A stretch of DNA of 64,000 nt from Candidatus Latescibacterota bacterium (lineage in GTDB: Bacteria; Latescibacterota; UBA2968; UBA8231): contig OZ242214.1 of the NCBI GenBank assembly GCA_965206595.1, positions 2,720,001 through 2,784,000 of the forward strand, read 5' to 3'. The position numbers and the translations under genes were made by a program. Of the stretch, positions 1 to 64,000 are shown in pieces. How positions within the stretch are numbered: the first letter of the stretch is position 1; every line of letters begins with the position of its first letter. The notes beneath the pieces are model-generated. The model did not search any database. It had not been told where the DNA came from and saw nothing but the letters and a program-made list of their open reading frames with translations.

Positions 1-84
1 AGCGAGCGGGAAACGCGCGAGGAGGTTTCCGTTGCGGGTGCGGGTGCTGTAGCGGTCATGACAGTCTCCGTGGTTGCGCCGCGG

Positions 85-1161
85 CTAGCGGCGGTACTTC
101 CTCAGTTTCTCCTCGTCGACGGTTACCCCGAGGCCGGGCTCCATGGGCACGCGGATGCGGCCTCCCTCGAAGCGCAGCGGCTCGACGAGGATGTCGTCGG
201 TGAGTCCGTGATAGCAGGTGTCGCTGGGGCCGGAAAAGCCCGGCGTGCAGGCGGCGATGTGGGCGACCGCGGCGGTCTTCAGCCCGAAGTCGTGGCCGCA
301 GTGCATCAGGCAGGGGACGTCCCAGGCCGAGGCGGCCTCGGTCACCTGCTTGACGGCAAGCATGCCCCCGGACGCGGTGGTGTCCGGCATCAGGAAGTCC
401 GCGGCCCCGGCGCTCACCAGGGGGGTGATGCTGCGCGGATGGGCGACCCCCATGTTGACGAGGATGCCCATGCCGATCTCGCTGCGGAACTTCGCAAGCA
501 AGGCGGTGTGGCTGGAGTCGCAGGGATCTTCGAAGAAGCGCACCCCGAGGTCGCGCATCCCCCGCATCTGGCGCTCGGCCACGTCCGGGGCGTACCCGGC
601 GTTGGCGTCGGGGCGCAGCGCCGCCTCCTCGCCGATCTCCTCCTGGATCGCCGCAGCGATGCGCAGGTCCTGCTCCGGGTCGTCGCCCGCCTTGGTCTTG
701 ATGTAGCGGAACCCCCACTCCTCGATGTAGACGCGGGCGGTCTCCGCCGAGGCGGCCGGCTCCTTGATTCCCATGCAGGCGCAGAAGTCCGCCTCTTCCC
801 GGACCACCCCGCCGAGCAGGCGGCAGACCGGCAGGCCGGCGCGCTTGCCGAGGGCGTCCCATTGCGCCATCTCGACGGCGGCGATCTCCTGGGCGCCGGC
901 GCCGGCGCGCCTCAGCTTCGCCACCGCCCCCTGGACATCGGCGGCGTGGTGGCCGGCGAGCACGGCGTTGACGTCGCAGGCGAAGGAGCTGCTCCCCTCT
1001 CCCCAGCCGACCAGACCGTCGTCGGTCTCGAGCCTGGCGATCAGCCCGGTGCCCCCCTCGGTGGCGCGGTATTCGTCGCCGCGGTGCCGCCCGACGTAGG
1101 GGCCGACCGGGGGCCGGTAGGGTATGAACACCTCGGTCAGGGTGATTCGCGCTATCAGCAT
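85..1161 (-). CDS. Mandelate racemase/muconate lactonizing (enolase superfamily) enzyme
   Basis: ETDDGLVGWGE N-terminal capping motif, KxK (IKTKAG), metal ligands in DAN/FEDP, C-terminal PGLGV. Confidence 0.9.
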   Translation of the reverse strand: MLIARITLTEVFIPYRPPVGPYVGRHRGDEYRATEGGTGLIARLETDDGLVGWGEGSSSFACDVNAVLAGHHAADVQGAVAKLRRAGAGAQEIAAVEMAQWDALGKRAGLPVCRLLGGVVREEADFCACMGIKEPAASAETARVYIEEWGFRYIKTKAGDDPEQDLRIAAAIQEEIGEEAALRPDANAGYAPDVAERQMRGMRDLGVRFFEDPCDSSHTALLAKFRSEIGMGILVNMGVAHPRSITPLVSAGAADFLMPDTTASGGMLAVKQVTEAASAWDVPCLMHCGHDFGLKTAAVAHIAACTPGFSGPSDTCYHGLTDDILVEPLRFEGGRIRVPMEPGLGVTVDEEKLRKYRR

Positions 1162-1208
1162 TCGTTTTCCTCGAGTCCCGGTTCAGGCAGTTCCGCCGCG
1201 GGCCCGGT

Positions 1209-2384
1209 TCAGGCAAGCCCGCAGTAGAGGGCGGCAGCGGCCGCGTACACCCTGGCGGCGTCGGCGAGCCGCCGCACCGACACCCACTCGACGTCGGCGT
1301 GGGCGGTCTCGTTGGAGGGCCCGTAGTAGAAAGTCGGTATTCCGCTGCCGGCGACATAGAGGTTGGCGTCGCCGACGACGCGCCGTCCCACCAGCTCCGC
1401 GGCGCTTCCGGTCACCCGCCGATGGGCTTCGGCCACCGCAGCGACCGCGGGGTCGTCCCCGGGGGTCTCGAACGGTTCCCGCTGGTGCTCCATGGTCACA
1501 CTCAGCTCCAGGTCGCCCGCCTCGGCGTACGGCCGCGCCAACGCTTCCAGCTCGGCCAGCACCTCGGCGGCGCCGCGACCGCTCATCCAGCGGCGGGTCC
1601 CGGTCAGGCGGCAGCGCAGCGGCGTGCGGTTGAAGTAGTCCCCGGCCGCGGCGATGCCGAGGTCGATGCGCTCGCTGCCGGCCAGGGGATGGGTGCGGCC
1701 GCGGTCGAGCTCCTGCTGCAGCCGTTCGACGGCGACGATCAGCTCCCCCATGTGGCGGATCGGGTTGTCGGCGAAGTCGACGTACTGGGTGTGCCTGCCG
1801 CCGAGGGCGGAGGACAGCTCGATGGTGAACACCATGGAGCCCATGCTCATCACCCAGAGCTCGTCGGAGCCCTCGACGATGAGGATGCGGTCTCCCGAAA
1901 TGCGGCCTTCGTTGAGGTCGTCGATGAATGCCCGCGGCCCGTCCTTGCCCGCCTCCGGCTCCTCGTGGCCGACCACGGCGCTCAGCACCACGTCTCCGGC
2001 GAGCGCCGCCCCGGAGTCGCGCAGGGCCTTCACCGCCCCGAGCATGGCCGCCATCCCCCCCTTCATGTCGGTGGTGCCGCGGCCGTACATGCGGTCCCCC
2101 TCGAGCCGGCACGGGGGGCAGTCGCCGATGGCGATGGTGTCGAGGTGGCCGTTGAAGACCAGGGCCGGCCCGCCGCCAGTGCCGGGAATGCGCGCGTACA
2201 GGTTGTTGCGCCCCGGGGTGACCTCGCGCACGTCGACGTCGAGCCCGAGGCCCCGCATCTGCCGCTCGAACAGGGCGCAGACCTCCGCTTCGTTCAGGGT
2301 CTCGCTCTCGACCTCGACCAGCTCGCGGGTGCGCTCGACGATCCAGTTTTCGTCGACCGCGTAGACCAGGGTGTCGATGCCCAT
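1209..2384 (-). CDS. M20/ArgE/DapE-family metallopeptidase or deacylase
   Basis: FNGHLDT, GRGTTDMKGG, GHEE, C-terminal AHADVE. Confidence 0.9.
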   Translation of the reverse strand: MGIDTLVYAVDENWIVERTRELVEVESETLNEAEVCALFERQMRGLGLDVDVREVTPGRNNLYARIPGTGGGPALVFNGHLDTIAIGDCPPCRLEGDRMYGRGTTDMKGGMAAMLGAVKALRDSGAALAGDVVLSAVVGHEEPEAGKDGPRAFIDDLNEGRISGDRILIVEGSDELWVMSMGSMVFTIELSSALGGRHTQYVDFADNPIRHMGELIVAVERLQQELDRGRTHPLAGSERIDLGIAAAGDYFNRTPLRCRLTGTRRWMSGRGAAEVLAELEALARPYAEAGDLELSVTMEHQREPFETPGDDPAVAAVAEAHRRVTGSAAELVGRRVVGDANLYVAGSGIPTFYYGPSNETAHADVEWVSVRRLADAARVYAAAAALYCGLA

Positions 2385-2387
2385 CTT

Positions 2388-3323
2388 TCAGCTTCCTCCG
2401 TTGCGTTCGATACCAAGCAGGGCCTCGACCTCCGTGCCCGGGGGGATCTGGGCGGCCGGGTGCCGGACGACGTTGGCCCCGGCGATGCAGGCCGCCTCCA
2501 GGCAGCGCTCCGGCGCCGCCCCGAGCAGGATGCCGGCGGCGAGCACGCCGCTGAAGGCGTCCCCGGCGCCGACGACGTCGGCGACCTCGATCTCGAGGCC
2601 CGGGTGGGAGTGCACTTCGCCGGCGGCGTACAGGTCCGCGCCGCGTTCCCCCTTGGTCAGGGCGACCATCTCCAGACCGTAGCGTTCCATCAGGCCCGGC
2701 ACCGTCCCGACTCCCGCAAGGCCGGCGACGATTTCGAACTCCTCGTCGGTAAACTTCAGGATCGTCGTTTCCCGCAGCAGCGGCTCGAGCAGGTCGCCGG
2801 TGTAGTAGCCCTCGCGCAGGTTGACGTCGTAGAAGCGGTGGCGCGGCCCCAGGGCGAGGAGCTTTCCGAGGGCGCGGCGGTTCGCCTCCCGGCGCTGGGC
2901 CACGGTGCCGAAGTAGACCAGCTCCGGCACCGGGTCCGGGATGCGCGCCAGCTCGATGTGGTCCCAGGCGGAGTCGTTGATGCGGAACTGCGGCTCCCCG
3001 TCGACGATGCGGACGTCGACCGTGCCGGTCGGCTCGGGGCGCTCGATGATCCAGGAGGTGTCGACCCCGGCCGCGGCGAGGAACTCCCTGATCTCTGCGC
3101 CCAGCTCGTCGGGTCCGACGGCGCTGACGATGGCGGTCGGGAGGCCGAGGGTGCCTAGGTACCAGGCGACGTTGAGCGAGCCGCCGCCGATGGCCCGGTG
3201 GTCCTCGAAGAAGTCGACGAGGGTCTCGCCGAAGGAAAAGGCGATGGGCGCGGGAGCGGGATCAGAACCCTCGTTGGTAATCAGCTCTTTTGTCAATGGG
3301 CAGCAACTCTGCTCCCAATACAT
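2388..3323 (-). CDS. PfkB-family carbohydrate kinase (start uncertain)
   Basis: GGGSLNVA, DVNLR, LTKGERGA, DVVGAGDAF signature. Confidence 0.9.
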   Translation of the reverse strand: MYWEQSCCPLTKELITNEGSDPAPAPIAFSFGETLVDFFEDHRAIGGGSLNVAWYLGTLGLPTAIVSAVGPDELGAEIREFLAAAGVDTSWIIERPEPTGTVDVRIVDGEPQFRINDSAWDHIELARIPDPVPELVYFGTVAQRREANRRALGKLLALGPRHRFYDVNLREGYYTGDLLEPLLRETTILKFTDEEFEIVAGLAGVGTVPGLMERYGLEMVALTKGERGADLYAAGEVHSHPGLEIEVADVVGAGDAFSGVLAAGILLGAAPERCLEAACIAGANVVRHPAAQIPPGTEVEALLGIERNGGS

Positions 3324-3350
3324 GGACGGAGATCGGGAGACAGACAGCTT

Positions 3351-4217
3351 TCAATTCGCTGAAAGGTAAAGATTCGCGACTCGATCTGCCTTTTCCTCAA
3401 TGGATTCCAGGAACACCTTCCTTGCTACAGCACTCCCAGCGTATCCATATCCACCAGTCTGCCACAACGTTACAACGCGCTTCAGTGGCCGATCTTTTCG
3501 ATGAATAACAAGAGTCTCACGGAGCTCTACGCTGATTGAGAAAGTCGCTGTCAGATCGTCCTCCCATAGCGCTTCGAGGGAAAGAAAGAGATAGTAGTTG
3601 GACGAATCCGACAATGGAATTCCATTTCGCCTCAGGTTCAGCTCAAACCTGTCCTTGGCATGTTGTTCGGAAAGTATGTTCTCAACTCCATCATTCACTG
3701 CAACTATTACTTGCATACTGTCCAGACCTGAGAAGCAAGTCTGGTCCTCGGCGAAAGGGACAATTTCGGGGAATTCGATTCGCCAAACTACAGAATCCGC
3801 GTGTGCTATTTTCCCGAGGTAATTAATTGATCCTAAAGCATGTGGGACGTGTTCGATATAGTCAAATTCGAAATTAATAAATTTACTAATTTCTGGTCGA
3901 ATAAATTTGATATAATCGGTGGATGATTTCCGTCGGAATATGATATAGTTGAAGCTGCCAGATTTCACCATTTCCAAATCAGTTTGTTCAGATTTTTCGC
4001 GAGATTCCCAACCAAATTTGTCTCCAATTTGATTAATTACACAAGTGAATTCTTCGACTTTCTCTGGAGAAAGCTCTTCTCTACTATCCACCCCTAAAAA
4101 ATTCGTATTCACCTTCACTTCCGGATGTCCTACAAATACGACCACCTCTTCCTGCGAAAAAACCGTAGAGGGAAGGAATATCAAGATTGCAATGATTTTT
4201 AGTCGATCACGATACAT
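3351..4217 (-). CDS. Hypothetical exported protein, low GC
   Basis: Signal-peptide-like N-terminus, GAAGGAG RBS, AT-rich relative to flanks. Confidence 0.6.
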   Translation of the reverse strand: MYRDRLKIIAILIFLPSTVFSQEEVVVFVGHPEVKVNTNFLGVDSREELSPEKVEEFTCVINQIGDKFGWESREKSEQTDLEMVKSGSFNYIIFRRKSSTDYIKFIRPEISKFINFEFDYIEHVPHALGSINYLGKIAHADSVVWRIEFPEIVPFAEDQTCFSGLDSMQVIVAVNDGVENILSEQHAKDRFELNLRRNGIPLSDSSNYYLFLSLEALWEDDLTATFSISVELRETLVIHRKDRPLKRVVTLWQTGGYGYAGSAVARKVFLESIEEKADRVANLYLSAN

Positions 4218-4242
4218 GACAATCTCCTTCGACTAGTGCCAA

Positions 4243-4370
4243 CTACGTCTCTCTAAAGTAGTAGCCCATGAGCTCGCAGGCCCTGCTGACGTTGTTGATT
4301 TCCTGGGCCAGCTGTAGCAGGCTAGAGCTTCCCTTCGTGCTACCTTCTTGGTGGTGGTCATTTCTGCCTC
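4243..4370 (-). pseudogene. N-terminal fragment of an IS481-like transposase
   Basis: Frameshifted MTTTKKVARR...LLQLAQEINNVSRACELMGY resembles the IS481 N-terminal HTH. Confidence 0.55.
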
Positions 4371-4522
4371 CTTGGGTTGGAAGGTGCTTGGTCGTTCCTT
4401 CGTTAAATTCCCAAGCAGGGGCGGGTTTGACCACCGCTTTTTTCAATGGTCAACTGTCAGGCGAATACCATCACAGGACAGACTGGGCAATGGTTTATGT
4501 TATCAAGTACTTCGACGAGGGC

Positions 4523-4798
4523 CTACGTCCTCTCCGTAAGCCTGCCGGACAGGTATTTATGGATTACGCTCGACAACAGCGTCTGATACGGGATGCCCTC
4601 CTCCCGGGCTCTCGCATGGGCGAGATTGAAGTCGCGTTCGGTTACCCGCAGGTTGACCCGTCGAGTCTTGTTGAAGGTGTTTCGGGCAGCTTGACGTGCT
4701 GTCTCCATCTCAGCTTCAGCACCACCGCCGCGGCGCAGCTCGCCTCGCTCGAACTGCTCCAGGATCTCCTGCTCTTCGGTGTTCAGTTGGCCGCTCAA
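4523..4798 (-). CDS. BrnA/CopG-like antitoxin
   Basis: RVNLRV...EGIPYQTLLSSVIHKY RHH-like C-terminus; overlaps the toxin gene end. Confidence 0.8.
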   Translation of the reverse strand: MSGQLNTEEQEILEQFERGELRRGGGAEAEMETARQAARNTFNKTRRVNLRVTERDFNLAHARAREEGIPYQTLLSSVIHKYLSGRLTERT

Positions 4799-5097
4799 GA
4801 TGATCGCCTCCTCTGATAGTCGCGCGTCGCCTTCCGGCTGGGGATGATCGTTTTGAGGAACCTCGTGCCATCAGCGCCAATCACGAACGGCACGAGGTGG
4901 AGGTACCGTTCGATGTCCACGACGTAGATCATCTGTCCTGGATACCGCTCCTGATCGGGGTGTTCCAACGCGTTCACGAGACCACCACGCTCGATTGCAG
5001 AGACGACGCGCTCGAATGAGACTCCCCGCTGCTCAGCGAGTTGTCGGTTCTTCTCCAGGTTCCAATCGAAGCCGGCAGTCACGTTTCCGATCTTCAT
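4795..5097 (-). CDS. BrnT (DUF497)-family toxin
   Basis: FDWNLEKNRQLAEQRGVSFE...FLKTIIPSRKAT. Confidence 0.85.
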   Translation of the reverse strand: MKIGNVTAGFDWNLEKNRQLAEQRGVSFERVVSAIERGGLVNALEHPDQERYPGQMIYVVDIERYLHLVPFVIGADGTRFLKTIIPSRKATRDYQRRRSS

Positions 5098-5303
5098 CCA
5101 TTGTGTGCATTTTGTCAACAATCTTGGGCCCCCGATGCCCCAATCCCAACCGGTCATCCCCGAGGTGATTCACATTATGCATTATCATTCAGCCGGAACA
5201 CCGGCCGGTCATCGACCGGAATTGAACTCCGCCCGGAACTATCCGGGCTCAAGACAGGGGATCGCGCCATCGTCAACCCCATGGCCGGTAGAGGAGACGT
5301 TCC

Positions 5304-6104
5304 ATGTCAGATGAGAGCGGAGCGAAATCCGCGGAGACCGTTCAACAACAGGTCAACGTTTATGCTCCGACGTGTCTCGATATCTGGCTGAACGAGCCCA
5401 GGAACGCCCCCGAAAGCAGGGCGCCCGCCAACCTCCTGCGCCTGTGGTTTCCCGAGTCGATCAACGCCTATGACTCCAGTGACAATCCGCTTTGGGAGTA
5501 CACGTTCGAAACGCGGAGGGCTTCGTGGCGCTACGTGAACGAGTCCATCAGCGACATGAAGAGCGGGCGGGCGATCCGAAAAGCTCTCGAAAGCGTCGAT
5601 ACCGTCGAGGGACTTGCCCTTGTCGCCTGCAAAGCCCGGTGGCGGGAAACCGATATCGACCTCACCCTGAGGATCACCAATGCCGGTCCGATAGCATGGT
5701 CGCGCCTGGAAACCAGCATCTGCCTCCAGCGCCCGGCGGCACCGGACTACCTGGACGAAGAGGATACCCGGACGTATCTGGTCAGCCGAGGGGTTCGTCG
5801 CCAGTGCCGAGCTCGCGTTCCCCCCGCGCCGCAGGGAGCCGGGCGCCGATTGGTGGCTCCGGCCCTTTTCGTGGTTTCAAAAGACGAGCGCTATGTGCTC
5901 GGGTATGCCTGGCAGCAGGCGCGGCGGCTTTTTCTCAACCGGGTCGGATGCGTCAGATGCCTTCATTCCGACCCCGAATTCGGGCATTCCGAGCCTCAGC
6001 AGCAGGACCAGCGACAGGGTATCGTATTCGTGAATGAGGGGACGCTCGAAGATGCGTACCGGCGCTACTGCGCGTGGAACGACAGGAACGACCCGCCGAC
6101 ATAA
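5304..6104 (+). CDS. Hypothetical protein (possible internal frameshift near 5790-5850)
   Basis: GAGGAG RBS and long ORF; Arg/Pro-rich stretch suggests a local frame change. Confidence 0.5.
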   Translation: MSDESGAKSAETVQQQVNVYAPTCLDIWLNEPRNAPESRAPANLLRLWFPESINAYDSSDNPLWEYTFETRRASWRYVNESISDMKSGRAIRKALESVDTVEGLALVACKARWRETDIDLTLRITNAGPIAWSRLETSICLQRPAAPDYLDEEDTRTYLVSRGVRRQCRARVPPAPQGAGRRLVAPALFVVSKDERYVLGYAWQQARRLFLNRVGCVRCLHSDPEFGHSEPQQQDQRQGIVFVNEGTLEDAYRRYCAWNDRNDPPT

Positions 6105-6121
6105 GAGTGGAGGAACAAGCT

Positions 6122-7546
6122 ATGGCAGACGAACGGCTGGCGTACGAACCGGCGACGGAGTTGCTCGAGCTGATCGCGACGAAACAGGTCTCTCCCGTGG
6201 AGCTGGCGGAAATGTTTTTCGACCGTATCGCCCGCCTCGACCCGCAGATCGATTCCTTCCTGCTGCTGACTCGGGACCTGGCCTTGGAGCAGGCGCAAGC
6301 GGCGGAGGACGCCGTGATGCGGGGCGACAAGCTCGGCGCCCTGCACGGCCTGCCCCTGCCCATCAAGGACACGCAGATGACCGCGGGCGTGCGGACGACC
6401 TTGGGGTCCGTCGTGCACGAGGACCGGGTACCCGAGCGCAACGCCGCCGTCGTCGAGCGTGTCCTGAACGCCGGGGCGGTGATGCTCGGCAAGACCAACG
6501 TGTCGGAGTTCGGCATGGTGGGCGCGTGCGAAAACTCCCTGGGGGTGCTGGGACGCAACCCGTGGGATACGGACCGGACGCCCGGAGGGTCGAGCGGCGG
6601 AGCCGCGGCGGCGGTGGCGGCGCACCTGTGCCCGGTGGCAACCGGAAGCGACGGCGGTGGATCGCTGCGGATACCCGCCAACTTCTGCGGCATCTACGCC
6701 ATCAAGCCGACGCAGGGCCGAGTATCCGGTTACACCGGACTCGGCGGGCCTCCGCTGCCGAACATCTTTTCACAGCCCGGCCCGTTGGCGCGGACGGTTC
6801 GCGACGCCGCGCTGCTGCTCCAGGTCATGGCGGGCTTCGACCGCCGCGACCATGCTTCCATCCGGCAGACTCCGCCCGACTTCATGGCGGCGACGGAGCG
6901 GGATATCGACGGCCTGCGCATCGGTTGGAGCGCCGATTTCGGCTTCGCCCCGGTCTTTCCCGAGGTCGTCGACGTCACCTGCAAGGCCGCGATGGTCTTC
7001 GAGGAGCTGGGCTGCACGGTCGAGGAAGTGAACATGGTGCTCCCCGAGCCGTACGACTCGTTCGGTCCCATCCAGGCCGCGGGTTCGTACAACGGCCTTG
7101 CGCAGTACCTCGAAGAGTACGGCGACCGGATGACGGAGTTCGCCCGCTTCTACATCGAGATGGGGTCCCGGGTCACGGCCGGTGACTACATGCGCGCCGA
7201 GGGGCGCATTGCCGAGTTGAAGGCTGCGTTCGACGACGCGTTCGAGACGTGCGATCTCATCATGTCGCCCGTGTCCTGCTTCCCCGCCTTCCCGAACGAG
7301 ACCTTCCCGGGCAGCATCACCGGGAGTTCGTCCTATCCCGTGCAGTACTGGAACGGGACGTTGACGATGCACGCCAATGCCACCGGCCACCCGGCCGCGT
7401 CCGTACCCGCGGGGTTCTCACCGGAGGGCCTGCCTGTCGGCCTTCAGATTATCGGGCGGAAGTGTGACGAAGAGACGGTGCTCGCCGCATCCGCGGCGTT
7501 CGAGCGCGCCCGTCCGTGGAGCGGGCGCAGGCCGCCCGTGTCCTGA
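6122..7546 (+). CDS. Amidase signature family enzyme (GatA-like)
   Basis: PIKD, GKTN, PGGSSGG, GSDGGGSLRIPA, PVGLQIIG. Confidence 0.95.
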   Translation: MADERLAYEPATELLELIATKQVSPVELAEMFFDRIARLDPQIDSFLLLTRDLALEQAQAAEDAVMRGDKLGALHGLPLPIKDTQMTAGVRTTLGSVVHEDRVPERNAAVVERVLNAGAVMLGKTNVSEFGMVGACENSLGVLGRNPWDTDRTPGGSSGGAAAAVAAHLCPVATGSDGGGSLRIPANFCGIYAIKPTQGRVSGYTGLGGPPLPNIFSQPGPLARTVRDAALLLQVMAGFDRRDHASIRQTPPDFMAATERDIDGLRIGWSADFGFAPVFPEVVDVTCKAAMVFEELGCTVEEVNMVLPEPYDSFGPIQAAGSYNGLAQYLEEYGDRMTEFARFYIEMGSRVTAGDYMRAEGRIAELKAAFDDAFETCDLIMSPVSCFPAFPNETFPGSITGSSSYPVQYWNGTLTMHANATGHPAASVPAGFSPEGLPVGLQIIGRKCDEETVLAASAAFERARPWSGRRPPVS

Positions 7547-7598
7547 GGCGTCGATTCTCGGCCAGGATACTACCCCTTACCCTGCGAGCTGCTGACCT

Positions 7599-7669
7599 TC
7601 ACCCCGCGGCCGCCTGCTCGTAGGCGAGGCCGAACACCGTATCCGCCATCCAGCGTTTGAAGCCGGGGT
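7599..7669 (-). repeat. Direct copy of the last 71 bp of hsdR (9066-9136)
   Basis: 67/71 identical to 9066-9136, including the stop codon. Confidence 0.95.
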
Positions 7670-7693
7670 AGCGATTTCCATTGGTTGGCAGTT

Positions 7694-7999
7694 TTACCAT
7701 TGCGCTCGTACCGCGGCTTGGTACGCCGTGTCGTGAGGTCCGACCGCTATTGCCTTTCCCATGCCGCTTTCCAACACCATGAAGACGAAGCGAAAACTTC
7801 GGCTCAGACGAACAGAGTACAGGCTTTTTCCGATTCGCAGTCGCTCCAGGTTTCTACCGGGAGCCAATTCGCCAGCGCATAGTTCGTCGATAACCCGCTC
7901 CAACTCATCCTTCATCCTTTGATCCAGACGATTGACCGTCCTGGCGAACTTCCGACTCGGCGTTTCGAAGCCGGCAATTCGCACCAGTCGCCCGGACAT
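7694..7999 (-). CDS. RelE/ParE-superfamily toxin
   Basis: LYSVRLSRSFRFVF...VGPHDTAY. Confidence 0.7.
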   Translation of the reverse strand: MSGRLVRIAGFETPSRKFARTVNRLDQRMKDELERVIDELCAGELAPGRNLERLRIGKSLYSVRLSRSFRFVFMVLESGMGKAIAVGPHDTAYQAAVRAQW

Positions 8000-8002
8000 G
8001 GA

Positions 8003-8584
8003 CTAAGGATTTTCCAGAGACGCCATAAATCCTGCTCCGCTAGTGCATGTCCCCCCTGGGCTCGAAGCGAGTGCCCCGTCGTGGATCATTATGGTCCAGC
8101 GAAGCTCTTGGAACGACGCCACGAGATCTTCGAACAGCTTGTCGAGACGTTCCAATTCTTCGAAGACCTCGGCTCCAAATGCGTCCCGCCCCCCCTTCCT
8201 CTGCAATGCCTCCCGGATCTCTCGCAGTCCTTCTCTTTCCTTGCGGAAGTATTCCTCGCTTTGCTCCAGCGCTGGTACGGCTATGTCGTCCGGGTCCATC
8301 TCAAGGCCTGCAGGGAATTCTTCCGCCGCTCTTTGGAGGCGCCCCTGAAAGACGGTACAGATATCCACAATGGCATCGTGGCGTTGACGAAAACTCTCGG
8401 TCAGTAACTTCATTGCCCCCTGAAACTTGACCCTGTTCCGGTTCGCGAGCAGGTCTGCAAGCCATTCCCCGGTCAGCACCTCCGACTGTTCCAAAGGCTG
8501 GGCACACCAAGTCAACGTCCCGGCGACGTTGCGGACCGTCTCCCCGCTGAATTCAGCTGTTTTTTCTTGAGTGACCATGCTCAA
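8003..8584 (-). CDS. Hypothetical helical protein, candidate antitoxin for 7694-7999
   Basis: Directly upstream of the toxin with a 3-nt gap; acidic and helical. Confidence 0.5.
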   Translation of the reverse strand: MSMVTQEKTAEFSGETVRNVAGTLTWCAQPLEQSEVLTGEWLADLLANRNRVKFQGAMKLLTESFRQRHDAIVDICTVFQGRLQRAAEEFPAGLEMDPDDIAVPALEQSEEYFRKEREGLREIREALQRKGGRDAFGAEVFEELERLDKLFEDLVASFQELRWTIMIHDGALASSPGGTCTSGAGFMASLENP

Positions 8585-9014
8585 CCTCGCTTTGAGATGA
8601 CTGGGGCATCAGAGAAACCAAGATACTGCTTTCCGAAAAAATGGCACCGCCTATGCCCTTCCGGTCGAAGACAGGGGCATTGGTAGATTCAGCCCCCAGT
8701 GGAGGTCCTATGTCCTCCCCGTCAGCCTGCCGGACCGCTTCGAAGAGGACCGTTGGCTTAGGGTATTTACAAATTCCCGTCTCCGCGAGCGACTGATCGA
8801 TCTCCTCCCGGTGATCGAAATAGTAAGCCAACGCGGCATATACATCCGCCAACGTTACGTCGTAGTCGCTGGCAATCTCGTCGGCGGTTTTGCCCATGCG
8901 CTCGTGCCAGATGACGATATTCTCCACGGTGATCCGATGGCCGGCAATGCGAGGTTTTCCGCCTGATATGCCGGGGGTGATCTCGATATGTTGATCCAAG
9001 CTTTCCCTTGTCAT
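8553..9014 (-). CDS. DUF433-domain protein (C-terminus likely truncated or fused)
   Basis: HIEITPGISGGKPRIAGHRITV...DVYAALAYYFDHREEID. Confidence 0.8.
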   Translation of the reverse strand: MTRESLDQHIEITPGISGGKPRIAGHRITVENIVIWHERMGKTADEIASDYDVTLADVYAALAYYFDHREEIDQSLAETGICKYPKPTVLFEAVRQADGEDIGPPLGAESTNAPVFDRKGIGGAIFSESSILVSLMPQSSQSEVEHGHSRKNS

Positions 9015-9065
9015 CACTAGATTTTCCAGTCGGGGAATCTTAAAGCCCTTTCTCATCACTGACAC

Positions 9066-12000
9066 TCAACCCGCGGCCGCCTGCTCGTAAGCGAGGCCGA
9101 ACACCGTATCCGCCATCCAGCGCTTGAATCCGGGGTCGTCCATGAATCTCTTGAATAGCTGGGCGTCGTCCTTCATCACGGAATTCATAACCCGGACCAG
9201 CACCTTGTCGCCCTCGATACGAGTGTTCTCGCGATCGGAGTTCTGCCGGGCATTGCGGAAGGCGGTGTCCGCGGCCACCCGGGTGGGAATGGTCTCGGTG
9301 ATGAGCTGTCCTACCCGGTCGGCGTCGTCCCAGTCGGTCGCCCAGTGCTCGTTGAAGGCTCTGAGAATGTTCGACAGCCGGTCCAGCTCCGGCTCGGTTT
9401 TGCTGCCTCCGCCGGCGGTCGGCACCGGGTCGACCTCACCGTCCTCGTCCGGCAGCAGGATCTTCTGCATCGCCTGCTTCTCGACCCGGTAACTGTCGAG
9501 GTCGATGGCGTCGAGGATGCCCTTCGACAGGTCCTCTTCCTCGGGGGCCGGCAGCTTCGGGATCAGGAGGTTCAGGAAGATCGAGCGCTTCTCCCACCCG
9601 GGGTCGTTGTAGGGAAGCACGGACGACAGAAAGGCGTAGGTGCGCGTGAACCCCTTGGCGTTCCCCTTGAACCGCACCTGTCCGTCCTCGTCCAGGTCGC
9701 TCCTGTAGACGGCCACGCAGGCGTCGAGGACCGGGTCGAGCTGGTCGCGCTCGGCCCCTCCGAGGTAGCGCCGCACCAAATCGTCGACCTGCTCCTCGGA
9801 ATAGACCTGGGCGCCGTCGAGGTCCGCCTGCAGGTCGTGCAGCTTGTCGGGGTCGGTCTCGTCGGCCAGGATGGTGGCGCGGTAGTAGTCGGCGAACGCC
9901 TCACTCATGGTGTCGGCGTCGTTGAAGAAATCGAGCACGAACACGTCGTGCTTCCTGGGGTGCGCCCGGTTGAGGCGGGACAGGGTCTGCACCGCCTTGA
10001 TGCCGGACAGGGTCTTGTCGACGTACATCGTGTGCAGCAGCGGCTCGTCGTACCCGGTCTGGAACTTGTCGGCGCAGACCAGGAAGCGGTAGGGATCCTC
10101 CTGGAACTGCGCGGCGATTCTCCCGGACGGAAAGCCGTTGAGCGACGCCTCGCTGACCTTCTCCCCGCCGAACTCGTGCTCACCGGAGAAGGCGACGAGG
10201 GCCCGGTAGCGGCTCTTGCGCTCCTGCAGGTAGTCGCGGATCGCGTGGTAGTACTGGATCGCCCGCTCGATGCCGTTGGTGACCACCATCGCCCGCGCGG
10301 CGCCGCCGATCTTGTTCTGCGCCAGCACCTGGTCGTGGAAGTGGTCGACCATGATCTCGGCCTTGAGCCCGATCGCGTGGTCGCTCCCCTCGACGAAGCG
10401 GCGCAGCTTCTTCTGCGCCTTCCTGACGTCGAACTCCGGGTCCTCTTCCACGGTCTTGGCGAGCTTGTAGTAGCTGTTCACCGGCAGGTAGTGGGAGAGC
10501 ACGTCGAGGATGAACCCCTCCTGGATCGCCTGCTTCATGGTGTAGCTGTGGAAGGCGTGGTGCCTGATTGTGCCGTCGGCCTGCGGGTCCTGGGCGCCGA
10601 AGATCTCCAGGGTCTTGTTCTTGGGCGTGGCGGTGAAGGCGAAGTAGCTGGCGTTGGGCAGCAGCTTGCGCGACTCCATCAGGCGGTTGATGCGGTCCTC
10701 GAAGGTTTCCCCCTCCTCCTCTTCCCCTGCCTCGGAGAGCGCCCGCGCCATGGCCGCGCTGGTTTGGCCGCCCTGGCTGGAGTGGGCCTCGTCGATGATG
10801 ATGGCGAAGCTGCGCCCGCGCTGCTCGTTGCCGATCTCGTCGAGGATGAACGGGAACTTCTGGATCGTCGAGATGATGATCTTCTTGCCGCTCTCGATGA
10901 AGCGGCGCAGGTCGCCGGAGCGGTCGGCGTGCCCCACCGTCGCCGACACCTGGGAATACTGCCTGATCGTGTCGCTGATCTGCCGGTCGAGAAGCACCCG
11001 GTCGGTGACGACGATGATCGAGTCGAAGACCGGGGCGCCGTCCTTCGCCAGTCCGATCAGCTGGTGGGCAAGCCAGGCAATGGAGTTGCTCTTGCCGCTG
11101 CCGGCCGAGTGCTGGATCAGGTAACGACCGCCCGCGCCGCGGTCCCCTGCGTCGGCCAGCAGGCGGCGCACCACGTCGAGCTGATGGTAGCGCGGCCAGA
11201 CCTGGGTCCGCTTCCTCCTGCCCGTCTTCTCGTCCTTCGACTCCACCACCTGGGCGTAGTTCTCCAGGATGTTGGTCAGGCTCTCCCGGCTCAGCACCTC
11301 CCGCCACAGGTAGCCGGCCTTGATGCCGCTGGCGTTGGGCGGGTTGCCGGCGCCGTCGTTCCAGCCGCGGTTGAAGGGCAGGAACCAGGAGGCCTTGCCG
11401 CTGAGGTGGGTGCAGAACTGGACCTCGCTCTCGTCCACCGCGAAGTGGGCGACGCAGCGGCCCAGCTCGAACAGCTTCTCGCGCGGGTTGCGGTCGCGCT
11501 GATACTGCTGGACGGCGTCGTCGACCGTCTGCTTGGTGAGGCTGTTCTTCAGCTCGAAGGTGAAGACCGGCAGGCCGTTGACGAACAGCCCGATGTCGAG
11601 CGCCCGCTGGGTTTCGTCGCGGCTGTAGCGAAGCTGGCGGGTGACGGTGAAGCGGTTCTGCCGGAAGCGCTCCTGCGCCTCCGGGTTGTCGGCCGAGGGA
11701 GTGCCGTAGAACAGGTCGAGGTCGTGGGCCCCGTGCCGGATGCCGTGGCGCAGCACGTCGATGGTGCCGCGCTTGCTGATCTCACCCTGGAGCCGGGCCA
11801 GGAACCGGCGGCGAGTGGGGTTGGCCTCGGACAAGCCGAGTGACTCCGATGCCTCGGGCTGGGTGGCGCGCAGGAAGGCGGAAAGCTGAGCCAGGTCGAC
11901 GCAGTACTCGCGGTCGTAGTCGTGGAAGTTGCCGCCGGCCCAACCGACTCCGCCGTAGCTGGCAGGGGGCTCGCCCGCGGTGGGACCCGGGGGCGGGTCG

Positions 12001-12077
12001 CAGGGATGGCCGGCCAGCGCGCTGCAGATGAGGCGTTCGAGGCCGCGTTCGGAGGTGTCGGTGGTCCTAACGGTCAT
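9066..12077 (-). CDS. hsdR: Type I restriction endonuclease subunit R
   Basis: LFVNGLPVFTFELKN nuclease motif, QHSAGSGKS, IIIDEAHSSQ, FAFTATP, KFQTGYDEP, QTLSRLNR; GGAGGAGG RBS before ATG at 12077. Confidence 0.97.
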   Translation of the reverse strand: MTVRTTDTSERGLERLICSALAGHPCDPPPGPTAGEPPASYGGVGWAGGNFHDYDREYCVDLAQLSAFLRATQPEASESLGLSEANPTRRRFLARLQGEISKRGTIDVLRHGIRHGAHDLDLFYGTPSADNPEAQERFRQNRFTVTRQLRYSRDETQRALDIGLFVNGLPVFTFELKNSLTKQTVDDAVQQYQRDRNPREKLFELGRCVAHFAVDESEVQFCTHLSGKASWFLPFNRGWNDGAGNPPNASGIKAGYLWREVLSRESLTNILENYAQVVESKDEKTGRRKRTQVWPRYHQLDVVRRLLADAGDRGAGGRYLIQHSAGSGKSNSIAWLAHQLIGLAKDGAPVFDSIIVVTDRVLLDRQISDTIRQYSQVSATVGHADRSGDLRRFIESGKKIIISTIQKFPFILDEIGNEQRGRSFAIIIDEAHSSQGGQTSAAMARALSEAGEEEEGETFEDRINRLMESRKLLPNASYFAFTATPKNKTLEIFGAQDPQADGTIRHHAFHSYTMKQAIQEGFILDVLSHYLPVNSYYKLAKTVEEDPEFDVRKAQKKLRRFVEGSDHAIGLKAEIMVDHFHDQVLAQNKIGGAARAMVVTNGIERAIQYYHAIRDYLQERKSRYRALVAFSGEHEFGGEKVSEASLNGFPSGRIAAQFQEDPYRFLVCADKFQTGYDEPLLHTMYVDKTLSGIKAVQTLSRLNRAHPRKHDVFVLDFFNDADTMSEAFADYYRATILADETDPDKLHDLQADLDGAQVYSEEQVDDLVRRYLGGAERDQLDPVLDACVAVYRSDLDEDGQVRFKGNAKGFTRTYAFLSSVLPYNDPGWEKRSIFLNLLIPKLPAPEEEDLSKGILDAIDLDSYRVEKQAMQKILLPDEDGEVDPVPTAGGGSKTEPELDRLSNILRAFNEHWATDWDDADRVGQLITETIPTRVAADTAFRNARQNSDRENTRIEGDKVLVRVMNSVMKDDAQLFKRFMDDPGFKRWMADTVFGLAYEQAAAG

Positions 12078-12168
12078 ACCTGCCTCCTCCGACCAGACCA
12101 TTCAATCACGTGTAAGTCCGTCGTAGTCCTGCCGGTTGGACCAGTCCCTTTTAGAGTGCTGGGACTTT

Positions 12169-13257
12169 CTACATTGCAAAGCAGAAGTCGTGCTCCTGGA
12201 ACTGTGACACCTTCGCGCCGTGAAACGAGTTCGCCTGCGTTTTGTCGACTTCGGAAGTGACCCCATCGTCGACAAGCTGTACCTCGCGGCCAAGACCTCC
12301 CGTCAAGGAACGCAGCAATCCCTCTCTCAACTCGGGTTTATTCAATCGGCGCCCTCCGATCCGAATGACCATCCTCGCCCGTCCTGCCAATAGAGGTCCC
12401 AGTCCCGCCATAGACGCCTGGATGAATGTCCAGTAGTTGTCCTTGTTGCGGTGTCGATCGTCTCCCCGCCCGCGCAGCACCAACGGCTCCCCGTCGAGAA
12501 ACCACAGCCGCAGCCACTGATCCTCGCGGTAGTTGGTGGTGTCGAGGTACGGCGGCGATGTAATCACGTCGGTAACTCGACCTGTAAGGTCCGGGAACTT
12601 GCAGGCGGCCAGACGAGCGTCGGTCTGAATCACCTTCGCGGATCCCTCCGGGGGAGGGGTCCGGAACCGGTATTCGAGCATCCGTTCGAGGATCTCGAAG
12701 ACATCCCGCGGCGGCGGGGTATTTCCGAATCGCCTCCACCATCGAATCGAATAATCCGGCTTCGTGCTGATAGTGCGGGGCATGCGGTTGCTGAAGTAAT
12801 TGGGGGAGCGGTGGGACTCACCATGCAGCGCACCGAGGCACAGCGCCGCGATGAACCGGTCGTCCTTGCGGTTGCGCCAATCCAGCACCGATCGCAGGTA
12901 ACGCACTTGCAGCAGTGTGTCCCGGTGAAAGCAAAGGTCGAAGAACTCTCCCAAGCTGCCCTGCCACCCCAAGTCATCCGGCTCGTAGCATCCCTGCCTC
13001 AACTCGTTGAGTCGCGTCCTGACTTTCGAGAATCCAGGCGGGTTGCTCTTGGCTCCCGAGACGCAGACCGCCACCGGGTTCAGATCGCAGCCGGCCGCTG
13101 CCCGCCCCTGGAGCAGCGCTTGAAAAACAGTCGTTCCCCGCCCGCAGTACGGATCGAAGACAATCCCGTTGTACCGACTCGCCGCAAGATGCTTCTCGAC
13201 GAACCTCTCCGGGAACATCGCGAAGTAGGGACAGATCGAGTGGAACCGATGTCTCAT
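12169..13257 (-). CDS. Amino (N4-C/N6-A) DNA methyltransferase
   Basis: HSICPYFAMFP, VFDPYCGRGTT (motif I), VITSPPY (motif IV); ATGA-coupled to the upstream gene. Confidence 0.9.
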   Translation of the reverse strand: MRHRFHSICPYFAMFPERFVEKHLAASRYNGIVFDPYCGRGTTVFQALLQGRAAAGCDLNPVAVCVSGAKSNPPGFSKVRTRLNELRQGCYEPDDLGWQGSLGEFFDLCFHRDTLLQVRYLRSVLDWRNRKDDRFIAALCLGALHGESHRSPNYFSNRMPRTISTKPDYSIRWWRRFGNTPPPRDVFEILERMLEYRFRTPPPEGSAKVIQTDARLAACKFPDLTGRVTDVITSPPYLDTTNYREDQWLRLWFLDGEPLVLRGRGDDRHRNKDNYWTFIQASMAGLGPLLAGRARMVIRIGGRRLNKPELREGLLRSLTGGLGREVQLVDDGVTSEVDKTQANSFHGAKVSQFQEHDFCFAM

Positions 13258-14255
13258 GCGGCCGCTGCACTCCCCCGGTTGCGGTAGTCTGTGACCCATT
13301 GCGCGACTTCCTCCAGCTGATCGTACCCCTCAATCCCAACACCGGCCTCCACGAGCCGAGCGGCTTCTGCCACACGACGGGGAACACGAAGCCGGTGCAG
13401 CACGTTCCCCATCACGCGAACGTCGTCGACGAACTGATCGTCGGCCGTGGCGAACGGGACAATCATGTAGGCGATGAAATCGGTCACCGGCGGCGTCCCG
13501 AACCACCGGCCCTTGAACGCGTTCAGATGACCCTTGAGCGACTTTTCCCTCGCATTACGGCCAGTGGCGACCTGGGCGGCGGCGAAAGGAAACCCCGGTA
13601 GCCCATCAGGGTGCGGGCGGGCAGCGAAAACATCGATCTGATCGTCTTTGGGCTGCCGCGGAGCTCCGATCTGCGGCTCGACCCTTCCGTCGCCGAGCTT
13701 TACCCAAATCTGTTTCAGCTTGTTGAGAAAACCCGATCTGTCCGGTCGTGGAAAACCGAACGACCACGCTACGCCCTGAATCTCTGCGGCCAAAGCAGCG
13801 GTCGCGAAATATTGAAAGTACTCCCGCAATTTCCCCACCTCTGCACAATCGGGATGAAGACCCGAACCATCGAGCATCGGCGTGAAGGCCCGCAGGTTCG
13901 AAAGGACAAGGCTCAGGATGTACGCTGCCTGCCCGAACGATTCATCGTCCATCTCGTACCACAACAGGTTTCCGTCAGAATCAAGCCTGAAGGGATAAGC
14001 CGAGTCCAACGCGTCCTGTCGCGTCTCGATCCTGTTCACCGCGCTTGAGACAATCTCTTCCTCTCCCTCCTGCATTTCCCCTTGCAGATCGCCATGATCC
14101 TCCGCCGCCCCGAGTGTCGCAGCGTTGGCGAGTTCAGAAGTCAGGACCGTGGAGTCATCTGCAAAGAATGCGGTTAACTCCAGAAAATCGGCGGCGAGAT
14201 CGACATCGATCGACGGTCCGGAAACCGCGTCTATTGGTAGATAAAGAGGCATCAC
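13254..14255 (-). CDS. Hypothetical protein, putative PD-(D/E)xK-like nuclease
   Basis: KDDQIDVFA...AQVATG resembles a restriction-endonuclease-fold core; coupled on both sides. Confidence 0.5.
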   Translation of the reverse strand: MMPLYLPIDAVSGPSIDVDLAADFLELTAFFADDSTVLTSELANAATLGAAEDHGDLQGEMQEGEEEIVSSAVNRIETRQDALDSAYPFRLDSDGNLLWYEMDDESFGQAAYILSLVLSNLRAFTPMLDGSGLHPDCAEVGKLREYFQYFATAALAAEIQGVAWSFGFPRPDRSGFLNKLKQIWVKLGDGRVEPQIGAPRQPKDDQIDVFAARPHPDGLPGFPFAAAQVATGRNAREKSLKGHLNAFKGRWFGTPPVTDFIAYMIVPFATADDQFVDDVRVMGNVLHRLRVPRRVAEAARLVEAGVGIEGYDQLEEVAQWVTDYRNRGSAAAA

Positions 14256-15385
14256 TCCCCCGCGCTGGCGTCACGGTACTTCCGGGACATGCTATGATAC
14301 AGGCTATCCGCCGTTTCCTTTACATCCTCGGCGATGTCGAGCAGGGACCTGTCCATTCCGTCGTAAGCCCGCAGTGAACCTGTTGCTTCACGGACCGCAT
14401 CCCGCGCACGCAGCAGCGACGCAGTAAACCGTTTGTCCACGGGCTCCGTGCTGGCGTGTGCCTGATCGAGATTACCCCTTTGCTCCAGGACATGTCGCCC
14501 CTCCGCGTGGGCGAGCACCTCCCCCAATCGCTTGATGTCCGGGTTCTGCGTAGTCACCACCGGCCGCGCGTCGTCCGACTTCGATCCATAGATCCAGACG
14601 AGCACCTTTCGAAGCTCATCCAGTTTCTCCCGGGGAACCTGATCCGGCTTCGGGTCGTGTCGCGACCAAGCCGGTTCGAGGCCCAGATACTCCATGTACT
14701 GAGAACGCGAAAGCGCGGTATACAGATGGGAGAAATTGAACTTGCTGGTGTGGCGATCTTCGACCTCGAACAGCCTCTCTTCTTTTGCCTGCTCCAGCAC
14801 GTAGATTGCCGACACCATCCGCTTGATCGTATCGTGCCGGTCGCCGATGGCAGTCGCGATCTGCTCGAGGTCCAACCCTTGAGATCGCCCCGACCGGTAC
14901 CATTCCGCTGCGAAACGTGCCTTGGAGTACGCGTCCCACTTCGCAGGTCCGTTGATGTGTTTATAGCCGATGAAAGCTCGGGCATGCTCCCGGCTTTCGA
15001 CGAGGTAGACCGACACTTGATCCAGGGTACTGCGCACCGCATCGTCGATCTCGGGCACCGCTATACGGGTATCTTCCGAGGACGCGATCCTGCCAACCAA
15101 GGCCGGTTCCACCAAAAGACGAAGCGTGGCGAGCCTCCGGTTTCCCTCAAGGACGATCAGCGTGTCACCTTCAGAGGCGCGCATGACGACGAGCGGCTCG
15201 ATGTCGAGGTACCCGTTGGCGGATATCGACTGAAGAAGCTCGTCGAGCTCCGCTGAGCGGTAGAGCCGCGCAATGATCGACTCGTCGGATGCATCCTCCG
15301 CCTGGCCTAGCAGCCGCGGGTTTCTACGATCCAGTCGAAGCCTCTCTACCGGCACCTTGGTGGTCGTTTCAAGTTCCATTGGCAA
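14252..15385 (-). CDS. ParB/Srx N-terminal domain protein
   Basis: LRLDRRNPR...SISANGY...IVLEGNRRLATLRLL. Confidence 0.8.
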   Translation of the reverse strand: MPMELETTTKVPVERLRLDRRNPRLLGQAEDASDESIIARLYRSAELDELLQSISANGYLDIEPLVVMRASEGDTLIVLEGNRRLATLRLLVEPALVGRIASSEDTRIAVPEIDDAVRSTLDQVSVYLVESREHARAFIGYKHINGPAKWDAYSKARFAAEWYRSGRSQGLDLEQIATAIGDRHDTIKRMVSAIYVLEQAKEERLFEVEDRHTSKFNFSHLYTALSRSQYMEYLGLEPAWSRHDPKPDQVPREKLDELRKVLVWIYGSKSDDARPVVTTQNPDIKRLGEVLAHAEGRHVLEQRGNLDQAHASTEPVDKRFTASLLRARDAVREATGSLRAYDGMDRSLLDIAEDVKETADSLYHSMSRKYRDASAGE

Positions 15386-15661
15386 CCGTCCTTCTCCATT
15401 TTCTGGCTATGACCGACACCAAGTTTCCACCCCACTACCTGACAGAGAGCATTCCCCAGTTCAACCGTCCCAGGGACCGACCATCTTGCACCGATACTGC
15501 GTTGGATGCAGTTCCGGCAAATATGCCCCATAAGCGGGGGGGCCGTATCTCTTCTACAATGACCAGGTACTCAGTCTGTGACATCTCCACCATTCGTGTC
15601 AGTTCTATTTGGCACGCCTGCCCGAGGCCAAGTTCGGAGGTGTCGGTGGGCACTGTGAAGC

Positions 15662-16075
15662 CTACCGCTCGGTGAACGGGTTTATAACCCGGAGGCCATC
15701 GTAGTCCCGTTCCGAATTGAGGTCTTCTGAGTAGACCGCATCGCAGCCCAGGGCGCGCGCCGCCGCAAGAATGGCACCGTCCCAAAAAGACAGCCCGAAG
15801 CGTCGGCTGATGGCGGTGGCGGCACGGAACAGACTGAGGGTGATATCCTGGACCGGAAAGTGACCGATGCCCTGGATGAATTCCAGCGCGTGTTCTTGAG
15901 TGATCGCTCCGAGGCGGGTGGAGCGCGTTGCCTGGTGATAGAACTCCTGGAGCACCTGGACGGACAACGCAAGGTCCTCCGCTTCCAGCAGCCGCTGGGC
16001 CAAACGCTGCTTGTCGGCTTCTTCAGGAGCGGGGCTGGCCGCGTATATCAGGACGTTCGTATCGACAAAGCGCAC
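15662..16075 (-). CDS. PIN-domain (VapC-like) toxin
   Basis: FVDTNVLIYA, QVLQEF, SFWDGAI, YSEDL, INPF. Confidence 0.92.
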   Translation of the reverse strand: MRFVDTNVLIYAASPAPEEADKQRLAQRLLEAEDLALSVQVLQEFYHQATRSTRLGAITQEHALEFIQGIGHFPVQDITLSLFRAATAISRRFGLSFWDGAILAAARALGCDAVYSEDLNSERDYDGLRVINPFTER

Positions 16076-16080
16076 GGCAC

Positions 16081-16419
16081 TTACCCGCGCTGGCGGTCTT
16101 CGTCTTCGGCGGCCGCTGCCTGAGCTTCGGCTCTGGCTCTGGCTCGGTCGTACAGTTCTTCGCGAGGCAGGTTGTCAGCGGCCCTGAATCCGGGGGAAGT
16201 AGTGCGGATTTTCTCAATGACCTCGCGCAACATCCTGCGGCGGCGTTCGACTTCCGTCTCCACCTCCAGCCTCTTGTCCGCTGTTCGGCCGGCACCGTCC
16301 TCAACCAGGCTCTTCAGGTAGTCCCGCACGAGGGCCGATACCGAGGTGTCCAATTCCGCCGCCCGGATGCGGGCGAGCCGGTGGGTCTCTTCGTCGACGG
16401 ATACGGTGATGTTCTTCAT
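16081..16419 (-). CDS. RHH-type antitoxin
   Basis: MKNITVSVDEETHRLARIRAAELDTSVSALVRDYL; directly upstream of the PIN gene. Confidence 0.85.
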   Translation of the reverse strand: MKNITVSVDEETHRLARIRAAELDTSVSALVRDYLKSLVEDGAGRTADKRLEVETEVERRRRMLREVIEKIRTTSPGFRAADNLPREELYDRARARAEAQAAAAEDEDRQRG

Positions 16420-16540
16420 GGTCACAGCCTCACAGTTTCTGTGTAGCACAACGTAGGTGCCCATAAAACGATGGGCAACACCTGCGGCGGCGAGGGTGCC
16501 TTCAGGGCTGGCGCTTTTTGGTGTTACGTTTCCTCCGCGT

Positions 16541-16616
16541 CCGGGTCGCAGGGATGGCTGGCCAGGGCAGGGCAGATGAGGCGTTACAGGCCGCGCTCGG
16601 AGGAATCGGTGGTCAT
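16541..16616 (-). pseudogene. Decayed copy of the hsdR 5' end
   Basis: Reads MTTDSSERGL*RLICPALASHPCDP versus TTDTSERGLERLICSALAGHPCDP of hsdR (11994-12077); ATG overlaps the stop of the upstream gene. Confidence 0.9.
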
Positions 16617-17391
16617 GCCGCTTCGCTCAGGACCGCGGCGAATTCGTCCGGCCTTGACCAGCGCGAAACCATGGACAGAGGCTCGACCAGCCGATAATCC
16701 TCATCCGCCCAGACATCGGCGGTATCGTCAAACAACGAGACGAAGGTCAGGGCTTCCGGTCCCGCAGCGAGATGATTCAGATCGTGCCAGGCTGCCAGCA
16801 CGTGCTCGGAGACCCTGTGGGCTGCAGCGCGATTCCCAGTACTCAGCACCTGCACCAGGGAACTGCGCAGCTTGGTCCGAACGTGAAAATCGACCGTCCA
16901 GCCACGTCCCGACCTGCCGACCAGCTTTTCGCCGCGGTCGAAACCGAATTCACGCTCTTTCAAGAAATCGGCTACCTCGTCCGTAATGGACAAGCCGCCC
17001 GGGGTTCGGAAGGTGACCCATAAGTCGGACAACCCGCAGCGCCGCCTGCGCAACTCGGGTAACGACATGCGCCAACTCGTCACCGGGCCGGCATCGGGCC
17101 TGAAGCATTCCACGGTAGAACTCCGTGCCGTGTGTCAGGCACGCATCTTCGATAAACTGCTTCTGTTTCGGCGATCGGCGAAGCGCCGTCGACTGCATGC
17201 TAAGCCAGCCCGTGGTTTCCGCAAGATCGCTAACCGTCACCACGTCCCCCCGGACCTTGCAGAAAAGATCGATGTTGTCGCCGTCCGGAAAGAGGAATGG
17301 CGTGCGAATTCGCAGATATTCGCCCTGCGGAGCATATGAACGAGGCTCCGACCTTTCGCTGGATATCCTGGCACAAGTGACTGTGATTCAT
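16613..17391 (-). pseudogene. DUF1828/DUF1829-like protein with two frameshifts
   Basis: IRTPFLFPDGDNIDLF...VSDLAET and GRSGRGWTVDF segments lie in different frames. Confidence 0.7.
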
Positions 17392-17993
17392 CACCACAAC
17401 TCCTTCTGTGTCGCAGGCGGTTCTTCCAGTCGCCAAGGGTTTCCATGGTCAGACAGGATCCGCATGGCCTGATTTGGCATCGAGGTCGCATGGCCGATGG
17501 GCAATGCCTGTGGCCGGGGGGCGGCCATCCTGATCTGGCAGGGGCAAGTTTCGAACCTGTCCCTACGGTCGGACCCCGGAGGCGGTTGCACCGATGGCCG
17601 AATAGAGCCGTGAATGGACGCTCCAGCCCGTTCTCGCTGGTGTCGGTGGTCCGCGCTATATGCCTCGTCTCTCATCGGGATGGGAACTTCCCGCACTTCA
17701 CCGGGTTGGATTTCATCCAAAGCAATGCGGATGGCTTCCGTTCTCTGCGAGATGCGCGGCCAAGCGGTTTTCATCAAAACGACCACGGCCACCTGTCTGT
17801 TTGACATGTTCTGTTGATGTTGGATGCCTTGGTCGGTAGTGATCAAAACATCGAAGCCGACTTCTTCAGCACGGTCCAGCAAGTCTCCGTTGGACAAGCC
17901 GTCCCAACCGCGCTCCCTGGCCTCTTCGACGACATGGCCGAAAAGCCGGAGGCGCAACTGCCTGGGTGTCCCGTTATCGAACAGGATGCGCAT
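17391..17993 (-). CDS. DUF5615 PIN-like toxin with a read-through C-terminal extension
   Basis: MRILFDNGTP...NGDLLDRAE...LITTDQGIQHQQN; domain ends near residue 110. Confidence 0.8.
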   Translation of the reverse strand: MRILFDNGTPRQLRLRLFGHVVEEARERGWDGLSNGDLLDRAEEVGFDVLITTDQGIQHQQNMSNRQVAVVVLMKTAWPRISQRTEAIRIALDEIQPGEVREVPIPMRDEAYSADHRHQRERAGASIHGSIRPSVQPPPGSDRRDRFETCPCQIRMAAPRPQALPIGHATSMPNQAMRILSDHGNPWRLEEPPATQKELW

Positions 17994-18216
17994 GAACGAC
18001 CTTTGCCCGGAGCTCCTGCGCCACGTGCTCCAGCACCGCCTTCACCTCCGTTTCATCCACTCCTCCGAACCACTCGATGAAGTCGTGGATGGTCGCACCC
18101 GCAGCAAGGTTCTCGAAAAGGGCATATACCGGCAAACGGGTTCCGGTAAACACCCAATTGCCACTCACCTTGCCGGGTACGCTTTCGACCGCCGGGCACT
18201 TGCTCCAGTCTGTCAT
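17974..18216 (-). CDS. DUF433 antitoxin
   Basis: VESVPGKVSGNWVFTGTRLPVYALFENL. Confidence 0.85.
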   Translation of the reverse strand: MTDWSKCPAVESVPGKVSGNWVFTGTRLPVYALFENLAAGATIHDFIEWFGGVDETEVKAVLEHVAQELRAKVVHAHPVR

Positions 18217-18301
18217 GCTGTCAACTCCTTTTCGATGGTGTATCAATACAATACCCAAGTACCTGGCCGGTCAGAAACTTCCGGTCAAGGTGCATTAGCC
18301 T

Positions 18302-19273
18302 TCAAGCAGCGTAGTCTGCCCAGGTAGCTCTTTCGAACGCCTCCTCTACAGAGAGGAGACACTTTGGGAGTCGCTTTCTGGTGGTAATTCCGAGGAAGAG
18401 AGCTGCACGCGTGATGGCTACGTATAGGAACTTGTCGACTAGGTCGGGACGCTCTGTCTCGATCATGTCGATATCGAGGAGGAAGACACCTTCGAACTCC
18501 AAGCCCTTCAGGTAGTCGACACTGAAGACACGAACACGCTGACCATCTCCGATCTTCCCTTCAGGACACTTCTCGGCTTGGATTCCATGTTCCGACAGAC
18601 GGACAGCAATCAGATCATAGGCTTGGTCGATCTCGCGTTCATTCGGTACGCACACCGCGATGGACGGGAGTGAGTTGTCGACGGCATAGATCTCAAGGAT
18701 CCTCTCGACGATCCAATCACCATGCAGCTCCGAATCGCCCTCGTGTTGTAATAACAATGGAGCAGGCATTATCTCCTTGCTACGATACGCTGATTCTAAA
18801 GCCGGTTGTTCACCGGTCGCAGATCTCGACAGCTCCCTCGCGATCTCCAACAACCGGCTGCTCTGCCGGTAGGCCGTCTTCAGTTCTCTGACAGCCACCT
18901 CTGGAATGATGCCTTCCAGCTGATCCCAAGCCTGTAGACCACGCGGTGCAACGCGTTGCATGAGATCACCCGCCATGGACAGCGCTCCAAGGCCGGGATG
19001 GGTGAGGCCATACATGCAGCCGATTTGGTAGCTTGAGAAATCTGTTACCTCGTCGATGACGATCTGGCCGTACAGATGTTCCTTCATGCGCTCGAGTAGC
19101 CTACTTCCGGTGTTTATCTGGAGGGCCCTCTGCCCCGTTGTCAGAGCGATCCTAGTGTTGTGTCGCATTAATTCGTTCACAAAGTCCCTTGATCTTAGCG
19201 AGGATTGAATCTGCCGTGGCCGTCCATACGAAGGGGTGGGCCTTTTGGTTCCAGTGGTCTGTGAAGTGCTCAA
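18302..19273 (-). pseudogene. C-terminal part of a UvrD/SF1 helicase, 5' part lost at the IS630 junction
   Basis: VIDEVTDF, GDLMQR, YRQS, KGLEFEGV, LYVAITRA; no Walker A. Confidence 0.85.
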
Positions 19274-20304
19274 TGCGACGGATCAATTCCTTCACCTTCC
19301 TGAAGGAGCCTTAGTCGAATCGCCCGCCGCGTGAGGATGCCGAACCAGATCTCCACCTGGTTTAGCCAGCACGCATAGGTCGGGGTGAAATGGAGGTGGA
19401 AGCGGGGGTGTCGAGCCCGCCACTGCTTTACTTTGGCGTGTTTGTGGGTAGCGTAGTTATCGACCACCAGATGAAGGTCCAGATCCGCCGGCACCTGGGC
19501 CTCGATGTGGCGCAGAAACTGGAGAAATTCCTGATGCCGATGGCGGGGCTTGCACTGCGCTATGACCTGTCCGCTCTCGATGTTGAGCGCCGCAAACAGG
19601 GTGGTCGTGCCATGGCGTTTGTAGTCGTGGGTTACCCCTTCCACATAGCCCAGACCCAAAGGCAGCAACGGCTGGCTGCGCTCCAGGGCCTGGATCTGGC
19701 TCTTCTCGTCTACGCACAACACCAGGGCATGCTCGGGAGGATTCAGATACAGACCGACGATGTCGCGCACTTTCTCCACGAAGAACGGATCGGTGGACAG
19801 TTTGAAGGTCTTCTGCCGATGGGGCTGTAAGCCGAAGGTGCGCCAGATGCGATGCACCGTGTCCTTGGACATCCCCGAGGCGGCCGCCATGGAGCGCACC
19901 GTCCACTGGGTCTGGTCTTGTATACGACCGCCGCCACCTGCTCGTCATCAATGGAGCGGGGCGTCCCCGGACGGAGCTCGTCATACAGGCCCATGAGACC
20001 TTGCTCCACAAAGCGCTTGCGCCCCTTTCCAACGGTCGCCGGCGAGGTGGACAAGCAGCTGGCAATGGCTTGGTTGGGCCAACCGTCGGCGGCTAGCAGA
20101 ACAATCTCTGCACGACGGACCAGACCGTGGGGCTTGGAACGTGAGTTGGCTAGAGATTGCAATTGCTTTCGAGTCCGTTCACTCAATTCAAACGGAACCA
20201 ACGGGCGTCCAGATCGCATCGGGTCTCTCCTTTGGAAAAGGTCCTTGGAGAAGGATACCCACGAAGCGGATATTATGCTAGTTATTTCTGAGACTATACA
20301 CTAG
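19270..20304 (-). mobile_element. IS630-family element, frameshifted and 3'-truncated
   Basis: [43 protein letters not shown]; CTAGTGTATAGTCTCAGAAATAAC end at ~20304; other end not seen. Confidence 0.9.
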
Positions 20305-20374
20305 CGTCCCCCAAACCACCCAGCCGCCACTGACCTTGTTCAAATTCAGTTCGACGGCAGAGCAGGTATTCCAG

Positions 20375-20683
20375 TCATCGCAGGGTCACCTCTTCCTCGG
20401 GGTCAAAGTTGCCGAAACTCGCATCCGGGTCAGCATGGATCGTGTCGTCCAAGTCGTCTTCCACAACCGGATCCACTTCCGGCAGTTCAGGCGCCCACTC
20501 ACGCACGTCGAGCTTACCGGTGACGACATCGGCGATCAGGCGGGTGCGGTATTCGCCGAGGAGTTCGATCTGGCGGTTAGCGCGGCTAGTGGCGGTGTTC
20601 AGCCTAGCGGTACTCGCTTCTATCTGTCGCACGATTAAGCCTTGTTCATAAACCGGTGCCACCGCAATCCCTCTAGAACCGAT
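20375..20683 (-). pseudogene. hsdS: 3' part of hsdS, downstream of ISL3
   Basis: IELLGEYRTRLIADVVTGKLDVR; joins in frame to 47004 (NVDIIG-SRGIAVAP) once ISL3 and one TSD are removed. Confidence 0.92.
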
Positions 20684-20689
20684 GGCTCG

Positions 20690-21458
20690 TCAGTAGAATT
20701 CGTGGGTGAATTGTGGCTCGGGTAAATCGCCAAGCTGATGGAACGAAGCGATTTGGAGTGCCTTGAAGGTGCGAAATCCGAATGCTTTTCTCACCGTCAG
20801 ATTCCATTTCAGGTTCAAACCCTCGACCATGCCGTTGTTGAACTGCTTCCGGGCCCTGAACCAATTGAGGATGAGCTCTTGATGCCGCCGCAGCATCCTG
20901 GCGATGTCTTTCATTGGTTCGATGTTGCTTCTCATCGTACGGAAACACCAGCGCTGGAGAAACTTCTCAGCCCAAGCCGGGTAGGTGTAGTCCCAGAAGC
21001 GCTGGAAGTCCTCCTTGAGCAGGTAGGCTCGGACCGTCCGCAGGTTCATCTTCAATAGCTCCGACAGCTTCAAGCCCTGGGAGTCGCTGAGGTTCTCCTT
21101 GCGCTTCAGGAAGCACCAGCGGCTCTTGCTCAGGACCGGATCCTGGCCCTGTTCTTTGAGTCTGCGGGCCTCTTCGGCACGGACTTTGTCGAGGCCCTTG
21201 CCAAAGTGCTGCATGATGTGAAAACGGTCGAGGATATGTACCGCGGTGGGCAGCCGCTTGCTGATCACGGTGAGGTAGGCTTTCCAGATATCAGAGCAGA
21301 TGACGGTAATCTGGTCGAGGAAACGGGTCGGCTCCTGCTCGCCGGCGGCTTCCTGCTTGCGCCGGTGCTCCTGCTCCAGTTCGGTAAAGCCGTCGTTCAA
21401 GGCCTTCTTCGTCCGCTTCTCGCCCATCCACAACAGGCGGCGGCGGTGGGGGTCGATC
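20690..21458 (-). pseudogene. ISL3 transposase, C-terminal half
   Basis: ICSDIWKAY, LDRFHI, NGMVEGLN, AFGFR. Confidence 0.93.
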
Positions 21459-21642
21459 GGGGATTATATACATAATTCAGCAAGCCTGATTTAAGTAATC
21501 TCACCCGCGAATTTAAAGAAAATCTGGTATAATATTATAGAGAAAATACAGAAGAGAGGACATCCAGAGCCTCCAGTGTTTAGCCCCGAGCACGGAAGTG
21601 TGCCACCTTGACACCGTGAATCTGGGTCGATACTCGCATCAT
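21459..21642 (+). repeat. Left long terminal inverted repeat with inward extended -10 (TGGTATAAT, 21525-21533)
   Basis: Aligns with the reverse complement of ~46140-46321. Confidence 0.9.
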
Positions 21643-21659
21643 TTTCTGGATCTGCATGT

Positions 21660-21997
21660 CGTGGAAGCGACGAGAAATCATTCCGTCTGGTTGACGAGTT
21701 GACAAGGGGAGATAGCTGGGGATTCCTGAAGCAGGCTGATCCATGCTCAAGATCCCCCGAAAATCCTGACCCCAGGCTACCAGCAGGGGTTGTCGCCTTG
21801 GTGACCATCCTGATAGATCGGGGGCTTCATCCACAGACCCAGTTCGATTCGCGATACGGAAGCGAGGCACCAGGCAGCAGTTTTCATCTTTCTGACCATT
21901 CGAGAAGATTTCCCCGCTTTCTTCCACAGACCCAGTTCTACTCCCGATCCGGAAAACGGTTTCCTCCCGACTGACGAAAGGTTACCAGCAGGTCCTC
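21660..21997. repeat. Conserved post-transposase module built from degenerate ~90-115 bp repeats
   Basis: GGCTACSAGCAGG..GTTGTCRYCTT..TGACCAT..TCCACAGACYCAGTTC recurs at ~21775, ~21866, ~25629 and ~34154. Confidence 0.75.
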
Positions 21998-23007
21998 TTG
22001 GATCCGGAGAGCATCCCTGCATCCGGGATATGGCCCTGTTGCAGTCCGTTGATTTCACCGGGCTTTTCCACCTTCCTGACCTTGCGGAAGGGTTCGCCCT
22101 CCTTCCACCGATGATGAGTGAAGGGTCTCGGGGGGACCTCCGTCGCCAGCAGATCCCGGTGGGTCAGCGGCTTCCCAACCATGCCGGAAACAAGGGATTT
22201 CATCTGATCCAGGGTATCCATTCCTCGAAGATTGTGCCTGCCTGTGATCTCGTTGAGGTATTGGGGCAAATACTTGGGAGATAGGTGGCGATAGATGCCG
22301 TAGGTTCCCTTGATCTGAGAATTGAACGATTCAGCACGGTTCGTTGTGGCGTCGTCCCTGGCGTATTCACCGTTTTTGTGATTGACGACTTCGTGCCTTG
22401 CCGCCCATCGGAAATCGGAGTAGGCGGGTAACTCGTCGGTAAAAAGGGTGCCCCCCCGGCGTAGGTGTTTCTTCACGAAAGCGGACAAGGTCTCTTCCGT
22501 CTTTTTGAGGATCACCTCGGCGGCTACGCTGCCGGTTTCTCGGTCGTACATTACGGCGGCGATGCTGACGCCCTTCTGCCACTGGCGACCGAATTTCTTG
22601 TTGCGGTGCCTGTTTGGATCTTCTCCTCCGATATTGACTTCGTCTACTTCACCGACATTGCAGTTGAGGCTTTCCTGTTTGGGCCAGCCTTCCCGGATGC
22701 GATGCAGCATGAACAATGCGGATTTCTCCGTTAGGCCGAGGTCAAAGGCGAGCTGCCTGCCGCTGATTCCGTAGGGCCGGGTCAGATGCAGGTGAATTCC
22801 GATAGCCCACTTCCGCAAGGGGATCTTGGAGTTGGCCAAAACCGACCCGGTGCGAACGCTGAAGTGCTTCCGGCAGTCGCCGCACCAGTAGGGCCTGTTC
22901 GAGCGGTTGCGGCAGGCCGTAATCCGGTCGCAGCATCCGCAGTGAGGGCAGTATATGCGAACAGGAAGCCCGTCTACGAGCTCCCCCATCTGTCTTCGTC
23001 GAGCCAT
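21982..23007 (-). CDS. IS1595-family transposase, N-terminally truncated
   Basis: Zn ribbon CPHC...CGDC, HTH, EVDEVNIGG, LFTDE, HEVVNH, TNRAESFNSQIK. Confidence 0.9.
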   Translation of the reverse strand: MARRRQMGELVDGLPVRIYCPHCGCCDRITACRNRSNRPYWCGDCRKHFSVRTGSVLANSKIPLRKWAIGIHLHLTRPYGISGRQLAFDLGLTEKSALFMLHRIREGWPKQESLNCNVGEVDEVNIGGEDPNRHRNKKFGRQWQKGVSIAAVMYDRETGSVAAEVILKKTEETLSAFVKKHLRRGGTLFTDELPAYSDFRWAARHEVVNHKNGEYARDDATTNRAESFNSQIKGTYGIYRHLSPKYLPQYLNEITGRHNLRGMDTLDQMKSLVSGMVGKPLTHRDLLATEVPPRPFTHHRWKEGEPFRKVRKVEKPGEINGLQQGHIPDAGMLSGSKRTCW

Positions 23008-23242
23008 TTTTCTGCTCTGGGATCCTCAAGTGTTTAGCCCGGAACACGGCAACATGGTCATATGGCACCCTGAATCGGGGTCGATAGGCGCATCACTACC
23101 GGGTCTATTCGGGGGGCTACCGGGCAAGGAACCTCCAAATCAGAGAGCCCGTCGAGCCTGATCGTTCTGTGTGCAGAAAATTCGCCCCCTGCTTCAGATC
23201 GTGCAATCCGCTTGGGCGAGCAGGAGAAGGAGGAGAGGAGGC

Positions 23243-24151
23243 CTACTCCAAAGAGGCTTTGATCCGTCCCCAGGTAACGGACTCGACTGCCGTAGCCTGA
23301 GCGGGAAGCAACAGCCCATCGAGAAAGATATCCGCCATTGAATGAAACAGCCACCGGAAGGCTTCCTCGTCGTCAATGCCTTCCGGGTTCCAGGGTACTG
23401 GAGTATCTACATCAACGGAGGGATCGGAGGGATCGGAGTCGTGGATGACAGGTGCGAAACCGATGATCTGATTGGCGGACAGCTCGCTGAAAGGGATTTC
23501 AGCTATGCTGTCGCCCCATCCGTCCTGTGGCGTGACATACATCTCGACAACCCAGACAAAGGGGTTTTCTCCAGCTACACTTCCACCCGCATCTCCGTAG
23601 GGCGGGGAGGTGTGCCAGGGTTGGAGAAAGCTGTGTTCGCTGGCCAAGGTTGGGCCGCTTACTGTTCGTGAAATGGCCTCGTATTTCTGCGTTTCTCCAT
23701 AACTCGGCAATCTATCCTCAAGCGTACCGTAGCCATGGATGAATCCTTTGCCGCCGCTATGATCCGCATCGAGGTAAAGCGTAATGCTGTCATTAAGGGG
23801 AATCCATGGTATGATACCCTCTCCAGACCAATCATGGTTGTTCTCGTATTCATCGTCGATTACGATGAAGGCTGCATATATTCGGTTCAGTTCGTCGTGC
23901 CAAGCCAGCCAGATGCGGAAGTCGAGGTTGGAGGGATCAGGAGGGATATAATCATCGTTGGTCTTGAAATCCAGCAGGGTCATGTTGGGTTCGCCGATCT
24001 CATACCACTCGTCGACAAATCCATCGTGTATATTGATTTTTCTCAGCATTTCATCGGTAAGCTCGTAGAAGGGGTACAGGCGATTCCCGCTATGCGCTTC
24101 ACCCAAGCTCGCAAAAATCAGGACGATAAGAAGTCCACTAAGTACCTGCAT
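23243..24151 (-). CDS. Secreted CBM9/DOMON-like protein, copy 1
   Basis: Signal peptide (GEA|HSG), IHDGFVDEW, WLAWHDELNRIY, YLDADHSGG, C-terminal TAVESVTWGRIK. Confidence 0.65.
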   Translation of the reverse strand: MQVLSGLLIVLIFASLGEAHSGNRLYPFYELTDEMLRKINIHDGFVDEWYEIGEPNMTLLDFKTNDDYIPPDPSNLDFRIWLAWHDELNRIYAAFIVIDDEYENNHDWSGEGIIPWIPLNDSITLYLDADHSGGKGFIHGYGTLEDRLPSYGETQKYEAISRTVSGPTLASEHSFLQPWHTSPPYGDAGGSVAGENPFVWVVEMYVTPQDGWGDSIAEIPFSELSANQIIGFAPVIHDSDPSDPSVDVDTPVPWNPEGIDDEEAFRWLFHSMADIFLDGLLLPAQATAVESVTWGRIKASLE

Positions 24152-24173
24152 TGATTCCCCCTTGGGTTTCCAT

Positions 24174-25058
24174 TCAGAAGTCAACCAATCGAACCAGCCA
24201 GCCCCAAAAGGGCTCAGGACGGCTGGACAGGAAGCAATAGTTATCCCCATCCGGTGACCATGACAGCTGCAAGTCACTTTCATGGGAAGGAAGCCGGGTT
24301 ACCTTCGTTCCCTTCACGTAGACGCCTCCTATCCCATCTCGGTTGGAGAGAAATGCAACCTCTCCCTTTGAAGTCCAAACCGGATTCCAGTCTTTCGCGA
24401 AATGGTTTGTCATTCTTGTAATCGTCCCATCTAAATCTGCAATACAGATTTCCGGGTTACCGTAGCGGATGCACTCGAAGGCAATTCGAGTGCCTTCGGG
24501 CGACCACGCAGGACGAACATCCGGGCTGTCATGGCGGGTGAGGTTGCGGAGACGGCCTTCTTGGTCCGCAAGATAGATTTCCATGTTGCTGTCTCGGTAG
24601 GTTGTAAAAGCAAGTAGGCCGTTCTTTGACCAAGCTGGAAGAATTCCGTCCTGAATGATTTTCTTAATCTGGCCATCCTCAAGGTTCAAACTGAAGATAT
24701 CGTACGACTCTGCCTCCTCCGCGCCACCCCCAAATGCGATCTCAGTGCTGTTGGGATGCCAGGACATGCCAAGGGTGAAGGTCAGTGGTGATGGCATAGG
24801 AATCGTTTTCAACCGGTCCCCATCAGTTGAGATAAGTTGAAATGCGTTATCCTGTCGATCATGGTAGAGGATGTGTTGGCCATCTGGAGACCAAATGGGG
24901 TTAAAAGCCCCAGAATCAGACAGTCGCCGAACCTGATCGTTAATTTTGCAATAAACACTCCCGCTTTCGTGCCCATCCACAGGAGATAGCAAGAGGAGCA
25001 AGAGAGGCCCTATTCTAACGAAGCCCTGTTTAATTCCCATGGATTCGGAGAGGCCCAC
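24174..25058 (-). CDS. Secreted TolB-like PD40 beta-propeller, copy 1
   Basis: Repeated PIWSPDG / PAWSPEG / SWSPDG motifs, signal peptide. Confidence 0.9.
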   Translation of the reverse strand: MGLSESMGIKQGFVRIGPLLLLLLSPVDGHESGSVYCKINDQVRRLSDSGAFNPIWSPDGQHILYHDRQDNAFQLISTDGDRLKTIPMPSPLTFTLGMSWHPNSTEIAFGGGAEEAESYDIFSLNLEDGQIKKIIQDGILPAWSKNGLLAFTTYRDSNMEIYLADQEGRLRNLTRHDSPDVRPAWSPEGTRIAFECIRYGNPEICIADLDGTITRMTNHFAKDWNPVWTSKGEVAFLSNRDGIGGVYVKGTKVTRLPSHESDLQLSWSPDGDNYCFLSSRPEPFWGWLVRLVDF

Positions 25059-25179
25059 CTGAGTCGGACAACAACTGTTGGAAGCCAGCGATAAATTGCT
25101 TACCCTAGTGGCTTGGGTTCGCTACGGCCCCCGGCAACGGTCCAAACTTCCAAGTCTATCTGTTTGCTATGCCGGGGAT

Positions 25180-25225
25180 TCCACCGGGATTCTCAAGCGC
25201 GTCGGGATAAGAGAATCCCGGTGGA
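25180..25225 (-). terminator. 15-bp perfect hairpin between the peptide and TolB genes
   Basis: TCCACCGGGATTCTC-16nt-GAGAATCCCGGTGGA; second copy at 33336-33381. Confidence 0.55.
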
Positions 25226-25254
25226 CGGACAACTGCCTTCCTCCATTTAGTTCA

Positions 25255-25482
25255 TCACTGGTCACAACACATGCATTGATAGCCGTTCCCGTAAAGCTCG
25301 GCATGACTATGGCTATGACTCCAGCAGTGGTAGCCACACATCCATTGCTGTGCTACGGATGTATGGTGGCCGTATTCCTCAAGCGATCGCGGAGGAGAGT
25401 GAGCACCAACATAGGTAATGGCAGTTAGAGAGACTCCAATTGCCATCAAAGCGCTAATTATGAGGCTTTTTCGGCGAATCAT
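25255..25482 (-). CDS. 75-aa secreted His/Cys-rich peptide, variant 1
   Basis: GAGGAGG RBS; signal peptide ending VGA; mature HSPPRSLEEYGHH...WMCGYHCW...QCMCCDQ; two paralogues of identical length. Confidence 0.85.
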   Translation of the reverse strand: MIRRKSLIISALMAIGVSLTAITYVGAHSPPRSLEEYGHHTSVAQQWMCGYHCWSHSHSHAELYGNGYQCMCCDQ

Positions 25483-25830
25483 TACAACCTCCTCTTGGGA
25501 GAGAGAACCTTTGGGAATGTCGGGCGACAAGCCCAACAGCTTAGTAAGCAAGCTAATGAATCTGTTGATGGTTTTGCAAGGAAAAAGACAAGGATACAAA
25601 AACCATCGTAGGAAGATACGGAAGGGAAGGCTACGAGCAGGGTTGTCGCCTTGCTGACCATCCTGATTGATTCGGGGCTTCATCCACAGACTCAGTTCTA
25701 TTCCCGGTCCGTAAAACAGTATCCTCCCGACTGACGGCAGGCTACGAGCAGGTCCTCATGGCCCCCCGAGCGCATCCTACACCTCCGGAAACAGACGAGC
25801 AGGAAACCGAGGTCCCTGTTCCGTCGAAAA

Positions 25831-26793
25831 TCAGAACCCATCCGGATTTGTCACCGTGGTGACCTTGAGAAAGGGTTCGCCCTCCTTCCACCGATGATGA
25901 GTGAAGGGTCTCGGGGGGACCTCCGTCGCCAGCAGATCCCGGTGGGTCAGCGGCTTCCCAACCATGCCGGAAACAAGGGATTTCATCTGATCCAGGGTAT
26001 CCATTCCTCGAAGATTGTGCCTGCCTGTGATCTCGTTGAGGTATTGGGGCAAATACTTGGGAGATAGGTGGCGATAGATGCCGTAGGTTCCCTTGATCTG
26101 AGAATTGAACGATTCAGCACGGTTCGTTGTGGCGTCGCCCCTGGCGTATTCCCCTTTTTTTGTGATTGACGGCTTCGTGTCTTGCCGCCCATCCGAAATC
26201 GGAATAAGAGGGATACTCGTCGGAAAAAAGCGTGCCCCCTTGGCGTAGGTGTTTCTTGATGAAAAGGGATAAGGTTCTTCCTCTGTCCTGTCGGGGATCA
26301 CCTCGGAGGCTACCTTGCCGGTGTCCGGGTCGCACATTACGCCCGCGATGCTGACGCCCTTCGCCCAGTTGTGGCCAAACCTCTTGTCGAAATGCCTGTT
26401 TTTATCGACTCCCCCGATGAAGACTTCGTCTACTTCACCGACCCGGCAGTTGAGGCTTTCCTGTTCTGGCCAGCCTTCCCGGATGCGATGCAGCATGAAC
26501 AATGCGGATTTCTCCGTTAGGCCGAGGTCAAAGGCGAGCTGCCTGCCGCTGATTCCGTAGGGCCGGGTCAGATGCAGGTGAATTCCGATAGCCCACTTCC
26601 GCAAGGGGATCTTGGAGTTGGCCAAAACCGACCCGGTGCGAACGCTGAAGTGCTTCCGGCAGGCTCCGCACCAGTAGGGCCTGTTCCCGTGTTTTCGACA
26701 CGCCGTTATCCGGTCGCAGCATCCGCAGTGAGGGCAGTATATGCGAACAGGAAGCCCGTCTACGAGCTCCCCCATCTGTCTTCGTCGAGCCAT
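25831..26793 (-). pseudogene. IS1595-family transposase, truncated, with two compensating frameshifts
   Basis: Paralogue of 21982-23007; the central TLSLFIKKHLRQGGTLFSDE segment is in another frame. Confidence 0.88.
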
Positions 26794-27028
26794 TTTTCTG
26801 CTCTGGGATCCTCAAGTGTTTAGCCCGGAACACGGCAACATGGTCATATGGCACCCTGAATCGGGGTCGATAGGCGCATCACTACCGGGTCTATTCGGGG
26901 GGCTACCGGGCAAGGAACCTCCAAATCAGAGAGCCCGTCGAGCCTGATCGTTCTGTGTGCAGAAAATTCGCCCCCTGCTTCAGATCGTGCAATCCGCTTG
27001 GGCGAGCAGGAGAAGGAGGAGAGGAGGC

Positions 27029-27928
27029 CTACTCCAAAGAGGCTTTGATCCGTCCCCAGGTAACGGACTCGACTGCCGTAGCCTGAGCGGGAAGCAACAG
27101 CCCATCGAGGAAGATATCCGCCATTGAATGAAACAGCCACCGGAGGGCTTCCTCATCGTCAATGCCTTCCGGGTTCCAGGGTATTGAAGTCTCTACATCA
27201 AAGGAGGGATCGGAGTCATTGATGACAGGTGCGAAACCGATGATCTGATTGGCGGACAGCTCGCTGAAAGGGATTTCAGCTATGCTGTCGCCCCATCCGT
27301 CCTGTGGCGTGACATACATCTCGACAACCCAGACAAAGGGGTTTTCTCCAGCTACACTTCCACCCGCATCTCCGTAGGGCGGGGAGGTGTGCCAGGGTTG
27401 GAGAAAGCTGTGTTCGCTGGCCAAGGTTGGGCCGCTTACTGTTCGTGAAATGGCAGAGTATTTCTGCGTTTCTCCATAACTCGGCAATCTATCCTCAAGC
27501 GTACCGTAGCCATGGATGAATCCTTTGCCGCCGCTATGATCCGCATCGAGGTAAAGCGTAATGCTGTCATTAAGGGGAATCCATGGTATGATACCCTCTC
27601 CAGACCAATCATGGTTGTTCTCGTATTCATCGTCGATTACGATGAAGGCTGCATATATTCGGTTCAGTTCGTCGTGCCAAGCCAGCCAGATGCGGAAGTC
27701 GAGGTTGGAGGGATCAGGAGGGATAAAATTATCGTTGGTCTTGAAATCCAGCAGGGTCATGTTGGGTTCGCCGATCTCATACCACTCGTCGATAAATCCA
27801 TCGTGTATATTGATTTTTCTCAGCATTTCATCAGTAAGCTCGTAGAAGGGGTACAGGCGATTCCCGCTATGCGCTTCACCCAAGCTCGCAAAAATCAAGA
27901 CGATAAGAAGTCCACTAAGTACCTGCAA
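27029..27928 (-). CDS. Secreted CBM9/DOMON-like protein, copy 2 (TTG start)
   Basis: Near-identical to copy 1 apart from clustered substitutions. Confidence 0.65.
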   Translation of the reverse strand: MQVLSGLLIVLIFASLGEAHSGNRLYPFYELTDEMLRKINIHDGFIDEWYEIGEPNMTLLDFKTNDNFIPPDPSNLDFRIWLAWHDELNRIYAAFIVIDDEYENNHDWSGEGIIPWIPLNDSITLYLDADHSGGKGFIHGYGTLEDRLPSYGETQKYSAISRTVSGPTLASEHSFLQPWHTSPPYGDAGGSVAGENPFVWVVEMYVTPQDGWGDSIAEIPFSELSANQIIGFAPVINDSDPSFDVETSIPWNPEGIDDEEALRWLFHSMADIFLDGLLLPAQATAVESVTWGRIKASLE

Positions 27929-27949
27929 AGATTACCCCTTGGGTTTCCA

Positions 27950-28675
27950 TGACGACTGTTTCATTAAAGTTAGACACTCTTGTCCAAAACAATGTTTGAA
28001 AATGGTGGTTGAAGCCCTCCGGGGTGTGTTGCATGTTGTGGTGTGCAGACCAAGCAATACAACACATCACTACAACAGGAGGGCTTCGGTGTCATGGTAC
28101 GGCAAGCGAGTCTGTTCAGTCAATTGCTGCGGCAGGTGCCGCGCAGTGAATTCGATCATCTGGTACGCCAGCACGGGGCCGAGAAATGGGCGAAGGGATT
28201 CACCTGCTGGACGCAGTTCGTGGCCATGCTGTTCTGCCATCTGGGACGGGCGGACTCGCTACGTGAGATCTGCCATGGCTTGGCCTGTTGCGTAGGCAAG
28301 CTGGTGCACATCGGGATCGGCCGGGCGCCCAAGCGCTCGTCGCTGTCCTACGCCAACGCCCATCGGCCGGCGGACCTGTTCGAGGATCTGTTCTGGCACT
28401 TGGCCGATCGCCTGCGGAGTCGGGAGGGCCTCGGTCAGCGCAAGACGAAGTTCCGCTTCAAGAATAAGCTGATGAGCCTGGACTCGACGACCCTCTCCCT
28501 GTGCCTGTCGCTGTTCCCGTGGGCCCGCTTTCGACGCGCCAAGGGTGGGGTCAAGGTGCACGTGCTGCTGGACCATGACGACTACATGCCCTCCTATGTC
28601 CTGCTGACGGAGGCACGGCGACACGACCGGATGGGCGCGCGTCTGCTCAGCCTCAACCCCGGGTCCATCGTCGCC
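27950..28675 (+). mobile_element. IS4-family element (DUF4372 transposase), 3'-truncated
   Basis: MVRQASLFSQLL...WTQFVAMLFCHL...SLDSTTLSL...KGGVKVHVLLD; begins where the TolB 3' end would be expected. Confidence 0.85.
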
Positions 28676-28679
28676 CCGT

Positions 28680-29283
28680 CAGCCCCATCAATCGACGCAC
28701 GCGCTTGCGGCCGACTTCATACCCCTAGCGCGGCAGGTGACGGGCCATCTGCCGCGACCCATACCAGGGCGTGGCCAGAAACTGCTCGTCGATACAGCGA
28801 ATCACCTGCCGGTTGAAGGCACTCCCTCCGACCCGCGTATACGTAGGTGGACGCGACAGGGCAACCAAGGTGCACGGGCGCACGACAGGGAGCCGGAGAT
28901 GATCTGGTTCGATCATCGCTTCCCTTCGGTCGCGGCTCAACGGCCGAAGGCGCGAGACAAAAAACGTTCTCGACGGTCAGCTGGCCGATTTTGGCGTGCA
29001 ACGCCTTGCCTCGGCCGCATGATCCGCGGCGCGGGAAGAGGTCTTGCGGGCGAACACCTCCGGCAAGCTCTCCGTGCTTGCCGTTTCCACTGCGCAATCA
29101 CGTTGGGGTGCAGGTTATGCTTGGCAGCGAGCTCGGCCAGGCCCTGGTCGCCGACCAGGGCCTCCAAGGCGACTTTGCCCTTGAACTGAGCGGAAAAGCT
29201 ACGCGGTTCCCCATGTCTCCAGTCCTTCCGAAGAGGGGTTGGATCCACCTAACGTAACTGTCCGAATTTCGGGGTCCACTTCT
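28680..29283 (-). mobile_element. IS3-family remnant (orfA and start of orfB), heavily frameshifted
   Basis: FSAQFKGKVALEAL...HPNVIAQWKRQ; IDEQFLATPWYGSRQM; AGTGGACCCCGAAATTCGGACA end. Confidence 0.85.
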
Positions 29284-29416
29284 AATTGTCCACATGCCCG
29301 TTCCCTTCCCAGTTCGTGCCGCCCTGCGCGGAGTGTATGTCCCCATCGGCGTCAGATCCTCCGCCCAGCGAAAACGGAGTATTCCGAACAGTTGCCAAGC
29401 TGGGAGAGGGTAACGT

Positions 29417-29644
29417 TCAGTCCATACACCTACAGCAATCACTGTGTGTCCCGTAAAGGTTCGCGACATTGTGATTATGGCCCCAGCAATAGTAGCCGCA
29501 CAGCCATGGTTGCGATAACGTGGCATCATGGCTGTAGTGAACCTCCGACAGCGGACGCGAATGAGCACCTACATATGCAGATTTGGCTAGAAAAACTCCA
29601 CCTGCTAGCAAAGCCGCAATTATTAAGTGCTTTTTACGAATCAT
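29417..29644 (-). CDS. 75-aa secreted His/Cys-rich peptide, variant 3
   Basis: GAGGAG RBS; YVGA|HSRP...WLCGYYCWGHNH...LYG...CCRCMD aligns without gaps to variants 1 and 2. Confidence 0.85.
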   Translation of the reverse strand: MIRKKHLIIAALLAGGVFLAKSAYVGAHSRPLSEVHYSHDATLSQPWLCGYYCWGHNHNVANLYGTHSDCCRCMD

Positions 29645-30191
29645 TGGAACTCTCCTCAGGTTTGAGGGAATTGAAAGGGGAACTGAACCTGAGGCATTCT
29701 CCAGATACGCCAATAGACCTCAACTCAAATTCAGTCCATTTCTATATGTACTGAGGTTGTTGGTATTTTGCAAGGGAAAAAGGGGAAATGGGGAAATTGG
29801 AGAGCTGGGCCCGATCCTCGCTCCAGGATCCTGTTGCAACGGATTCTGGAGGAGAGGTAACGGAGTTGCTACGCTGACCTGCCTCTGTCTGTCGGCTGCT
29901 CGGGGCCGCTGGTCACTTCGACGCGGGCCACGGCCGCGGAGCGGCACCAGCTGGCCGCGCGGGGTGTAGATCGGCAGGGCGGCGATGTCCTGGGTGCGGG
30001 ATCAGTCCTCCTCGCCCCGCCGGAGAATGGAATTGTAAAAAGTTCTGGGAGTCACTTTGGTACCGGCGCATCACAAACCCCTATTTCCACGGACGGCGCA
30101 AGCTTCCCTACCGGCAGTGGCTCAGCCTTGGCCGGGCGGCGCACCCTGGACGACATACCGAATTTTACAGGATTCGGCTAATGGGTCTACC

Positions 30192-30524
30192 TCAAGATCG
30201 GCCTGAATGCGCCCCCGGAGTCGAAAACGGTACTCTGTAGCTTCCCGTCGACATCGAGCCCCGGCATTTCTCCAAGGGGATCGGGGAGTGAGACAACCCC
30301 GTTCCGGGACGAACGCTGAACCGCCTTCGGCAGGCTCCACACCAGTAGGGCTGAGCGAATCTGGAATTCCTGGTAATACGGTCGCAGCATCCACAGTGAG
30401 GGCAGTATATGGAGACGGGTAAGTCTTCTACGAATTCTCCCCATCTTACCTCTTCGAACCATTCTTCCGCCGAAATATTATCATCAATTTTAACCGTTAA
30501 CGAGATACCTTTGTAATTGTTCAC
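30192..30524 (-). pseudogene. IS1595 transposase N-terminal fragment
   Basis: AEEWFEEVRWG...IYCPHCGC...YWCGACRRRFSVR; homology ends after the Zn ribbon. Confidence 0.85.
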
Positions 30525-30732
30525 TACGATTACCTTCGAGCCGTGGAATACCGTACTGAGACCAGCGGCTCTCTTCAAATATTGTGATTCACGCTCCCAT
30601 ATCATCCTTTCGGTTTCAGAGGGAAGGTGACTCCGTCGGTGTGCACCGACAGCAGGGACTGGGAAGCGGAATGCTGCCGGCTTCCCGTGTTCAATGTGCC
30701 TTTATTGTACCTGGGCTGAACTAAAAAATCAA
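30525..30732 (-). promoter_or_regulatory. Transposase promoter and leader, copy B
   Basis: TTGATT-17-TACAAT (30732-30704), palindrome 30635-30650, mini-ORF ATG GGA GCG TGA (30600-30589). Confidence 0.7.
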
Positions 30733-31179
30733 ATTAGCCTTAGGAGGAGGTTTATAAAACCCACAATATGGCGGAGAGAAACTTAAATTTCTGGGAGCAG
30801 GAGGGGGGCAGGACAGGGGAGGGGGCTGCTTCCTCGGTAATCGGCGGAACGGAGTCAGCTACGAGGTCGAAGCGGGAAAGAGGAGAGATTTCAGGAACGG
30901 CTGTGTCGAGGTGCGGCTACGGAACTGCGAGGTGAGGCATCTCCAAAGCTGGCGAACCGGCAGGCGGTGGGTGGCCCTGGGCACGGTCTTTGCTGGGATT
31001 CCGCTGCGGGAAGAAGGGGGTTTCTCCCTGCGGAGTATACGGAAGCTGACGATTCGCGAGGGATCCTCCCGTTGCCTTGCACACCCCCTTGGGAAATCGG
31101 CACCGTGGATCGGAAGGTCGGGGTATCCGAGCCCGAAATTACCTCTGAGTGCAGGGGTTGACGGGATTCGGCCTTGCGA

Positions 31180-31405
31180 CGCATAACGTGCGACGCTGGA
31201 GCAACTCATCGCAGCCTCACCGCTGGGTAGCCACGGCGTTGCTGGACATCGAACCGCGTCTGCGCCGGGTCAAAGGCTACCGTCACTTGCCAACGCTGCG
31301 ACACGCCCTGCAAGCCAAACTCGGAATCAAACAGCTCGCCAGGGCGGGCTGATCAATCAACGCAACTGAGCCTGTGCTTGTTTCAACTGAAAATGGGACT
31401 TGCCC
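31180..31405 (+). mobile_element. IS256-family 3' remnant
   Basis: NVRRWSNSSQPHRWVATALLDIEPRLRRVKGYRHLP; ends in TTTCAACTGAAAATGGGACTTGCCC. Confidence 0.75.
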
Positions 31406-31412
31406 GGCTGGC

Positions 31413-32312
31413 CTACTCCAAAGAGGCTTTGATCCGTCCCCAGGTAACGGACTCGACTGCCGTAGCCTGAGCGGGAAGCAACAGCCCATCGAGGAAGAGA
31501 TCCGCCATTGAATGGGGCAGCAACAGGAAGGCTTCCTCATCGTCAATGCCTTCCGGGTTCCAGGGTATTGAAGTATCTGGATCAAAGGAGGGATCGGAGT
31601 CGTTGATGACAGGTGCGAAACCGATGATCTGATTGGCGGACAGCTCGCTGAAAAGGATTTCAGCTATGCTGTCGCCCCATCCGTCCTGTGGTGTGACATA
31701 CATCTCGACAACCCAGACGAAGGGGTTTTCTCCAGCTACATTTCCACCCGCATCTCCGTAGGGCGGGGAGGTGTGCCAGGGTTGGAGAAAGCTGTGTTCG
31801 CTGGCCAAGGTTGGGCCGCTTACTGTACGTGAAATGGCATCGTACTTCTGCGTTTCTCCATAACTCGGCAATCTATCCCCAAGAGTACCGTAGCCATCGG
31901 TGAATCCTTTGCCGCCGTTGTGATCCGCATCGAGGTAAAGCGTAATGCTGTCATAAAGGTCAATCTGTGGTATGACATTCTCTCCAGACCAATCATGGTT
32001 ATTCTCGTATTCATCGTCGACTACGATGAAGGCTGCATATATTCGGTTCAGCTCGTCATGCCAAGCCAGCCAGATGCGGAAGTCGAGGTTGGAGGGATCA
32101 CGAGGGATAAAATCATCATTGGTCTTGAAATCCAGCAGAGTCATGTTGGGTTCGCCGATCTCATACCATTCGTCGATAAATCCATCGTGTATATTGATCT
32201 TTCTCAGCATTTCATCGGTAAGCTCGTAGAAGGGGTACAGGCGATTCCCGCTATGCGCTTCACCCAAGCTCGCAAAAATCAGGACGACAAGAAGTCCACT
32301 AAGTACCTGCAT
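31413..32312 (-). CDS. Secreted CBM9/DOMON-like protein, copy 3
   Basis: Paralogue of copies 1 and 2 with variable patches. Confidence 0.65.
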   Translation of the reverse strand: MQVLSGLLVVLIFASLGEAHSGNRLYPFYELTDEMLRKINIHDGFIDEWYEIGEPNMTLLDFKTNDDFIPRDPSNLDFRIWLAWHDELNRIYAAFIVVDDEYENNHDWSGENVIPQIDLYDSITLYLDADHNGGKGFTDGYGTLGDRLPSYGETQKYDAISRTVSGPTLASEHSFLQPWHTSPPYGDAGGNVAGENPFVWVVEMYVTPQDGWGDSIAEILFSELSANQIIGFAPVINDSDPSFDPDTSIPWNPEGIDDEEAFLLLPHSMADLFLDGLLLPAQATAVESVTWGRIKASLE

Positions 32313-32334
32313 TGATTCCCCCTTGGGTTTCCAT

Positions 32335-33219
32335 TCAGAAGTCAACCAATCGAACCAGCCAGCCCCAAAAGGGCTCAGGACGGCTGGACAGGAAGCAATA
32401 GTTATCCCCATCCGGTGACCATGACAGCTGCAAGTCACTTTCATGGGAAGGAAGCCGGGTTACCTTCGTTCCCTTCACGTAGACGCCTCCTATCCCATCT
32501 CGGTTGGAGAGAAATGCAACCTCTCCCTTTGAAGTCCAAACCGGATTCCAGTCTTTCGCGAAATGGTTTGTCATTCTTGTAATCGTCCCATCTAAATCTG
32601 CAATACAGATTTCCGGGTTACCGTAGCGGATGCACTCGAAGGCAATTCGAGTGCCTTCGGGCGACCACGCAGGACGAACATCCGGGCTGTCATGGCGGGT
32701 GAGGTTGCGGAGACGGCCTTCTTGGTCCGCAAGATAGATTTCCATGTTGCTGTCTCGGTAGGTTGTAAAAGCAAGTAGGCCGTTCTTTGACCAAGCTGGA
32801 AGAATTCCGTCCTGAATGATTTTCTTAATCTGGCCATCCTCAAGGTTCAAACTGAAGATATCGTACGACTCTGCCTCCTCCGCGCCACCCCCAAATGCGA
32901 TCTCAGTGCTGTTGGGATGCCAGGACATGCCAAGGGTGAAGGTCAGTGGTGATGGCATAGGAATCGTTTTCAACCGGTCCCCATCAGTTGAGATAAGTTG
33001 AAATGCGTTATCCTGTCGATCATGGTAGAGGATGTGTTGGCCATCTGGAGACCAAATGGGGTTAAAAGCCCCAGAATCAGACAGTCGCCGAACCTGATCG
33101 TTAATTTTGCAATAAACACTCCCGCTTTCGTGCCCATCCACAGGAGATAGCAAGAGGAGCAAGAGAGGCCCTATTCTAACGAAGCCCTGTTTAATTCCCA
33201 TGGATTCGGAGAGGCCCAC
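32335..33219 (-). CDS. Secreted TolB-like PD40 beta-propeller, copy 2
   Basis: Protein identical to 24174-25058. Confidence 0.9.
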   Translation of the reverse strand: MGLSESMGIKQGFVRIGPLLLLLLSPVDGHESGSVYCKINDQVRRLSDSGAFNPIWSPDGQHILYHDRQDNAFQLISTDGDRLKTIPMPSPLTFTLGMSWHPNSTEIAFGGGAEEAESYDIFSLNLEDGQIKKIIQDGILPAWSKNGLLAFTTYRDSNMEIYLADQEGRLRNLTRHDSPDVRPAWSPEGTRIAFECIRYGNPEICIADLDGTITRMTNHFAKDWNPVWTSKGEVAFLSNRDGIGGVYVKGTKVTRLPSHESDLQLSWSPDGDNYCFLSSRPEPFWGWLVRLVDF

Positions 33220-33410
33220 CTGAGTCGGACAACAACTGTTGGAAGCCAGCGATAAATTGCTTACCCTAGTGGCTTGGGTTCGACGGCCCCCTGCAACGGT
33301 CCAAACTTCCAGTCTATCTGTTTGCTAGCCGGGATTCCACCGAGATTCTCAAGCGCGTCGGGATAAGAGAATCCCGGTGGACGGACAACTGCCTTCCTCC
33401 ATTTAGTTCA

Positions 33411-33638
33411 TCACTGGTCACAACACCTGCATTGATAGCCGTTCCCGTAAAGCTCGGCATGAGAATGGCTATGACCCCAGCAGTGGTAGCCACACAGCCA
33501 TTGCTGTTGTACGGTTGTTTTGTGGCCGAAATATTCCAGAGATTCCGGAGGAGAGTGAGCACCAACGTAGGTAATGGCAGTTAGAGAGACTCCAATTGCC
33601 ATCAAAGCGCTAATTATGAGGCTTTTTCGGCGAATCAT
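33411..33638 (-). CDS. 75-aa secreted His/Cys-rich peptide, variant 2
   Basis: Same signal peptide and RBS as variant 1; 9 substitutions in the mature part. Confidence 0.85.
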   Translation of the reverse strand: MIRRKSLIISALMAIGVSLTAITYVGAHSPPESLEYFGHKTTVQQQWLCGYHCWGHSHSHAELYGNGYQCRCCDQ

Positions 33639-33763
33639 TACAACCTCCTCTTGGGAGAGAGAACCTTTGGGAATGTCGGGCGACAAGCCCAACAGCTTAG
33701 TAAGCAAGCTAATGAATCTGTTGATGGTTTTGCAAGGAAAAAAGACAAGGATACAAAAACCAT

Positions 33764-33809
33764 GGTGAGGTTCCCCCGGTTTCCCGGGTGAGGTTCCCCC
33801 GGTTTCCCG
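33764..33809. repeat. 23-bp tandem duplication at the edge of the duplicated cassette
   Basis: GGTGAGGTTCCCCCGGTTTCCCG x2. Confidence 0.85.
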
Positions 33810-34270
33810 GAACTATTTTCAGAAATAAGACCGGGATCTGACCGGTCAGCCAGCTGCTTTCACGGGCGGCTGGCCTTCCTTCTGTTTGTGGCTATGGAGC
33901 TACACATTAACGGCATGACAAGGTTGCTCCTATTGCAGGAGCATAGAAATTGGCAATGCATATTCTGGCCCATGGCCTCCCATGAGGGGGATGCGGCATC
34001 GGGGATCACCCGGTCTGAGCAAGCCGTTGTCGCCGGTGTGAGGAGCAATGATGCGGTCTGGTCGACAAGGGGGCAAGGAGGAGGGCTGGGGAGTTCTCAG
34101 GGTTGCAGGCTGATCCATGCGCAAGATCCCTCCGTAGGAGGATACGGAGGGAAGGCTACGAGGAGGGTTGTCATCTTGCTGACCATCCGAGAAGATTCTC
34201 TCCATCCACAGGCTCAGTTCCGGGCGATGAAGATTTCTCCTACGGGAGAATATTATCGGGAGGAAACGGG

Positions 34271-35296
34271 TCACCGGGGGTCTGTAACCTTGCTGACTTT
34301 ACGGAAGGGTTCGCCCTCCTTCCATCGATGATGCGTGAAGGGAACCGGAGGGACCTCCGTGCTCACGAGGTCCCGGTGCGTCAGCCGTTTCCCTTCCAAG
34401 CCGGACACGAGGAGTTTTACCTTATCCAGGGTATCCATTCCTCGCAGATTGTGCCTGCCTGTGATTTCCTTGAGGTATCGGGGCAAATACTTGGGAGATA
34501 GGTGGCGATAGATGCCGTAGGTTCCCTTGATCTGAGAATTAAACGATTCAGCACGGTTCGTTCCGGCGTCCCCTCTGACGTATTGCCCTTTATTGTGGTT
34601 GACGACTTCGTGTCTTGCCGCCCATTGAAAATCGGAATAGGAAGGGAACTCGTCGGTGAAAAGGGTGCCTCCCCGGCGTAGGTGTTTCTTTACAAAAGCG
34701 GACAAGGTCTCCTCTGTCTTTTCGAGGATCACCTCGGCGGCTACCCTGCCGGTTTCCCGGTCGCACATTACGACCGCGATGCTGACGCCCTTCCGCCAGT
34801 TGCGGCCAAACTTCTTGTCGAAGTGCCTGTTTGGATCTTCTCCTCCGACATTGACTTCGTCTGCTTCAGCGACCTTGCAGTTGAGGCTTTCCGGTTCTTT
34901 CCACCCTTCCCGGATGCGCTGGAGCATGAACCATGCGCTTTTCTGCGTGATGCCGAGGTCCTCGGCAAGCAGCCGGCTGCTGATACCGTACGGCCGGGTC
35001 GAGTGCAGGTGAATTCCGACGACCCATGTCTGATAGGGAATCTTGGAGTTGGCTAACCTGGTTCTGGTGCGAACGCTGAAGTGTTTTCGACAGTCGCCAC
35101 ACCAGTAGGGCCTGTTCCCCCGGTTGCGGCAGGCGGTTATCCTGCCGCAGCAGTGGCAGTGCGGGCAGTATATGGAGACAGGAAGCCCGTCTACGGTCTT
35201 CCCCCATCTTTCCTCTTCGAACCATCTTTCTGCTGTGGCATCATCTGGAAACATATCGAATAAATCGATTAACGATAAACCTTTACCTTTCTTCAC
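34271..35296 (-). CDS. IS1595-family transposase, apparently intact
   Basis: LSLIDLFDMFPDDATAERWFEEERW, Zn ribbon, EADEVNVGG, LFTDE, TNRAES, PRYLKEITGRHN. Confidence 0.95.
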   Translation of the reverse strand: MKKGKGLSLIDLFDMFPDDATAERWFEEERWGKTVDGLPVSIYCPHCHCCGRITACRNRGNRPYWCGDCRKHFSVRTRTRLANSKIPYQTWVVGIHLHSTRPYGISSRLLAEDLGITQKSAWFMLQRIREGWKEPESLNCKVAEADEVNVGGEDPNRHFDKKFGRNWRKGVSIAVVMCDRETGRVAAEVILEKTEETLSAFVKKHLRRGGTLFTDEFPSYSDFQWAARHEVVNHNKGQYVRGDAGTNRAESFNSQIKGTYGIYRHLSPKYLPRYLKEITGRHNLRGMDTLDKVKLLVSGLEGKRLTHRDLVSTEVPPVPFTHHRWKEGEPFRKVSKVTDPR

Positions 35297-35511
35297 TTCG
35301 ATTACCTTCGGACCGTGGAATACCGTACTTGAGACCTGCGGCCCTCAAAAAACAGTGTGATTCACGCTCCCATAGGATTCCTTTCGCGTAGTAGTGGGAA
35401 GGTGATCTGTCGGTGTTCACCGACAGAAAAGACTGGGGAAGCGGCAGCGGATTCCTGCCGGCTACCCCTATGAGTTACCCATTAGTGTACCTGGCTGAAC
35501 TAAAAAAGCAA
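35297..35511 (-). promoter_or_regulatory. Transposase promoter and leader, copy A
   Basis: TTGCTT-16-TACACT (35511-35484), GC hairpin ~35434-35468, palindrome 35407-35426, mini-ORF 35373-35362. Confidence 0.7.
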
Positions 35512-36068
35512 ATCGGACTTCTGGGGTGGATTCGACAAACGTCTGATGACGGCGGAAAACTTTAGTTATTGGAAGGAGGGAAAGCAGGAATGGCGGGGGA
35601 GGCAAGGAAGTCGGGGGCTCAGGTAGGCTCCGATGCAAGGGCGGTGAGCATCCAGCCGATTCCTTCAGGAGCTGGAGCCGGAGTGAGGTCTTTGCGGGCT
35701 GAGATCCTGGGGGGGGGGGGGGAGGGGATTGCGGGGCTGCAAGCCCGGTGTCGCTGGAGGTCTCAGTCTGGATCGGTGTGCCTGGGAAGTTCAGAAACTG
35801 CGGGGCGAGGGTGCCGCTGGGGGATAGGACGTGGTGACGCTGTTTCTCGACGGCAAGGGCTTCGCCGAGGAGGATACCGCCTGGGGCAACGACCTCACCA
35901 GGGCGGCGAGAGGAACAGCATGACCACGCTACTCGGCCTGACTACCCCGAGCAGAGGCAAGTGTCAGGAAATTACCATCACTGTACATGTTATACCAGAA
36001 AGGTGCGGAATTCGCGTTGCCCCCGGAAATGGGGGCAGGGTGGGTTTATCTATTTCTTCTTCTGATGT

Positions 36069-37085
36069 TCATTCTCTCAATAGTCCAATGCACTCCCGAG
36101 TTGCTGCTGAGCTAAACCCGGACTTAATAAGAGTTGCATTGTCTCTAATTGCCTGTGGGGTGTCGGTTGGCCAGTCTTCCTTATCTATTACAATTATCTT
36201 AGTACCATGTTTCAGTTGGCTCAACAAGATATACTCTATTTCTTCATCCCTAAATGAAAACCCAACAAAAATTACAATGTCAGTGTTTCGTGCAATATGG
36301 TTTAAATAATCATAAAACTTATCAAATGGATGTTCATGTGGTCGGCCTTTAAATCCAGGATATAGAACGGGGTGATTGTTAGAATCAAATCCCTCGTCTT
36401 GAACGCTGCAACATTGTATTACTCCATCTTTCCATTTCCAATCTACTGATCCATGCAGCTTTGTGAATAACCCTTTTTGTCCTAAACGAACAGGGGGAAT
36501 TACCCAATGCTTTGTATCCAAAATTACATAGTCCCCATTGTCATCCAATGTTCTGCCTCTTTCAAGGCTCTTTGTTAGGGTTTCTTTGTCTCCAGAAATT
36601 GCTCGATCAATAACCAAATCGTAATTAGTCGTAAAAATTTCCAATGGAGGAGATAAGGACATGAGATTCTTAAAAAATTCTGTCAAATACTTGGGAATTC
36701 TAAAATCACTTGGACAGTAAACTGAATTGATAGTCTTGCATATTATATCACGCAAACTTTGTAATTCATTAACAAATCCTGGTATCCTTCTAAACTCGTT
36801 ATTAGTGTGTAAATCATTGAAAAATGATCTCCATAAATGTCCTACAACTTTATCGCGATTATTTATATCTGAGAAATGATCGATAGCACTCTCAACTTCC
36901 CGCAATATTCGTTCAATATCGACGGGAATCTCCCTATCCATCTGCATATATTTTACAATTAGTGCATAGAATGAAGAGGTTTTTGCGCTGTCTGGCAAGC
37001 ATTTTTCGTAAAACTCCACCATAGTAGGAAACTTCTCTTCATCTATCGCCCGGGAGCAGCCAGCACCCACGAATAGCAAGATCAT
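36069..37085 (-). CDS. SIR2-like (SIR2_2) domain protein
   Basis: FVGAGCS, FTTNYD, KLHGSVDW, FVGFSFRD; low GC. Confidence 0.9.
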   Translation of the reverse strand: MILLFVGAGCSRAIDEEKFPTMVEFYEKCLPDSAKTSSFYALIVKYMQMDREIPVDIERILREVESAIDHFSDINNRDKVVGHLWRSFFNDLHTNNEFRRIPGFVNELQSLRDIICKTINSVYCPSDFRIPKYLTEFFKNLMSLSPPLEIFTTNYDLVIDRAISGDKETLTKSLERGRTLDDNGDYVILDTKHWVIPPVRLGQKGLFTKLHGSVDWKWKDGVIQCCSVQDEGFDSNNHPVLYPGFKGRPHEHPFDKFYDYLNHIARNTDIVIFVGFSFRDEEIEYILLSQLKHGTKIIVIDKEDWPTDTPQAIRDNATLIKSGFSSAATRECIGLLRE

Positions 37086-37119
37086 TGTTTTTTTCCTTTC
37101 TCCACAAGTTTTGGCGTGT

Positions 37120-37359
37120 TTATTCTCTGTCTCTAAGCAAATTTTGAACAGAAGTCACTTCCATCTTTTTCCCTTCCACATAGGCTCCGAGAAGGTCCGT
37201 GCTTCCCGTTTGAACGAAGTAATCTTCAAGAACAAGATAGAGCAACGCCCCAGCATCGTCTTTGAATGTTATTTCCGACACTCTATTATCTGGATGGGAA
37301 ACAATTATTGTTACTTCCGAGCCTGGATGCTTAATGCCTATTGCGGTTTTTGCTTCCAT
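37120..37359 (-). CDS. Small hypothetical protein upstream of the SIR2-like gene
   Basis: GGAGGAGG RBS; co-oriented with the SIR2-like gene. Confidence 0.55.
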   Translation of the reverse strand: MEAKTAIGIKHPGSEVTIIVSHPDNRVSEITFKDDAGALLYLVLEDYFVQTGSTDLLGAYVEGKKMEVTSVQNLLRDRE

Positions 37360-37665
37360 TTCGGTTCCTCCTCCACATGGAATGAATGAATAAGTGCTCT
37401 CAACCTACTCCAACTTTTCCCGAGCCAGCGGTAATTTCCGGGTACGTGTAGCATCAGGAAATCGAAGTACCAAATACCAACTCTCTGGGCTCTTCCTTAT
37501 CAGTACTCAATATAGCTTCCATAGCTTCCAAACCTTTTCGGCGGCAAGGGGCACCGAGGGAAACAACCGGGGAATGCCTGATCCATAGCGCGATTTCGCC
37601 AAAAAACTTGGTATAACATAGTAGAGCAAGGCGTTTACTCCCCTCACCGCAGGATCTGGAACTGC

Positions 37666-38215
37666 CCGCTTTCCGCGATCCGAAGGACTGCATCCGAATC
37701 ACGGTTTCCAAACTCCCCCAAGCACCGCCGGCAGGCGATCCGGGAACCGACTTCCTCCTGTCGTTTCTCTGTTGCCCTAATCTCATATCACGCTGAATCC
37801 ATACCGAAAACAGCATAGTAGTGAGTCGACGCAGTTGCCGCTACCGGCTCGCTGAATTCTGGAACGGTATTTCCACCTTCCAATCCCGATTCTAACGGGG
37901 ACCCGAATTCCTGTCAACATTCCGCGCCGGCTGGGTTTCAGGACCGGCTCAAGGGCCGTTCTGTGTCCTTCTGTCGGTGTCCACCGAAAATCAACCACCC
38001 AAATGGAGAGAATGAAAGATGGAGCAAAATCAGCTAAAAAGGGCGAGAGACGCCCTTGGCATGAAGCAGTGGGAGCTGGGCATCGCCCTTGGTGTCAGTG
38101 AGGCCGAAGTGTGCCTGTGGGAGAAGGGGAAGCGAATGATGCCGGAAAGGTATCTCCGTCTCATGGGAGCGATCATCCACCACCAAGAGCGGGGCTTGAT
38201 CCTCTCCTACAAGGC
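37666..38215 (+). repeat. Left arm of an internal ~550-bp inverted repeat (partner ~41470-42020)
   Basis: Shared upstream blocks (GAAGGACTGCATCC, AATCACGGTTTCC, GACGCAGTTGCCGCT, GGGCCGTTCTGTG) and a near-identical XRE gene. Confidence 0.85.
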
Positions 38216-38264
38216 ATCGCATCCAAGGAGAAAAGAGAAGGAAAATGGGAACCACTATCTGTGA
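38019..38264 (+). CDS. XRE-family HTH regulator, copy 1
   Basis: LKRARDALGMKQWELGIALGVSEAEVCLWEKGKR. Confidence 0.9.
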   Translation: MEQNQLKRARDALGMKQWELGIALGVSEAEVCLWEKGKRMMPERYLRLMGAIIHHQERGLILSYKASHPRRKEKENGNHYL

Positions 38265-38487
38265 TATCTGCGACGGCGTCGTATCTGAAGACGACTTGCG
38301 CGGACAGCTCAAGGTCGGAACGGCCAGCATGGACGAGGGAAGGAAGTTCGATGTCTGCATCGAGTGTGTGCATGGCCTTACCTCAACATGCAGGAGGCTC
38401 GTTTCCTCGCCGTTCCGTCTGTTCCTGGACGACAATGGGAATGTTAAGGATACGCAAGCACCAACAGCCTTGCAGGAAGAAAAGTGA
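38245..38487 (+). CDS. Small CxxC...CxxC Zn-finger-like protein
   Basis: CDIC...CIEC; AAGGA RBS; overlaps the XRE end. Confidence 0.65.
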   Translation: MGTTICDICDGVVSEDDLRGQLKVGTASMDEGRKFDVCIECVHGLTSTCRRLVSSPFRLFLDDNGNVKDTQAPTALQEEK

Positions 38488-38753
38488 TGCGGGGCCGCTA
38501 CGCTGGAAGAAGCCGGGAAGGATGAGGTTCTTGGCTTTGATCCCCATTTTCGGGGTGTCGAGTCCCACGGGAACCCTTCACCATCAATTAAGCACTCTGA
38601 GCAGGCAGGTCGGTTTCTATCCGGGCTATGCGGCTGTCCATGCTGTAGATCCTGGCCCTCATGTTGGAGCTGAAACCCCACTGGCTCCAATGATGACAAT
38701 CAGAACGCCCGAGATAACCAGAATATCCTTCCAGTTCAATCTGCCGTTCATCT

Positions 38754-40490
38754 TCACAAGCTACCGCTACGCAACTCGCCTCCTACGACTGTGGCGACAG
38801 GCTCAATCGTGTGGATTCTGTCTGTATCCATTTCGAACAGGTTTTCCGGAAGGACAATAAAGTCTGCGATCATCTTGGCCTTGATGGAGCCGATTCGTCC
38901 CTGCTGTCCGAGTTGTGCGGCACCGTTGACCGTATAGCCAGCAAGGGCCTGTGCCAGTGAGATTCTGGCATCCAGGGGCGGCATGATAGCGGCATCGACC
39001 TTCCCCGGTTCCTGTCGTGTCATACTCATTTCAATGCCGAGAAAGGGGCTCACCCTCAGCGGATTGTACACCACGTCGCTGGACAGGGTGACGTTGACCT
39101 GCTGGCGCATGAACTCCCCGACAGCCTGAGAGCGGGAGGCTCTCTCCGGTCCTACGTTAATCTCCTCTGCATCGCTGTACACCGTTCCGCCAAACCAGTG
39201 TGGAGTAAAGTCGGCGTGTACATCCAGCTCTTGAAAGCGCCCTATGTCGCTGTCGGCAACTGAGAACAGATGGCTTAGCGTGACCTCGATTCCCAAGGGA
39301 CGTGCCAGCATTATCTGAGCCTGTTCTACCGCGTCCAGGATGTTCCTGGTAGCCCGGTCGCCCGACGAGTGCAGGTGCAGATCGATATCCTCCCTATCCA
39401 GCTCCTGTACGAAGTCACTCAATCGCTGCGTAGTGAACAATACGCCGCCATAGTTATCAGGGTCGGTGGCATAGGGCTCCAGCATGGCGGCTGTAAGAAT
39501 GTCCGGCATCCCATCGTAGTGAATTTTGATGGTGTTGAACTGCAGCTTACCGTAGGCATACTGATCCCTCAGATGGAGCAGGGATTCGACTGCCGTATCA
39601 ATCTGATCCGGTGCCCATATGTGGTAAGAACCTTCCCAACGTAAGGGGAGGTTGCCTTCTCGTGCAATGTCGTGTGCTGCCTGATAGACCTTATCGTCCA
39701 TGTTAAAGTTGCCGGCATCCCACAGGGTTGTGATACCCTTGCTTGACATGTAGTTCAAGTATTTCAGCAGCCGTTCCTTCAGCTCGTCATCACCCGGTAC
39801 GAACTTGTCTCCGAAGTATGGCAGCAGGGCGAACTCCTTGACCCAGCCGGTAGGTTCGCCATTCTCGTCACGAACGAAATAAGACAGGTTCCTGCTGAGA
39901 TCCGGAGTGTTTCTATCGATGCCGAGCCACCGCAGGAAGGCGGAATTTACCCAATAGCTGTGTCCCGAATTGTCGTTCAAAATGATGGATCTCCGTTTGG
40001 AGATATTATCCAAGTCTCTCTTGTGCGGACCGTCAGGCAAGTAGGTGGAAAGATCCCATACTCCCTGTCTGATTACAAGGGTAAACGGGTTGTCGTCGGC
40101 GTACTGCTGTAGCCAGGATAACGTAGCCTCTTTTGGAGTGGACGGCATTCTGTCCGGAGGAACCCAGGTTTCGTCCAGAACCGACAAATTGCCTCCAGTG
40201 GCAATCAGGCCGGGATGAGTATGTGAATCGATTATACCCGGCATCACGAACTGATTCTTCAAGTCTACAACCTTGGCTCCCCCGGCGATGTATTGCATGG
40301 CTTCCTGAGTAGAGCCGCCGACGAAGATAATCCTGTCGCCTAATGTTACCAGGGACTCAGCCCAAGGTAGATCGGGGTCCTGCGTATAGATCCGTCCATT
40401 CAAATACACCGTTTGGACGGCTGGCTCGGAGGCTATAGCGGCTCCAGCGAACCCTACAACACAAGGCAACCATCTCATAAGGGTTGTCAT
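38754..40490 (-). CDS. Exported amidohydrolase-3 (YtcJ-like) metallohydrolase
   Basis: PGIIDSHTHP, KIHYDG, HLHSSGD, LSSD, GSIKAKMIADFIVL. Confidence 0.9.
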   Translation of the reverse strand: MTTLMRWLPCVVGFAGAAIASEPAVQTVYLNGRIYTQDPDLPWAESLVTLGDRIIFVGGSTQEAMQYIAGGAKVVDLKNQFVMPGIIDSHTHPGLIATGGNLSVLDETWVPPDRMPSTPKEATLSWLQQYADDNPFTLVIRQGVWDLSTYLPDGPHKRDLDNISKRRSIILNDNSGHSYWVNSAFLRWLGIDRNTPDLSRNLSYFVRDENGEPTGWVKEFALLPYFGDKFVPGDDELKERLLKYLNYMSSKGITTLWDAGNFNMDDKVYQAAHDIAREGNLPLRWEGSYHIWAPDQIDTAVESLLHLRDQYAYGKLQFNTIKIHYDGMPDILTAAMLEPYATDPDNYGGVLFTTQRLSDFVQELDREDIDLHLHSSGDRATRNILDAVEQAQIMLARPLGIEVTLSHLFSVADSDIGRFQELDVHADFTPHWFGGTVYSDAEEINVGPERASRSQAVGEFMRQQVNVTLSSDVVYNPLRVSPFLGIEMSMTRQEPGKVDAAIMPPLDARISLAQALAGYTVNGAAQLGQQGRIGSIKAKMIADFIVLPENLFEMDTDRIHTIEPVATVVGGELRSGSL

Positions 40491-41298
40491 TCTCTTCTTC
40501 CTTCTCGGGAGGGGCGAAAAGAAACTCCACAGCTGTTTTACAGCCGAGTGGGGGTTTTTACAATCCAGTAGTCCACAAAATAGCTGTTTTCTTCAGAATC
40601 GAATTCAGGCGCATCTATGGCGACAGCGTGGGCGAAAGTGCCTCGGGGTTCATCCCCCTGACGCTGAAACAAGAGGTCGTCGTCCTCCCAGGCAAGGATC
40701 GAAATCAGAACACCGATCAGCAAAAATGCGATGGGACTGAACCCGTTGGGGGGCTTCCTCGGTCCCCGGCATGGAAAGAGGATGCGGAAGCCGAATCCGG
40801 GAATTCGGGAGAACTGCCGCGCCCTTCTTCCTTCCACCTTGGCAGGTAATCATGACGATTCTACCAGCTAAAGGATAGGCGGAACGAATTCCACCTACCC
40901 CTTGGTCGGCTCCCTACCGGCTGCGCCAGTGGTTCAAGACGATCTGAATACGGATTCGATTTTCTTTCTTGTTTCGTCCTTCATGGGGTTCCTTTCGGGG
41001 ACAGGTTGGCGCTTGCAGATCCAGGAGATCAGGAAGCTGGATAACGCGCGCATGGATCAGAGCGGGGGGGGTTCGGTCCACGGAGTGAAATGTCCAATTT
41101 TGGACATTTCGTATTTCTCCGATGGCGAGGAGAGAGAATTAGTGGCAGAGGGAATCGAAGACGGGTTTTTGACGAATCGGCATAAATGCTGGAGTGCTCT
41201 TTCCGGCTCAAGAGCCTACGCTCGGGGGCATAGCTCAATAGACGGACAAGAGGCTCCAGCCAAGTGCCTTCCAGCCTGAACGATCCCCCCTGCCGCAA

Positions 41299-41457
41299 CT
41301 ATCCGTCATCGTCTCCAGTTCTCTTTTCTTCTTCGGGGTCTTCCTTCTCCTTCTCGCTGCACGGGATGCATATGTGCTGCTCCGGAGCGGGCCTGTAGAA
41401 CAGGTGCCAGGGCCTGATTTCCTGGCCGCATACGCAGCAGACGGGCTTGAATACCAT
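41299..41457 (-). CDS. Small CxxC...CxxC Zn-finger-like protein
   Basis: CCVC...CIPC; starts 4 nt after the XRE copy 2 stop. Confidence 0.6.
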   Translation of the reverse strand: MVFKPVCCVCGQEIRPWHLFYRPAPEQHICIPCSEKEKEDPEEEKRTGDDDG

Positions 41458-41461
41458 CTTG

Positions 41462-41668
41462 TTACGACCCAGCTTTGTAGGAAAGGCGTAAGCCATTTTC
41501 CTGGTGATGGATGATGGCTCCCATGAGACGGAGATACCGTTCCGGCATCGTTCGTTTCCCCTTCTCCCACAGGCACACCTCGGCCTCACTGACACCCAGG
41601 GCGAGGCCCAGCTCCCATTGCTTCATGCCGAGGGCGTCTCTCGCCCTTTTCAGCTGGTCTTGGGTCAT
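41462..41668 (-). CDS. XRE-family HTH regulator, copy 2
   Basis: Near-identical to 38019-38264, inverted. Confidence 0.9.
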   Translation of the reverse strand: MTQDQLKRARDALGMKQWELGLALGVSEAEVCLWEKGKRTMPERYLRLMGAIIHHQENGLRLSYKAGS

Positions 41669-42197
41669 TTGCAGTCTCCATTTTCAAAGGATGATTGTCG
41701 GTGGACACCGACAGAAAGGCACAGAACGGCCCTGAACCGGCCTTGAAGCGGAAAGCCGGAAGCAGGGTGTTGAGAGGGTATTCGGGTTACGGCAGGATCG
41801 GGATTAGAGGGAGAATCCCGTGGCAGAATTTCAGCGATCCGGCAGCGGCAACTGCGTCTGCTTCACTTCATTGCGAGGATAACGTGTGCCGAGGCTAGAA
41901 GGCACGAGATCGCCCCGGTGCCCGAGACCATCTCGGGCAATGAAAATCGCCTTGGCGGCGGGGGTGGGGAAGTAGGAAACCGTGATTCTGTGGGATGCAG
42001 TCCTTCTGGATCAGAAAGCGTGGTCGAAGTCCTGCAGGGGAGGGAGAATAATCAGCGGGAACCCGACATTTGCTGCGGGCTCTGGTGACAGATTGGCCCT
42101 ATGAAGATAGAGTGGAAGCACTGGCTTTCAAGAAGAAACTGCGTATATTCACAGTATTCTATTGTCCACCAGTGCACGGGTGTGCAGGAGGGTCCAG

Positions 42198-42443
42198 ATG
42201 AAAAAGAAATTAGAGATTAGGGATGAGGCTATTGAGGCAGTGTATAGTGGTTTGTATGGATTGAACAGACCCTTTCGTTGTAGAGCCAAGACTGGTGAGC
42301 CTCTAAGTATAGCTTGGTGTCAAGAGGAAGACCCCCCTGTAGTCGGTCGAACGGGATTTCACGAATCTTTCACACGTGAAGAAGCAGAATTCAACATGCC
42401 GTTAGGTACTACAGAATGGTTTGAATCAGACGAACTGAATTAG
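42198..42443 (+). CDS. Small hypothetical protein
   Basis: AGGAGG RBS before ATG. Confidence 0.5.
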   Translation: MKKKLEIRDEAIEAVYSGLYGLNRPFRCRAKTGEPLSIAWCQEEDPPVVGRTGFHESFTREEAEFNMPLGTTEWFESDELN

Positions 42444-42478
42444 CGATATGTTGACCAGAAGCAAAAGGAGATGTAATT

Positions 42479-43012
42479 ATGAAAGAGATTATCTCTCCAC
42501 AAACCAGAACTGATGTGTGGGAAGGAAAGTGCTACATCGACTTTCTAAGCCGATACTATGGGAGTCTTTCGGATAAATACGCAAACTACCATATGTACCT
42601 CAGATTTTTTCTCCTAGCCCCTGTAGGGAGTATCTATGTGTACATCAAAGACTATCCTTGGGCTGGAGAAATTTCTGTGATCTCTGGAGTACTGATAGGT
42701 GTTTTCGCCGTATGGGATCACCTGTCTGCCTATCAGAAAAAGCATACCGTGGCAAATATGATTGCAAGGGAATGCCAGACATTGGAAGTAGAATTCAATG
42801 ATTTATGGAATTCCGCGAATTCCAATCTCATTGGGAATGATGAAGCCAAACGCCAACTCAAGGTGTTAAATAGGAAAAGGACAGCAACCACGACTGTGGC
42901 TAGGCTATCAGGGATAACCCACGACGACTATGCCTTGAGGGATAAGATGGAAGAAGAATCGAACGTATTTGTTGAAGGGCGACGAAAACCTATGAAAGGA
43001 GAATTGGCATGA
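42479..43012 (+). CDS. Two-TM protein with a helical tail, SLATT-like
   Basis: AAGGAG RBS; two adjacent hydrophobic helices followed by an amphipathic helix. Confidence 0.5.
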   Translation: MKEIISPQTRTDVWEGKCYIDFLSRYYGSLSDKYANYHMYLRFFLLAPVGSIYVYIKDYPWAGEISVISGVLIGVFAVWDHLSAYQKKHTVANMIARECQTLEVEFNDLWNSANSNLIGNDEAKRQLKVLNRKRTATTTVARLSGITHDDYALRDKMEEESNVFVEGRRKPMKGELA

Positions 43013-43140
43013 GCCAGAGAGAAAATGAAGTTCGTGGAGATCCAAGTAGAAGAACTCCTCCTCCTCCTCCTCCTCCTCCCCCACCACCACCACCAGAACC
43101 AACCCCTTCACAGCCAAGCCAAGGTGATCAAGACGCCTAA
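43009..43140 (+). CDS. 43-aa micro-ORF with 13 consecutive prolines
   Basis: AAGGAG RBS, ATGA overlap; MSQRENEVRGDPSRRT-P13-EPTPSQPSQGDQDA. Confidence 0.6.
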   Translation: MSQRENEVRGDPSRRTPPPPPPPPPPPPPEPTPSQPSQGDQDA

Positions 43141-43284
43141 AAGTCCATGAGACTACTGAGCCCATCCCTTGGATACCCCGGGGAACATCGCTCGGGCACT
43201 TCTGATGGGCCGGCCCGCCAGAAGGCTGGACTCAGGAAGAAGTTGATGAAGAGGACGACGTAGGATCTGAACAAAGGAGCTATA

Positions 43285-43491
43285 ATGGCGCGCTACTATG
43301 TAAATAAGAACGCACAGTCGAATGGAGATCATGAAGTTCACACAACAGGATGCTCATGGCTACCTGAATTTGAAAACCGAATCTATCTTGGGGACTTTCT
43401 TACCTGTTATCCAGCGGTTGTCGAAGCCCGGAAATATTACTCGCAGGTGAACGGATGTTACTACTGCTCAAACTCCTGCCATACAGGCTGA
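43285..43491 (+). CDS. Small conserved Cys/His protein
   Basis: YYVNKNAQSNGDHEVH...C...GCYYCSNSCH; AAGGAG RBS. Confidence 0.75.
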   Translation: MARYYVNKNAQSNGDHEVHTTGCSWLPEFENRIYLGDFLTCYPAVVEARKYYSQVNGCYYCSNSCHTG

Positions 43492-44461
43492 TCGGCGATT
43501 TTGGAATTTTCCATCGTCCTTTCATCCTCTAAATCGATGCGTTCTAGCATCCTTCCGTACCCGCCAATGATTCGCCACGGTACGGATCCCACCCGCATTC
43601 AAAGCCGCAACGGGATAATTCCCTTTCTTTTACATAAGGTTATACCAGATTTTTTGTAAATTCGCGCTTTTTATCGGGACTCTACCGCCTCTTTGTCGGG
43701 GGGGTATGTCTCCCTTTTTCCGAAAGGATCAGGGGCGGAATGGGGCTAACTCCCTTCGCCTCCCTCTTTGGTTCTCTCCCTTTGGCCTTGCGCAGTTGAT
43801 TCCCAGTCTTGCGCAGTTTGTTGCGAGCTGCTGAATCCTTGGCGATTGGGCCTCGAAGTCGAAGGAACGCTGCGAAGTGCCGTTCCTTTCGGCGATTTTC
43901 TTCTGCTTGCCGGATCGGCATCCCCCTTTGTCTCCATGTCAGGTTCGAACTTCTTGGCCGGTTCCCTGAGCTTCGGTCAGAAAGGTGCCAGAGCCTTCAA
44001 AGCCTGATCCACGGAGGTAAATTGCCCCAATTTGGGTTAATTAATAGCCGTACTCCGGGTGATGCCGACGGCTCGCCCTCTCCGAAGAGAGGAAGTCGCG
44101 GGGAAACCCCGAGTCGTTCAGGAGGGTCATCACCCCGTAGCGGGCTCCCGAAGGGCCTCGTTGTTTCGTCGGTTTACGAGCACCTGGTACAGTCCCCACC
44201 GGCGGCATTCTGCCCTGGGACAACCGTCTTCGGTCAACTACGAAAATAACGACCCTTGAAAGTGAGAATCAAAACAGAAAACTGCCCGCGGAATCGGGGG
44301 TAACCTCATACCAATGTGTCAATTTTCGAATTTGCTTACGCATTGACCAAGGAATTTGCCGTAGCTTTTGGATATGGGCGATGGTCGGTACAGAACTGAT
44401 ACTGACTGACTGTGGCCTGATTGGGGGTCGGAGCAAATTGGCACTCACTAGTAGATTGACC

Positions 44462-45916
44462 ATGGCACTACGAACCGCATTCGATGACTACCTGGCATTT
44501 CTTACCAGCAACCCAGTAAACAGGGATGGCGACGACAGAAAACCATCCCCCGTTCAGGGTAGGATGCATCCGATACGCACCACGGCTGAGAGAGGCGAAT
44601 GCACGACACAGTTTACACGCTTGGTGAAAAGAACAAAAGTACAATTTGCCAAGGATCCTGACGGGGAGGGAGATGACAGATGGCGATCCAGCGTGCAGAA
44701 TGTCTTGCGGCGAGCGAGGATCTATGCAGACACACTCGACGGCGCACATTCCGCTGAGAAACTATTTCAGAGGTTCGATGCGGCCTTTTCACGGAGCGAA
44801 ATCATAACCGACACCCTGGCTCCGCTTGAGTTCGTTGAATTCTCGGCTGATGGCCCCTTTGAGTTCGGCACCTTCCGTGTAATGAAGTTCTCAGAGCTGG
44901 AATTAAGGACGATAATTGAGAACGATACTCGTGAAATATTTTGGCCAGATTCTACACTGGATACGCCCCTTCTCAGTCAATACTGGTGGCTTGTCGTCAG
45001 TGGGAAAAGGGACCCAGATTATGCAGGACAACTTTTTGAAATAACAGAGTTCCTAGAAGGACCTGTTGTTGAACGCCGGTATGGAAATTTCCCACCAGAT
45101 GTTGAACGTGCCTTAAAGGCGCTTGTCCTATTTGATTGGGACTTCGTTGGAATCTCCTACCCAGGACCGAGGGACATCGACCGTTATCTTCCGGATATAC
45201 AGAATAACGGGTGGTTTGGGTTCAACCTTCCCTTTGTCCTGCGATCCGGTGGGAGCTTGTACTGCCCGCCCCCTCAGGCACCGGACATCTCCAGACTTTC
45301 ACTTGACCCGGTCTTCGACCCCGATGGTGTTGAGTATGGCGTAAGTCCCACACGCGCCATCTATCCTGACTCCAACTCCTTTTTTCGCACAGTAACCGAA
45401 TTCGAAAGCCAGCTCAACATAGTCCGGGCTCAGACTGACCGGTGGCAGTTCATTGACGTCGCAGTCGGGTACTTGGTCAAGGCGTTTTTTTCCGACGAAC
45501 TGGATCAGCTTCTTTGGCACATAACGGCAATTGAAGCCCTGCTAGGTGAGCGAAGAGGGGGGCTGACCGAAACACTGGCTCAAAGATGTGGATTGGTCTT
45601 GAGTTCATCCAAGGAGGACCGAAAGAAAATAAAGAATTCCTTCCGGAATCTATATGACATCCGGTCGCACATTGTCCACGGAAACACTAACCAGCCCCAA
45701 GCCCGTGAAGGGCATCTTGCCATTGCCAGGAATATCGCTCGCGATGCAGTCGTGTGGTTCTTACGGTACTTGTGCTTTCTTGCTGATGACATTCCCGCGC
45801 ACGATGAACGTCATCCAGAGCGTCCCGAGCTTCTCTCTGCACTCGATATGGGGAAGGAAGAGCGCGAACGTCTCTCATACCTACTAGGGCGCCTACCACC
45901 CAGCTTTCCCAGCTAG
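44462..45916 (+). CDS. HEPN (Apea-like) domain protein
   Basis: C-terminal AIEALLG...LYDIRSHIVHG (Rx4H); start uncertain. Confidence 0.8.
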   Translation: MALRTAFDDYLAFLTSNPVNRDGDDRKPSPVQGRMHPIRTTAERGECTTQFTRLVKRTKVQFAKDPDGEGDDRWRSSVQNVLRRARIYADTLDGAHSAEKLFQRFDAAFSRSEIITDTLAPLEFVEFSADGPFEFGTFRVMKFSELELRTIIENDTREIFWPDSTLDTPLLSQYWWLVVSGKRDPDYAGQLFEITEFLEGPVVERRYGNFPPDVERALKALVLFDWDFVGISYPGPRDIDRYLPDIQNNGWFGFNLPFVLRSGGSLYCPPPQAPDISRLSLDPVFDPDGVEYGVSPTRAIYPDSNSFFRTVTEFESQLNIVRAQTDRWQFIDVAVGYLVKAFFSDELDQLLWHITAIEALLGERRGGLTETLAQRCGLVLSSSKEDRKKIKNSFRNLYDIRSHIVHGNTNQPQAREGHLAIARNIARDAVVWFLRYLCFLADDIPAHDERHPERPELLSALDMGKEERERLSYLLGRLPPSFPS

Positions 45917-46139
45917 CAAGCAATTCTGAGACAATTAACCACCCAAGAACGATGGCGGCCTACACGCTTTTAAGACTCCACCCCCTTCCGGCAGCATTTA
46001 GTCCGGCGTCAGGTCCGCCCTACTCGAAATCGCCCAGCACATAATGTCTAATGAAAGGAGGAGTTGCCTACGGCCCGACGCGCGGAAATCCGCATCCCTC
46101 CTGGATCAGGGCGGCAGCTCGCAGTTCTTCCCCAAAAGA

Positions 46140-46321
46140 ATGCTCGCATCGATCCCGATCCCACGGTGTCAATCTGGCATTCCTCCGAGTTCGGGGGTTA
46201 AAGCAGTGGGACGGGGATGTCCAATTCTCTGCATTTTCTTCTATTATTTTATACCATATTATCTTTAAATTCGCAGATGAGATTACTTAAATTACCTTGC
46301 TGAATTATGTATATAATCCCC
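46140..46321 (-). repeat. Right long terminal inverted repeat
   Basis: Reverse complement aligns with 21459-21642. Confidence 0.9.
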
Positions 46322-46868
46322 GGTCGATCTGGTATAGCAAGGTCAGATAATGATGCCCCTTGCGATACTGGATTTCATCCACGCCGAGGGCCGTGACCCG
46401 GTCGAGGCGGCGATGAGCGAGCCCATAGTCCACCACGTACTGAACGGAATGGTAGACCTGGTCCCAACTGGTCCGGAAGGAGCGCGCCACCTCGAGCCAC
46501 GACAGCTTTTTAGCCCACTGGGCCAGGAAGCAGCGGTAGACGTCGGTCAGGTGGTGCTTGCCCGTGCTCCAGGGGACCTTCTCGACGACCACCCGGCCGC
46601 AGGCTTTGCAGGCAACCCGGCGCATGCGATACACCAGAAAGACCGGAAACCCCCAGAGGGGAACAAACTCGAACAGCCGGGCCTCGGGGGCCGTGTCATA
46701 GGTGGGGGCCAAGTGACCGCAGCCGCTGCACGCGCCCCGGGAGTTCTTCCGGGGTCTGACCCTCACCCGTATCCTTCCCTGCCGGTCAAAATGACTGCCC
46801 TCAAACACAAACCGCTTGAAGGTCGTGCACCGGTTGAGTACCGTGATCAGGCGCATCATTCCCTCCAC
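46322..46868 (-). pseudogene. ISL3 transposase, N-terminal half
   Basis: Zn finger CSGC...CKAC, LGVDEIQYRKGHHYLT. Confidence 0.93.
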
Positions 46869-46996
46869 AGGTAGTTGGGATCGGTCTTGGGGGACTGTCC
46901 CAACATACCGGGGGATGATGCGCCTGTGCTACCTGGCCTCCTCTATTCCCATCGCCGCAGCGTCCCTGCCTCACCCACAGATTCTCCAGAGGAGCC

Positions 46997-48235
46997 GAAC
47001 CGATTATATCAACATTGAGATTGCCCTGTGTATTTACTGGTGCCTCGCGTAGCAACTCCGGCTTCATCGCTTGAAATACATAGAATAGATAATCTCGCCC
47101 CACGCCGTTTTGAGGAACGAATCCAACAACACTGTCTGGGAAGCACGCCTCGAAGTCGAGAACTGCGACATCACCTATGTTCGCGGCGATAGTCATTACA
47201 AGCGTCCCGGCAGGGAACATTTGGCTCACGGCGAGCCCTTTTTTGTTGAGGGTCTGCCTGTACCTAGTTATAGCCTTTTCCGCTTGGGCTACATCGCCCG
47301 TTTGAATAAACGGGTACGGCCCGTCATAGAGAGAGGGGTCGTTACGCGGTCTGTGTGTGAATTTTCCCCTTAACACCTGCGCCACCTGTTTCACTCGCCT
47401 CAGCTCCCAATGCGCTGGAACCTCTCCAAGCCACTCCACACCGGAGTCCTTGTATGACGGATGCGGCTCACCGGTTCGGACGTCGATCTGGCCCGTGACG
47501 GCTTTGTGGATGATGGCCTGCTTCTGCTCCTCCAGCAGCGCAATCAGCTTCTGCTTGGCGCGGATGTAGCGACGGATGCGACGGTTTGCGTGGTCGAGGA
47601 AGCGGACGATGGCGGTTTGTTCCGAGAAGGGAGGAAGAGGAACTAGCTGCCATGCGAAGTCTGTATACCTGAAGTCCGATGATCTTTCCCTGATACCCTT
47701 AGCAAGTGCCTGTATCCACCCGATACGAGCCATTTCACGTAGAATGTAGGCGTAGAAATAGGCGTTGACTTGGGGTCTAGGTTTACAGACTGAATAAACA
47801 GGGGACCCTTTCCCATCGGAATCGGCGATCCCGATAGCCCCGGCAAAAGCATCCATAGAGTGTATTACGAGATCCCCAGCGCGAATGCCCTGATAGCCAA
47901 TTTCCTTCAGGGACTCTGTAAACCCTGACTCACGGCGGTTTTTGCGAAGGGTCACAACACCATCCCGAAAGCATGTGATCCCCAGCGCGAATGCCCTGAT
48001 AGCCAATTTCCTTCAGGGACTCTGTAAACCCTGACTCACGGCGGTTTTTGCGAAGGGTCACAACACCATCCCGAAAGCATGTGACCACCGCATCTTCTTC
48101 TCGAACTGGTCTCTCCATTTTCTGGAATAGCCACTTTGCCCGCTCGACGCTCCAATGTGCTGGCACCTCCCCCAGCCACTCCACACCAGAGTCTTTCTTT
48201 CTTGGGTAAGGCCTGAGCGCCGGAACCACGGCCAT
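46997..48235 (-). pseudogene. hsdS: Type I specificity subunit, 5' part, frameshifted by a 106-bp tandem duplication
   Basis: KDSGVEWLGEVPAHW x2, LPPFSEQTAIVRFLD, EQKQAIIHKAVTG. Confidence 0.95.
47871..48084. repeat. Perfect 106-bp tandem duplication within hsdS TRD1
   Basis: GATCCCCAGCGCGAATG... starts at both 47871 and 47977. Confidence 0.95.
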
Positions 48236-50847
48236 TAACCTGCCTCCTGGACTGGAACCCGGACGACTAATCGGTCGCGTACTTCCTCATAAATCGAATA
48301 ATTCAAAAGGCGTTGCTGTACGTCTTCTACGATCTCCAAAGTGATGGCCAGTCCGTACCGTACCGGAGCGGGTATGTCTCCGGCATCGGCACGGCAATTG
48401 ACCTTGATCGAAATGTCATCTCCGTCTTCAAAGACAGTCGCCTTGCTTCCCTCAAGCACCTCGTGTTGCAACGTTCCTCTCTGTACAGCCCGGTGGTCTG
48501 CAAACAGGCGATCTGGAGCAATCTCGTTTTTTGGGTCGAACCACAGGTGGGCGACTCGATAAGCCTGGCGCATGCTGTTAACGGGTGAAAGCCAGGCAAG
48601 TGTGATAGTCAAGCGTCGACGCTCGTTTATCGCTGACAGGCTCGGAGGTAACGGGAAGGTAAATACTGCTCCTTCGCCGTCGTCGAGCTCACCAAAGCCG
48701 AGGACAGTAACCCGTTCCTCCGTGCAGCTCATCACCTTTTCGAGTTCACCCCACCCGTATCCCAGAAAGCGACCGAGATACTCCTTGAACGTCTTGCTGT
48801 TCTCTGGGGTTTTCAGTGAGGTTTCGTATTTTGCCATTGCATCTGTCCACACCGAACCATGGGCGAGTAGAGCCTTCGCAAGGACTACATCGTAACCTTC
48901 CGGCAAGTCCACCCCGGGTTGCTCACGAAGTTGGCCGATCAGGTGATACACGAGGCCTGTTCCACGGGCCGCGGCCGCGGCAGCATTGCTGGTGCCTCTG
49001 GTGTACACTGTCTGGTCCAATTGGCCAACGTTTCCTGGGGCGGCAACACGTTGCCCAGGCGGCGAGACCAATTCAGAGACCTGAAGCGTGGCCTGGGTAT
49101 GAGTGGTTCCCAGTTTTTCTCTCAGAAACTGCCTGCCGCCAGGTAGGAATAAATCCGGTTTGATGGCACGCCGATATCCAGGCCCATGGGCGCTAGCCAC
49201 GTTCGGCATACCCGTTTGAACGAACGGGTCGATCAGGTTGCCACTTGCGGGTGGGGATGCATCCTGATGAAGGGCGCCAATAGTCAGCCCGTTCAAGGTT
49301 TCGGCCGGTGACAGCAGGCGCCGGTTTCGCGTATCTGCGGCAACCGCCTGGATTACGGCCTGTTCTCGCTGGTCAGGCGAAAGCCCTTCCAAACCCTGTC
49401 GCGGAACGTCCAGCTCTATGTCTTGAGGATGGTTCCCCCCACTGACGACAAACAGAATCTGGTATTTCCAGGACAGCCAATCCAAAAGCCGCGCCCATGA
49501 GCTCATTTCTCGCAAAAGGGGGCGCATGGGATCGCAAACTGACAAGTTGACGATCCGAACGGTTGGCGCCGCAGGAGGATCCCCGTCTTCGGTCTCGAAT
49601 AAACGCCGTACTGCACGATGGATGAGATCGACAGGTAGCAGATTCGAGGGTATGGTCTCCACGAATTCTCCGCCGTAACCCCGTTGGGGCTGCAGGATCG
49701 GTCTAACGTATAGTGGCCTTTCTGCCGCTTCGTTTCCTTGGTTGAGATCCCCATGGCAGATCAGCGACGCCATGGCGGTACCGTGCTTACGTTCGCTCGC
49801 TTGGTACTCTGACTCGTACCCATCCGGATCATCGATTATCAAACGGTTTTCGAGCAATCGATGACCAGCCAGAGGCATGCCGTCGAACAGGGCTATGACC
49901 GGGGCGGCTTCGGATACCCTCGGCTGCGGACCAGGCTGAACGAGTTCATCCTCTGTGAACGGTTCCGTCTCCCCCTCCTCCGGTATTCGGACGGCACACT
50001 GCCCAACCGGACGGGCATGCATCATATCCTCGCATTGGAGCAACTGGATGTCACGGAATGCATCGGGATCTCGAGCGATCGCTTGGACCTGTGCACGAGG
50101 CAAACGTCCGAGGACGGCATGGTAGGCAATTTCAGGAATCACGCACTGCTGGATCACTTGGCCGTCCTGGGATTCTATGATGCTGCGAAGCAGGGACTCC
50201 GCCTGCTCGCGGCGATCAGTACTTCGTCTGAACCACAGTTCTGCCTGAAAGGGAACATCATCCTCCTCATGCTCCAGACGGCTTCGCCAGTCCTCGAGAA
50301 TCCCCGTCTCTTTAACCCGGTCCTCGACTCCCCACGGCCGAATGGTATGGAGATGCTCGAACGCCTGTTTCAACGGTGCCAAACCACTAGGAAACGATGC
50401 CTTGTGGTCTTTCTCCCATTTTTCGAACAAACTGTGTAACTGCCTCAGCGCTTCCTGATCGGTCATGACGAGAAATAGCTGGCCTCTCAGATGCCTATCG
50501 GGGTTTTTCTCGTCTTCGAAACCGTAATCTGGAGCAATGTCGTCGAGCTCATACTCTCCCAACCACTCCAACCCTGGGATTTTGTCGACGGTCCTGATGA
50601 AATTCTGAATCGGACCGACGGTCTCCAGCACCAGAACCTGTTCTGGAAGTAGGCCGAGTGCGTTGTTCTGAAGCGCGAGGCGTTGATTTTCCATTGCCTC
50701 TTGCAGACGCTGAAACTGTGGCGCCAACCGTTGCGCCTGCTGGGAGGGGTCAGGATTTCTAATCTTCCCCCTCGGAGGGTTACGCTTGGCACGTTCGGCA
50801 GAGACCGGCTCGGGAAACACAAGGAGCGGATAGTCGGTTTCCGCCAT
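48235..50847 (-). CDS. S8 subtilisin-like serine protease (IetS-like)
   Basis: IALFDG, HGTAMASL, VNLSV, KPDL, RGTSNAA triad motifs; no signal peptide. Confidence 0.92.
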   Translation of the reverse strand: MAETDYPLLVFPEPVSAERAKRNPPRGKIRNPDPSQQAQRLAPQFQRLQEAMENQRLALQNNALGLLPEQVLVLETVGPIQNFIRTVDKIPGLEWLGEYELDDIAPDYGFEDEKNPDRHLRGQLFLVMTDQEALRQLHSLFEKWEKDHKASFPSGLAPLKQAFEHLHTIRPWGVEDRVKETGILEDWRSRLEHEEDDVPFQAELWFRRSTDRREQAESLLRSIIESQDGQVIQQCVIPEIAYHAVLGRLPRAQVQAIARDPDAFRDIQLLQCEDMMHARPVGQCAVRIPEEGETEPFTEDELVQPGPQPRVSEAAPVIALFDGMPLAGHRLLENRLIIDDPDGYESEYQASERKHGTAMASLICHGDLNQGNEAAERPLYVRPILQPQRGYGGEFVETIPSNLLPVDLIHRAVRRLFETEDGDPPAAPTVRIVNLSVCDPMRPLLREMSSWARLLDWLSWKYQILFVVSGGNHPQDIELDVPRQGLEGLSPDQREQAVIQAVAADTRNRRLLSPAETLNGLTIGALHQDASPPASGNLIDPFVQTGMPNVASAHGPGYRRAIKPDLFLPGGRQFLREKLGTTHTQATLQVSELVSPPGQRVAAPGNVGQLDQTVYTRGTSNAAAAAARGTGLVYHLIGQLREQPGVDLPEGYDVVLAKALLAHGSVWTDAMAKYETSLKTPENSKTFKEYLGRFLGYGWGELEKVMSCTEERVTVLGFGELDDGEGAVFTFPLPPSLSAINERRRLTITLAWLSPVNSMRQAYRVAHLWFDPKNEIAPDRLFADHRAVQRGTLQHEVLEGSKATVFEDGDDISIKVNCRADAGDIPAPVRYGLAITLEIVEDVQQRLLNYSIYEEVRDRLVVRVPVQEAG

Positions 50848-50849
50848 GA

Positions 50850-51845
50850 CTATGCGCAGTTTCCGCTACCACCGGAGTGCTTAAGCGCAAATCGCTTCTT
50901 CCAATAGCGCAGCCGACGTTCCACGATCCCCTTGCTGTCGGCCCCCGGTTGGTCCAATACGATTTTTCGAAGTACATCCGTTCCGAAGTCTTCAATCTCC
51001 GCAAAGCTCAGCCCTCGAAGGCGCTGGGCCAAGCTCCGAGGCGAAAGGCCAAGCGGATGTCCATGACGGTTCTCGAAACGTCTGAACCACTCCTCGATTT
51101 GTCCCTGGGTCGGCTGCGGCAACTCCAACCGAATCTGGAAGCGCCGCCATACGGCACGGTCGAGAAGTTCCGGATGGTTGCTAGCCGTAACCACCACGAC
51201 GTAACTGGGGAGAGCGTCAATTTGGAGCAAGAGCGAACTAACGACGCGCTTGATCTCGCCAGTCTCGTGCAGGTCTCCTCGCTCTTTGCCAACTGAGTCG
51301 AATTCATCGAAGAACAGAACGCAGTGGCGCGACCTGGCCTGGTCGAAGACCTGTGCGATCCTTTGGGCGGTCTCGCCCAGGTAACTGCCGATGACGGCTT
51401 CGTAACGGACAACGAGAAACGGCACATTCAAGGCGTAGGCCAGCGCCCCCGCGAGTGTGGTCTTACCGTTCCCCGGAGGCCCGGCGAGCAATACCCGGTT
51501 CCGTGGTTCCAGACTGTAGGAGCGAAGCAGATCGGCTCGATGCTGCTCGGTCACCAGTTCGCGAATGTTCTCCTCGGCTTCGGGCGGTAAAATCAATTCT
51601 TCGAGGCAGCGACCCGGAGCTGTTTCAGCTACCAGAGGGCCTGTGGTCAAACGGTTGGAAAGAGGCCTGGACTGCCCGTTTCGCCCGTAGTCGACCTGAA
51701 GCTGGGCAAGTAGCCGGTCGGCCAGAATCGTGTGATTCTTTGCGCGCTCGTCTGCCGCTAGCGCTTCCACTGCCTTGCGCACCTGGAGGTCGTCGCCCTG
51801 CCTGCTTGCCTTGATCAGTTTCAGGATCAGATCGGATCGCGCCAT
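50850..51845 (-). CDS. AAA+ ATPase (IetA-like) paired with the S8 protease
   Basis: GPPGNGKT, SYLGET, FFDEFD, GEIKRVV, LDRAVWRRF. Confidence 0.93.
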   Translation of the reverse strand: MARSDLILKLIKASRQGDDLQVRKAVEALAADERAKNHTILADRLLAQLQVDYGRNGQSRPLSNRLTTGPLVAETAPGRCLEELILPPEAEENIRELVTEQHRADLLRSYSLEPRNRVLLAGPPGNGKTTLAGALAYALNVPFLVVRYEAVIGSYLGETAQRIAQVFDQARSRHCVLFFDEFDSVGKERGDLHETGEIKRVVSSLLLQIDALPSYVVVVTASNHPELLDRAVWRRFQIRLELPQPTQGQIEEWFRRFENRHGHPLGLSPRSLAQRLRGLSFAEIEDFGTDVLRKIVLDQPGADSKGIVERRLRYWKKRFALKHSGGSGNCA

Positions 51846-52062
51846 GGTTACCTCCTGTCACTCCCAGTAACTGAGCCTTCCGCTCCCCTTTAGCTTGTTG
51901 ATCTCGGGGGACTCGTAGATTGGATGGATATAATTATAATGTCCGGAAAAATCATCATTTTAGCGGCGTGGTTCTCGCATGAGACAAAGACGGGTGGAAG
52001 GCTCCATGCCATTTCCGTCGAAGCGGCTGAAGGGTTTGAGCAATCCACATTGCGGGGTAACC

Positions 52063-52282
52063 TCATACCAGGAGAACCTCATCGCGGACGAAGTGAAGGT
52101 GAATCACCTTGGGCCGCGGCATGGTGTGGTCGAAATGGCAAAGCACCGCGTCTCGCACCATGGCCTTCAGGTCGTTCCAGTCTTCGCCCTGCGTATGGAT
52201 GCCATATCCAAGCGCACTTGCCGTGTAACCCCCATCTATTTCGTTTTTCGCTGACTGCAAAGATGATTTCGGTGCTGGACAT
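52063..52282 (-). pseudogene. HicB-like antitoxin, frameshifted, followed by a HicA-like start remnant (MRLPRNV at 52066)
   Basis: EIIFAV/EIDGGYTASALGYGIHTQG...VRDAVLCHF. Confidence 0.65.
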
Positions 52283-52318
52283 CGCTCGCTCCTGCGGTAT
52301 CAGTTTCTCTCTCTTGGC

Positions 52319-52534
52319 TCAGTCGTCGCGACTATCTGTTGGCTCAGCCTGCGTTGATTGGCGCAATCGCGCCGCCAATTCTTCCAGCACGGGGTCGGAA
52401 TACCGCTTGGAATTGAACCACTCTATCCGTTCGTCAATCGTCATGTGGGCGGTTTCGGCGGTAATGCGGGCGCGGGCTTCGCGCATGAATTTGACGCAGT
52501 CGAATTTCTTCTTGGTGGGACGGGCTTCAGTCAT
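52319..52534 (-). CDS. Small protein, candidate antitoxin for the PIN domain
   Basis: KKFDCVKFMREAR; overlaps the end of the PIN domain. Confidence 0.6.
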   Translation of the reverse strand: MTEARPTKKKFDCVKFMREARARITAETAHMTIDERIEWFNSKRYSDPVLEELAARLRQSTQAEPTDSRDD

Positions 52535-55124
52535 GGACGATTTCCTCCGGCGTGCGAATGTCGATGGCAGGGTATCCATTCTGACAATTTACCTCGTTGC
52601 ATGCCCTGATGCGTCGCCAGTTCACCATGTGCCTGAAATTCCAGCTCACCAGGACATCGGCCTTGGCCAAAGTCGCGAGAGCGATGTGCAGCGCATCGTT
52701 CAGGTTGGCCCCACCCATGGCCCCAGCCGAGATGTAGGCATCGGCGAGCTCTTCTGCCTCTCTTGAAGTGGCGAGCAGCTCCGCGTGTTCCGGGGGAACG
52801 ATGCTGGTGGCCTGCCTGACGGGGGGCGGAGCATCCGCAAGTTCATCCAGAGTGATGCCCGAGAGGAGCATCCTGGCTTCGCCTTGGCAAAACGCCGCGA
52901 ACAGTTTCATGGATTGCTCGCGGAATTCATCGTCATGGCAGCCGCCGATCACCGAGGTATCCACATAAATGCGTGGCTTGCCGTACACAGCCGACGGTTC
53001 GCGCACCATCGGCAGATCGTCCAACAGCCCTTCCGTTTCTCTCTCCAGCGCCAGGATGTCGGCCCGAATCTCCGCCAGCGTTCGCATCGGCTGCGGCTTG
53101 TAGAAGTACCGGGTGAAGCTGATCTCGTAGCCGATTCTCACGCTGTCCGCTTGGTACCAGGCGTCAGCGGCATAGGGCAGGACCTCCCGCCGCAGGAACG
53201 CTTCGATGCCGCCTTCTTCCTGCAGCGGGATCTGCTCGGTGTCGCGCAGGTCGGTGTCCGGCTCGTACTCCACCACCACGGGCCTGCCGTTCACCGTAGC
53301 CTCGAACCGGCCGCGCAGCGGGTCGGCCTCCGTGCCTCGTTTGTGGATCTTGCTGACAACCGGCTCCGCGGATTCGTCCCGCTCCCCCAGCGACGTCCGG
53401 AGCAGCTTCTTGCGCTTGGCGGTCAGCTTGACCCCGCACCCGGAGCAGTCGTTCGCTACGGCAATCATGAACAGGTTGAAGTCGGGATGCGGTCCCGGGC
53501 CGAGTTGGCCGGCCACGCGATCGGCGACGTTCGCAACCGGTTCTTCGTCCGCCTCGCCACAGGCTCGCCGGAATTTATCGCGTCGTTCCAGCGACAGGTC
53601 GACCTTCAGCCGCAGCGGCCGCTCGACCGTCACCTTCCAGTAGCCGAAGGCGGCGTTGTCGAAGATCTTGCTCTGCTCGCTCTCCTCGAAGGCGAGGAAG
53701 GTGTCGCAGATGCGCTGGATGTCCGCCTCGCCGAGCTCGCAGTTCTTCTTGCCCAGGTTCTTGCGCAGCGGCCCGTGCCATTCGGTGGCGTCGATCAACT
53801 GCACCTTGCCCCGGCGATGCTCGGGCTTGCGGTTGGTGAGCACCCAGACGTAGGTGGCGATGCCGGTGTTGTAGAACATGTTGAGCGGTAGGGCGACGAT
53901 CGCCTCCAGCCAGTCGTTTTCGATCATCCAGCGACGGATGTTGCTCTCGCCCTGGCCGGCGTCGCCGGTGAACAGGGAGCTGCCGTTGTGGACCTCGGCG
54001 ATGCGGCTGCCTCCCTGCTTCATCTTGGAGAGCTTGTTGGCGAGGAAGAGCATCTGGCCGTCGCTGGAGCGGGTGACCAGGGAATACTCGGGATCGCCGT
54101 CGTGCTCGATCACGAAGCGCGGGTCGCGCATGTCGCTCTTGCCGCCCATGCGCTCGAGGTCGGTCTTCCAGCTCTTGCCGTAGGGCGGATTGGAGAGCAT
54201 GAAGTCGAACTCGCGCGACGGGAAGGCGTCGTTGGCCAGGGTGGAGTGCTCGGGGCCGCCGACGATGTTGTCGGCCGCGTCCCCTTCCCCCTTCAGCAGC
54301 AGGTCGGCCTTGCAGATGGCGTAGGTCTCGGCATTGATCTCCTGGCCGTAAAGGTGGGTGGAGACCTGCTTGCCGTGCTCGGCGGCGAGCTGCTGCAGCA
54401 CGTCCTCGGCCACGGTCAGCATGCCGCCGGTGCCGCAGGCCCCGTCGTAGATCAGGTAGGTTCCGGACTTGATCCGGTCGGCGACGGGCAGGAAGACGAG
54501 CTTCGCCATCAGGGTCACGGCGTCGCGCGGGGTCCAGTGCTCGCCCGCCTCCTCGTTGTTCTCCTCGTTGAAGCGCCGGATCAGCTCCTCGAAGATCGTG
54601 CCCATGCCGTGGTTATCGAGGCCGGGGTGCCTGACCGTACCGTCGGCGTTGCGCACCGGGGCCGGGCTCAGGTTGATGTCGGGTGAGGTCAGCTTCTCGA
54701 TCAGCGTGCCGAGGGCGTCGGCCCTGGATAGCCTCGGGACCTGGTTGCGGAACTCGAAGTTTTCGAGGATGTCCTGGACGCTGGGCGAGAAGCCGTCGAG
54801 CCAGGCCCGGAAGTCGGCTTCGAGCTGCTGGCGGTTGGCGCGGGCGCGCAGGTCGCTGAGGGTGAACTTCGAGGTGTTGTAGAAGGCCTGTCCCGCGATT
54901 TGCCGCAGGGTGGCGTCCTGCTCGACGACGCCGGCGTCGTCGAGGGTGGTCTTCATGTCGAGGACCGCCTGCTTGCTGCCTTCAAGCACCGCGTCGAGGC
55001 GGCGCAGCACGGTCATCGGCAGGATCACGTCGCGGTACTTGCCGCGCACGTAGAGGTCGCGCAGGACGTCGTCGGCGATGCCCCAGATGTAGTTCGCGAT
55101 CCAGTTCAGGTCGCCGTTGCTCAT
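52527..55124 (-). CDS. hsdM: Type I methyltransferase subunit M, fused in frame to a C-terminal PIN domain
   Basis: IWGIADDVLR, GEHWTPR, YDGACGTGG, SNPPYG, GYEISFTRYFY; then RIYVDTSVIGG...DALHIA...SWNFRH. Confidence 0.95.
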   Translation of the reverse strand: MSNGDLNWIANYIWGIADDVLRDLYVRGKYRDVILPMTVLRRLDAVLEGSKQAVLDMKTTLDDAGVVEQDATLRQIAGQAFYNTSKFTLSDLRARANRQQLEADFRAWLDGFSPSVQDILENFEFRNQVPRLSRADALGTLIEKLTSPDINLSPAPVRNADGTVRHPGLDNHGMGTIFEELIRRFNEENNEEAGEHWTPRDAVTLMAKLVFLPVADRIKSGTYLIYDGACGTGGMLTVAEDVLQQLAAEHGKQVSTHLYGQEINAETYAICKADLLLKGEGDAADNIVGGPEHSTLANDAFPSREFDFMLSNPPYGKSWKTDLERMGGKSDMRDPRFVIEHDGDPEYSLVTRSSDGQMLFLANKLSKMKQGGSRIAEVHNGSSLFTGDAGQGESNIRRWMIENDWLEAIVALPLNMFYNTGIATYVWVLTNRKPEHRRGKVQLIDATEWHGPLRKNLGKKNCELGEADIQRICDTFLAFEESEQSKIFDNAAFGYWKVTVERPLRLKVDLSLERRDKFRRACGEADEEPVANVADRVAGQLGPGPHPDFNLFMIAVANDCSGCGVKLTAKRKKLLRTSLGERDESAEPVVSKIHKRGTEADPLRGRFEATVNGRPVVVEYEPDTDLRDTEQIPLQEEGGIEAFLRREVLPYAADAWYQADSVRIGYEISFTRYFYKPQPMRTLAEIRADILALERETEGLLDDLPMVREPSAVYGKPRIYVDTSVIGGCHDDEFREQSMKLFAAFCQGEARMLLSGITLDELADAPPPVRQATSIVPPEHAELLATSREAEELADAYISAGAMGGANLNDALHIALATLAKADVLVSWNFRHMVNWRRIRACNEVNCQNGYPAIDIRTPEEIVHD

Positions 55125-55256
55125 GTTCGTGCTGCTCCTCTACGGGGGCTTTTGGCGGTGGATTGGTGCTGGCTATCGGGCATCTTCGTTCCTCTGCAAC
55201 CGATGTATCCGAAGTAGCGATCTGAATTTCAAAGATATCACCTGGTCCACCGGCAC

Positions 55257-56339
55257 CTACCGGTAGCGCTCCGCGAACACCCTGACCCCGGTGCGCACCG
55301 TCGTCAGGGCCAGCTCCACCCGCTGCGCGAAAGAGCCGTACATCCCCATCTCGGTGCCGAACGCCAGGCCGTGCCGGCGCGAGGCGTAGTCCATCAGGTT
55401 GAGGCCCTCCCCGCGCCTGATGGCGTCGAGCCAGAAGACCGCCTGCTGCGAGCACGTGAACCACTTGGACGGGGCGTCGTCGTCCCCGGCGAGGGTGACC
55501 CCGGTGGCGGCGATCTCGCCGATGATCTCCCGCGCCGCCCGCTCCTCCCAGCGCTGGCTTTCCTCGTCCGGCTGCCGCCGCGCCGACAGCCAGAAGCGAT
55601 CCTCCATCAGCGAGGATTCGTGCAGGTCGAAGCTGATCCCGGGCTCGATCTCCTCCATGAAGCGGCGCGTCAGCCGCGGTTCCACCGGCGCCCAGGAGGT
55701 ATCGTGAAAGCGGTTGATGTGCAGGATCTCGCCGTCGAAGCCGATGATCAGGGTGTAGGCGCGCCCGAAGTCCCCGGTCCCTTCGACACCGGGCTGGCCG
55801 GGGTTCATGTACACGCGCCGGCCCTACACCGGCTCGAGGACCTCCGGTTCCTCCCTGAACAGCCGCTGCAGCCGCTCGAAGAAGAAGATCTGCGTGCAGG
55901 CCCGCTCCGGCCGCGGGCGGCTCAGGGCGTACCCGTACTCCCCGATCAGCGCGAGAACGAGGTCCTCCTCCTCGAACAGCACGTCCCCCTGTTGCCGCAG
56001 CAGGGACTCGAGCTCGTCGTAGGAGCCGAATTCCGGGGCTTCCCCGAGGCCGAGGCCGAGGGCATGGGGGAAGCCGTTGAGGCCGACCGGATCCCGGGTC
56101 GGGATGACGTACACTGCGTGCTCGGTGTCGAGCCCGTCGATCAGCTCGACCGCGGCGCTGACCCCGGCGTGCTCGGTCGAGTGGCTGCCCGCGGTGATGA
56201 AGACGGCCGGCGTTTTGTTTCCGCCGCCGCGGGCGGCTATCAGGGGGGAGCCGTCGACGGTGTGCCCGAGGGTGCGCACCTGCCGGCTGCGGCGCCGCAC
56301 CTCGTCGAGGAGCTCTTCGTATTTCCAGTAGATTTTCAT
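55257..56339 (-). pseudogene. M14/succinylglutamate desuccinylase-like Zn hydrolase with one in-frame TAG (55824-55826)
   Basis: GSHSTE, DPVG, INRF, DLHE; both halves are in the same frame. Confidence 0.7.
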
Positions 56340-56464
56340 GGTATCCTCGAGCGGTGGTGGGACAGGAAAGGGATGAACCTGGATAGCATTCTCTTCTTGA
56401 CAATCGTCTGCATTGCAGTCATATCAACAAGCAAGACCTTGCTCGCCCAGGGAGAAACCACCAA

Positions 56465-56671
56465 ATGAATTGGGGTGATCTGATTTCAATCATTGCGGCG
56501 ATAGTTGCCGCAACCGCGGTCAATGTTACCGGATTCCTGTATCTCAGCAGCCGTATCGACACGCTGACGGGGAATATCGCGAGACATGGAGAGCGTCTGG
56601 TCCGAATCGAGGAACGGATGAAGATAGCCTCCGCCGAAGCCTTCCAGGAACCACCAGGTCAGGGGCAGTAA
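56465..56671 (+). CDS. Small TM plus coiled-coil protein
   Basis: GGAG RBS; hydrophobic N-terminus; ERLVRIEERM. Confidence 0.65.
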   Translation: MNWGDLISIIAAIVAATAVNVTGFLYLSSRIDTLTGNIARHGERLVRIEERMKIASAEAFQEPPGQGQ

Positions 56672-56877
56672 TGGACTGGAGCAGCTTCATCGCGCCTGGC
56701 GTTGTCGGGGCTTTGCTCGGGCTGTACCTCAAGAGCATCAGCCAGCGTATCGACGAGATGGGCAAGCGACTTGATGCCCTGCAGACCGAAGTGACTGCGC
56801 AAGGCAAGGCGCTTGCGCGAATAGAGGGCCGGCTCGACCCCTACGACCGCACAACGAGTAGCCCATCCCCTGAATAA
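56671..56877 (+). CDS. Small TM plus coiled-coil protein, paralogue-like
   Basis: TAATG overlap; KALARIEGRL. Confidence 0.65.
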   Translation: MDWSSFIAPGVVGALLGLYLKSISQRIDEMGKRLDALQTEVTAQGKALARIEGRLDPYDRTTSSPSPE

Positions 56878-56886
56878 CCCGACAAG

Positions 56887-56921
56887 CCCCCGGAATCGGT
56901 CCGGTTCCGGGGGTATTTTGT
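56887..56921 (+). terminator. Rho-independent terminator
   Basis: CCCCCGGAATCGG-T-CCGGTTCCGGGGG followed by TATTTTGT. Confidence 0.75.
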
Positions 56922-57035
56922 ATCCCCCCGACAGAATTCGGAAACAGATACAGGAGCATTCCGCGAAACCGCCCGACGCGGATTCCGCGCGGGCCTCTGC
57001 CGCTCGTTCCCACACGGAACTTCGCGCCCTCCGCC

Positions 57036-57806
57036 CTATATCGCGGTCCAGCCGCCGTCGACGTAGAGGGTCTGCCCGGTAATCAGTCCGGCCGCGTCGC
57101 TGGCGAGAAACACCGCCGCTCCGGTGACGTCCTCCGGCATGCCGACCCTCCCCATGGGAATGCGGGCGAGCAGGTCCTGCCTGATGTCGGGGTCGTCGAA
57201 CGAGGACTGCGTCAGCGCCGTGAGGATGAAGGTGGGGCCGATGGCGTTGACGTTGATGCCGTAGGGGGCCCACTCGATCGCCAGCACCCGGGTGAGGTTG
57301 ACGACCCCCGCCTTGCTCGAGCAGTAGGCGGCGCGGTTGTAGTACCCGACCGCGCCCATGATGCTGGCGAGGTTGACGATGCGGCCGCCGCCCGCATCCC
57401 TCATTCGCCTGGCCATCCGCTGCGACAGGAAGAACAGCCCTTTGAGGTTGACCCCGAGGATGCGGTCCCAGTCCTCCTCGGTGACGTCGAGGGCCGCGGC
57501 CGGGGCGTTGACTCCGGCGTTGTTGACGAGGATGTCGACGCGGCCCATCTCCGCCCAGGCGCTCTCGGTGAAGGCGTCGATGCTGCCGAGGTCCGGCAAC
57601 TTCAGGGGCAGGGGGAGGGCCTTCCTGCCCCCGGCTCGCACCGCCTCGCAGACCGGATCGAGATCCCCCATGCGCTCAGGCAGCTCGCCGAGCACGCAGT
57701 CCGCTCCCGCCGCGGCCAGGGCCCGGCACAGGGCGCTGCCGATGCCGCCGCCCGCCCCCGACACCGCGGCGACCTTGCCGTCGAGGCGCATCGAGAGATC
57801 GCTCAT
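57036..57806 (-). CDS. Short-chain dehydrogenase/reductase
   Basis: GAGGGIG, NNAG, YCSSK, ITGQTLYVDGG. Confidence 0.95.
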   Translation of the reverse strand: MSDLSMRLDGKVAAVSGAGGGIGSALCRALAAAGADCVLGELPERMGDLDPVCEAVRAGGRKALPLPLKLPDLGSIDAFTESAWAEMGRVDILVNNAGVNAPAAALDVTEEDWDRILGVNLKGLFFLSQRMARRMRDAGGGRIVNLASIMGAVGYYNRAAYCSSKAGVVNLTRVLAIEWAPYGINVNAIGPTFILTALTQSSFDDPDIRQDLLARIPMGRVGMPEDVTGAAVFLASDAAGLITGQTLYVDGGWTAI

Positions 57807-58711
57807 CCTTCCTCCTCCTCCTCCGGGGAGCGCACCTCCACCCCCATGACCTGCTCCCACACCTTGATCATCGCCCCCTTGCTTTGCTCTCCGAAGCCGC
57901 GCGCCAGCGCCGTCTTGTAAGTCTGCATCGCCGCCGCGGCGACCGGCAGCGGCACCTGCAGGGCGTCGGCGTTCTCCATCACCGTCTTCATGTCCTTGAA
58001 GGCGGCCCCCATCGGGTAGCCCTCGTCGAACACCCCCCTGAGGGCGCGCTCGGCGAAGTAGTCGAAGCCGTAGCTCTGCCCCGAGCCCGAGCCCACCACC
58101 CGGCGCACCTTCTCCGGGTCGAGGCCGAGCCGCACGGCAAAGGGGAGCATCTCCGCCATGGCGGCGCAGGAGATGTTGTAGAGGACGTTGTTGGCCATCT
58201 TGGCGAGCTGCCCGTTGCCGGACTCCCCCATGTGAAGGACGAGGCTGCCGATCCGCTCCAGCACCGGCAGGACCGCGGCGAAGGCGTCCTCGTCGCCCCC
58301 CACCATCACGGTCAGGGTGCCCGCTTCGGCGCGGGTCTCCATCCCGGTCACCGGGGCGTCGAGGAAGAAGGCGCCGCGGCCGGCGAAGCGGCGGGCGGCG
58401 GCGCGGGTGTACTCCGGGTGGGTGGTGCCGCAGTCGACGACGATGTCCCCCTCCTCCAGGGATGCGAACAACCCCCCTTCCCCGAACACCACCTCGCCGA
58501 CGGCATCCGCGTCCGGCAGGGAGAGCAGAATGCGGTTGCAGGTCCCGGCGATATCGGTGACATTGTCAGCCGCCTCGGCTCCCTTGGCGGCGAGCTCGGC
58601 CACCGCATCCTCGCGCAAGTCGAAGACCGACGTGGGAAAGCCGCCGCAGACGTTGGCTGCCATGCGCCACCCCATCGAACCGAGACCGATGAACCCGACT
58701 TTTTCCTTCAA
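57803..58711 (-). CDS. 3-hydroxyisobutyrate dehydrogenase-family oxidoreductase
   Basis: GFIGLGSMG, DAPVTG, GQLAKMANN. Confidence 0.93.
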   Translation of the reverse strand: MKEKVGFIGLGSMGWRMAANVCGGFPTSVFDLREDAVAELAAKGAEAADNVTDIAGTCNRILLSLPDADAVGEVVFGEGGLFASLEEGDIVVDCGTTHPEYTRAAARRFAGRGAFFLDAPVTGMETRAEAGTLTVMVGGDEDAFAAVLPVLERIGSLVLHMGESGNGQLAKMANNVLYNISCAAMAEMLPFAVRLGLDPEKVRRVVGSGSGQSYGFDYFAERALRGVFDEGYPMGAAFKDMKTVMENADALQVPLPVAAAAMQTYKTALARGFGEQSKGAMIKVWEQVMGVEVRSPEEEEEG

Positions 58712-58770
58712 CCGTTCACCCCTTTCTCTTTCCTGACGCCGCCGACCCCGGCCGTCCGAAGCCGCCGCTC

Positions 58771-59337
58771 ATGAGCAGATTCAAGCAGTTGGATCGCACC
58801 GACCTCGACCCCGAGCAGACCCGTATCTACAACGACATCGTCGAATCCCGGGGCAGCATCGCCGGGCCGTTCAACATCTGGCTGCACAGCCCCGAGTTCG
58901 CCGACCGCGCCCAGAAACTGGGGGAATTCGTGCGCTACCGCACCAGCCTCGGGCCGCGCCTGAGCGAGCTGGGGATCCTGATCACGGCGCGCTTCTGGGA
59001 TTGCCAGGTCGAGTGGACCCTGCACGAGGGGGCGGCCATCGAGAGCGGCGTCAACCGCAACACCATCGACGCGATACGCCAAAGCCAGTACCCCGAGTTC
59101 AACCGCCGGGACGAGCACGCCGTGTACGACTACACCAGCGAGCTGCTCTACAACCGCTTCGTCCAGGACCGCTCCTTTGCCGCGGCCACCGAGGAGCTGG
59201 GCAAGACCGGGGTCGTCGAGCTGACCGGCCTGGTCGGCTACTACAGCATGGTCGCCCTGACCCTGAACGGCTTCCAGATACCGGTACCCGAGAACTACGC
59301 GCCCACCCTCGTCGACTGCCCCACCTTCCGGCGCTGA
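58771..59337 (+). CDS. Carboxymuconolactone decarboxylase/AhpD-family protein
   Basis: GPFNIWLHSPE, EWTLH, LVGYYSMV. Confidence 0.85.
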   Translation: MSRFKQLDRTDLDPEQTRIYNDIVESRGSIAGPFNIWLHSPEFADRAQKLGEFVRYRTSLGPRLSELGILITARFWDCQVEWTLHEGAAIESGVNRNTIDAIRQSQYPEFNRRDEHAVYDYTSELLYNRFVQDRSFAAATEELGKTGVVELTGLVGYYSMVALTLNGFQIPVPENYAPTLVDCPTFRR

Positions 59338-59340
59338 CGG

Positions 59341-60249
59341 CTACGCCAGCACCTCGCAGGCCTGCGTTATCTGCTCCGGGCGCTTTATCCCGAGCAGGAT
59401 GCTCGTGATCCCGGGAACGTTGACGGTCTCCTGCAGCACGTGCTCGTAGAGGCTCTGCCCCTGCTCCCGGGCGGCATCCTGCAGCTCGCTCACCTCCGCC
59501 ATGATCTCCTCGTCCTCGAGCTGCGGAATCCACGCTGGATTGTCCTCCGCCCTGCTGCCGGCTGGAACCCCCCCTTCGTACTTGCCGCTCAGCAGGCCGC
59601 TCTCCAGCACCCGGTACGGGACCAGGCCGATCCCCTCGCCGCGGCAGAGCGGCATCAGGTCCGCCTCGATGTCGCGGTGGACGAGGCTGTACTGGGGTTG
59701 ATGCAGCACCGGCCGCGGCCAGCCGCCGGCGTCGCAGGCGGCCAGCAGGTCCCTCGTCTGTCCGCTGTCGAAGTTGGAAATCCCCCAGAAGCGGGCTTTC
59801 CCCTCCTCGATCAGGGCCGCCATCGCCGCGACCGACTCCTCGACCGGGGTGGCCTCGTCCGGGGTGTGCATGTAGTAGACGTCGATCCAGTCCGTGCGCA
59901 GCCGCCGCAGGCTGCGCTCGCATTCCCGCCGCATGTGGGAGGCGCTCAGGCCGCGGTCGCCGGCCTCCGGCCCAACGGCCATCCCGACCTTGGTCGCGAT
60001 CACCGCTTTCCCCCTGCGGTCCGCCAGGGCTTTCCCGAGCAACTCTTCGGAGAGGCCGCCCGCGGACCCGATGTAGCGGGTGTAGCCTTCGTACATGTTG
60101 GCGGTGTCGAAGAAATTGGCGCCGCCTTCGAGAGCGGCATCGACGATGGCGGCGGCCTCCGCTTCCCCTACCGGGGTGCCGAAGAGCATGGTGCCGGTGC
60201 AGACTGCGGAGACCTCGATGTCGGTATTGGGGATCAGCCTCGATTGCAT
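59341..60249 (-). CDS. Aldo/keto reductase
   Basis: GTMLFG, FDTANMY, IATKV, SLRRLRTDWIDVYYMH, GISNF. Confidence 0.95.
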   Translation of the reverse strand: MQSRLIPNTDIEVSAVCTGTMLFGTPVGEAEAAAIVDAALEGGANFFDTANMYEGYTRYIGSAGGLSEELLGKALADRRGKAVIATKVGMAVGPEAGDRGLSASHMRRECERSLRRLRTDWIDVYYMHTPDEATPVEESVAAMAALIEEGKARFWGISNFDSGQTRDLLAACDAGGWPRPVLHQPQYSLVHRDIEADLMPLCRGEGIGLVPYRVLESGLLSGKYEGGVPAGSRAEDNPAWIPQLEDEEIMAEVSELQDAAREQGQSLYEHVLQETVNVPGITSILLGIKRPEQITQACEVLA

Positions 60250-60409
60250 GTCCGGTTTCCTGTCTTGTTGGGGGCAGTGCGTGCCGCCGGGGCTTCCCCG
60301 GCGCGGGCGGCCACTAATTAGGGCGCCCGGGCACCCGGGTTGCAAGGCGGGCGCCCGACGGATGAGGCCGCCCTGCCACAGGATACATTCAGCATCGGGA
60401 AGGAAGGCG

Positions 60410-60600
60410 TGAAAACCGTCCAGGCCGAAGAGGGATGGGTCCGTAGAATCCGCACGGGGGACGGAGCGGCGTTCGAACTGCTGTTTGGCTCGTACTGCCA
60501 GCCCCTGATCCGTTTCGTCCGCCGCTACGTGGGGGATACAACCATAGCGGAGGACCTGGTGCAGGATGTCTTCCTCGCCGTCTGGCGGAAATGGCAGGGA
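60410..60600 (+). pseudogene. ECF sigma factor N-terminal fragment
   Basis: GDGAAFELLF...AEDLVQDVFLAVW, then homology is lost. Confidence 0.8.
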
Positions 60601-60656
60601 TATGTCAGGCGATTGCCCTGCTCACATGTTGCTTCATCTGAACCCGGAGATTCGTC

Positions 60657-61331
60657 GTGAAAAGAACAATCGGGATTTTCGCCCTGCTGCTTTGCCTCTT
60701 CATGCTCTTCCCCACCGAAGAGGCAGCGGCAGAGCAGGTCAACGGTGGAGGGGACGTGCTCAACGAAGTCCCCATCTGGCCCGTTCCGCCCGGGATGACC
60801 CTGGAAGAATACACCGACGCCAACCGCAGACTGGGGGTCGGCCTGGCCTTGATGTCCGTGCCGCTCCCCGGGGCGTTGCACTTCTATGCCGGTGAAAGCA
60901 GAGAAGGGTGGATGCATGTCGGTGCCGCCGTGCTGGGGAGCGCTTCCATCGTTCTCGGCGCAGCCATGATCGACGAAACGAACAATGCCTGGGAAAAATC
61001 CGACTTCGAAACCGTCGACATCGAAGGAGAAAGCGAGGTTGTGCGATATGAGAAGATACCTGTCGAGGAAGAAGGCGGAGTGTTTACCTACCGGCTGAAA
61101 AAGCTCGAGCGCAAAACCGAGGGGGCCGGGGCTGCATTCGTGGCCCTCGGAGCCGGTCTGCTGGTGGGCCAATTACTGCACGACTTGATCGACGGCATAA
61201 AGACGATCGAGCGAAAGAGGGACGCGGTGAGGTATAAATACGGCAAATCAGCGGGGTACAAGTTGAGCGTGAATCCCGATGTGAATATCGAGCGAGGCAG
61301 CCTCGGGGCGCAGCTGGCGCTGCGCTTCTGA
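60657..61331 (+). CDS. Hypothetical exported or membrane protein
   Basis: Signal peptide, hydrophobic segments, C-terminal Phe. Confidence 0.65.
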   Translation: MKRTIGIFALLLCLFMLFPTEEAAAEQVNGGGDVLNEVPIWPVPPGMTLEEYTDANRRLGVGLALMSVPLPGALHFYAGESREGWMHVGAAVLGSASIVLGAAMIDETNNAWEKSDFETVDIEGESEVVRYEKIPVEEEGGVFTYRLKKLERKTEGAGAAFVALGAGLLVGQLLHDLIDGIKTIERKRDAVRYKYGKSAGYKLSVNPDVNIERGSLGAQLALRF

Positions 61332-61345
61332 TCCGGGCATTCACG

Positions 61346-61675
61346 GTGAAAGACATTAGCGACGACTGGGCCTTGCTGGCGCGTTATTTATCGGGCGAAC
61401 CGCGCCCCGCCGATATCGACATACACCTGGGGTGGATGCGCCGGGCGGCGTTCTTCGACGACGCCCCCCTGCGGGACGTCCTGTTCCAGCTGGAACGCTG
61501 GTACGATGTCCAATTCACTCTCGAGGACACTTCCATGGCCGCGGAACGACTCACCATGCACGTCGAGGCAAAGTCTCTCGACAGTGTTCTCGAGCTGATC
61601 TCGGCCCTGACGGGACTGGACTGCCGGCGTGACGACGGCAGGGTCCTGCTGGCATCGAGAGGCAAGGGCGGATGA
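61346..61675 (+). pseudogene. FecR-like anti-sigma with an internal deletion
   Basis: N-terminal LLARYLSGE joined directly to C-terminal FDDAPLRDVLFQLERWYDV. Confidence 0.75.
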
Positions 61676-64000
61676 TGGATCGCTTGACGAGAGCGATGCT
61701 CTGGACAATGGCGGCGCTCGCAATCGCCGCTCTGAACGACGCCGCGGCGGCGCGGCCCCCTGCCGTCCAGGTCGGCGGACTGAGGGTGCCCGAATCCGTG
61801 CTCACGGTGATATCCGTCGATCTCGAGAACGTCCCTTTCGAGGCGGCGCTTGCAGCCATCGCGGCAAAGGGAAACTTCGACCTGAGCTACAACCGCAGCC
61901 GCATCCCGGTCGATGAGAAGGTAACCGTGAGCATGGAGGGGATCCGCGCCCTGGATGCCCTGTCCTACGTGTTGGAGGAAACCGACACGGAACTTGCCGT
62001 TACCAGCGACGGACAGCTCGCGGTCGTTCCGTCGGCAGCTCCCGATGACCGGCGGGCGGAAAGGTCAGCCACCCTCAGCGGCTTCATCCGCGACCGCAGC
62101 GACGGCGAGCGCCTGCCCAACGCCACGGTCGCGGTCGGGGACCGGGAAATGGGCACCCTCAGCAACTCCGAAGGCTACTACGCCCTGCCCGGCATTCCGG
62201 CGGGAACCTGGGTAGTCGCCGTGTCCTACATCGGCTACGCCGTGCACCGGGACACCCTCCACCTCGCCGCCGGCCAGGAGCTGCGCCGGGATATCGAGCT
62301 GGATCGAGATGAGCTGAGGATGGAAGCCGTCGTCGTCGAAGCCGCGGCGGACCGGGTGGAGAACGAGCTGAGCCAGCAGACCAGCGTCGTCGTCCTGCCG
62401 ATGAAATCCCTGCAGAAGATGCCGGCCATGGGCGAAGCCGACCTGCTGCGCAGTCTGCAACTGTTGCCGGGCGTCCAGACGGCGTCGGATTACAGCAGCG
62501 GCCTCTACGTGCGCGGCGGCGGACCCGACCAGACCGGCATCCTGCTCGACCAGGTGCGGCTCTACAACCCGTCGCACGCCTTCGGCTTCTTCTCCACCTT
62601 CAACCCGGATGCCATCAAGGACGTCACCTTCTACAAGGGCGCCTACCCGGCCCGGTACGGCGGCAACCTCGGGGCCATCCTCGACGTGCAGAACCGCGAC
62701 GGCAACCGCCGCCGTTTCAGCAACAGCGGCGGCGTCAGCCTGATCTCCAGCCGCTTGATGAGCGAGGGGCCGCTGGGCAGGGGCTCGTGGATGGTGGCCG
62801 GCCGGCGCACCTACATCGACCCGGCGTTGCGGGCAGTGCGGAGGGGCGTCGACGACCTCGACGGCCTGGGCTACTGGTTCTACGACCTCAACGCCAAGAT
62901 CAACACCCAGCTGACGCCCGACGACAACCTCATGGTCAGCACCTACGGGGGCGACGACCATCTCGACATATCGGTGAGCGACAGCACCAACAGTCTTTCC
63001 TTCGGCAACGAGTGGGGCAACCGCGCCCTGACCGGGCGCTGGACGCACCTGTTCTCGCCGGCCCTGTTCGGGCGCGCCATCCTCCTGTACTCCAGGTACC
63101 ACAGCGACATCATCATCGACCTGTTCGGCACCCCGATCGAGATACGCAACAAAGTGCGGGACGTCACTCTCAAGGGGGATCTCGACTGGTTCGCCTCCCC
63201 GGACCACACGCTGCGCGCGGGCATCGACCTCACCCGTTTCCGCTTCGATTACGGGGTGCGCTTCGACGAGTACGAAGAGAACCAGATCGTAAAGCCGTAC
63301 CTGCTTTCCGCCTATATCCAGGACGACTGGCAGGCGACGCCCCTGACCGAGGCCCTGCTGGGTCTGCGCGCAACTTACTACGAGGAGGGCGGACGCTTTT
63401 CCCTGAACCCGCGTTTCTCGCTCAGCCGCGTGTTGCAGGAGGGCTGGCGCGTCAAGCTCGCCGGCGGCAGCTACCAGCAGTACCTGCAGCTTGTGTCTAC
63501 GGAGGGGTTCGGCGGCGGCGACCTCTGGGTCTCCCTCGACGAGACCGTGGATCCCGGGCGCTCGTACCAGGCGGTCTCGGGACTGGAGTGGGAGCCTTCC
63601 GCCGCCTGGCGGGTCAGCGTCGAGTCCTACTACACCGACCTGGCCAACCTCGTGGTCCTCGACGAGGACCTCGAAGAGAACGCCGAGCAGGAAACCTCGG
63701 AGGACGTATTCAAGACCGGCGGCGAGGGCTACGCCACCGGACTGGAGCTGTTCGCCGAGAAACGCCGCGGGCGCCTGAGCGGCTGGCTGGGCTATACCCT
63801 CGGATGGACGCGGAGAAGATTCCCGGAGATCGACGAGGGCCGCACCTTTCCGCCCAAGTACGACCGGCGTCACGACGTCTCGCTGACCGCCAAGTTCGAC
63901 GCGGACCGCTGGACCTGGACGGCCAACTTTGTCTACGGCACGGGCCAGGCCTACACCCCGGCCGGGGCCCGCTACACCCTGCGCGACCCGGCGGCCGACC
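61672..64000 (+). CDS. TonB-dependent receptor (STN, carboxypeptidase-like, plug and barrel), runs off the window
   Basis: GEADLLRSLQLLPGV...LYVRGGGPDQ, YKGAYPARYGG; missing from the ORF track because it has no stop. Confidence 0.93.
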   Translation, partial: MMDRLTRAMLWTMAALAIAALNDAAAARPPAVQVGGLRVPESVLTVISVDLENVPFEAALAAIAAKGNFDLSYNRSRIPVDEKVTVSMEGIRALDALSYVLEETDTELAVTSDGQLAVVPSAAPDDRRAERSATLSGFIRDRSDGERLPNATVAVGDREMGTLSNSEGYYALPGIPAGTWVVAVSYIGYAVHRDTLHLAAGQELRRDIELDRDELRMEAVVVEAAADRVENELSQQTSVVVLPMKSLQKMPAMGEADLLRSLQLLPGVQTASDYSSGLYVRGGGPDQTGILLDQVRLYNPSHAFGFFSTFNPDAIKDVTFYKGAYPARYGGNLGAILDVQNRDGNRRRFSNSGGVSLISSRLMSEGPLGRGSWMVAGRRTYIDPALRAVRRGVDDLDGLGYWFYDLNAKINTQLTPDDNLMVSTYGGDDHLDISVSDSTNSLSFGNEWGNRALTGRWTHLFSPALFGRAILLYSRYHSDIIIDLFGTPIEIRNKVRDVTLKGDLDWFASPDHTLRAGIDLTRFRFDYGVRFDEYEENQIVKPYLLSAYIQDDWQATPLTEALLGLRATYYEEGGRFSLNPRFSLSRVLQEGWRVKLAGGSYQQYLQLVSTEGFGGGDLWVSLDETVDPGRSYQAVSGLEWEPSAAWRVSVESYYTDLANLVVLDEDLEENAEQETSEDVFKTGGEGYATGLELFAEKRRGRLSGWLGYTLGWTRRRFPEIDEGRTFPPKYDRRHDVSLTAKFDADRWTWTANFVYGTGQAYTPAGARYTLRDPAAD

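Follow-up and report, generated by a model that had tools for sequence, protein, structure and literature searches.

A 24.9-kb IS1595-family transposon that probably entered an ISL3 copy as one unit, and its relatives in one bacterial genus

Simple insertion sequences of the IS1595 family are about 0.7-1.3 kb long and hold one transposase gene, and the N-terminal zinc ribbon of the transposase is absent only in the IS1016 group. Siguier, Gagnevin and Chandler reportedly described in 2009 a set of transporter IS (tIS), IS1595-type elements that carry passenger genes; a tIS usually measures a few kb. Elsewhere among mobile elements, the Tn3 family has a transposase of about 1000 aa and a 5-bp duplication, and integrase islands have a fixed attachment site. 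In the passages on the family in PMC8101967, IS1595 elements have an 8-bp duplication, a zinc finger and a DDE domain, and Merlin elements have a DDE_Tnp_IS1595 domain, GG tips, duplications of 8-9 bp and inverted repeats of 24-462 bp. IS1595-family copies from Ralstonia span 700-1287 nt (PMC7371123), and Tn7-like transposons carry defence systems (PMC8649781).

The window, a stretch of 64,000 nucleotides, holds a segment of 24,863 bp (21459-46321) that splits an ISL3 transposase gene. The best reading, to which we give a probability of roughly three in four, is that this segment is an IS1595-family transposon that inserted as one unit into an ISL3 copy. Its ends and target are arranged as follows.

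20683-21458, minus strand: 3' part of the ISL3, DDE domain (Pfam DDE_Tnp_ISL3, 6.4e-60); its last 8 bases are the left duplication
21451-21458, no strand: left copy of the target duplication, GGTCGATC (8 bp), an octamer that is single in 4 uninterrupted ISL3 copies
21459-21645, plus strand: left inverted end, a perfect 26-bp tip and then an imperfect repeat with the family-wide block CCGCGAATTTAAAGA..TGGTATAAT
46134-46321, minus strand: right inverted end, with a perfect 26-bp tip at 46296-46321
46322-46329, no strand: right copy of the target duplication, GGTCGATC (8 bp), from the sequence
46330-46999, minus strand: 5' part of the ISL3, zinc ribbon (Pfam; alignment to genome copies)

The 26-bp tip GGGGATTATATACATAATTCAGCAAG forms a perfect inverted pair (21459-21484 on the plus strand, 46296-46321 on the minus strand), and at up to 3 mismatches it matches the window only at these two tips and nowhere in 100 shuffles. 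Inverted similarity continues beyond the tips at 77.8% over 189 nt (21459-21645 against 46321-46134), in agreement with an initial annotation that had put the imperfect repeats at about 180 bp. Only 187 bp of the right end are shared with the left, and the subterminal motifs of longer ends are missing from it, a point against the unit reading. Tips in the aligned ends read GGG(G/A)ATTAT or GGGATATAT, and the tip GGGGATTAT fits ggnnatTAT, which we take to be the end consensus of the ISNwi1 group. There is no tip-like sequence inside the window element. Limits of the ISL3 IS were set by aligning it to the other copies in the genome; Pfam places Zn_ribbon_ISL3 in the ORF 46305-46868 (minus strand) and profile positions 47-238 of DDE_Tnp_ISL3 in the ORF 20690-21433 (minus strand). 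Excising the segment with one repeat copy in silico gives an open ISL3 frame of 455 codons. The perfect 26-bp repeats and the 8-bp duplication splitting an ISL3 transposase are there as the initial annotation had claimed. The uninterrupted ISL3 copies that it suggested looking for also exist: all four examined run contiguously across the site, each with the octamer once.

This arrangement makes it scarcely credible that the 24.9 kb was mis-joined into an ISL3 copy through repeats in a metagenome-assembled genome, since a mis-join would not produce inverted tips abutting a direct repeat of 8 bases that is single in uninterrupted ISL3, and the same architecture is seen 6 more times in two other assemblies. 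The genome is indeed very repeat-rich: ISL3 occurs at least 12 times and another IS about 30 times, and two family ends that share the flank ATGCAATC are separated by 2.27 Mb, the mark of a rearrangement or a mis-join. Among the matches listed for public contigs, none bridges the left junction, but over 20 kb of the locus, divided into 30 bins, contigs of run X15 reach every bin; they agree with the sequence at each base and run across internal joints, 27950 for example.

Between the ends lie four IS1595 transposase copies and a varied cargo.

21982-23007, minus strand: tnpA, IS1595 transposase paralog (Pfam PF12762, 4.2e-26; alignment)
23243-24283, minus strand: p346A, CBM9-like protein with a signal-like N-terminus (Atlas lead PF06452; no Pfam match at E 0.01)
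24174-25058, minus strand: PD40/TolB-like beta-propeller protein A (Pfam PD40, 3.6e-20; TIGR02800 below cut-off)
25831-26793, minus strand: tnpB, damaged IS1595 transposase paralog, scrambled around the second aspartate (Pfam, alignment)
27029-27928, minus strand: p346B, 5' part truncated at about 27950 (sequence comparison)
28043-28816, plus strand: N-terminal part of an IS4-family transposase (Pfam DUF4372, 1.1e-26; NF033592 below cut-off)
30192-30605, minus strand: tnpC, N-terminal remnant of a more diverged IS1595 transposase (Pfam, sequence comparison)
31178-31406, no strand: 229-bp repeat (IS end or MITE) that recurs 8 more times in the genome, at 80-90% identity
31413-33219, minus strand: p346C and PD40 C (Pfam, sequence comparison)
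34271-35296, minus strand: tnpD, the sole intact IS1595-family transposase and candidate driver (PF12762, 8e-26; NCBIfam NF033547)
35408-35429, no strand: palindrome TGTCGGTG..CACCGACA upstream of tnpD (repeat family D13)
36069-37085, minus strand: SIR2-like protein, a defence-type cargo gene (Pfam SIR2_2, 1.9e-9; PADLOC SIR2, 76.1 bits)
37587-38215, minus strand: module U1, relic of the family's conserved gene C3 of about 200 aa, inverted partner of U2 (repeat and sequence comparison)
38754-40490, minus strand: amidohydrolase with a signal-like N-terminus (Pfam Amidohydro_3, 4.8e-64)
41124-41858, plus strand: module U2, a second, partial C3 relic in inverted orientation (repeat and sequence comparison)
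42479-43012, plus strand: 177-aa protein with hydrophobic segments (no Pfam, NCBIfam or PADLOC match)
43620-43666, minus strand: tip-less vestige of a subterminal end block, the sole internal end trace (repeat and sequence comparison)
44381-45916, plus strand: 511-aa protein with an HEPN-type R-x4-H motif seen by eye (no Pfam, NCBIfam or PADLOC match)

Judged by its residues, tnpD is an intact IS1595-family transposase of predicted activity. It scores 91.3 bits with PF12762 (cut-off 27) and 130.6 bits with NF033547 (cut-off 75), the alignment of 18 sequences shows D146, D215 and E250 conserved, and K257 is also kept. Its putative zinc ribbon reaches 17.2 bits with PF12760, against a cut-off of 25.4, and at least 90% of the sequences in the alignment keep C44, C47, C66 and C69. 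The initial count of one intact and three damaged transposases holds, as tnpA, tnpB and tnpC are each defective; tnpA, whose 3' end lies 524 bp inward of the left tip, shows in the alignment a loss or replacement of the 30 conserved residues at its N-terminus. That one copy in four is intact was counted against the unit reading.

The p346A gene is a member of a host gene family (90 tblastn matches in the genome), and PD40 protein A is its upstream partner. Identity to unit A is 91.8% for unit B (25615-27950 against 21853-24173) and 96.5% for unit C (31410-33766 against 23240-25609). IS debris occupies about 27951-30190, with approximate limits, and 28665-29294 has multi-copy matches in the genome; later debris in the interior, such as the IS4-family remnant that cuts p346B, was also counted against the unit reading. 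The palindrome recurs at 30634, 37972 and 41696. The vestige at 43620-43666 is probably an older right boundary. As for the defence genes, secreted proteins and regulators that had been attributed to the cargo, the first are supported by the SIR2-like gene, which is low in G+C (38%) and has a homolog in the sister element G1a (cluster C20); secreted proteins are plausible from signal-like N-termini judged by eye; and no regulator was confirmed, most of the ORF 35569-36309 seeming to be spurious. A link of the 511-aa protein to HEPN_Apea is a lead only.

Ends of this kind were found in 4 of 61 genomes searched, namely G000 (the genome of the window), G001 and G002, which form one genus (its sister genomes carry the label Candidatus Latescibacterota), and, as a weak 49-nt match, G010. 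An end-specific 26-nt pattern matched 11 stretches in a collection of 185,579 species, all in records of G001 and G002. Adjacent plus and minus ends delimit seven elements, of 4,574, 24,863, 25,871, 34,446, 40,424, 44,915 and 48,545 bp: the window element (G0) and six sister elements, G1a and G1b (the 4.6-kb form) in G001 and G2a-G2d in G002. All seven are flanked by a perfect 8-bp direct repeat (56 of 56 bases), with seven different octamers that have no sequence in common. In G000 the two flanks of G2a, of G2b and of G2d lie next to each other with an overlap of exactly 8 bp, and those of G2c adjoin there to within a few bases, so that each has a precise empty site in G000; the flanks of G1a match only repeats in G000, and those of G1b have no match. 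The initial annotation had inferred a class of large IS1595-driven unit transposons with 8-bp duplications, and had proposed searching for other end pairs; six came to light in two sister genomes, each with its own perfect duplication and five of them 25.9-48.5 kb long, and together with the empty sites of the G002 elements they bear the idea out. It had also allowed that such ends might always bound IS copies of about 1 kb, and the opposite was found: no form of about 1 kb and no free-standing simple IS of the family was seen in the three genomes (G000, G001, G002).

The IS1595 transposase (NF033547) is the only ORF cluster common to all seven elements, and each has a transposase copy whose 3' end lies 429-917 bp from a tip. 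Pfam scans for TnsA, TnsB, TnsC, TniQ, Tn3 transposase and tyrosine or serine recombinases gave no match among 26 ORFs of the window element or among 185 from its six relatives (in sets of 109, 70 and 6), and the other transposases in the scanned elements belong to nested IS only (IS630-, IS21-, IS4- and IS5-like). Defence cargo in the family includes type I restriction-modification, Dnd, GmrSD, SIR2 and Cas3-like genes, and there are WD40, ankyrin, LRR and Fn3 repeat proteins. Most large members share an accessory module of a RadC-like JAB, a SWIB/DnaJ protein, a slowly evolving second transposase paralog and two small genes of no known family. No near-identical copies at different sites occur among the seven, nor do any two have matching cargo of high identity; a recent jump of a whole unit is thus not on view, which counts against the unit reading.

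It is also conceivable, if quite unlikely, that a small IS1595 element with few passengers, like the 4.6-kb G1b, entered the ISL3 and then swelled to 24.9 kb in place, by tandem duplication of a transposase/PD40/p346 unit, by nested IS, and by recombination with siblings or host paralogs. The interior does resemble a tandem array of three related units with IS debris, a chromosomal pair (G000 819,998-821,517) matches its PD40-p346 cassette at 91% identity, the tip-less vestige lies 2.6 kb inward of the right end, and G1b exists, with related p346 cargo. Recombinational exchange happens in the family: G2c and G2d have a cargo block 84-96% identical but ends only 70-74% identical, which means that cargo or ends were swapped by recombination and that an interior can change after insertion, a further point against the unit reading. 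Timing speaks against growth in place. The disrupted ISL3 differs from active copies by 4.5% with a dN/dS of 0.26, indicating purifying selection, and has no stop or frameshift, so that at most about 2.9% can post-date the disruption, whereas tnpA and tnpD differ by 15% and units A and B by 8%. If neutral rates are similar and no diverged paralogs were imported by recombination, the interior with its several transposases was most likely in place before the insertion, and we infer that the element arrived at close to its present size. Moreover, 6 of the 7 duplication-flanked members are at least 24.9 kb long with no simple IS of about 1 kb among them, and every duplication is still perfect.

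Unit insertion leaves the origin of such elements to be considered, and here the claim that the element is not composite stood for the window element; the G002 relatives, however, resemble by their layout a composite stripped of its inner ends. Their inverted ends are 2-2.6 kb long, with a transposase gene or relic in each: G2a, G2b and G2c have a gene in each inverted end of 2.0-2.4 kb with its C-terminus facing the tip, and in G2d the right-hand copy is degenerate. Both end copies in G2b are identical in protein, and the first 610 bp of the two ends of G2c are 100% identical. The family may have arisen from inverted IS1595 pairs that flanked chromosomal DNA, moved through their outer ends and later lost the inner ones, with the window element a derivative that also lost its right-end transposase; we regard this origin as unlikely. 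Such elements would recall the compound transposons Tn5 and Tn10 in the inverted transposase-bearing ends of the relatives around unrelated cargo, movement by outer ends and a single target duplication. But neither the window element nor its relatives contain two complete IS with both inverted repeats each: the end segments are incomplete, no inner tip-like sequence lies beside any end-resident transposase in the seven elements (the one inner tip-like sequence is a nested end in G2c), in G0 and G1b just one end has a transposase, the right end of the window element being without one, and the free-standing simple IS that a composite needs as its building block is the form missing from the three genomes. 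A compound origin is compatible with present-day movement as a unit.

For the unit insertion we favour, the most economical reading suggests that the whole 24.9 kb moved in one step. A DDE transposase, with tnpD as the sole intact candidate, would bind the two outermost ends and cut at the GGG(G/A)ATTAT tips; the cut tips would be joined to a target opened with an 8-base stagger, whose repair would leave the 8-bp duplication. Because the internal transposase copies lack ends of their own, all DNA between the outermost ends would travel together. Both the action of this transposase on these ends and cut-and-paste transposition are presumed here.

[quoted passage not shown] Like tIS, these elements have a single-type IS1595 DDE transposase, short GG-starting tips, an 8-bp duplication and passengers with no role in transposition; unlike tIS, they are mostly 25-49 kb long with dozens of genes, carry several transposase paralogs per element, include members whose inverted ends reach 2.6 kb and hold a transposase gene, and have no simple IS form that we found. 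They resemble Tn7-like transposons in being large and rich in defence systems and other mobile elements, but lack homologs of TnsA, TnsB, TnsC and TniQ, duplicate 8 bp rather than 5 bp, and show no site-specific targeting, all seven target octamers being different. With Merlin they have in common the transposase domain, GG-starting tips, duplications of 8-9 bp and inverted repeats, but Merlin is small, eukaryotic and without a zinc ribbon, and no cargo on such a scale is described for it in the passages on Merlin in PMC8101967.

Among the genomes searched, the family is confined to one genus and consists mostly of 25-49 kb elements with defence systems and repeat-protein genes. The ends, duplications, empty sites, transposase family and absence of inner ends are observed. 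We speculate, tentatively and against the odds, that these elements form a distinct class of giant transposon with long inverted ends, a single IS1595-type DDE transposase and no simple IS form. If so, giant elements would be the main vehicle of defence islands and eukaryote-like repeat proteins in this uncultured lineage, and the accessory module may enable transposition of 25-50 kb, which would make this a two-transposase or transposase-plus-helper system and not a plain IS.

The 24,863-bp element in the window (21459-46321; hereafter G0), an IS1595-type cargo transposon, splits an ISL3 transposase gene, leaving the DDE domain to the left of the segment and the zinc ribbon to the right. Its tips are formed by the 26-mer GGGGATTATATACATAATTCAGCAAG, at 21459-21484 on the plus strand and 46296-46321 on the minus strand; with up to 3 mismatches allowed it matches nowhere else in the window, and 100 shuffles gave no match. 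Beyond the tips, inverted similarity runs at 77.8% over 189 nt, and an 8-bp duplication, GGTCGATC, directly abuts both of them (21451-21458 and 46322-46329). On sequence, shuffles and domains alike, the 26-bp terminal repeats, the duplication and the split gene are as the initial annotation had described them. Conservation is strong over the first ~120 bp of 21/21 aligned family ends, all of which contain the following block.

21504-21535 and 46245-46276: conserved end block, CCGCGAA(T/A)TTAAAGA..TGGTATAAT, also written CCGCGAATTTAAAGA..TGGTATAAT

Reading inward, this block is followed in every aligned end (n=21) by a GGAC..GTCC hairpin-like stretch. The block resembles an extended -10 promoter, although a sigma-70 scan did not call TGGTATAAT in either end. 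Rfam, at gathering scores, gave no match in 20000-48000. A k-mer search for subterminal repeats yielded little, and two consensus motifs that recur in long family ends are absent from the right end of G0.

Removal of G0 and one repeat copy in silico gives a 1,446-bp ISL3 copy (20683-21458 joined to 46330-46999) whose open frame spans 455 codons. At least a dozen more ISL3 copies are present in the source genome, and the search for uninterrupted ones that the initial annotation had proposed located four, 99.6-99.9% identical to one another, each with the octamer once, at the site. These four serve as paralogous empty sites for G0. Divergence of the target copy from these four is 4.5%, with 32.5 synonymous and 30.5 non-synonymous differences (dN/dS 0.26), so most of the divergence arose with the gene still under selection. 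Assuming that all non-synonymous changes came after the disruption, its neutral phase amounts to at most ~2.9% per site.

The interrupted ISL3 copy lies within a type I restriction-modification locus, itself fragmented by IS copies.

9066-12101: hsdR
19270-20219: IS630-like element, adjoining the ISL3 copy
46801-48006: hsdS, its frame running into the end of the ISL3 copy
52527-55124: hsdM

Between hsdS and hsdM are genes for an AAA ATPase and an S8 peptidase, and the ~50-kb stretch around ISL3 has a G+C content below that of its flanks. The nesting runs from the hsdS frame to the end of the ISL3 copy and on to the 24.9-kb element inside ISL3. The IS630-like element (19500-20132) recurs at ~30 other places in the source genome at 73-75% identity; insertion sequences are unusually abundant in this genome.

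With the 182-bp left end of G0 as query, 17 places were found in the source genome, where nine further full or nearly full family ends have no adjacent partner. Among 61 genomes (the source genome and 60 relatives), the end matches only the source genome, two sister genomes of the same genus (G001 and G002) and, weakly over 49 nt, one further relative (G010). An end-specific pattern matched 11 stretches in a 185,579-species collection, all in the records of G001 and G002, which are Candidatus Latescibacterota metagenome-assembled genomes; the end-block pattern had 0 matches in a metagenome contig collection. A search for other end pairs with different 8-bp duplications, also proposed at the outset, was fruitful: there are six more, and every adjacent (+)/(-) pair has a perfect duplication.

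G001:C11:1182940-1208810: element G1a, 25,871 bp, duplication AACGCCAC
G001:C11:1961238-1965811: element G1b, 4,574 bp, duplication ATCGAGGC
G002:C3:1304677-1339122: element G2a, 34,446 bp, duplication GAACGAGG
G002:C3:1941107-1986021: element G2b, 44,915 bp, duplication CTCGTAGC
G002:C3:4234635-4283179: element G2c, 48,545 bp, duplication CGACGCGA
G002:C3:6017644-6058067: element G2d, 40,424 bp, duplication ACCAGAAC

The flanks of G2a, G2b and G2d lead to adjoining positions in the source genome at 80-92% identity with an overlap of exactly 8 bp, and those of G2c to positions adjoining within a few bases, so the G002 giants count as precise insertions when set against a sister species. The flanks of G1a match only repeats in the source genome, and those of G1b have no match there. 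Given seven target sites that were duplicated independently, together with the precise empty sites, the boundaries are unusually clean for elements of such size. Two ends in the source genome, a plus end at G000:C1:3233153 and a minus end at G000:C1:958103, have a common 8-bp flank, ATGCAATC, in the same strand orientation and lie 2.27 Mb apart with the minus end upstream; this seems to be an element split by a large rearrangement, or a mis-joined assembly. A candidate sister copy of G0 at G001:C10:1708297 was rejected: the 26-bp tip is identical, but only ~210 bp are common and the contig has no partner end.

We think that G0 inserted as a unit at about its present size, with a probability of roughly three in four. 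Clean tips, the perfect duplications (56/56 bases) and the precise empty sites argue for this, as do the lack of inner ends, the lack of a small IS form, and the timing given by ISL3 and the internal paralogs. The initial annotation had named ends that always bound ~1-kb IS copies as the adverse outcome; instead, the family's elements reach 48.5 kb, and no small IS form bounded by family ends was found in the genomes searched. Certainty about unit movement is limited by the absence of any near-identical pair among the seven elements. It is limited, too, by G2c and G2d, which have a 26-kb block in common, inverted and 84-96% identical (10.3 kb of it at 89%), while their ends are only 70-74% identical; since the ends are less alike than the cargo, interiors or ends have been exchanged by recombination. 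For the same reason we have downgraded this common cargo as proof of unit movement. Within G0, however, paralogs differ by 8-15%, clearly above the ~5.8% bound for duplicates made in place since ISL3 was disrupted, which argues that the multi-transposase structure most likely arrived with the element, and we regard growth in place as improbable. A 6,228-bp duplicate at 99.98% identity in the source genome (G000:C1:423989-430216 and 89371-95598) was considered as another copy of a sibling element, but its content is sibling interior with the end excluded, and so it provides no evidence for unit transposition.

Mis-assembly of G0 into ISL3 is unlikely on the evidence of the sequence itself. Logan contigs of four public runs were aligned to 20600-40599, which includes the left junction, and those of run X15 cover 30/30 bins, with mismatch-free pieces across internal joints (e.g. 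27868-28790). Among the matches listed for the four runs over this range, no contig bridges 21458/21459, and loose contig ends at 21458 in 4/4 runs continue as uninterrupted ISL3. These loose ends are not proof of an empty allele, as they are other ISL3 copies.

IS1595 transposases form the sole ORF cluster found in all 7/7 elements, at 1-4 copies each, and in every element the 3' end of one copy is 429-917 bp away from a tip. Such a copy stands in both ends of G2a, G2b and G2c, whose inverted ends are 2.0-2.4 kb long at 81-95% identity (the initial 610 bp are identical between the ends of G2c); G2d has inverted ends of 2.6 kb with a degenerate right transposase copy. The inverted ends measure ~540-717 bp in G1a, 187 bp in G0 and 86 bp in G1b. 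The seven elements contain no inner tip-like sequence other than a nested end in G2c and are therefore not classical composites, which bears out the earlier claim that G0 is not a composite of two IS copies. The nested end (G002:C3:4268279, position 33645 of G2c) is complete, with its tip intact, and lies partnerless beside a damaged transposase gene.

Passages of PMC8101967 on the IS1595 family give an 8-bp duplication, a zinc finger and a DDE domain as its features. The intact transposase of G0, tnpD (34271-35296), reaches 130.6 bits with NCBIfam NF033547 (cut-off 75) and also passes Pfam PF12762; across 18 aligned sequences D146, E250 and K257 do not vary, and conservation is ≥90% at D215 and the four zinc-ribbon cysteines. 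A tree of 32 transposases has two clades. The 'terminal' clade comprises the end-resident copies together with tnpA (21982-23007), tnpB (25831-26793) and tnpD, these three being mutual closest relatives, and the 'middle' clade comprises slowly evolving copies adjoining a RadC-like gene in G2a, G2b and G2d, with one copy also in G1a. Terminal-clade proteins have a C-terminal extension, TEVPPxPFTHHRWKEGEPFRKV (tnpD residues ~312-341, window 34271-34360), which in the alignment is absent from the middle clade and from generic IS1595 transposases. A search of 5.8 billion proteins listed 120 clusters of tnpD homologs, ~37 of them at ≥50% identity and the remainder generic IS1595 transposases at 40-47%; a metagenome scan with the tnpD protein gave a best match of 44% identity and generic IS1595 elements only.

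The left half of G0 is a tandem-like array on the minus strand, its units ordered as spacer, PD40 beta-propeller gene, p346 gene, IS1595 transposase gene and downstream region.

21853-25609, minus strand: unit A
25615-27950, minus strand: unit B, 91.8% identical to unit A, truncated within p346 by IS4-family debris
31410-33766, minus strand: unit C, 96.5% identical to unit A, preceded by a transposase remnant (tnpC, 30192-30605)

At the DNA level, tnpD is 84.6% identical to tnpA. The PD40-p346 pairs represent a gene family of the host: p346, for which a language-model lead hints at a CBM9-like protein, has 90 tblastn matches in the 7-Mb source genome, and the closest pair outside G0 (819,998-821,517 of that genome) is 91% identical. 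Many p346 copies across the genome (query window 23243-24283) stand in tandem arrays, often paired with a PD40 propeller gene. The right half contains the following.

SIR2-like gene, low G+C (PADLOC SIR2, 76 bits)
two inverted relics of a family-specific ~200-aa gene
amidohydrolase gene
177-aa protein, family unassigned
511-aa protein, family unassigned, weak HEPN lead
43620-43666: vestige of the end block without a tip, 2.6 kb inside the right end

Given the tip-less vestige, the 511-aa gene may have been added outside an older right boundary of G0. A 22-nt palindrome, TGTCGGTG..CACCGACA, occurs at 30634, 35408, 37972 and 41696, upstream of tnpC and tnpD and within both relics of the ~200-aa gene, and may be an operator.

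Of eight ORFs that straddle locus borders, the cargo scan of the relatives covered five and left out three small ones (114-162 aa).

G2a: complete type I restriction-modification system with YgjP peptidase; ORC/Cdc6-like kinase protein; three WD40 proteins
G2b: dndA-E, PLD-helicase, GmrSD, NYN, 1,556-aa NOV_C protein, ankyrin protein
G2c: Cas3-like protein; LRR and WD40 proteins
G2d: C25 peptidase
G2c and G2d: 3,000-aa Fn3 proteins; IS21 genes
G1a: SIR2, DUF1232, WD40 and DUF3102 proteins

A SWIB/DnaJ gene is present in 5/7 elements and RadC in 4/7; G0 has neither. The RadC-like gene and a middle-clade transposase form a pair with the SWIB/DnaJ gene nearby in G2a (20390-21934), G2b (15854-17325) and G2d (14207-16290), and this group occurs once in the source genome (G000:C1:6047048-6050494), with no family ends nearby.

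The boundary between insertion sequences and transposons was first blurred by IS1595 elements that carry passenger genes. To our knowledge, the described carriers reach a few kb at most; at 25-49 kb the family reported here is an order of magnitude larger. Full-text literature searches turned up no account of IS1595-type transposons on the scale of tens of kilobases; the passenger-gene concept itself was introduced in a 2009 paper, as cited in passages of PMC11891212 and PMC3129680. The 4.6-kb form, the one-ended transposase forms and the 2-kb transposase-holding inverted ends offer a natural series for the origin of long inverted ends and cargo. Provided that the element does move as a unit, a DDE system of one protein and ~190-bp ends can carry tens of kilobases, and the giant IS1595 system may serve as a large-cargo insertion tool. 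Such movement would also bear on the spread of defence islands and symbiosis-type repeat proteins among uncultured bacteria.

Follow-up and report, generated by a model that had tools for sequence, protein, structure and literature searches.

A stretch of 64,000 nucleotides from a Candidatus Latescibacterota genome (the window, from whose first letter positions are counted) holds an array in which genes for a transposase, a short peptide, a beta-propeller protein and a CBM9-like protein recur on the minus strand. This raises the question of what has been repeated here, and whether, as a sequence-only reading had proposed, a transposon spread a secreted peptide that is under diversifying selection. 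We consider it probable (about 0.7) that what has been amplified here is one operon from a lineage-specific family of operons for secreted proteins, and that the amplification was local. The core gene of this family encodes a CBM9-fold protein that stands alone, bears a signal peptide and has a conserved tag at its C-terminus; a PD40 propeller gene often accompanies this core gene.

Organization of the array

Two units, A and C, are complete, with peptide, PD40 propeller and CBM9-fold genes lying between IS1595-type transposase genes; all features given here are on the minus strand unless stated otherwise. Unit C begins with transposase C (35296..34271, 341 aa; PF12762, E 8e-26; NF033547, 130.6 bits against a cut-off of 75), followed by peptide 2 (33638..33411, 75 aa, with a 27-aa signal peptide and a 48-aa mature part predicted to be defensin-like), PD40 propeller protein C (33219..32335, 294 aa with a signal peptide; PF07676, E 3.6e-20) and the secreted CBM9-fold protein C (32312..31413, 299 aa, model pLDDT 82), which ends in the tag TAVESVTWGRIKASLE. 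Unit A comprises peptide 1 (25482..25255, 75 aa), propeller protein A (25058..24174, 294 aa, identical to C) and CBM9-fold protein A (24151..23243, 302 aa). It is followed by transposase A (23007..21982, 341 aa; PF12762, E 4.2e-26), where the left part of the IS is missing and homology to C extends only over 22070-23027.

In the middle unit the propeller gene is replaced by IS3 and IS4-type debris, as had been noticed before. An N-terminal fragment of a C-type transposase (30605..30192, 137 aa; Zn_ribbon_IS1595, E 0.002, below the cut-off; 72% DNA identity to 35035-35513) precedes peptide 3 (29644..29417, 75 aa with 57% identity to peptide 2). At the propeller position lie an IS3-type OrfA fragment (28937..29248; HTH_Tnp_1, PF01527, E 4.4e-8) and, on the plus strand, an IS4-type fragment (28043..28816; DUF4372, PF14294, E 1.1e-26). 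CBM9-fold protein B (27928..27029, 299 aa, TTG start) is 92% identical to C and has a dS of 0.029 to A; after it comes transposase B (26793..25831), which lacks the left part of the IS and is out of frame in the middle, with a second-frame match at genome 2746117-2746401. The gene coordinates confirm the recurrent gene order and the offset of 8161 nucleotides between the propeller copies, and the repeat families D4 and D7 confirm that of 3786 nucleotides.

A large family of CBM9-fold genes

The array is one local outgrowth of a large, undescribed gene family. Searching the same genome for CBM9-fold genes gave 87 tblastn matches and 102 ORF matches, 64 of them near full length, at 50 loci. Across the phylum 84 of 168 genomes have the gene family, and within the taxonomic family to which this bacterium belongs 73 of 75 do. 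At about a quarter of the CBM9-fold loci the first gene encodes a precursor of 63-90 aa. Conversely, a CBM9-fold gene follows within 1.5 kb downstream of all 18 peptide ORFs of this genome, and downstream of 12 of 14 at loci of other Latescibacterota genomes. The only other real neighbour that recurs is PD40 (17 ORFs at 16 loci). However, the peptide profile matches in only 4 of the 168 phylum genomes, and one of the two genomes of the same genus lacks it; therefore, the proposed three-gene synteny holds for the linkage of peptide and CBM9-fold genes but not as a general arrangement of the full set. The order found in the window (peptide, propeller, CBM9-fold) is rearranged and repeated.

The label CBM9-like applies to the fold. 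Foldseek matched the model of protein C to 7nwn (E 1.8e-8) and 1i82 (E 8.7e-8), with a TM-score of 0.72 on the target, as well as to the haem-binding relatives NxrC and ethylbenzene dehydrogenase gamma; in the neighbouring atlas clusters 37%, 13% and 94% of members carry PF06452. In contrast, there was no match in Pfam at E <= 10, in NCBIfam at E <= 1 or among PDB sequences. Compared with CBM9 modules (PF06452; 1i82, 7nwn), the Latescibacterota protein shares the predicted beta-sandwich. However, it is secreted on its own, as a protein of 299 aa, and not as part of a glycoside hydrolase; it is longer by about 100 residues and has both an N-terminal histidine that never varies and the C-terminal tag. 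Its genes have multiplied to 50 loci in this genome. Among the aligned proteins W81, W84 and many aspartates are invariant, residues that might correspond to the sugar-binding tryptophan pair and the calcium sites of CBM9. The tag, of the form TAVE..WG.IK, is also found on two larger PD40-type proteins.

The propeller protein had been called TolB, with which it shares the PD40 beta-propeller. This name does not hold, since the TolB equivalog TIGR02800 scored 99.6 bits against a cut-off of 343.15 and matched over profile positions 197-387 of 418, leaving the N-terminal domain unmatched. Moreover, the protein has 294 aa, and its genes lie beside those for the peptide and the CBM9-fold protein rather than among tol-pal genes.

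The IS1595 elements and the spread of the gene set

The transposases between the repeated units are of the DDE_Tnp_IS1595 type, as in the IS1595 family, and stand in direct orientation. The only local element with both flanks lies at 34022..35984 (minus strand), its ends estimated from homology to genome copies at 90844-92129, 425462-426747 and 423448-423974. This homology extends from about 35984 to about 34022-34141, and many copies in a same-genus genome match from position 34022 onward; no convincing terminal inverted repeats were found, so that the ends are known from homology only. The element thus reaches past 35511, where the right border of the array had been placed. The recurrent "conserved module" behind the transposase is real as a repeat and represents the 3' end of the IS (about 34022-34270 in copy C).

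The transposon is not the vehicle of the gene set, contrary to what had been suggested, because none of the other 49 CBM9-fold loci of the genome has a copy of this IS within 10 kb and two local copies, A and B, are truncated. Compared with IS1595-family insertion sequences and IS-flanked segmental amplification, the genes at those loci are not carried by the IS, only one local copy has both flanks, A and B lack the left part, B is frameshifted and one further copy is a fragment. From the identity patterns alone we infer that unequal crossing-over, with IS1595 remnants as the sites of exchange, would have produced the repeats, rather than transposition.

Conserved peptides with signal sequences and a predicted defensin-like fold

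Several features support, at the level of sequence, that the peptide genes are real and encode a secreted peptide rich in cysteine and histidine, as proposed. All three window peptides have an AGGAGG or GAGGAG 7-8 nt ahead of the ATG, and across the family AAGGAGG-type sites are found 5-8 nt before it. The 18 aligned peptides of the genome (precursors of 63-90 aa across loci, mature parts of 38-59 aa) share a basic n-region, a hydrophobic core and a VGA or VDA cleavage-type site, judged by eye; the window peptides end their signal in VGA. C49, C53, H58, C70 and C72 are invariant in all 18 and form a CxxxC...H...CxC frame. As noted earlier, the genes are hidden within longer ORFs (142, 98 and 98 aa), and P0122, which comes from an almost identical allele, is likewise the longer version of 142 aa.

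That these small ORFs are chance frames might be argued from their lack of annotation, since the window peptides are absent as 41-132-aa proteins from a collection of 5.8 billion proteins and have no Pfam family. We consider this highly improbable, as frame, signal peptide, ribosome-binding site and position are conserved across paralogs and genomes and omega lies below 1 at long range. A search of 1.84 billion representative proteins with the family profile gave 38 matches at E <= 0.001, and most of the 22 matches retrieved have the same signal peptide and frame. One of these 22, P0121, is a 525-aa repeat protein. Besides, contigs from two studies cover the peptide 2 gene (33321-33687 and 33526-33678), one source (X1) being an RNA library and the other (X2) only guessed to be RNA, and such libraries can hold DNA. 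X1 contigs additionally cover 31410-31492.

The AF2 model of the peptide (pLDDT 76) has a strand at 8-13, a helix at 19-28 and strands at 33-37 and 42-47, a predicted beta-alpha-beta-beta topology in which the helix lies against an antiparallel sheet. The first 15 Foldseek matches listed were plant defensins or gamma-thionins, the best with a probability of 0.92, a TM-score of 0.60 and a non-significant E of 0.33. Among 48,161 chains VIA-align, an independent aligner, matched PsDef2 (Z 5.3, rmsd 1.6 over 42 residues) and NsD7 (Z 5.2), a Z of 5.3 being within the range reachable by unrelated small folds; the best 11 matches were all defensin or scorpion-type peptides. Based on this topology and on plant defensins as best matches, the peptide is predicted to be a two-disulfide, anionic, histidine-rich cis-defensin-like peptide.

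Like xanthusin-1, the actifensins and AdDLP, it has a Sec signal peptide ahead of a small mature peptide, a helix CxxxC paired with a strand CxC and a predicted CS-alpha/beta fold that, like that of plant defensins, has a strand at its N-terminus. In contrast to the six cysteines and three disulfides (C1-C4, C2-C5, C3-C6) of that class, the window peptides have five cysteines and lack C1 and C4, hence the third pair, which fits the two-disulfide helix-stabilised subclass. Some relatives have six, two of them (L072) in the order C..CxxxC..C..CxC. At the GXC position of the gamma-core the window copies read G-Y-Q-C (GxxC), and relatives vary. Further differences are an invariant histidine five residues past the helix cysteine pair, the anionic and histidine-rich composition, unlike most antimicrobial defensins, and the constant position ahead of a CBM9-fold gene; we found no published report of such a linkage. 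Latescibacterota are not among the three phyla named in the results of PMC11561630.

The fold prediction might point to a defensin-type bacteriocin directed against competing sponge microbes, with the neighbouring proteins serving export, anchoring or self-protection. [quoted passage not shown] None of the 18 mature peptides is cationic: net charges run from -7 to 0 (-2 to -3 in the window), which argues against a cationic membrane-active mode. Moreover, neither an ABC exporter nor a protease nor a small membrane protein of the immunity type was recurrent next to the loci, and we regard a bacteriocin as unlikely.

Probable gene conversion and the rate of peptide evolution

Peptides 1 and 2 have the same signal peptide of 27 aa but diverge at 9 of the 48 residues of the mature part, whereas the neighbouring 294-aa propeller proteins are identical, their genes even at the nucleotide level. 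This contrast had been taken as a sign of selection, an argument that falls because gene conversion appears to have homogenised the propeller genes. A tract on the minus strand (32325..33275) is identical to 24164-25114, with no difference in alignment columns 650-1600; no differences occur in about 950 nt around the propeller gene or in the roughly 190 nt made up of the signal peptide and the DNA upstream of it. The synonymous divergence of the window pair is on a par in the peptide (0.12) and the CBM9-fold gene (0.086). Judging again from identity patterns alone, later gene conversion would have made propeller genes, peptide promoter and signal peptide identical, while mature peptide and CBM9-fold genes would have kept about 9-12% synonymous divergence.

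The differences between the peptides all fall within a stretch of about 130 nt whose flanks are identical, as would be expected if a diversity-generating retroelement hypermutated a variable patch. This is close to negligible as an explanation, as it is contradicted by the missing template repeat (the genome holds no third DNA copy) and by the distance to the only two reverse-transcriptase matches in the genome, which is about 100 kb for one and 3.4 Mb for the other. Adenines are not favoured among the changes either.

Diversifying selection on the mature peptide, acting as ligand, toxin or chelator with propeller and CBM9-fold protein as partners, is possible but has clearly less than even odds. 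In five pooled close pairs omega was 1.08 for the mature part versus 0.47 for the signal peptide (Fisher p 0.0015); individually, mature omega was 1.13-1.40 in four pairs and 0.79 in the fifth, and signal-peptide omega 0-0.48 in four and 1.03 in one. As the five framework residues never change, the other mature sites must average above 1.08. Positions 40 and 71 have four different residues in four alleles, and the mature part of the RNA-library allele differs by five replacements and one in-frame codon insertion, with no silent change. However, an omega above 1 was not significant in the pooled pairs (binomial p 0.45), omega is 0.32-0.37 against peptide 3 and 0.32-0.39 between distant pairs, and counts are small: for the window pair, 15 non-synonymous and 3 synonymous changes did not differ from the 31:16 of the neighbouring CBM9-fold gene (p 0.23). 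The earlier claim thus stands insofar as the protein sequence of the mature part evolves faster than that of the signal peptide, not as omega above 1, and the mature peptide seems to evolve at about the neutral rate.

Proposed role of the gene set

Within the preferred reading, a local amplification of a secreted-protein operon, the peptide would be exported by Sec, cut after VGA and folded by two disulfides, and most of its surface positions may be free to vary. The set would most likely serve as an extracellular or surface glycan-binding array, in which the peptide may act as a co-secreted, fast-evolving effector or ligand, not as a classical cationic antibiotic.

A histidine directly follows the predicted signal cleavage site in 60 of 60 aligned CBM9-fold proteins (H20), in 7 of 8 listed PD40 paralogs and in most peptides; a crude signal-peptide pattern places histidine at +1 in 11 of the 19 members of the family versus 2 of 181 other candidates. 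N-terminal histidine braces occur in CopC, YcnI, PmoB and LPMOs, and peptide and partners might likewise bind Cu, Zn or Ni through the processed histidine, the peptides having 2-7 histidines each and the window copies carrying HSHSH. We think such metal handling improbable, since an N-terminal histidine on three unrelated folds fits a common processing or sorting signal equally well and no copper-resistance or transport genes recur near the loci.

More speculatively, and with no better prospects than metal handling, the peptide, propeller and CBM9-fold proteins could form one undescribed extracellular system of sponge-type Latescibacterota, marked by the TAVE..WG.IK tag and by an N-terminal histidine that processing would leave on each of the three folds, with the peptide as variable specificity subunit or ligand of glycan-binding receptor arrays. 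If this were true, bacterial defensins would gain their first conserved partner and a non-antibiotic role.

Results

The window carries repeated sets of a peptide gene, a PD40 propeller gene and a gene for a secreted CBM9-fold protein. The sequence-only reading had seen these sets, and it was correct on the offsets, the lengths, the shared signal peptide, the nine differences in the mature part and the identity of the propellers. According to our analysis, a single member of a large, undescribed family of operons, in which the leading gene codes for a defensin-like peptide, has been amplified locally here. Unit C on the minus strand comprises transposase C (35296..34271), peptide 2 (33638..33411), a propeller (33219..32335) and a 299-aa protein (32312..31413). 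The damaged middle unit, also on the minus strand, holds a 137-aa transposase fragment (30605..30192), peptide 3 (29644..29417), an IS3-type fragment (29248..28937) and a second 299-aa protein (27928..27029), with an IS4-type fragment on the plus strand (28043..28816). Transposase B (26793..25831), peptide 1 (25482..25255), the second propeller (25058..24174), a third CBM9-fold protein of 302 aa (24151..23243) and transposase A (23007..21982) complete the array on the minus strand.

The genome is a single contig of 7.05 Mb with 63.7% G+C, whereas positions 18000-52000 of the window form a low-GC island of 54%; a G+C content below 55% was found in only 0.9% of the 20-kb windows of the genome. 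A low G+C content is likewise typical of the CBM9-fold family, for which 64 ORFs average 57.7%. Relatives of the window's genes were found almost only in MAGs labelled Candidatus Latescibacterota. The lowest G+C content in the window (43.6%) occurs at 36-38 kb, a stretch containing the gene of a 338-aa SIR2_2-domain protein (PF13289, E 1.9e-9; 36069-37085, minus strand) which adjoins the array and may be a defence-type gene. An ISL3-type transposase fragment is located at 20690-21433 on the minus strand, and the 62 nt adjoining it (21400-21461) recur with 98% identity at 12 or more genomic sites.

Profile searches identified 18 peptide ORFs in this genome, all of which have a 299-aa-type gene on the same strand within 1.5 kb downstream. 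In loci from other Latescibacterota genomes, some of which overlap so that the same place is counted twice, such a gene lies downstream of 12 of the 14 peptide ORFs, in 11 cases within 180 nt and once at 1639 nt. The linkage of peptide and CBM9-fold gene, which the earlier reading had left to be checked, was thereby confirmed. Moreover, 28 of 10,027 small ORFs in loci of other genomes matched a loose CxxxC...CxC pattern, 19 of them at most 400 nt upstream of a full-length CBM9-fold family gene; the matches include an eight-cysteine subtype, one copy of which lies in a Gemmatimonadaceae MAG. The peptide profile matched 38 of 1.84 billion representative proteins. Most of the 22 matches fetched showed the same layout, and one, with 142 aa, was an over-long call of an allele resembling peptide 2. 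A word-based protein search with peptide 2 gave no match, and none of the 438 pattern matches obtained by scanning JGI metagenome contigs with this peptide was confirmed. In a public protein of 525 aa (P0121) the profile matched seven tandem stretches, each of the form C-KWK-C...H...C; the protein may consist of repeated related units, or else the match is compositional.

The residues C49, C53, H58, C70 and C72 are invariant across the 18 aligned peptides, and a strong ribosome-binding site precedes each of the members examined. The AF2 model (pLDDT 76) shows a strand-helix-strand-strand arrangement. Foldseek ranked plant defensins first, with E-values that were not significant, while VIA-align against 48,161 chains matched PsDef2 with a Z of 5.3 and an rmsd of 1.6 over 42 residues, and its top 11 rows held defensin or scorpion-type peptides only. 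PDB sequence searches with the profiles of both the peptide and the CBM9-fold family yielded nothing below E 0.15. The window peptides are anionic and His-rich, and the third disulfide pair is missing. According to a published survey, bacterial cis-defensins and two-disulfide helix-stabilised peptides, whose roles are unclear, come from three phyla, namely Proteobacteria, Acidobacteria and Actinobacteria (PMC11561630), whereas the window peptides belong to Latescibacterota. We found no relevant literature on defensins of this phylum.

Searches of Pfam, NCBIfam and PDB sequences gave no match for the 299-aa protein, but its model (pLDDT 82) matched CBM9 modules with an E of 1.8e-8; the earlier label 'CBM9-like' thus holds for the predicted fold and not at the level of Pfam. 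Its Atlas neighbours, part of which carry PF06452, come from Latescibacterota, Gemmatimonadota and Poribacteria. For this family, tblastn gave 87 matches in the genome, and ORF searches gave 102 hits at 50 loci. A word search returned 469 relatives, and the 120 matches listed were all named 'hypothetical protein'. Of the 168 genomes examined from the phylum, 84 encode the family; within the bacterium's own family the figure is 73 of 75. At other loci the peptide is usually followed by one to eight CBM9-fold genes and then by the propeller, of which the order in the window (peptide, propeller, CBM9-fold) is a variant. The propeller, the only recurrent neighbour (16 loci), had been labelled TolB/PD40; its profile score contradicts an assignment to TolB. 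Complex prediction of residues 20-299 of the CBM9-fold protein with the mature peptide scored 0.00 in two runs without controls. CBM9 proteins other than the 299-aa family have been reported in one sponge metaproteome, and a paper on sponge Latescibacterota makes no mention of paralogs, expansion, hypothetical proteins or transposases (PMC12993501).

Besides, two sequence marks were observed. Fifty CBM9-fold ORFs have the tag TAVE..[ST]WG.IK no more than 15 residues from their end, as do 23 of the 24 other ORFs bearing the motif, among which are two PD40-type proteins and one Temptin_C protein. The tag, after which 2-15 residues follow, is found at 31413-31460 in the window and genome-wide at 73 other ORF ends. 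A Pfam scan of 15 of the other tag-bearing ORFs assigned no family to 11, PD40 or DPPIV_N to three and Temptin_C to one; no paper was found that uses the motif WGRIK in this sense. The first residue behind the predicted signal cleavage site is a histidine in 60 of 60 CBM9-fold proteins, seven of the eight propellers listed and most peptides, compared with 2 of 181 other signal-peptide candidates in a crude genome scan. Its codons in unit C are located at 32253-32255 (CBM9-fold), 33555-33557 (peptide) and approximately 33147-33149 (propeller). Its presence on three unrelated folds points to a shared processing step, to a signal for sorting or to the binding of metal.

Self-comparison revealed that 21853-24173 matches 25615-27950 at 92% (transposase and 299-aa gene) and that 23240-25609 matches 31410-33766 at 96.5% (299-aa gene, propeller and peptide), while the identity of transposase C to A and B is only 83-85%. 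In the alignment of units A and C there was no difference in about 190 nt comprising the signal peptide and the DNA upstream of the peptide. The mature peptide then carries 19 differences within about 130 nt and the subsequent spacer nine, whereas a stretch of about 950 nt that covers the propeller gene is again identical; most of the 299-aa gene showed 1-6 differences per 50 nt, with more near the 3' end. Synonymous divergence was similar in the mature peptide (0.12) and the 299-aa gene (0.086), which points to a similar age of these divergent parts, and the identical tracts are therefore best read, from this pattern, as gene conversion. The array has a reticulate history: peptide 3 is old, with a dS of 1.3-1.5 to peptides 1 and 2, yet copy A has its closest relative in the 299-aa gene beside this peptide (dS 0.029). 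Two tandem copies of a 23-nt unit (GGGAAACCGGGGGAACCTCACC) are found at 33766-33812, exactly at the upstream border of the A/C homology.

The sequence-only reading had proposed diversifying selection on the mature peptide. For peptides 1 and 2 the mature part showed an omega of 1.15 with 15 non-synonymous and three synonymous changes. In five pooled close pairs the mature part, with an omega of 1.08, differed significantly from the signal peptide at 0.47 (p 0.0015), but it did not significantly exceed 1 (p 0.45); for distant pairs omega was 0.32-0.39. The data thus support rapid evolution of the mature peptide at the protein level, but not positive selection. An allele from a polyA RNA library shows the changes K40E, N66 to DD, Y68L, Q69E and R71K; none is silent, and the signal peptide is unchanged. 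A diversity-generating retroelement (DGR) as source of the peptide variation was rejected.

The transposases of the window belong to the IS1595 family. Homology to copies in the same genome and in a same-genus genome places the element around transposase C at approximately 34022-35984, so the 'conserved module' of the earlier reading is the 3' end of the IS and not a separate module. That reading also had a transposon spread the gene set. This is contradicted by the absence of the IS within 10 kb of all 49 other family loci, by copies A and B, whose homology to C is limited to 22070-23027 and whose left 700 nt are missing, and by the middle part of transposase B, which is out of frame. The IS copies most likely acted as recombination substrates rather than as gene carriers. 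Neither of two same-genus genomes contains a syntenic array, and an inverted-repeat search at the IS ends found no convincing repeats. A 53-nt element at 35822-35874 has 87-89% identical copies in at least eight other places of the genome.

A contig from the polyA RNA library covers the peptide gene at 33321-33687, and a second library from another study, only guessed to be RNA, covers 33526-33678. The contig ends of the two libraries lie at most 10 nt apart while DNA runs continue past, a weak hint of a transcript start; DNA contamination is another possible source of the contigs. The propeller gene and most of the CBM9-fold gene were uncovered by the RNA-library contigs, which cannot prove absence. 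Within 31300-34300, a sigma-70 promoter scan returned no site, and terminator-like sites were not above shuffles.

Discussion

A constant signal peptide combined with a variable mature part and an identical neighbour gene can stem from gene conversion, and scans for positive selection should therefore not rely on this pattern alone. Bacterial defensin-like peptides are few, and Latescibacterota would be the fourth phylum in addition to the three named in PMC11561630. So far as our literature search showed, the peptide described here is the first of its kind in bacteria to have a constant gene partner, through which its function can be tested. This partner belongs to an undescribed, expanded CBM9-fold family with 50 loci in this genome alone and members in almost all genomes of the bacterial family. 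In bacteria that live with a host, families expanded in this way often serve in host contact.
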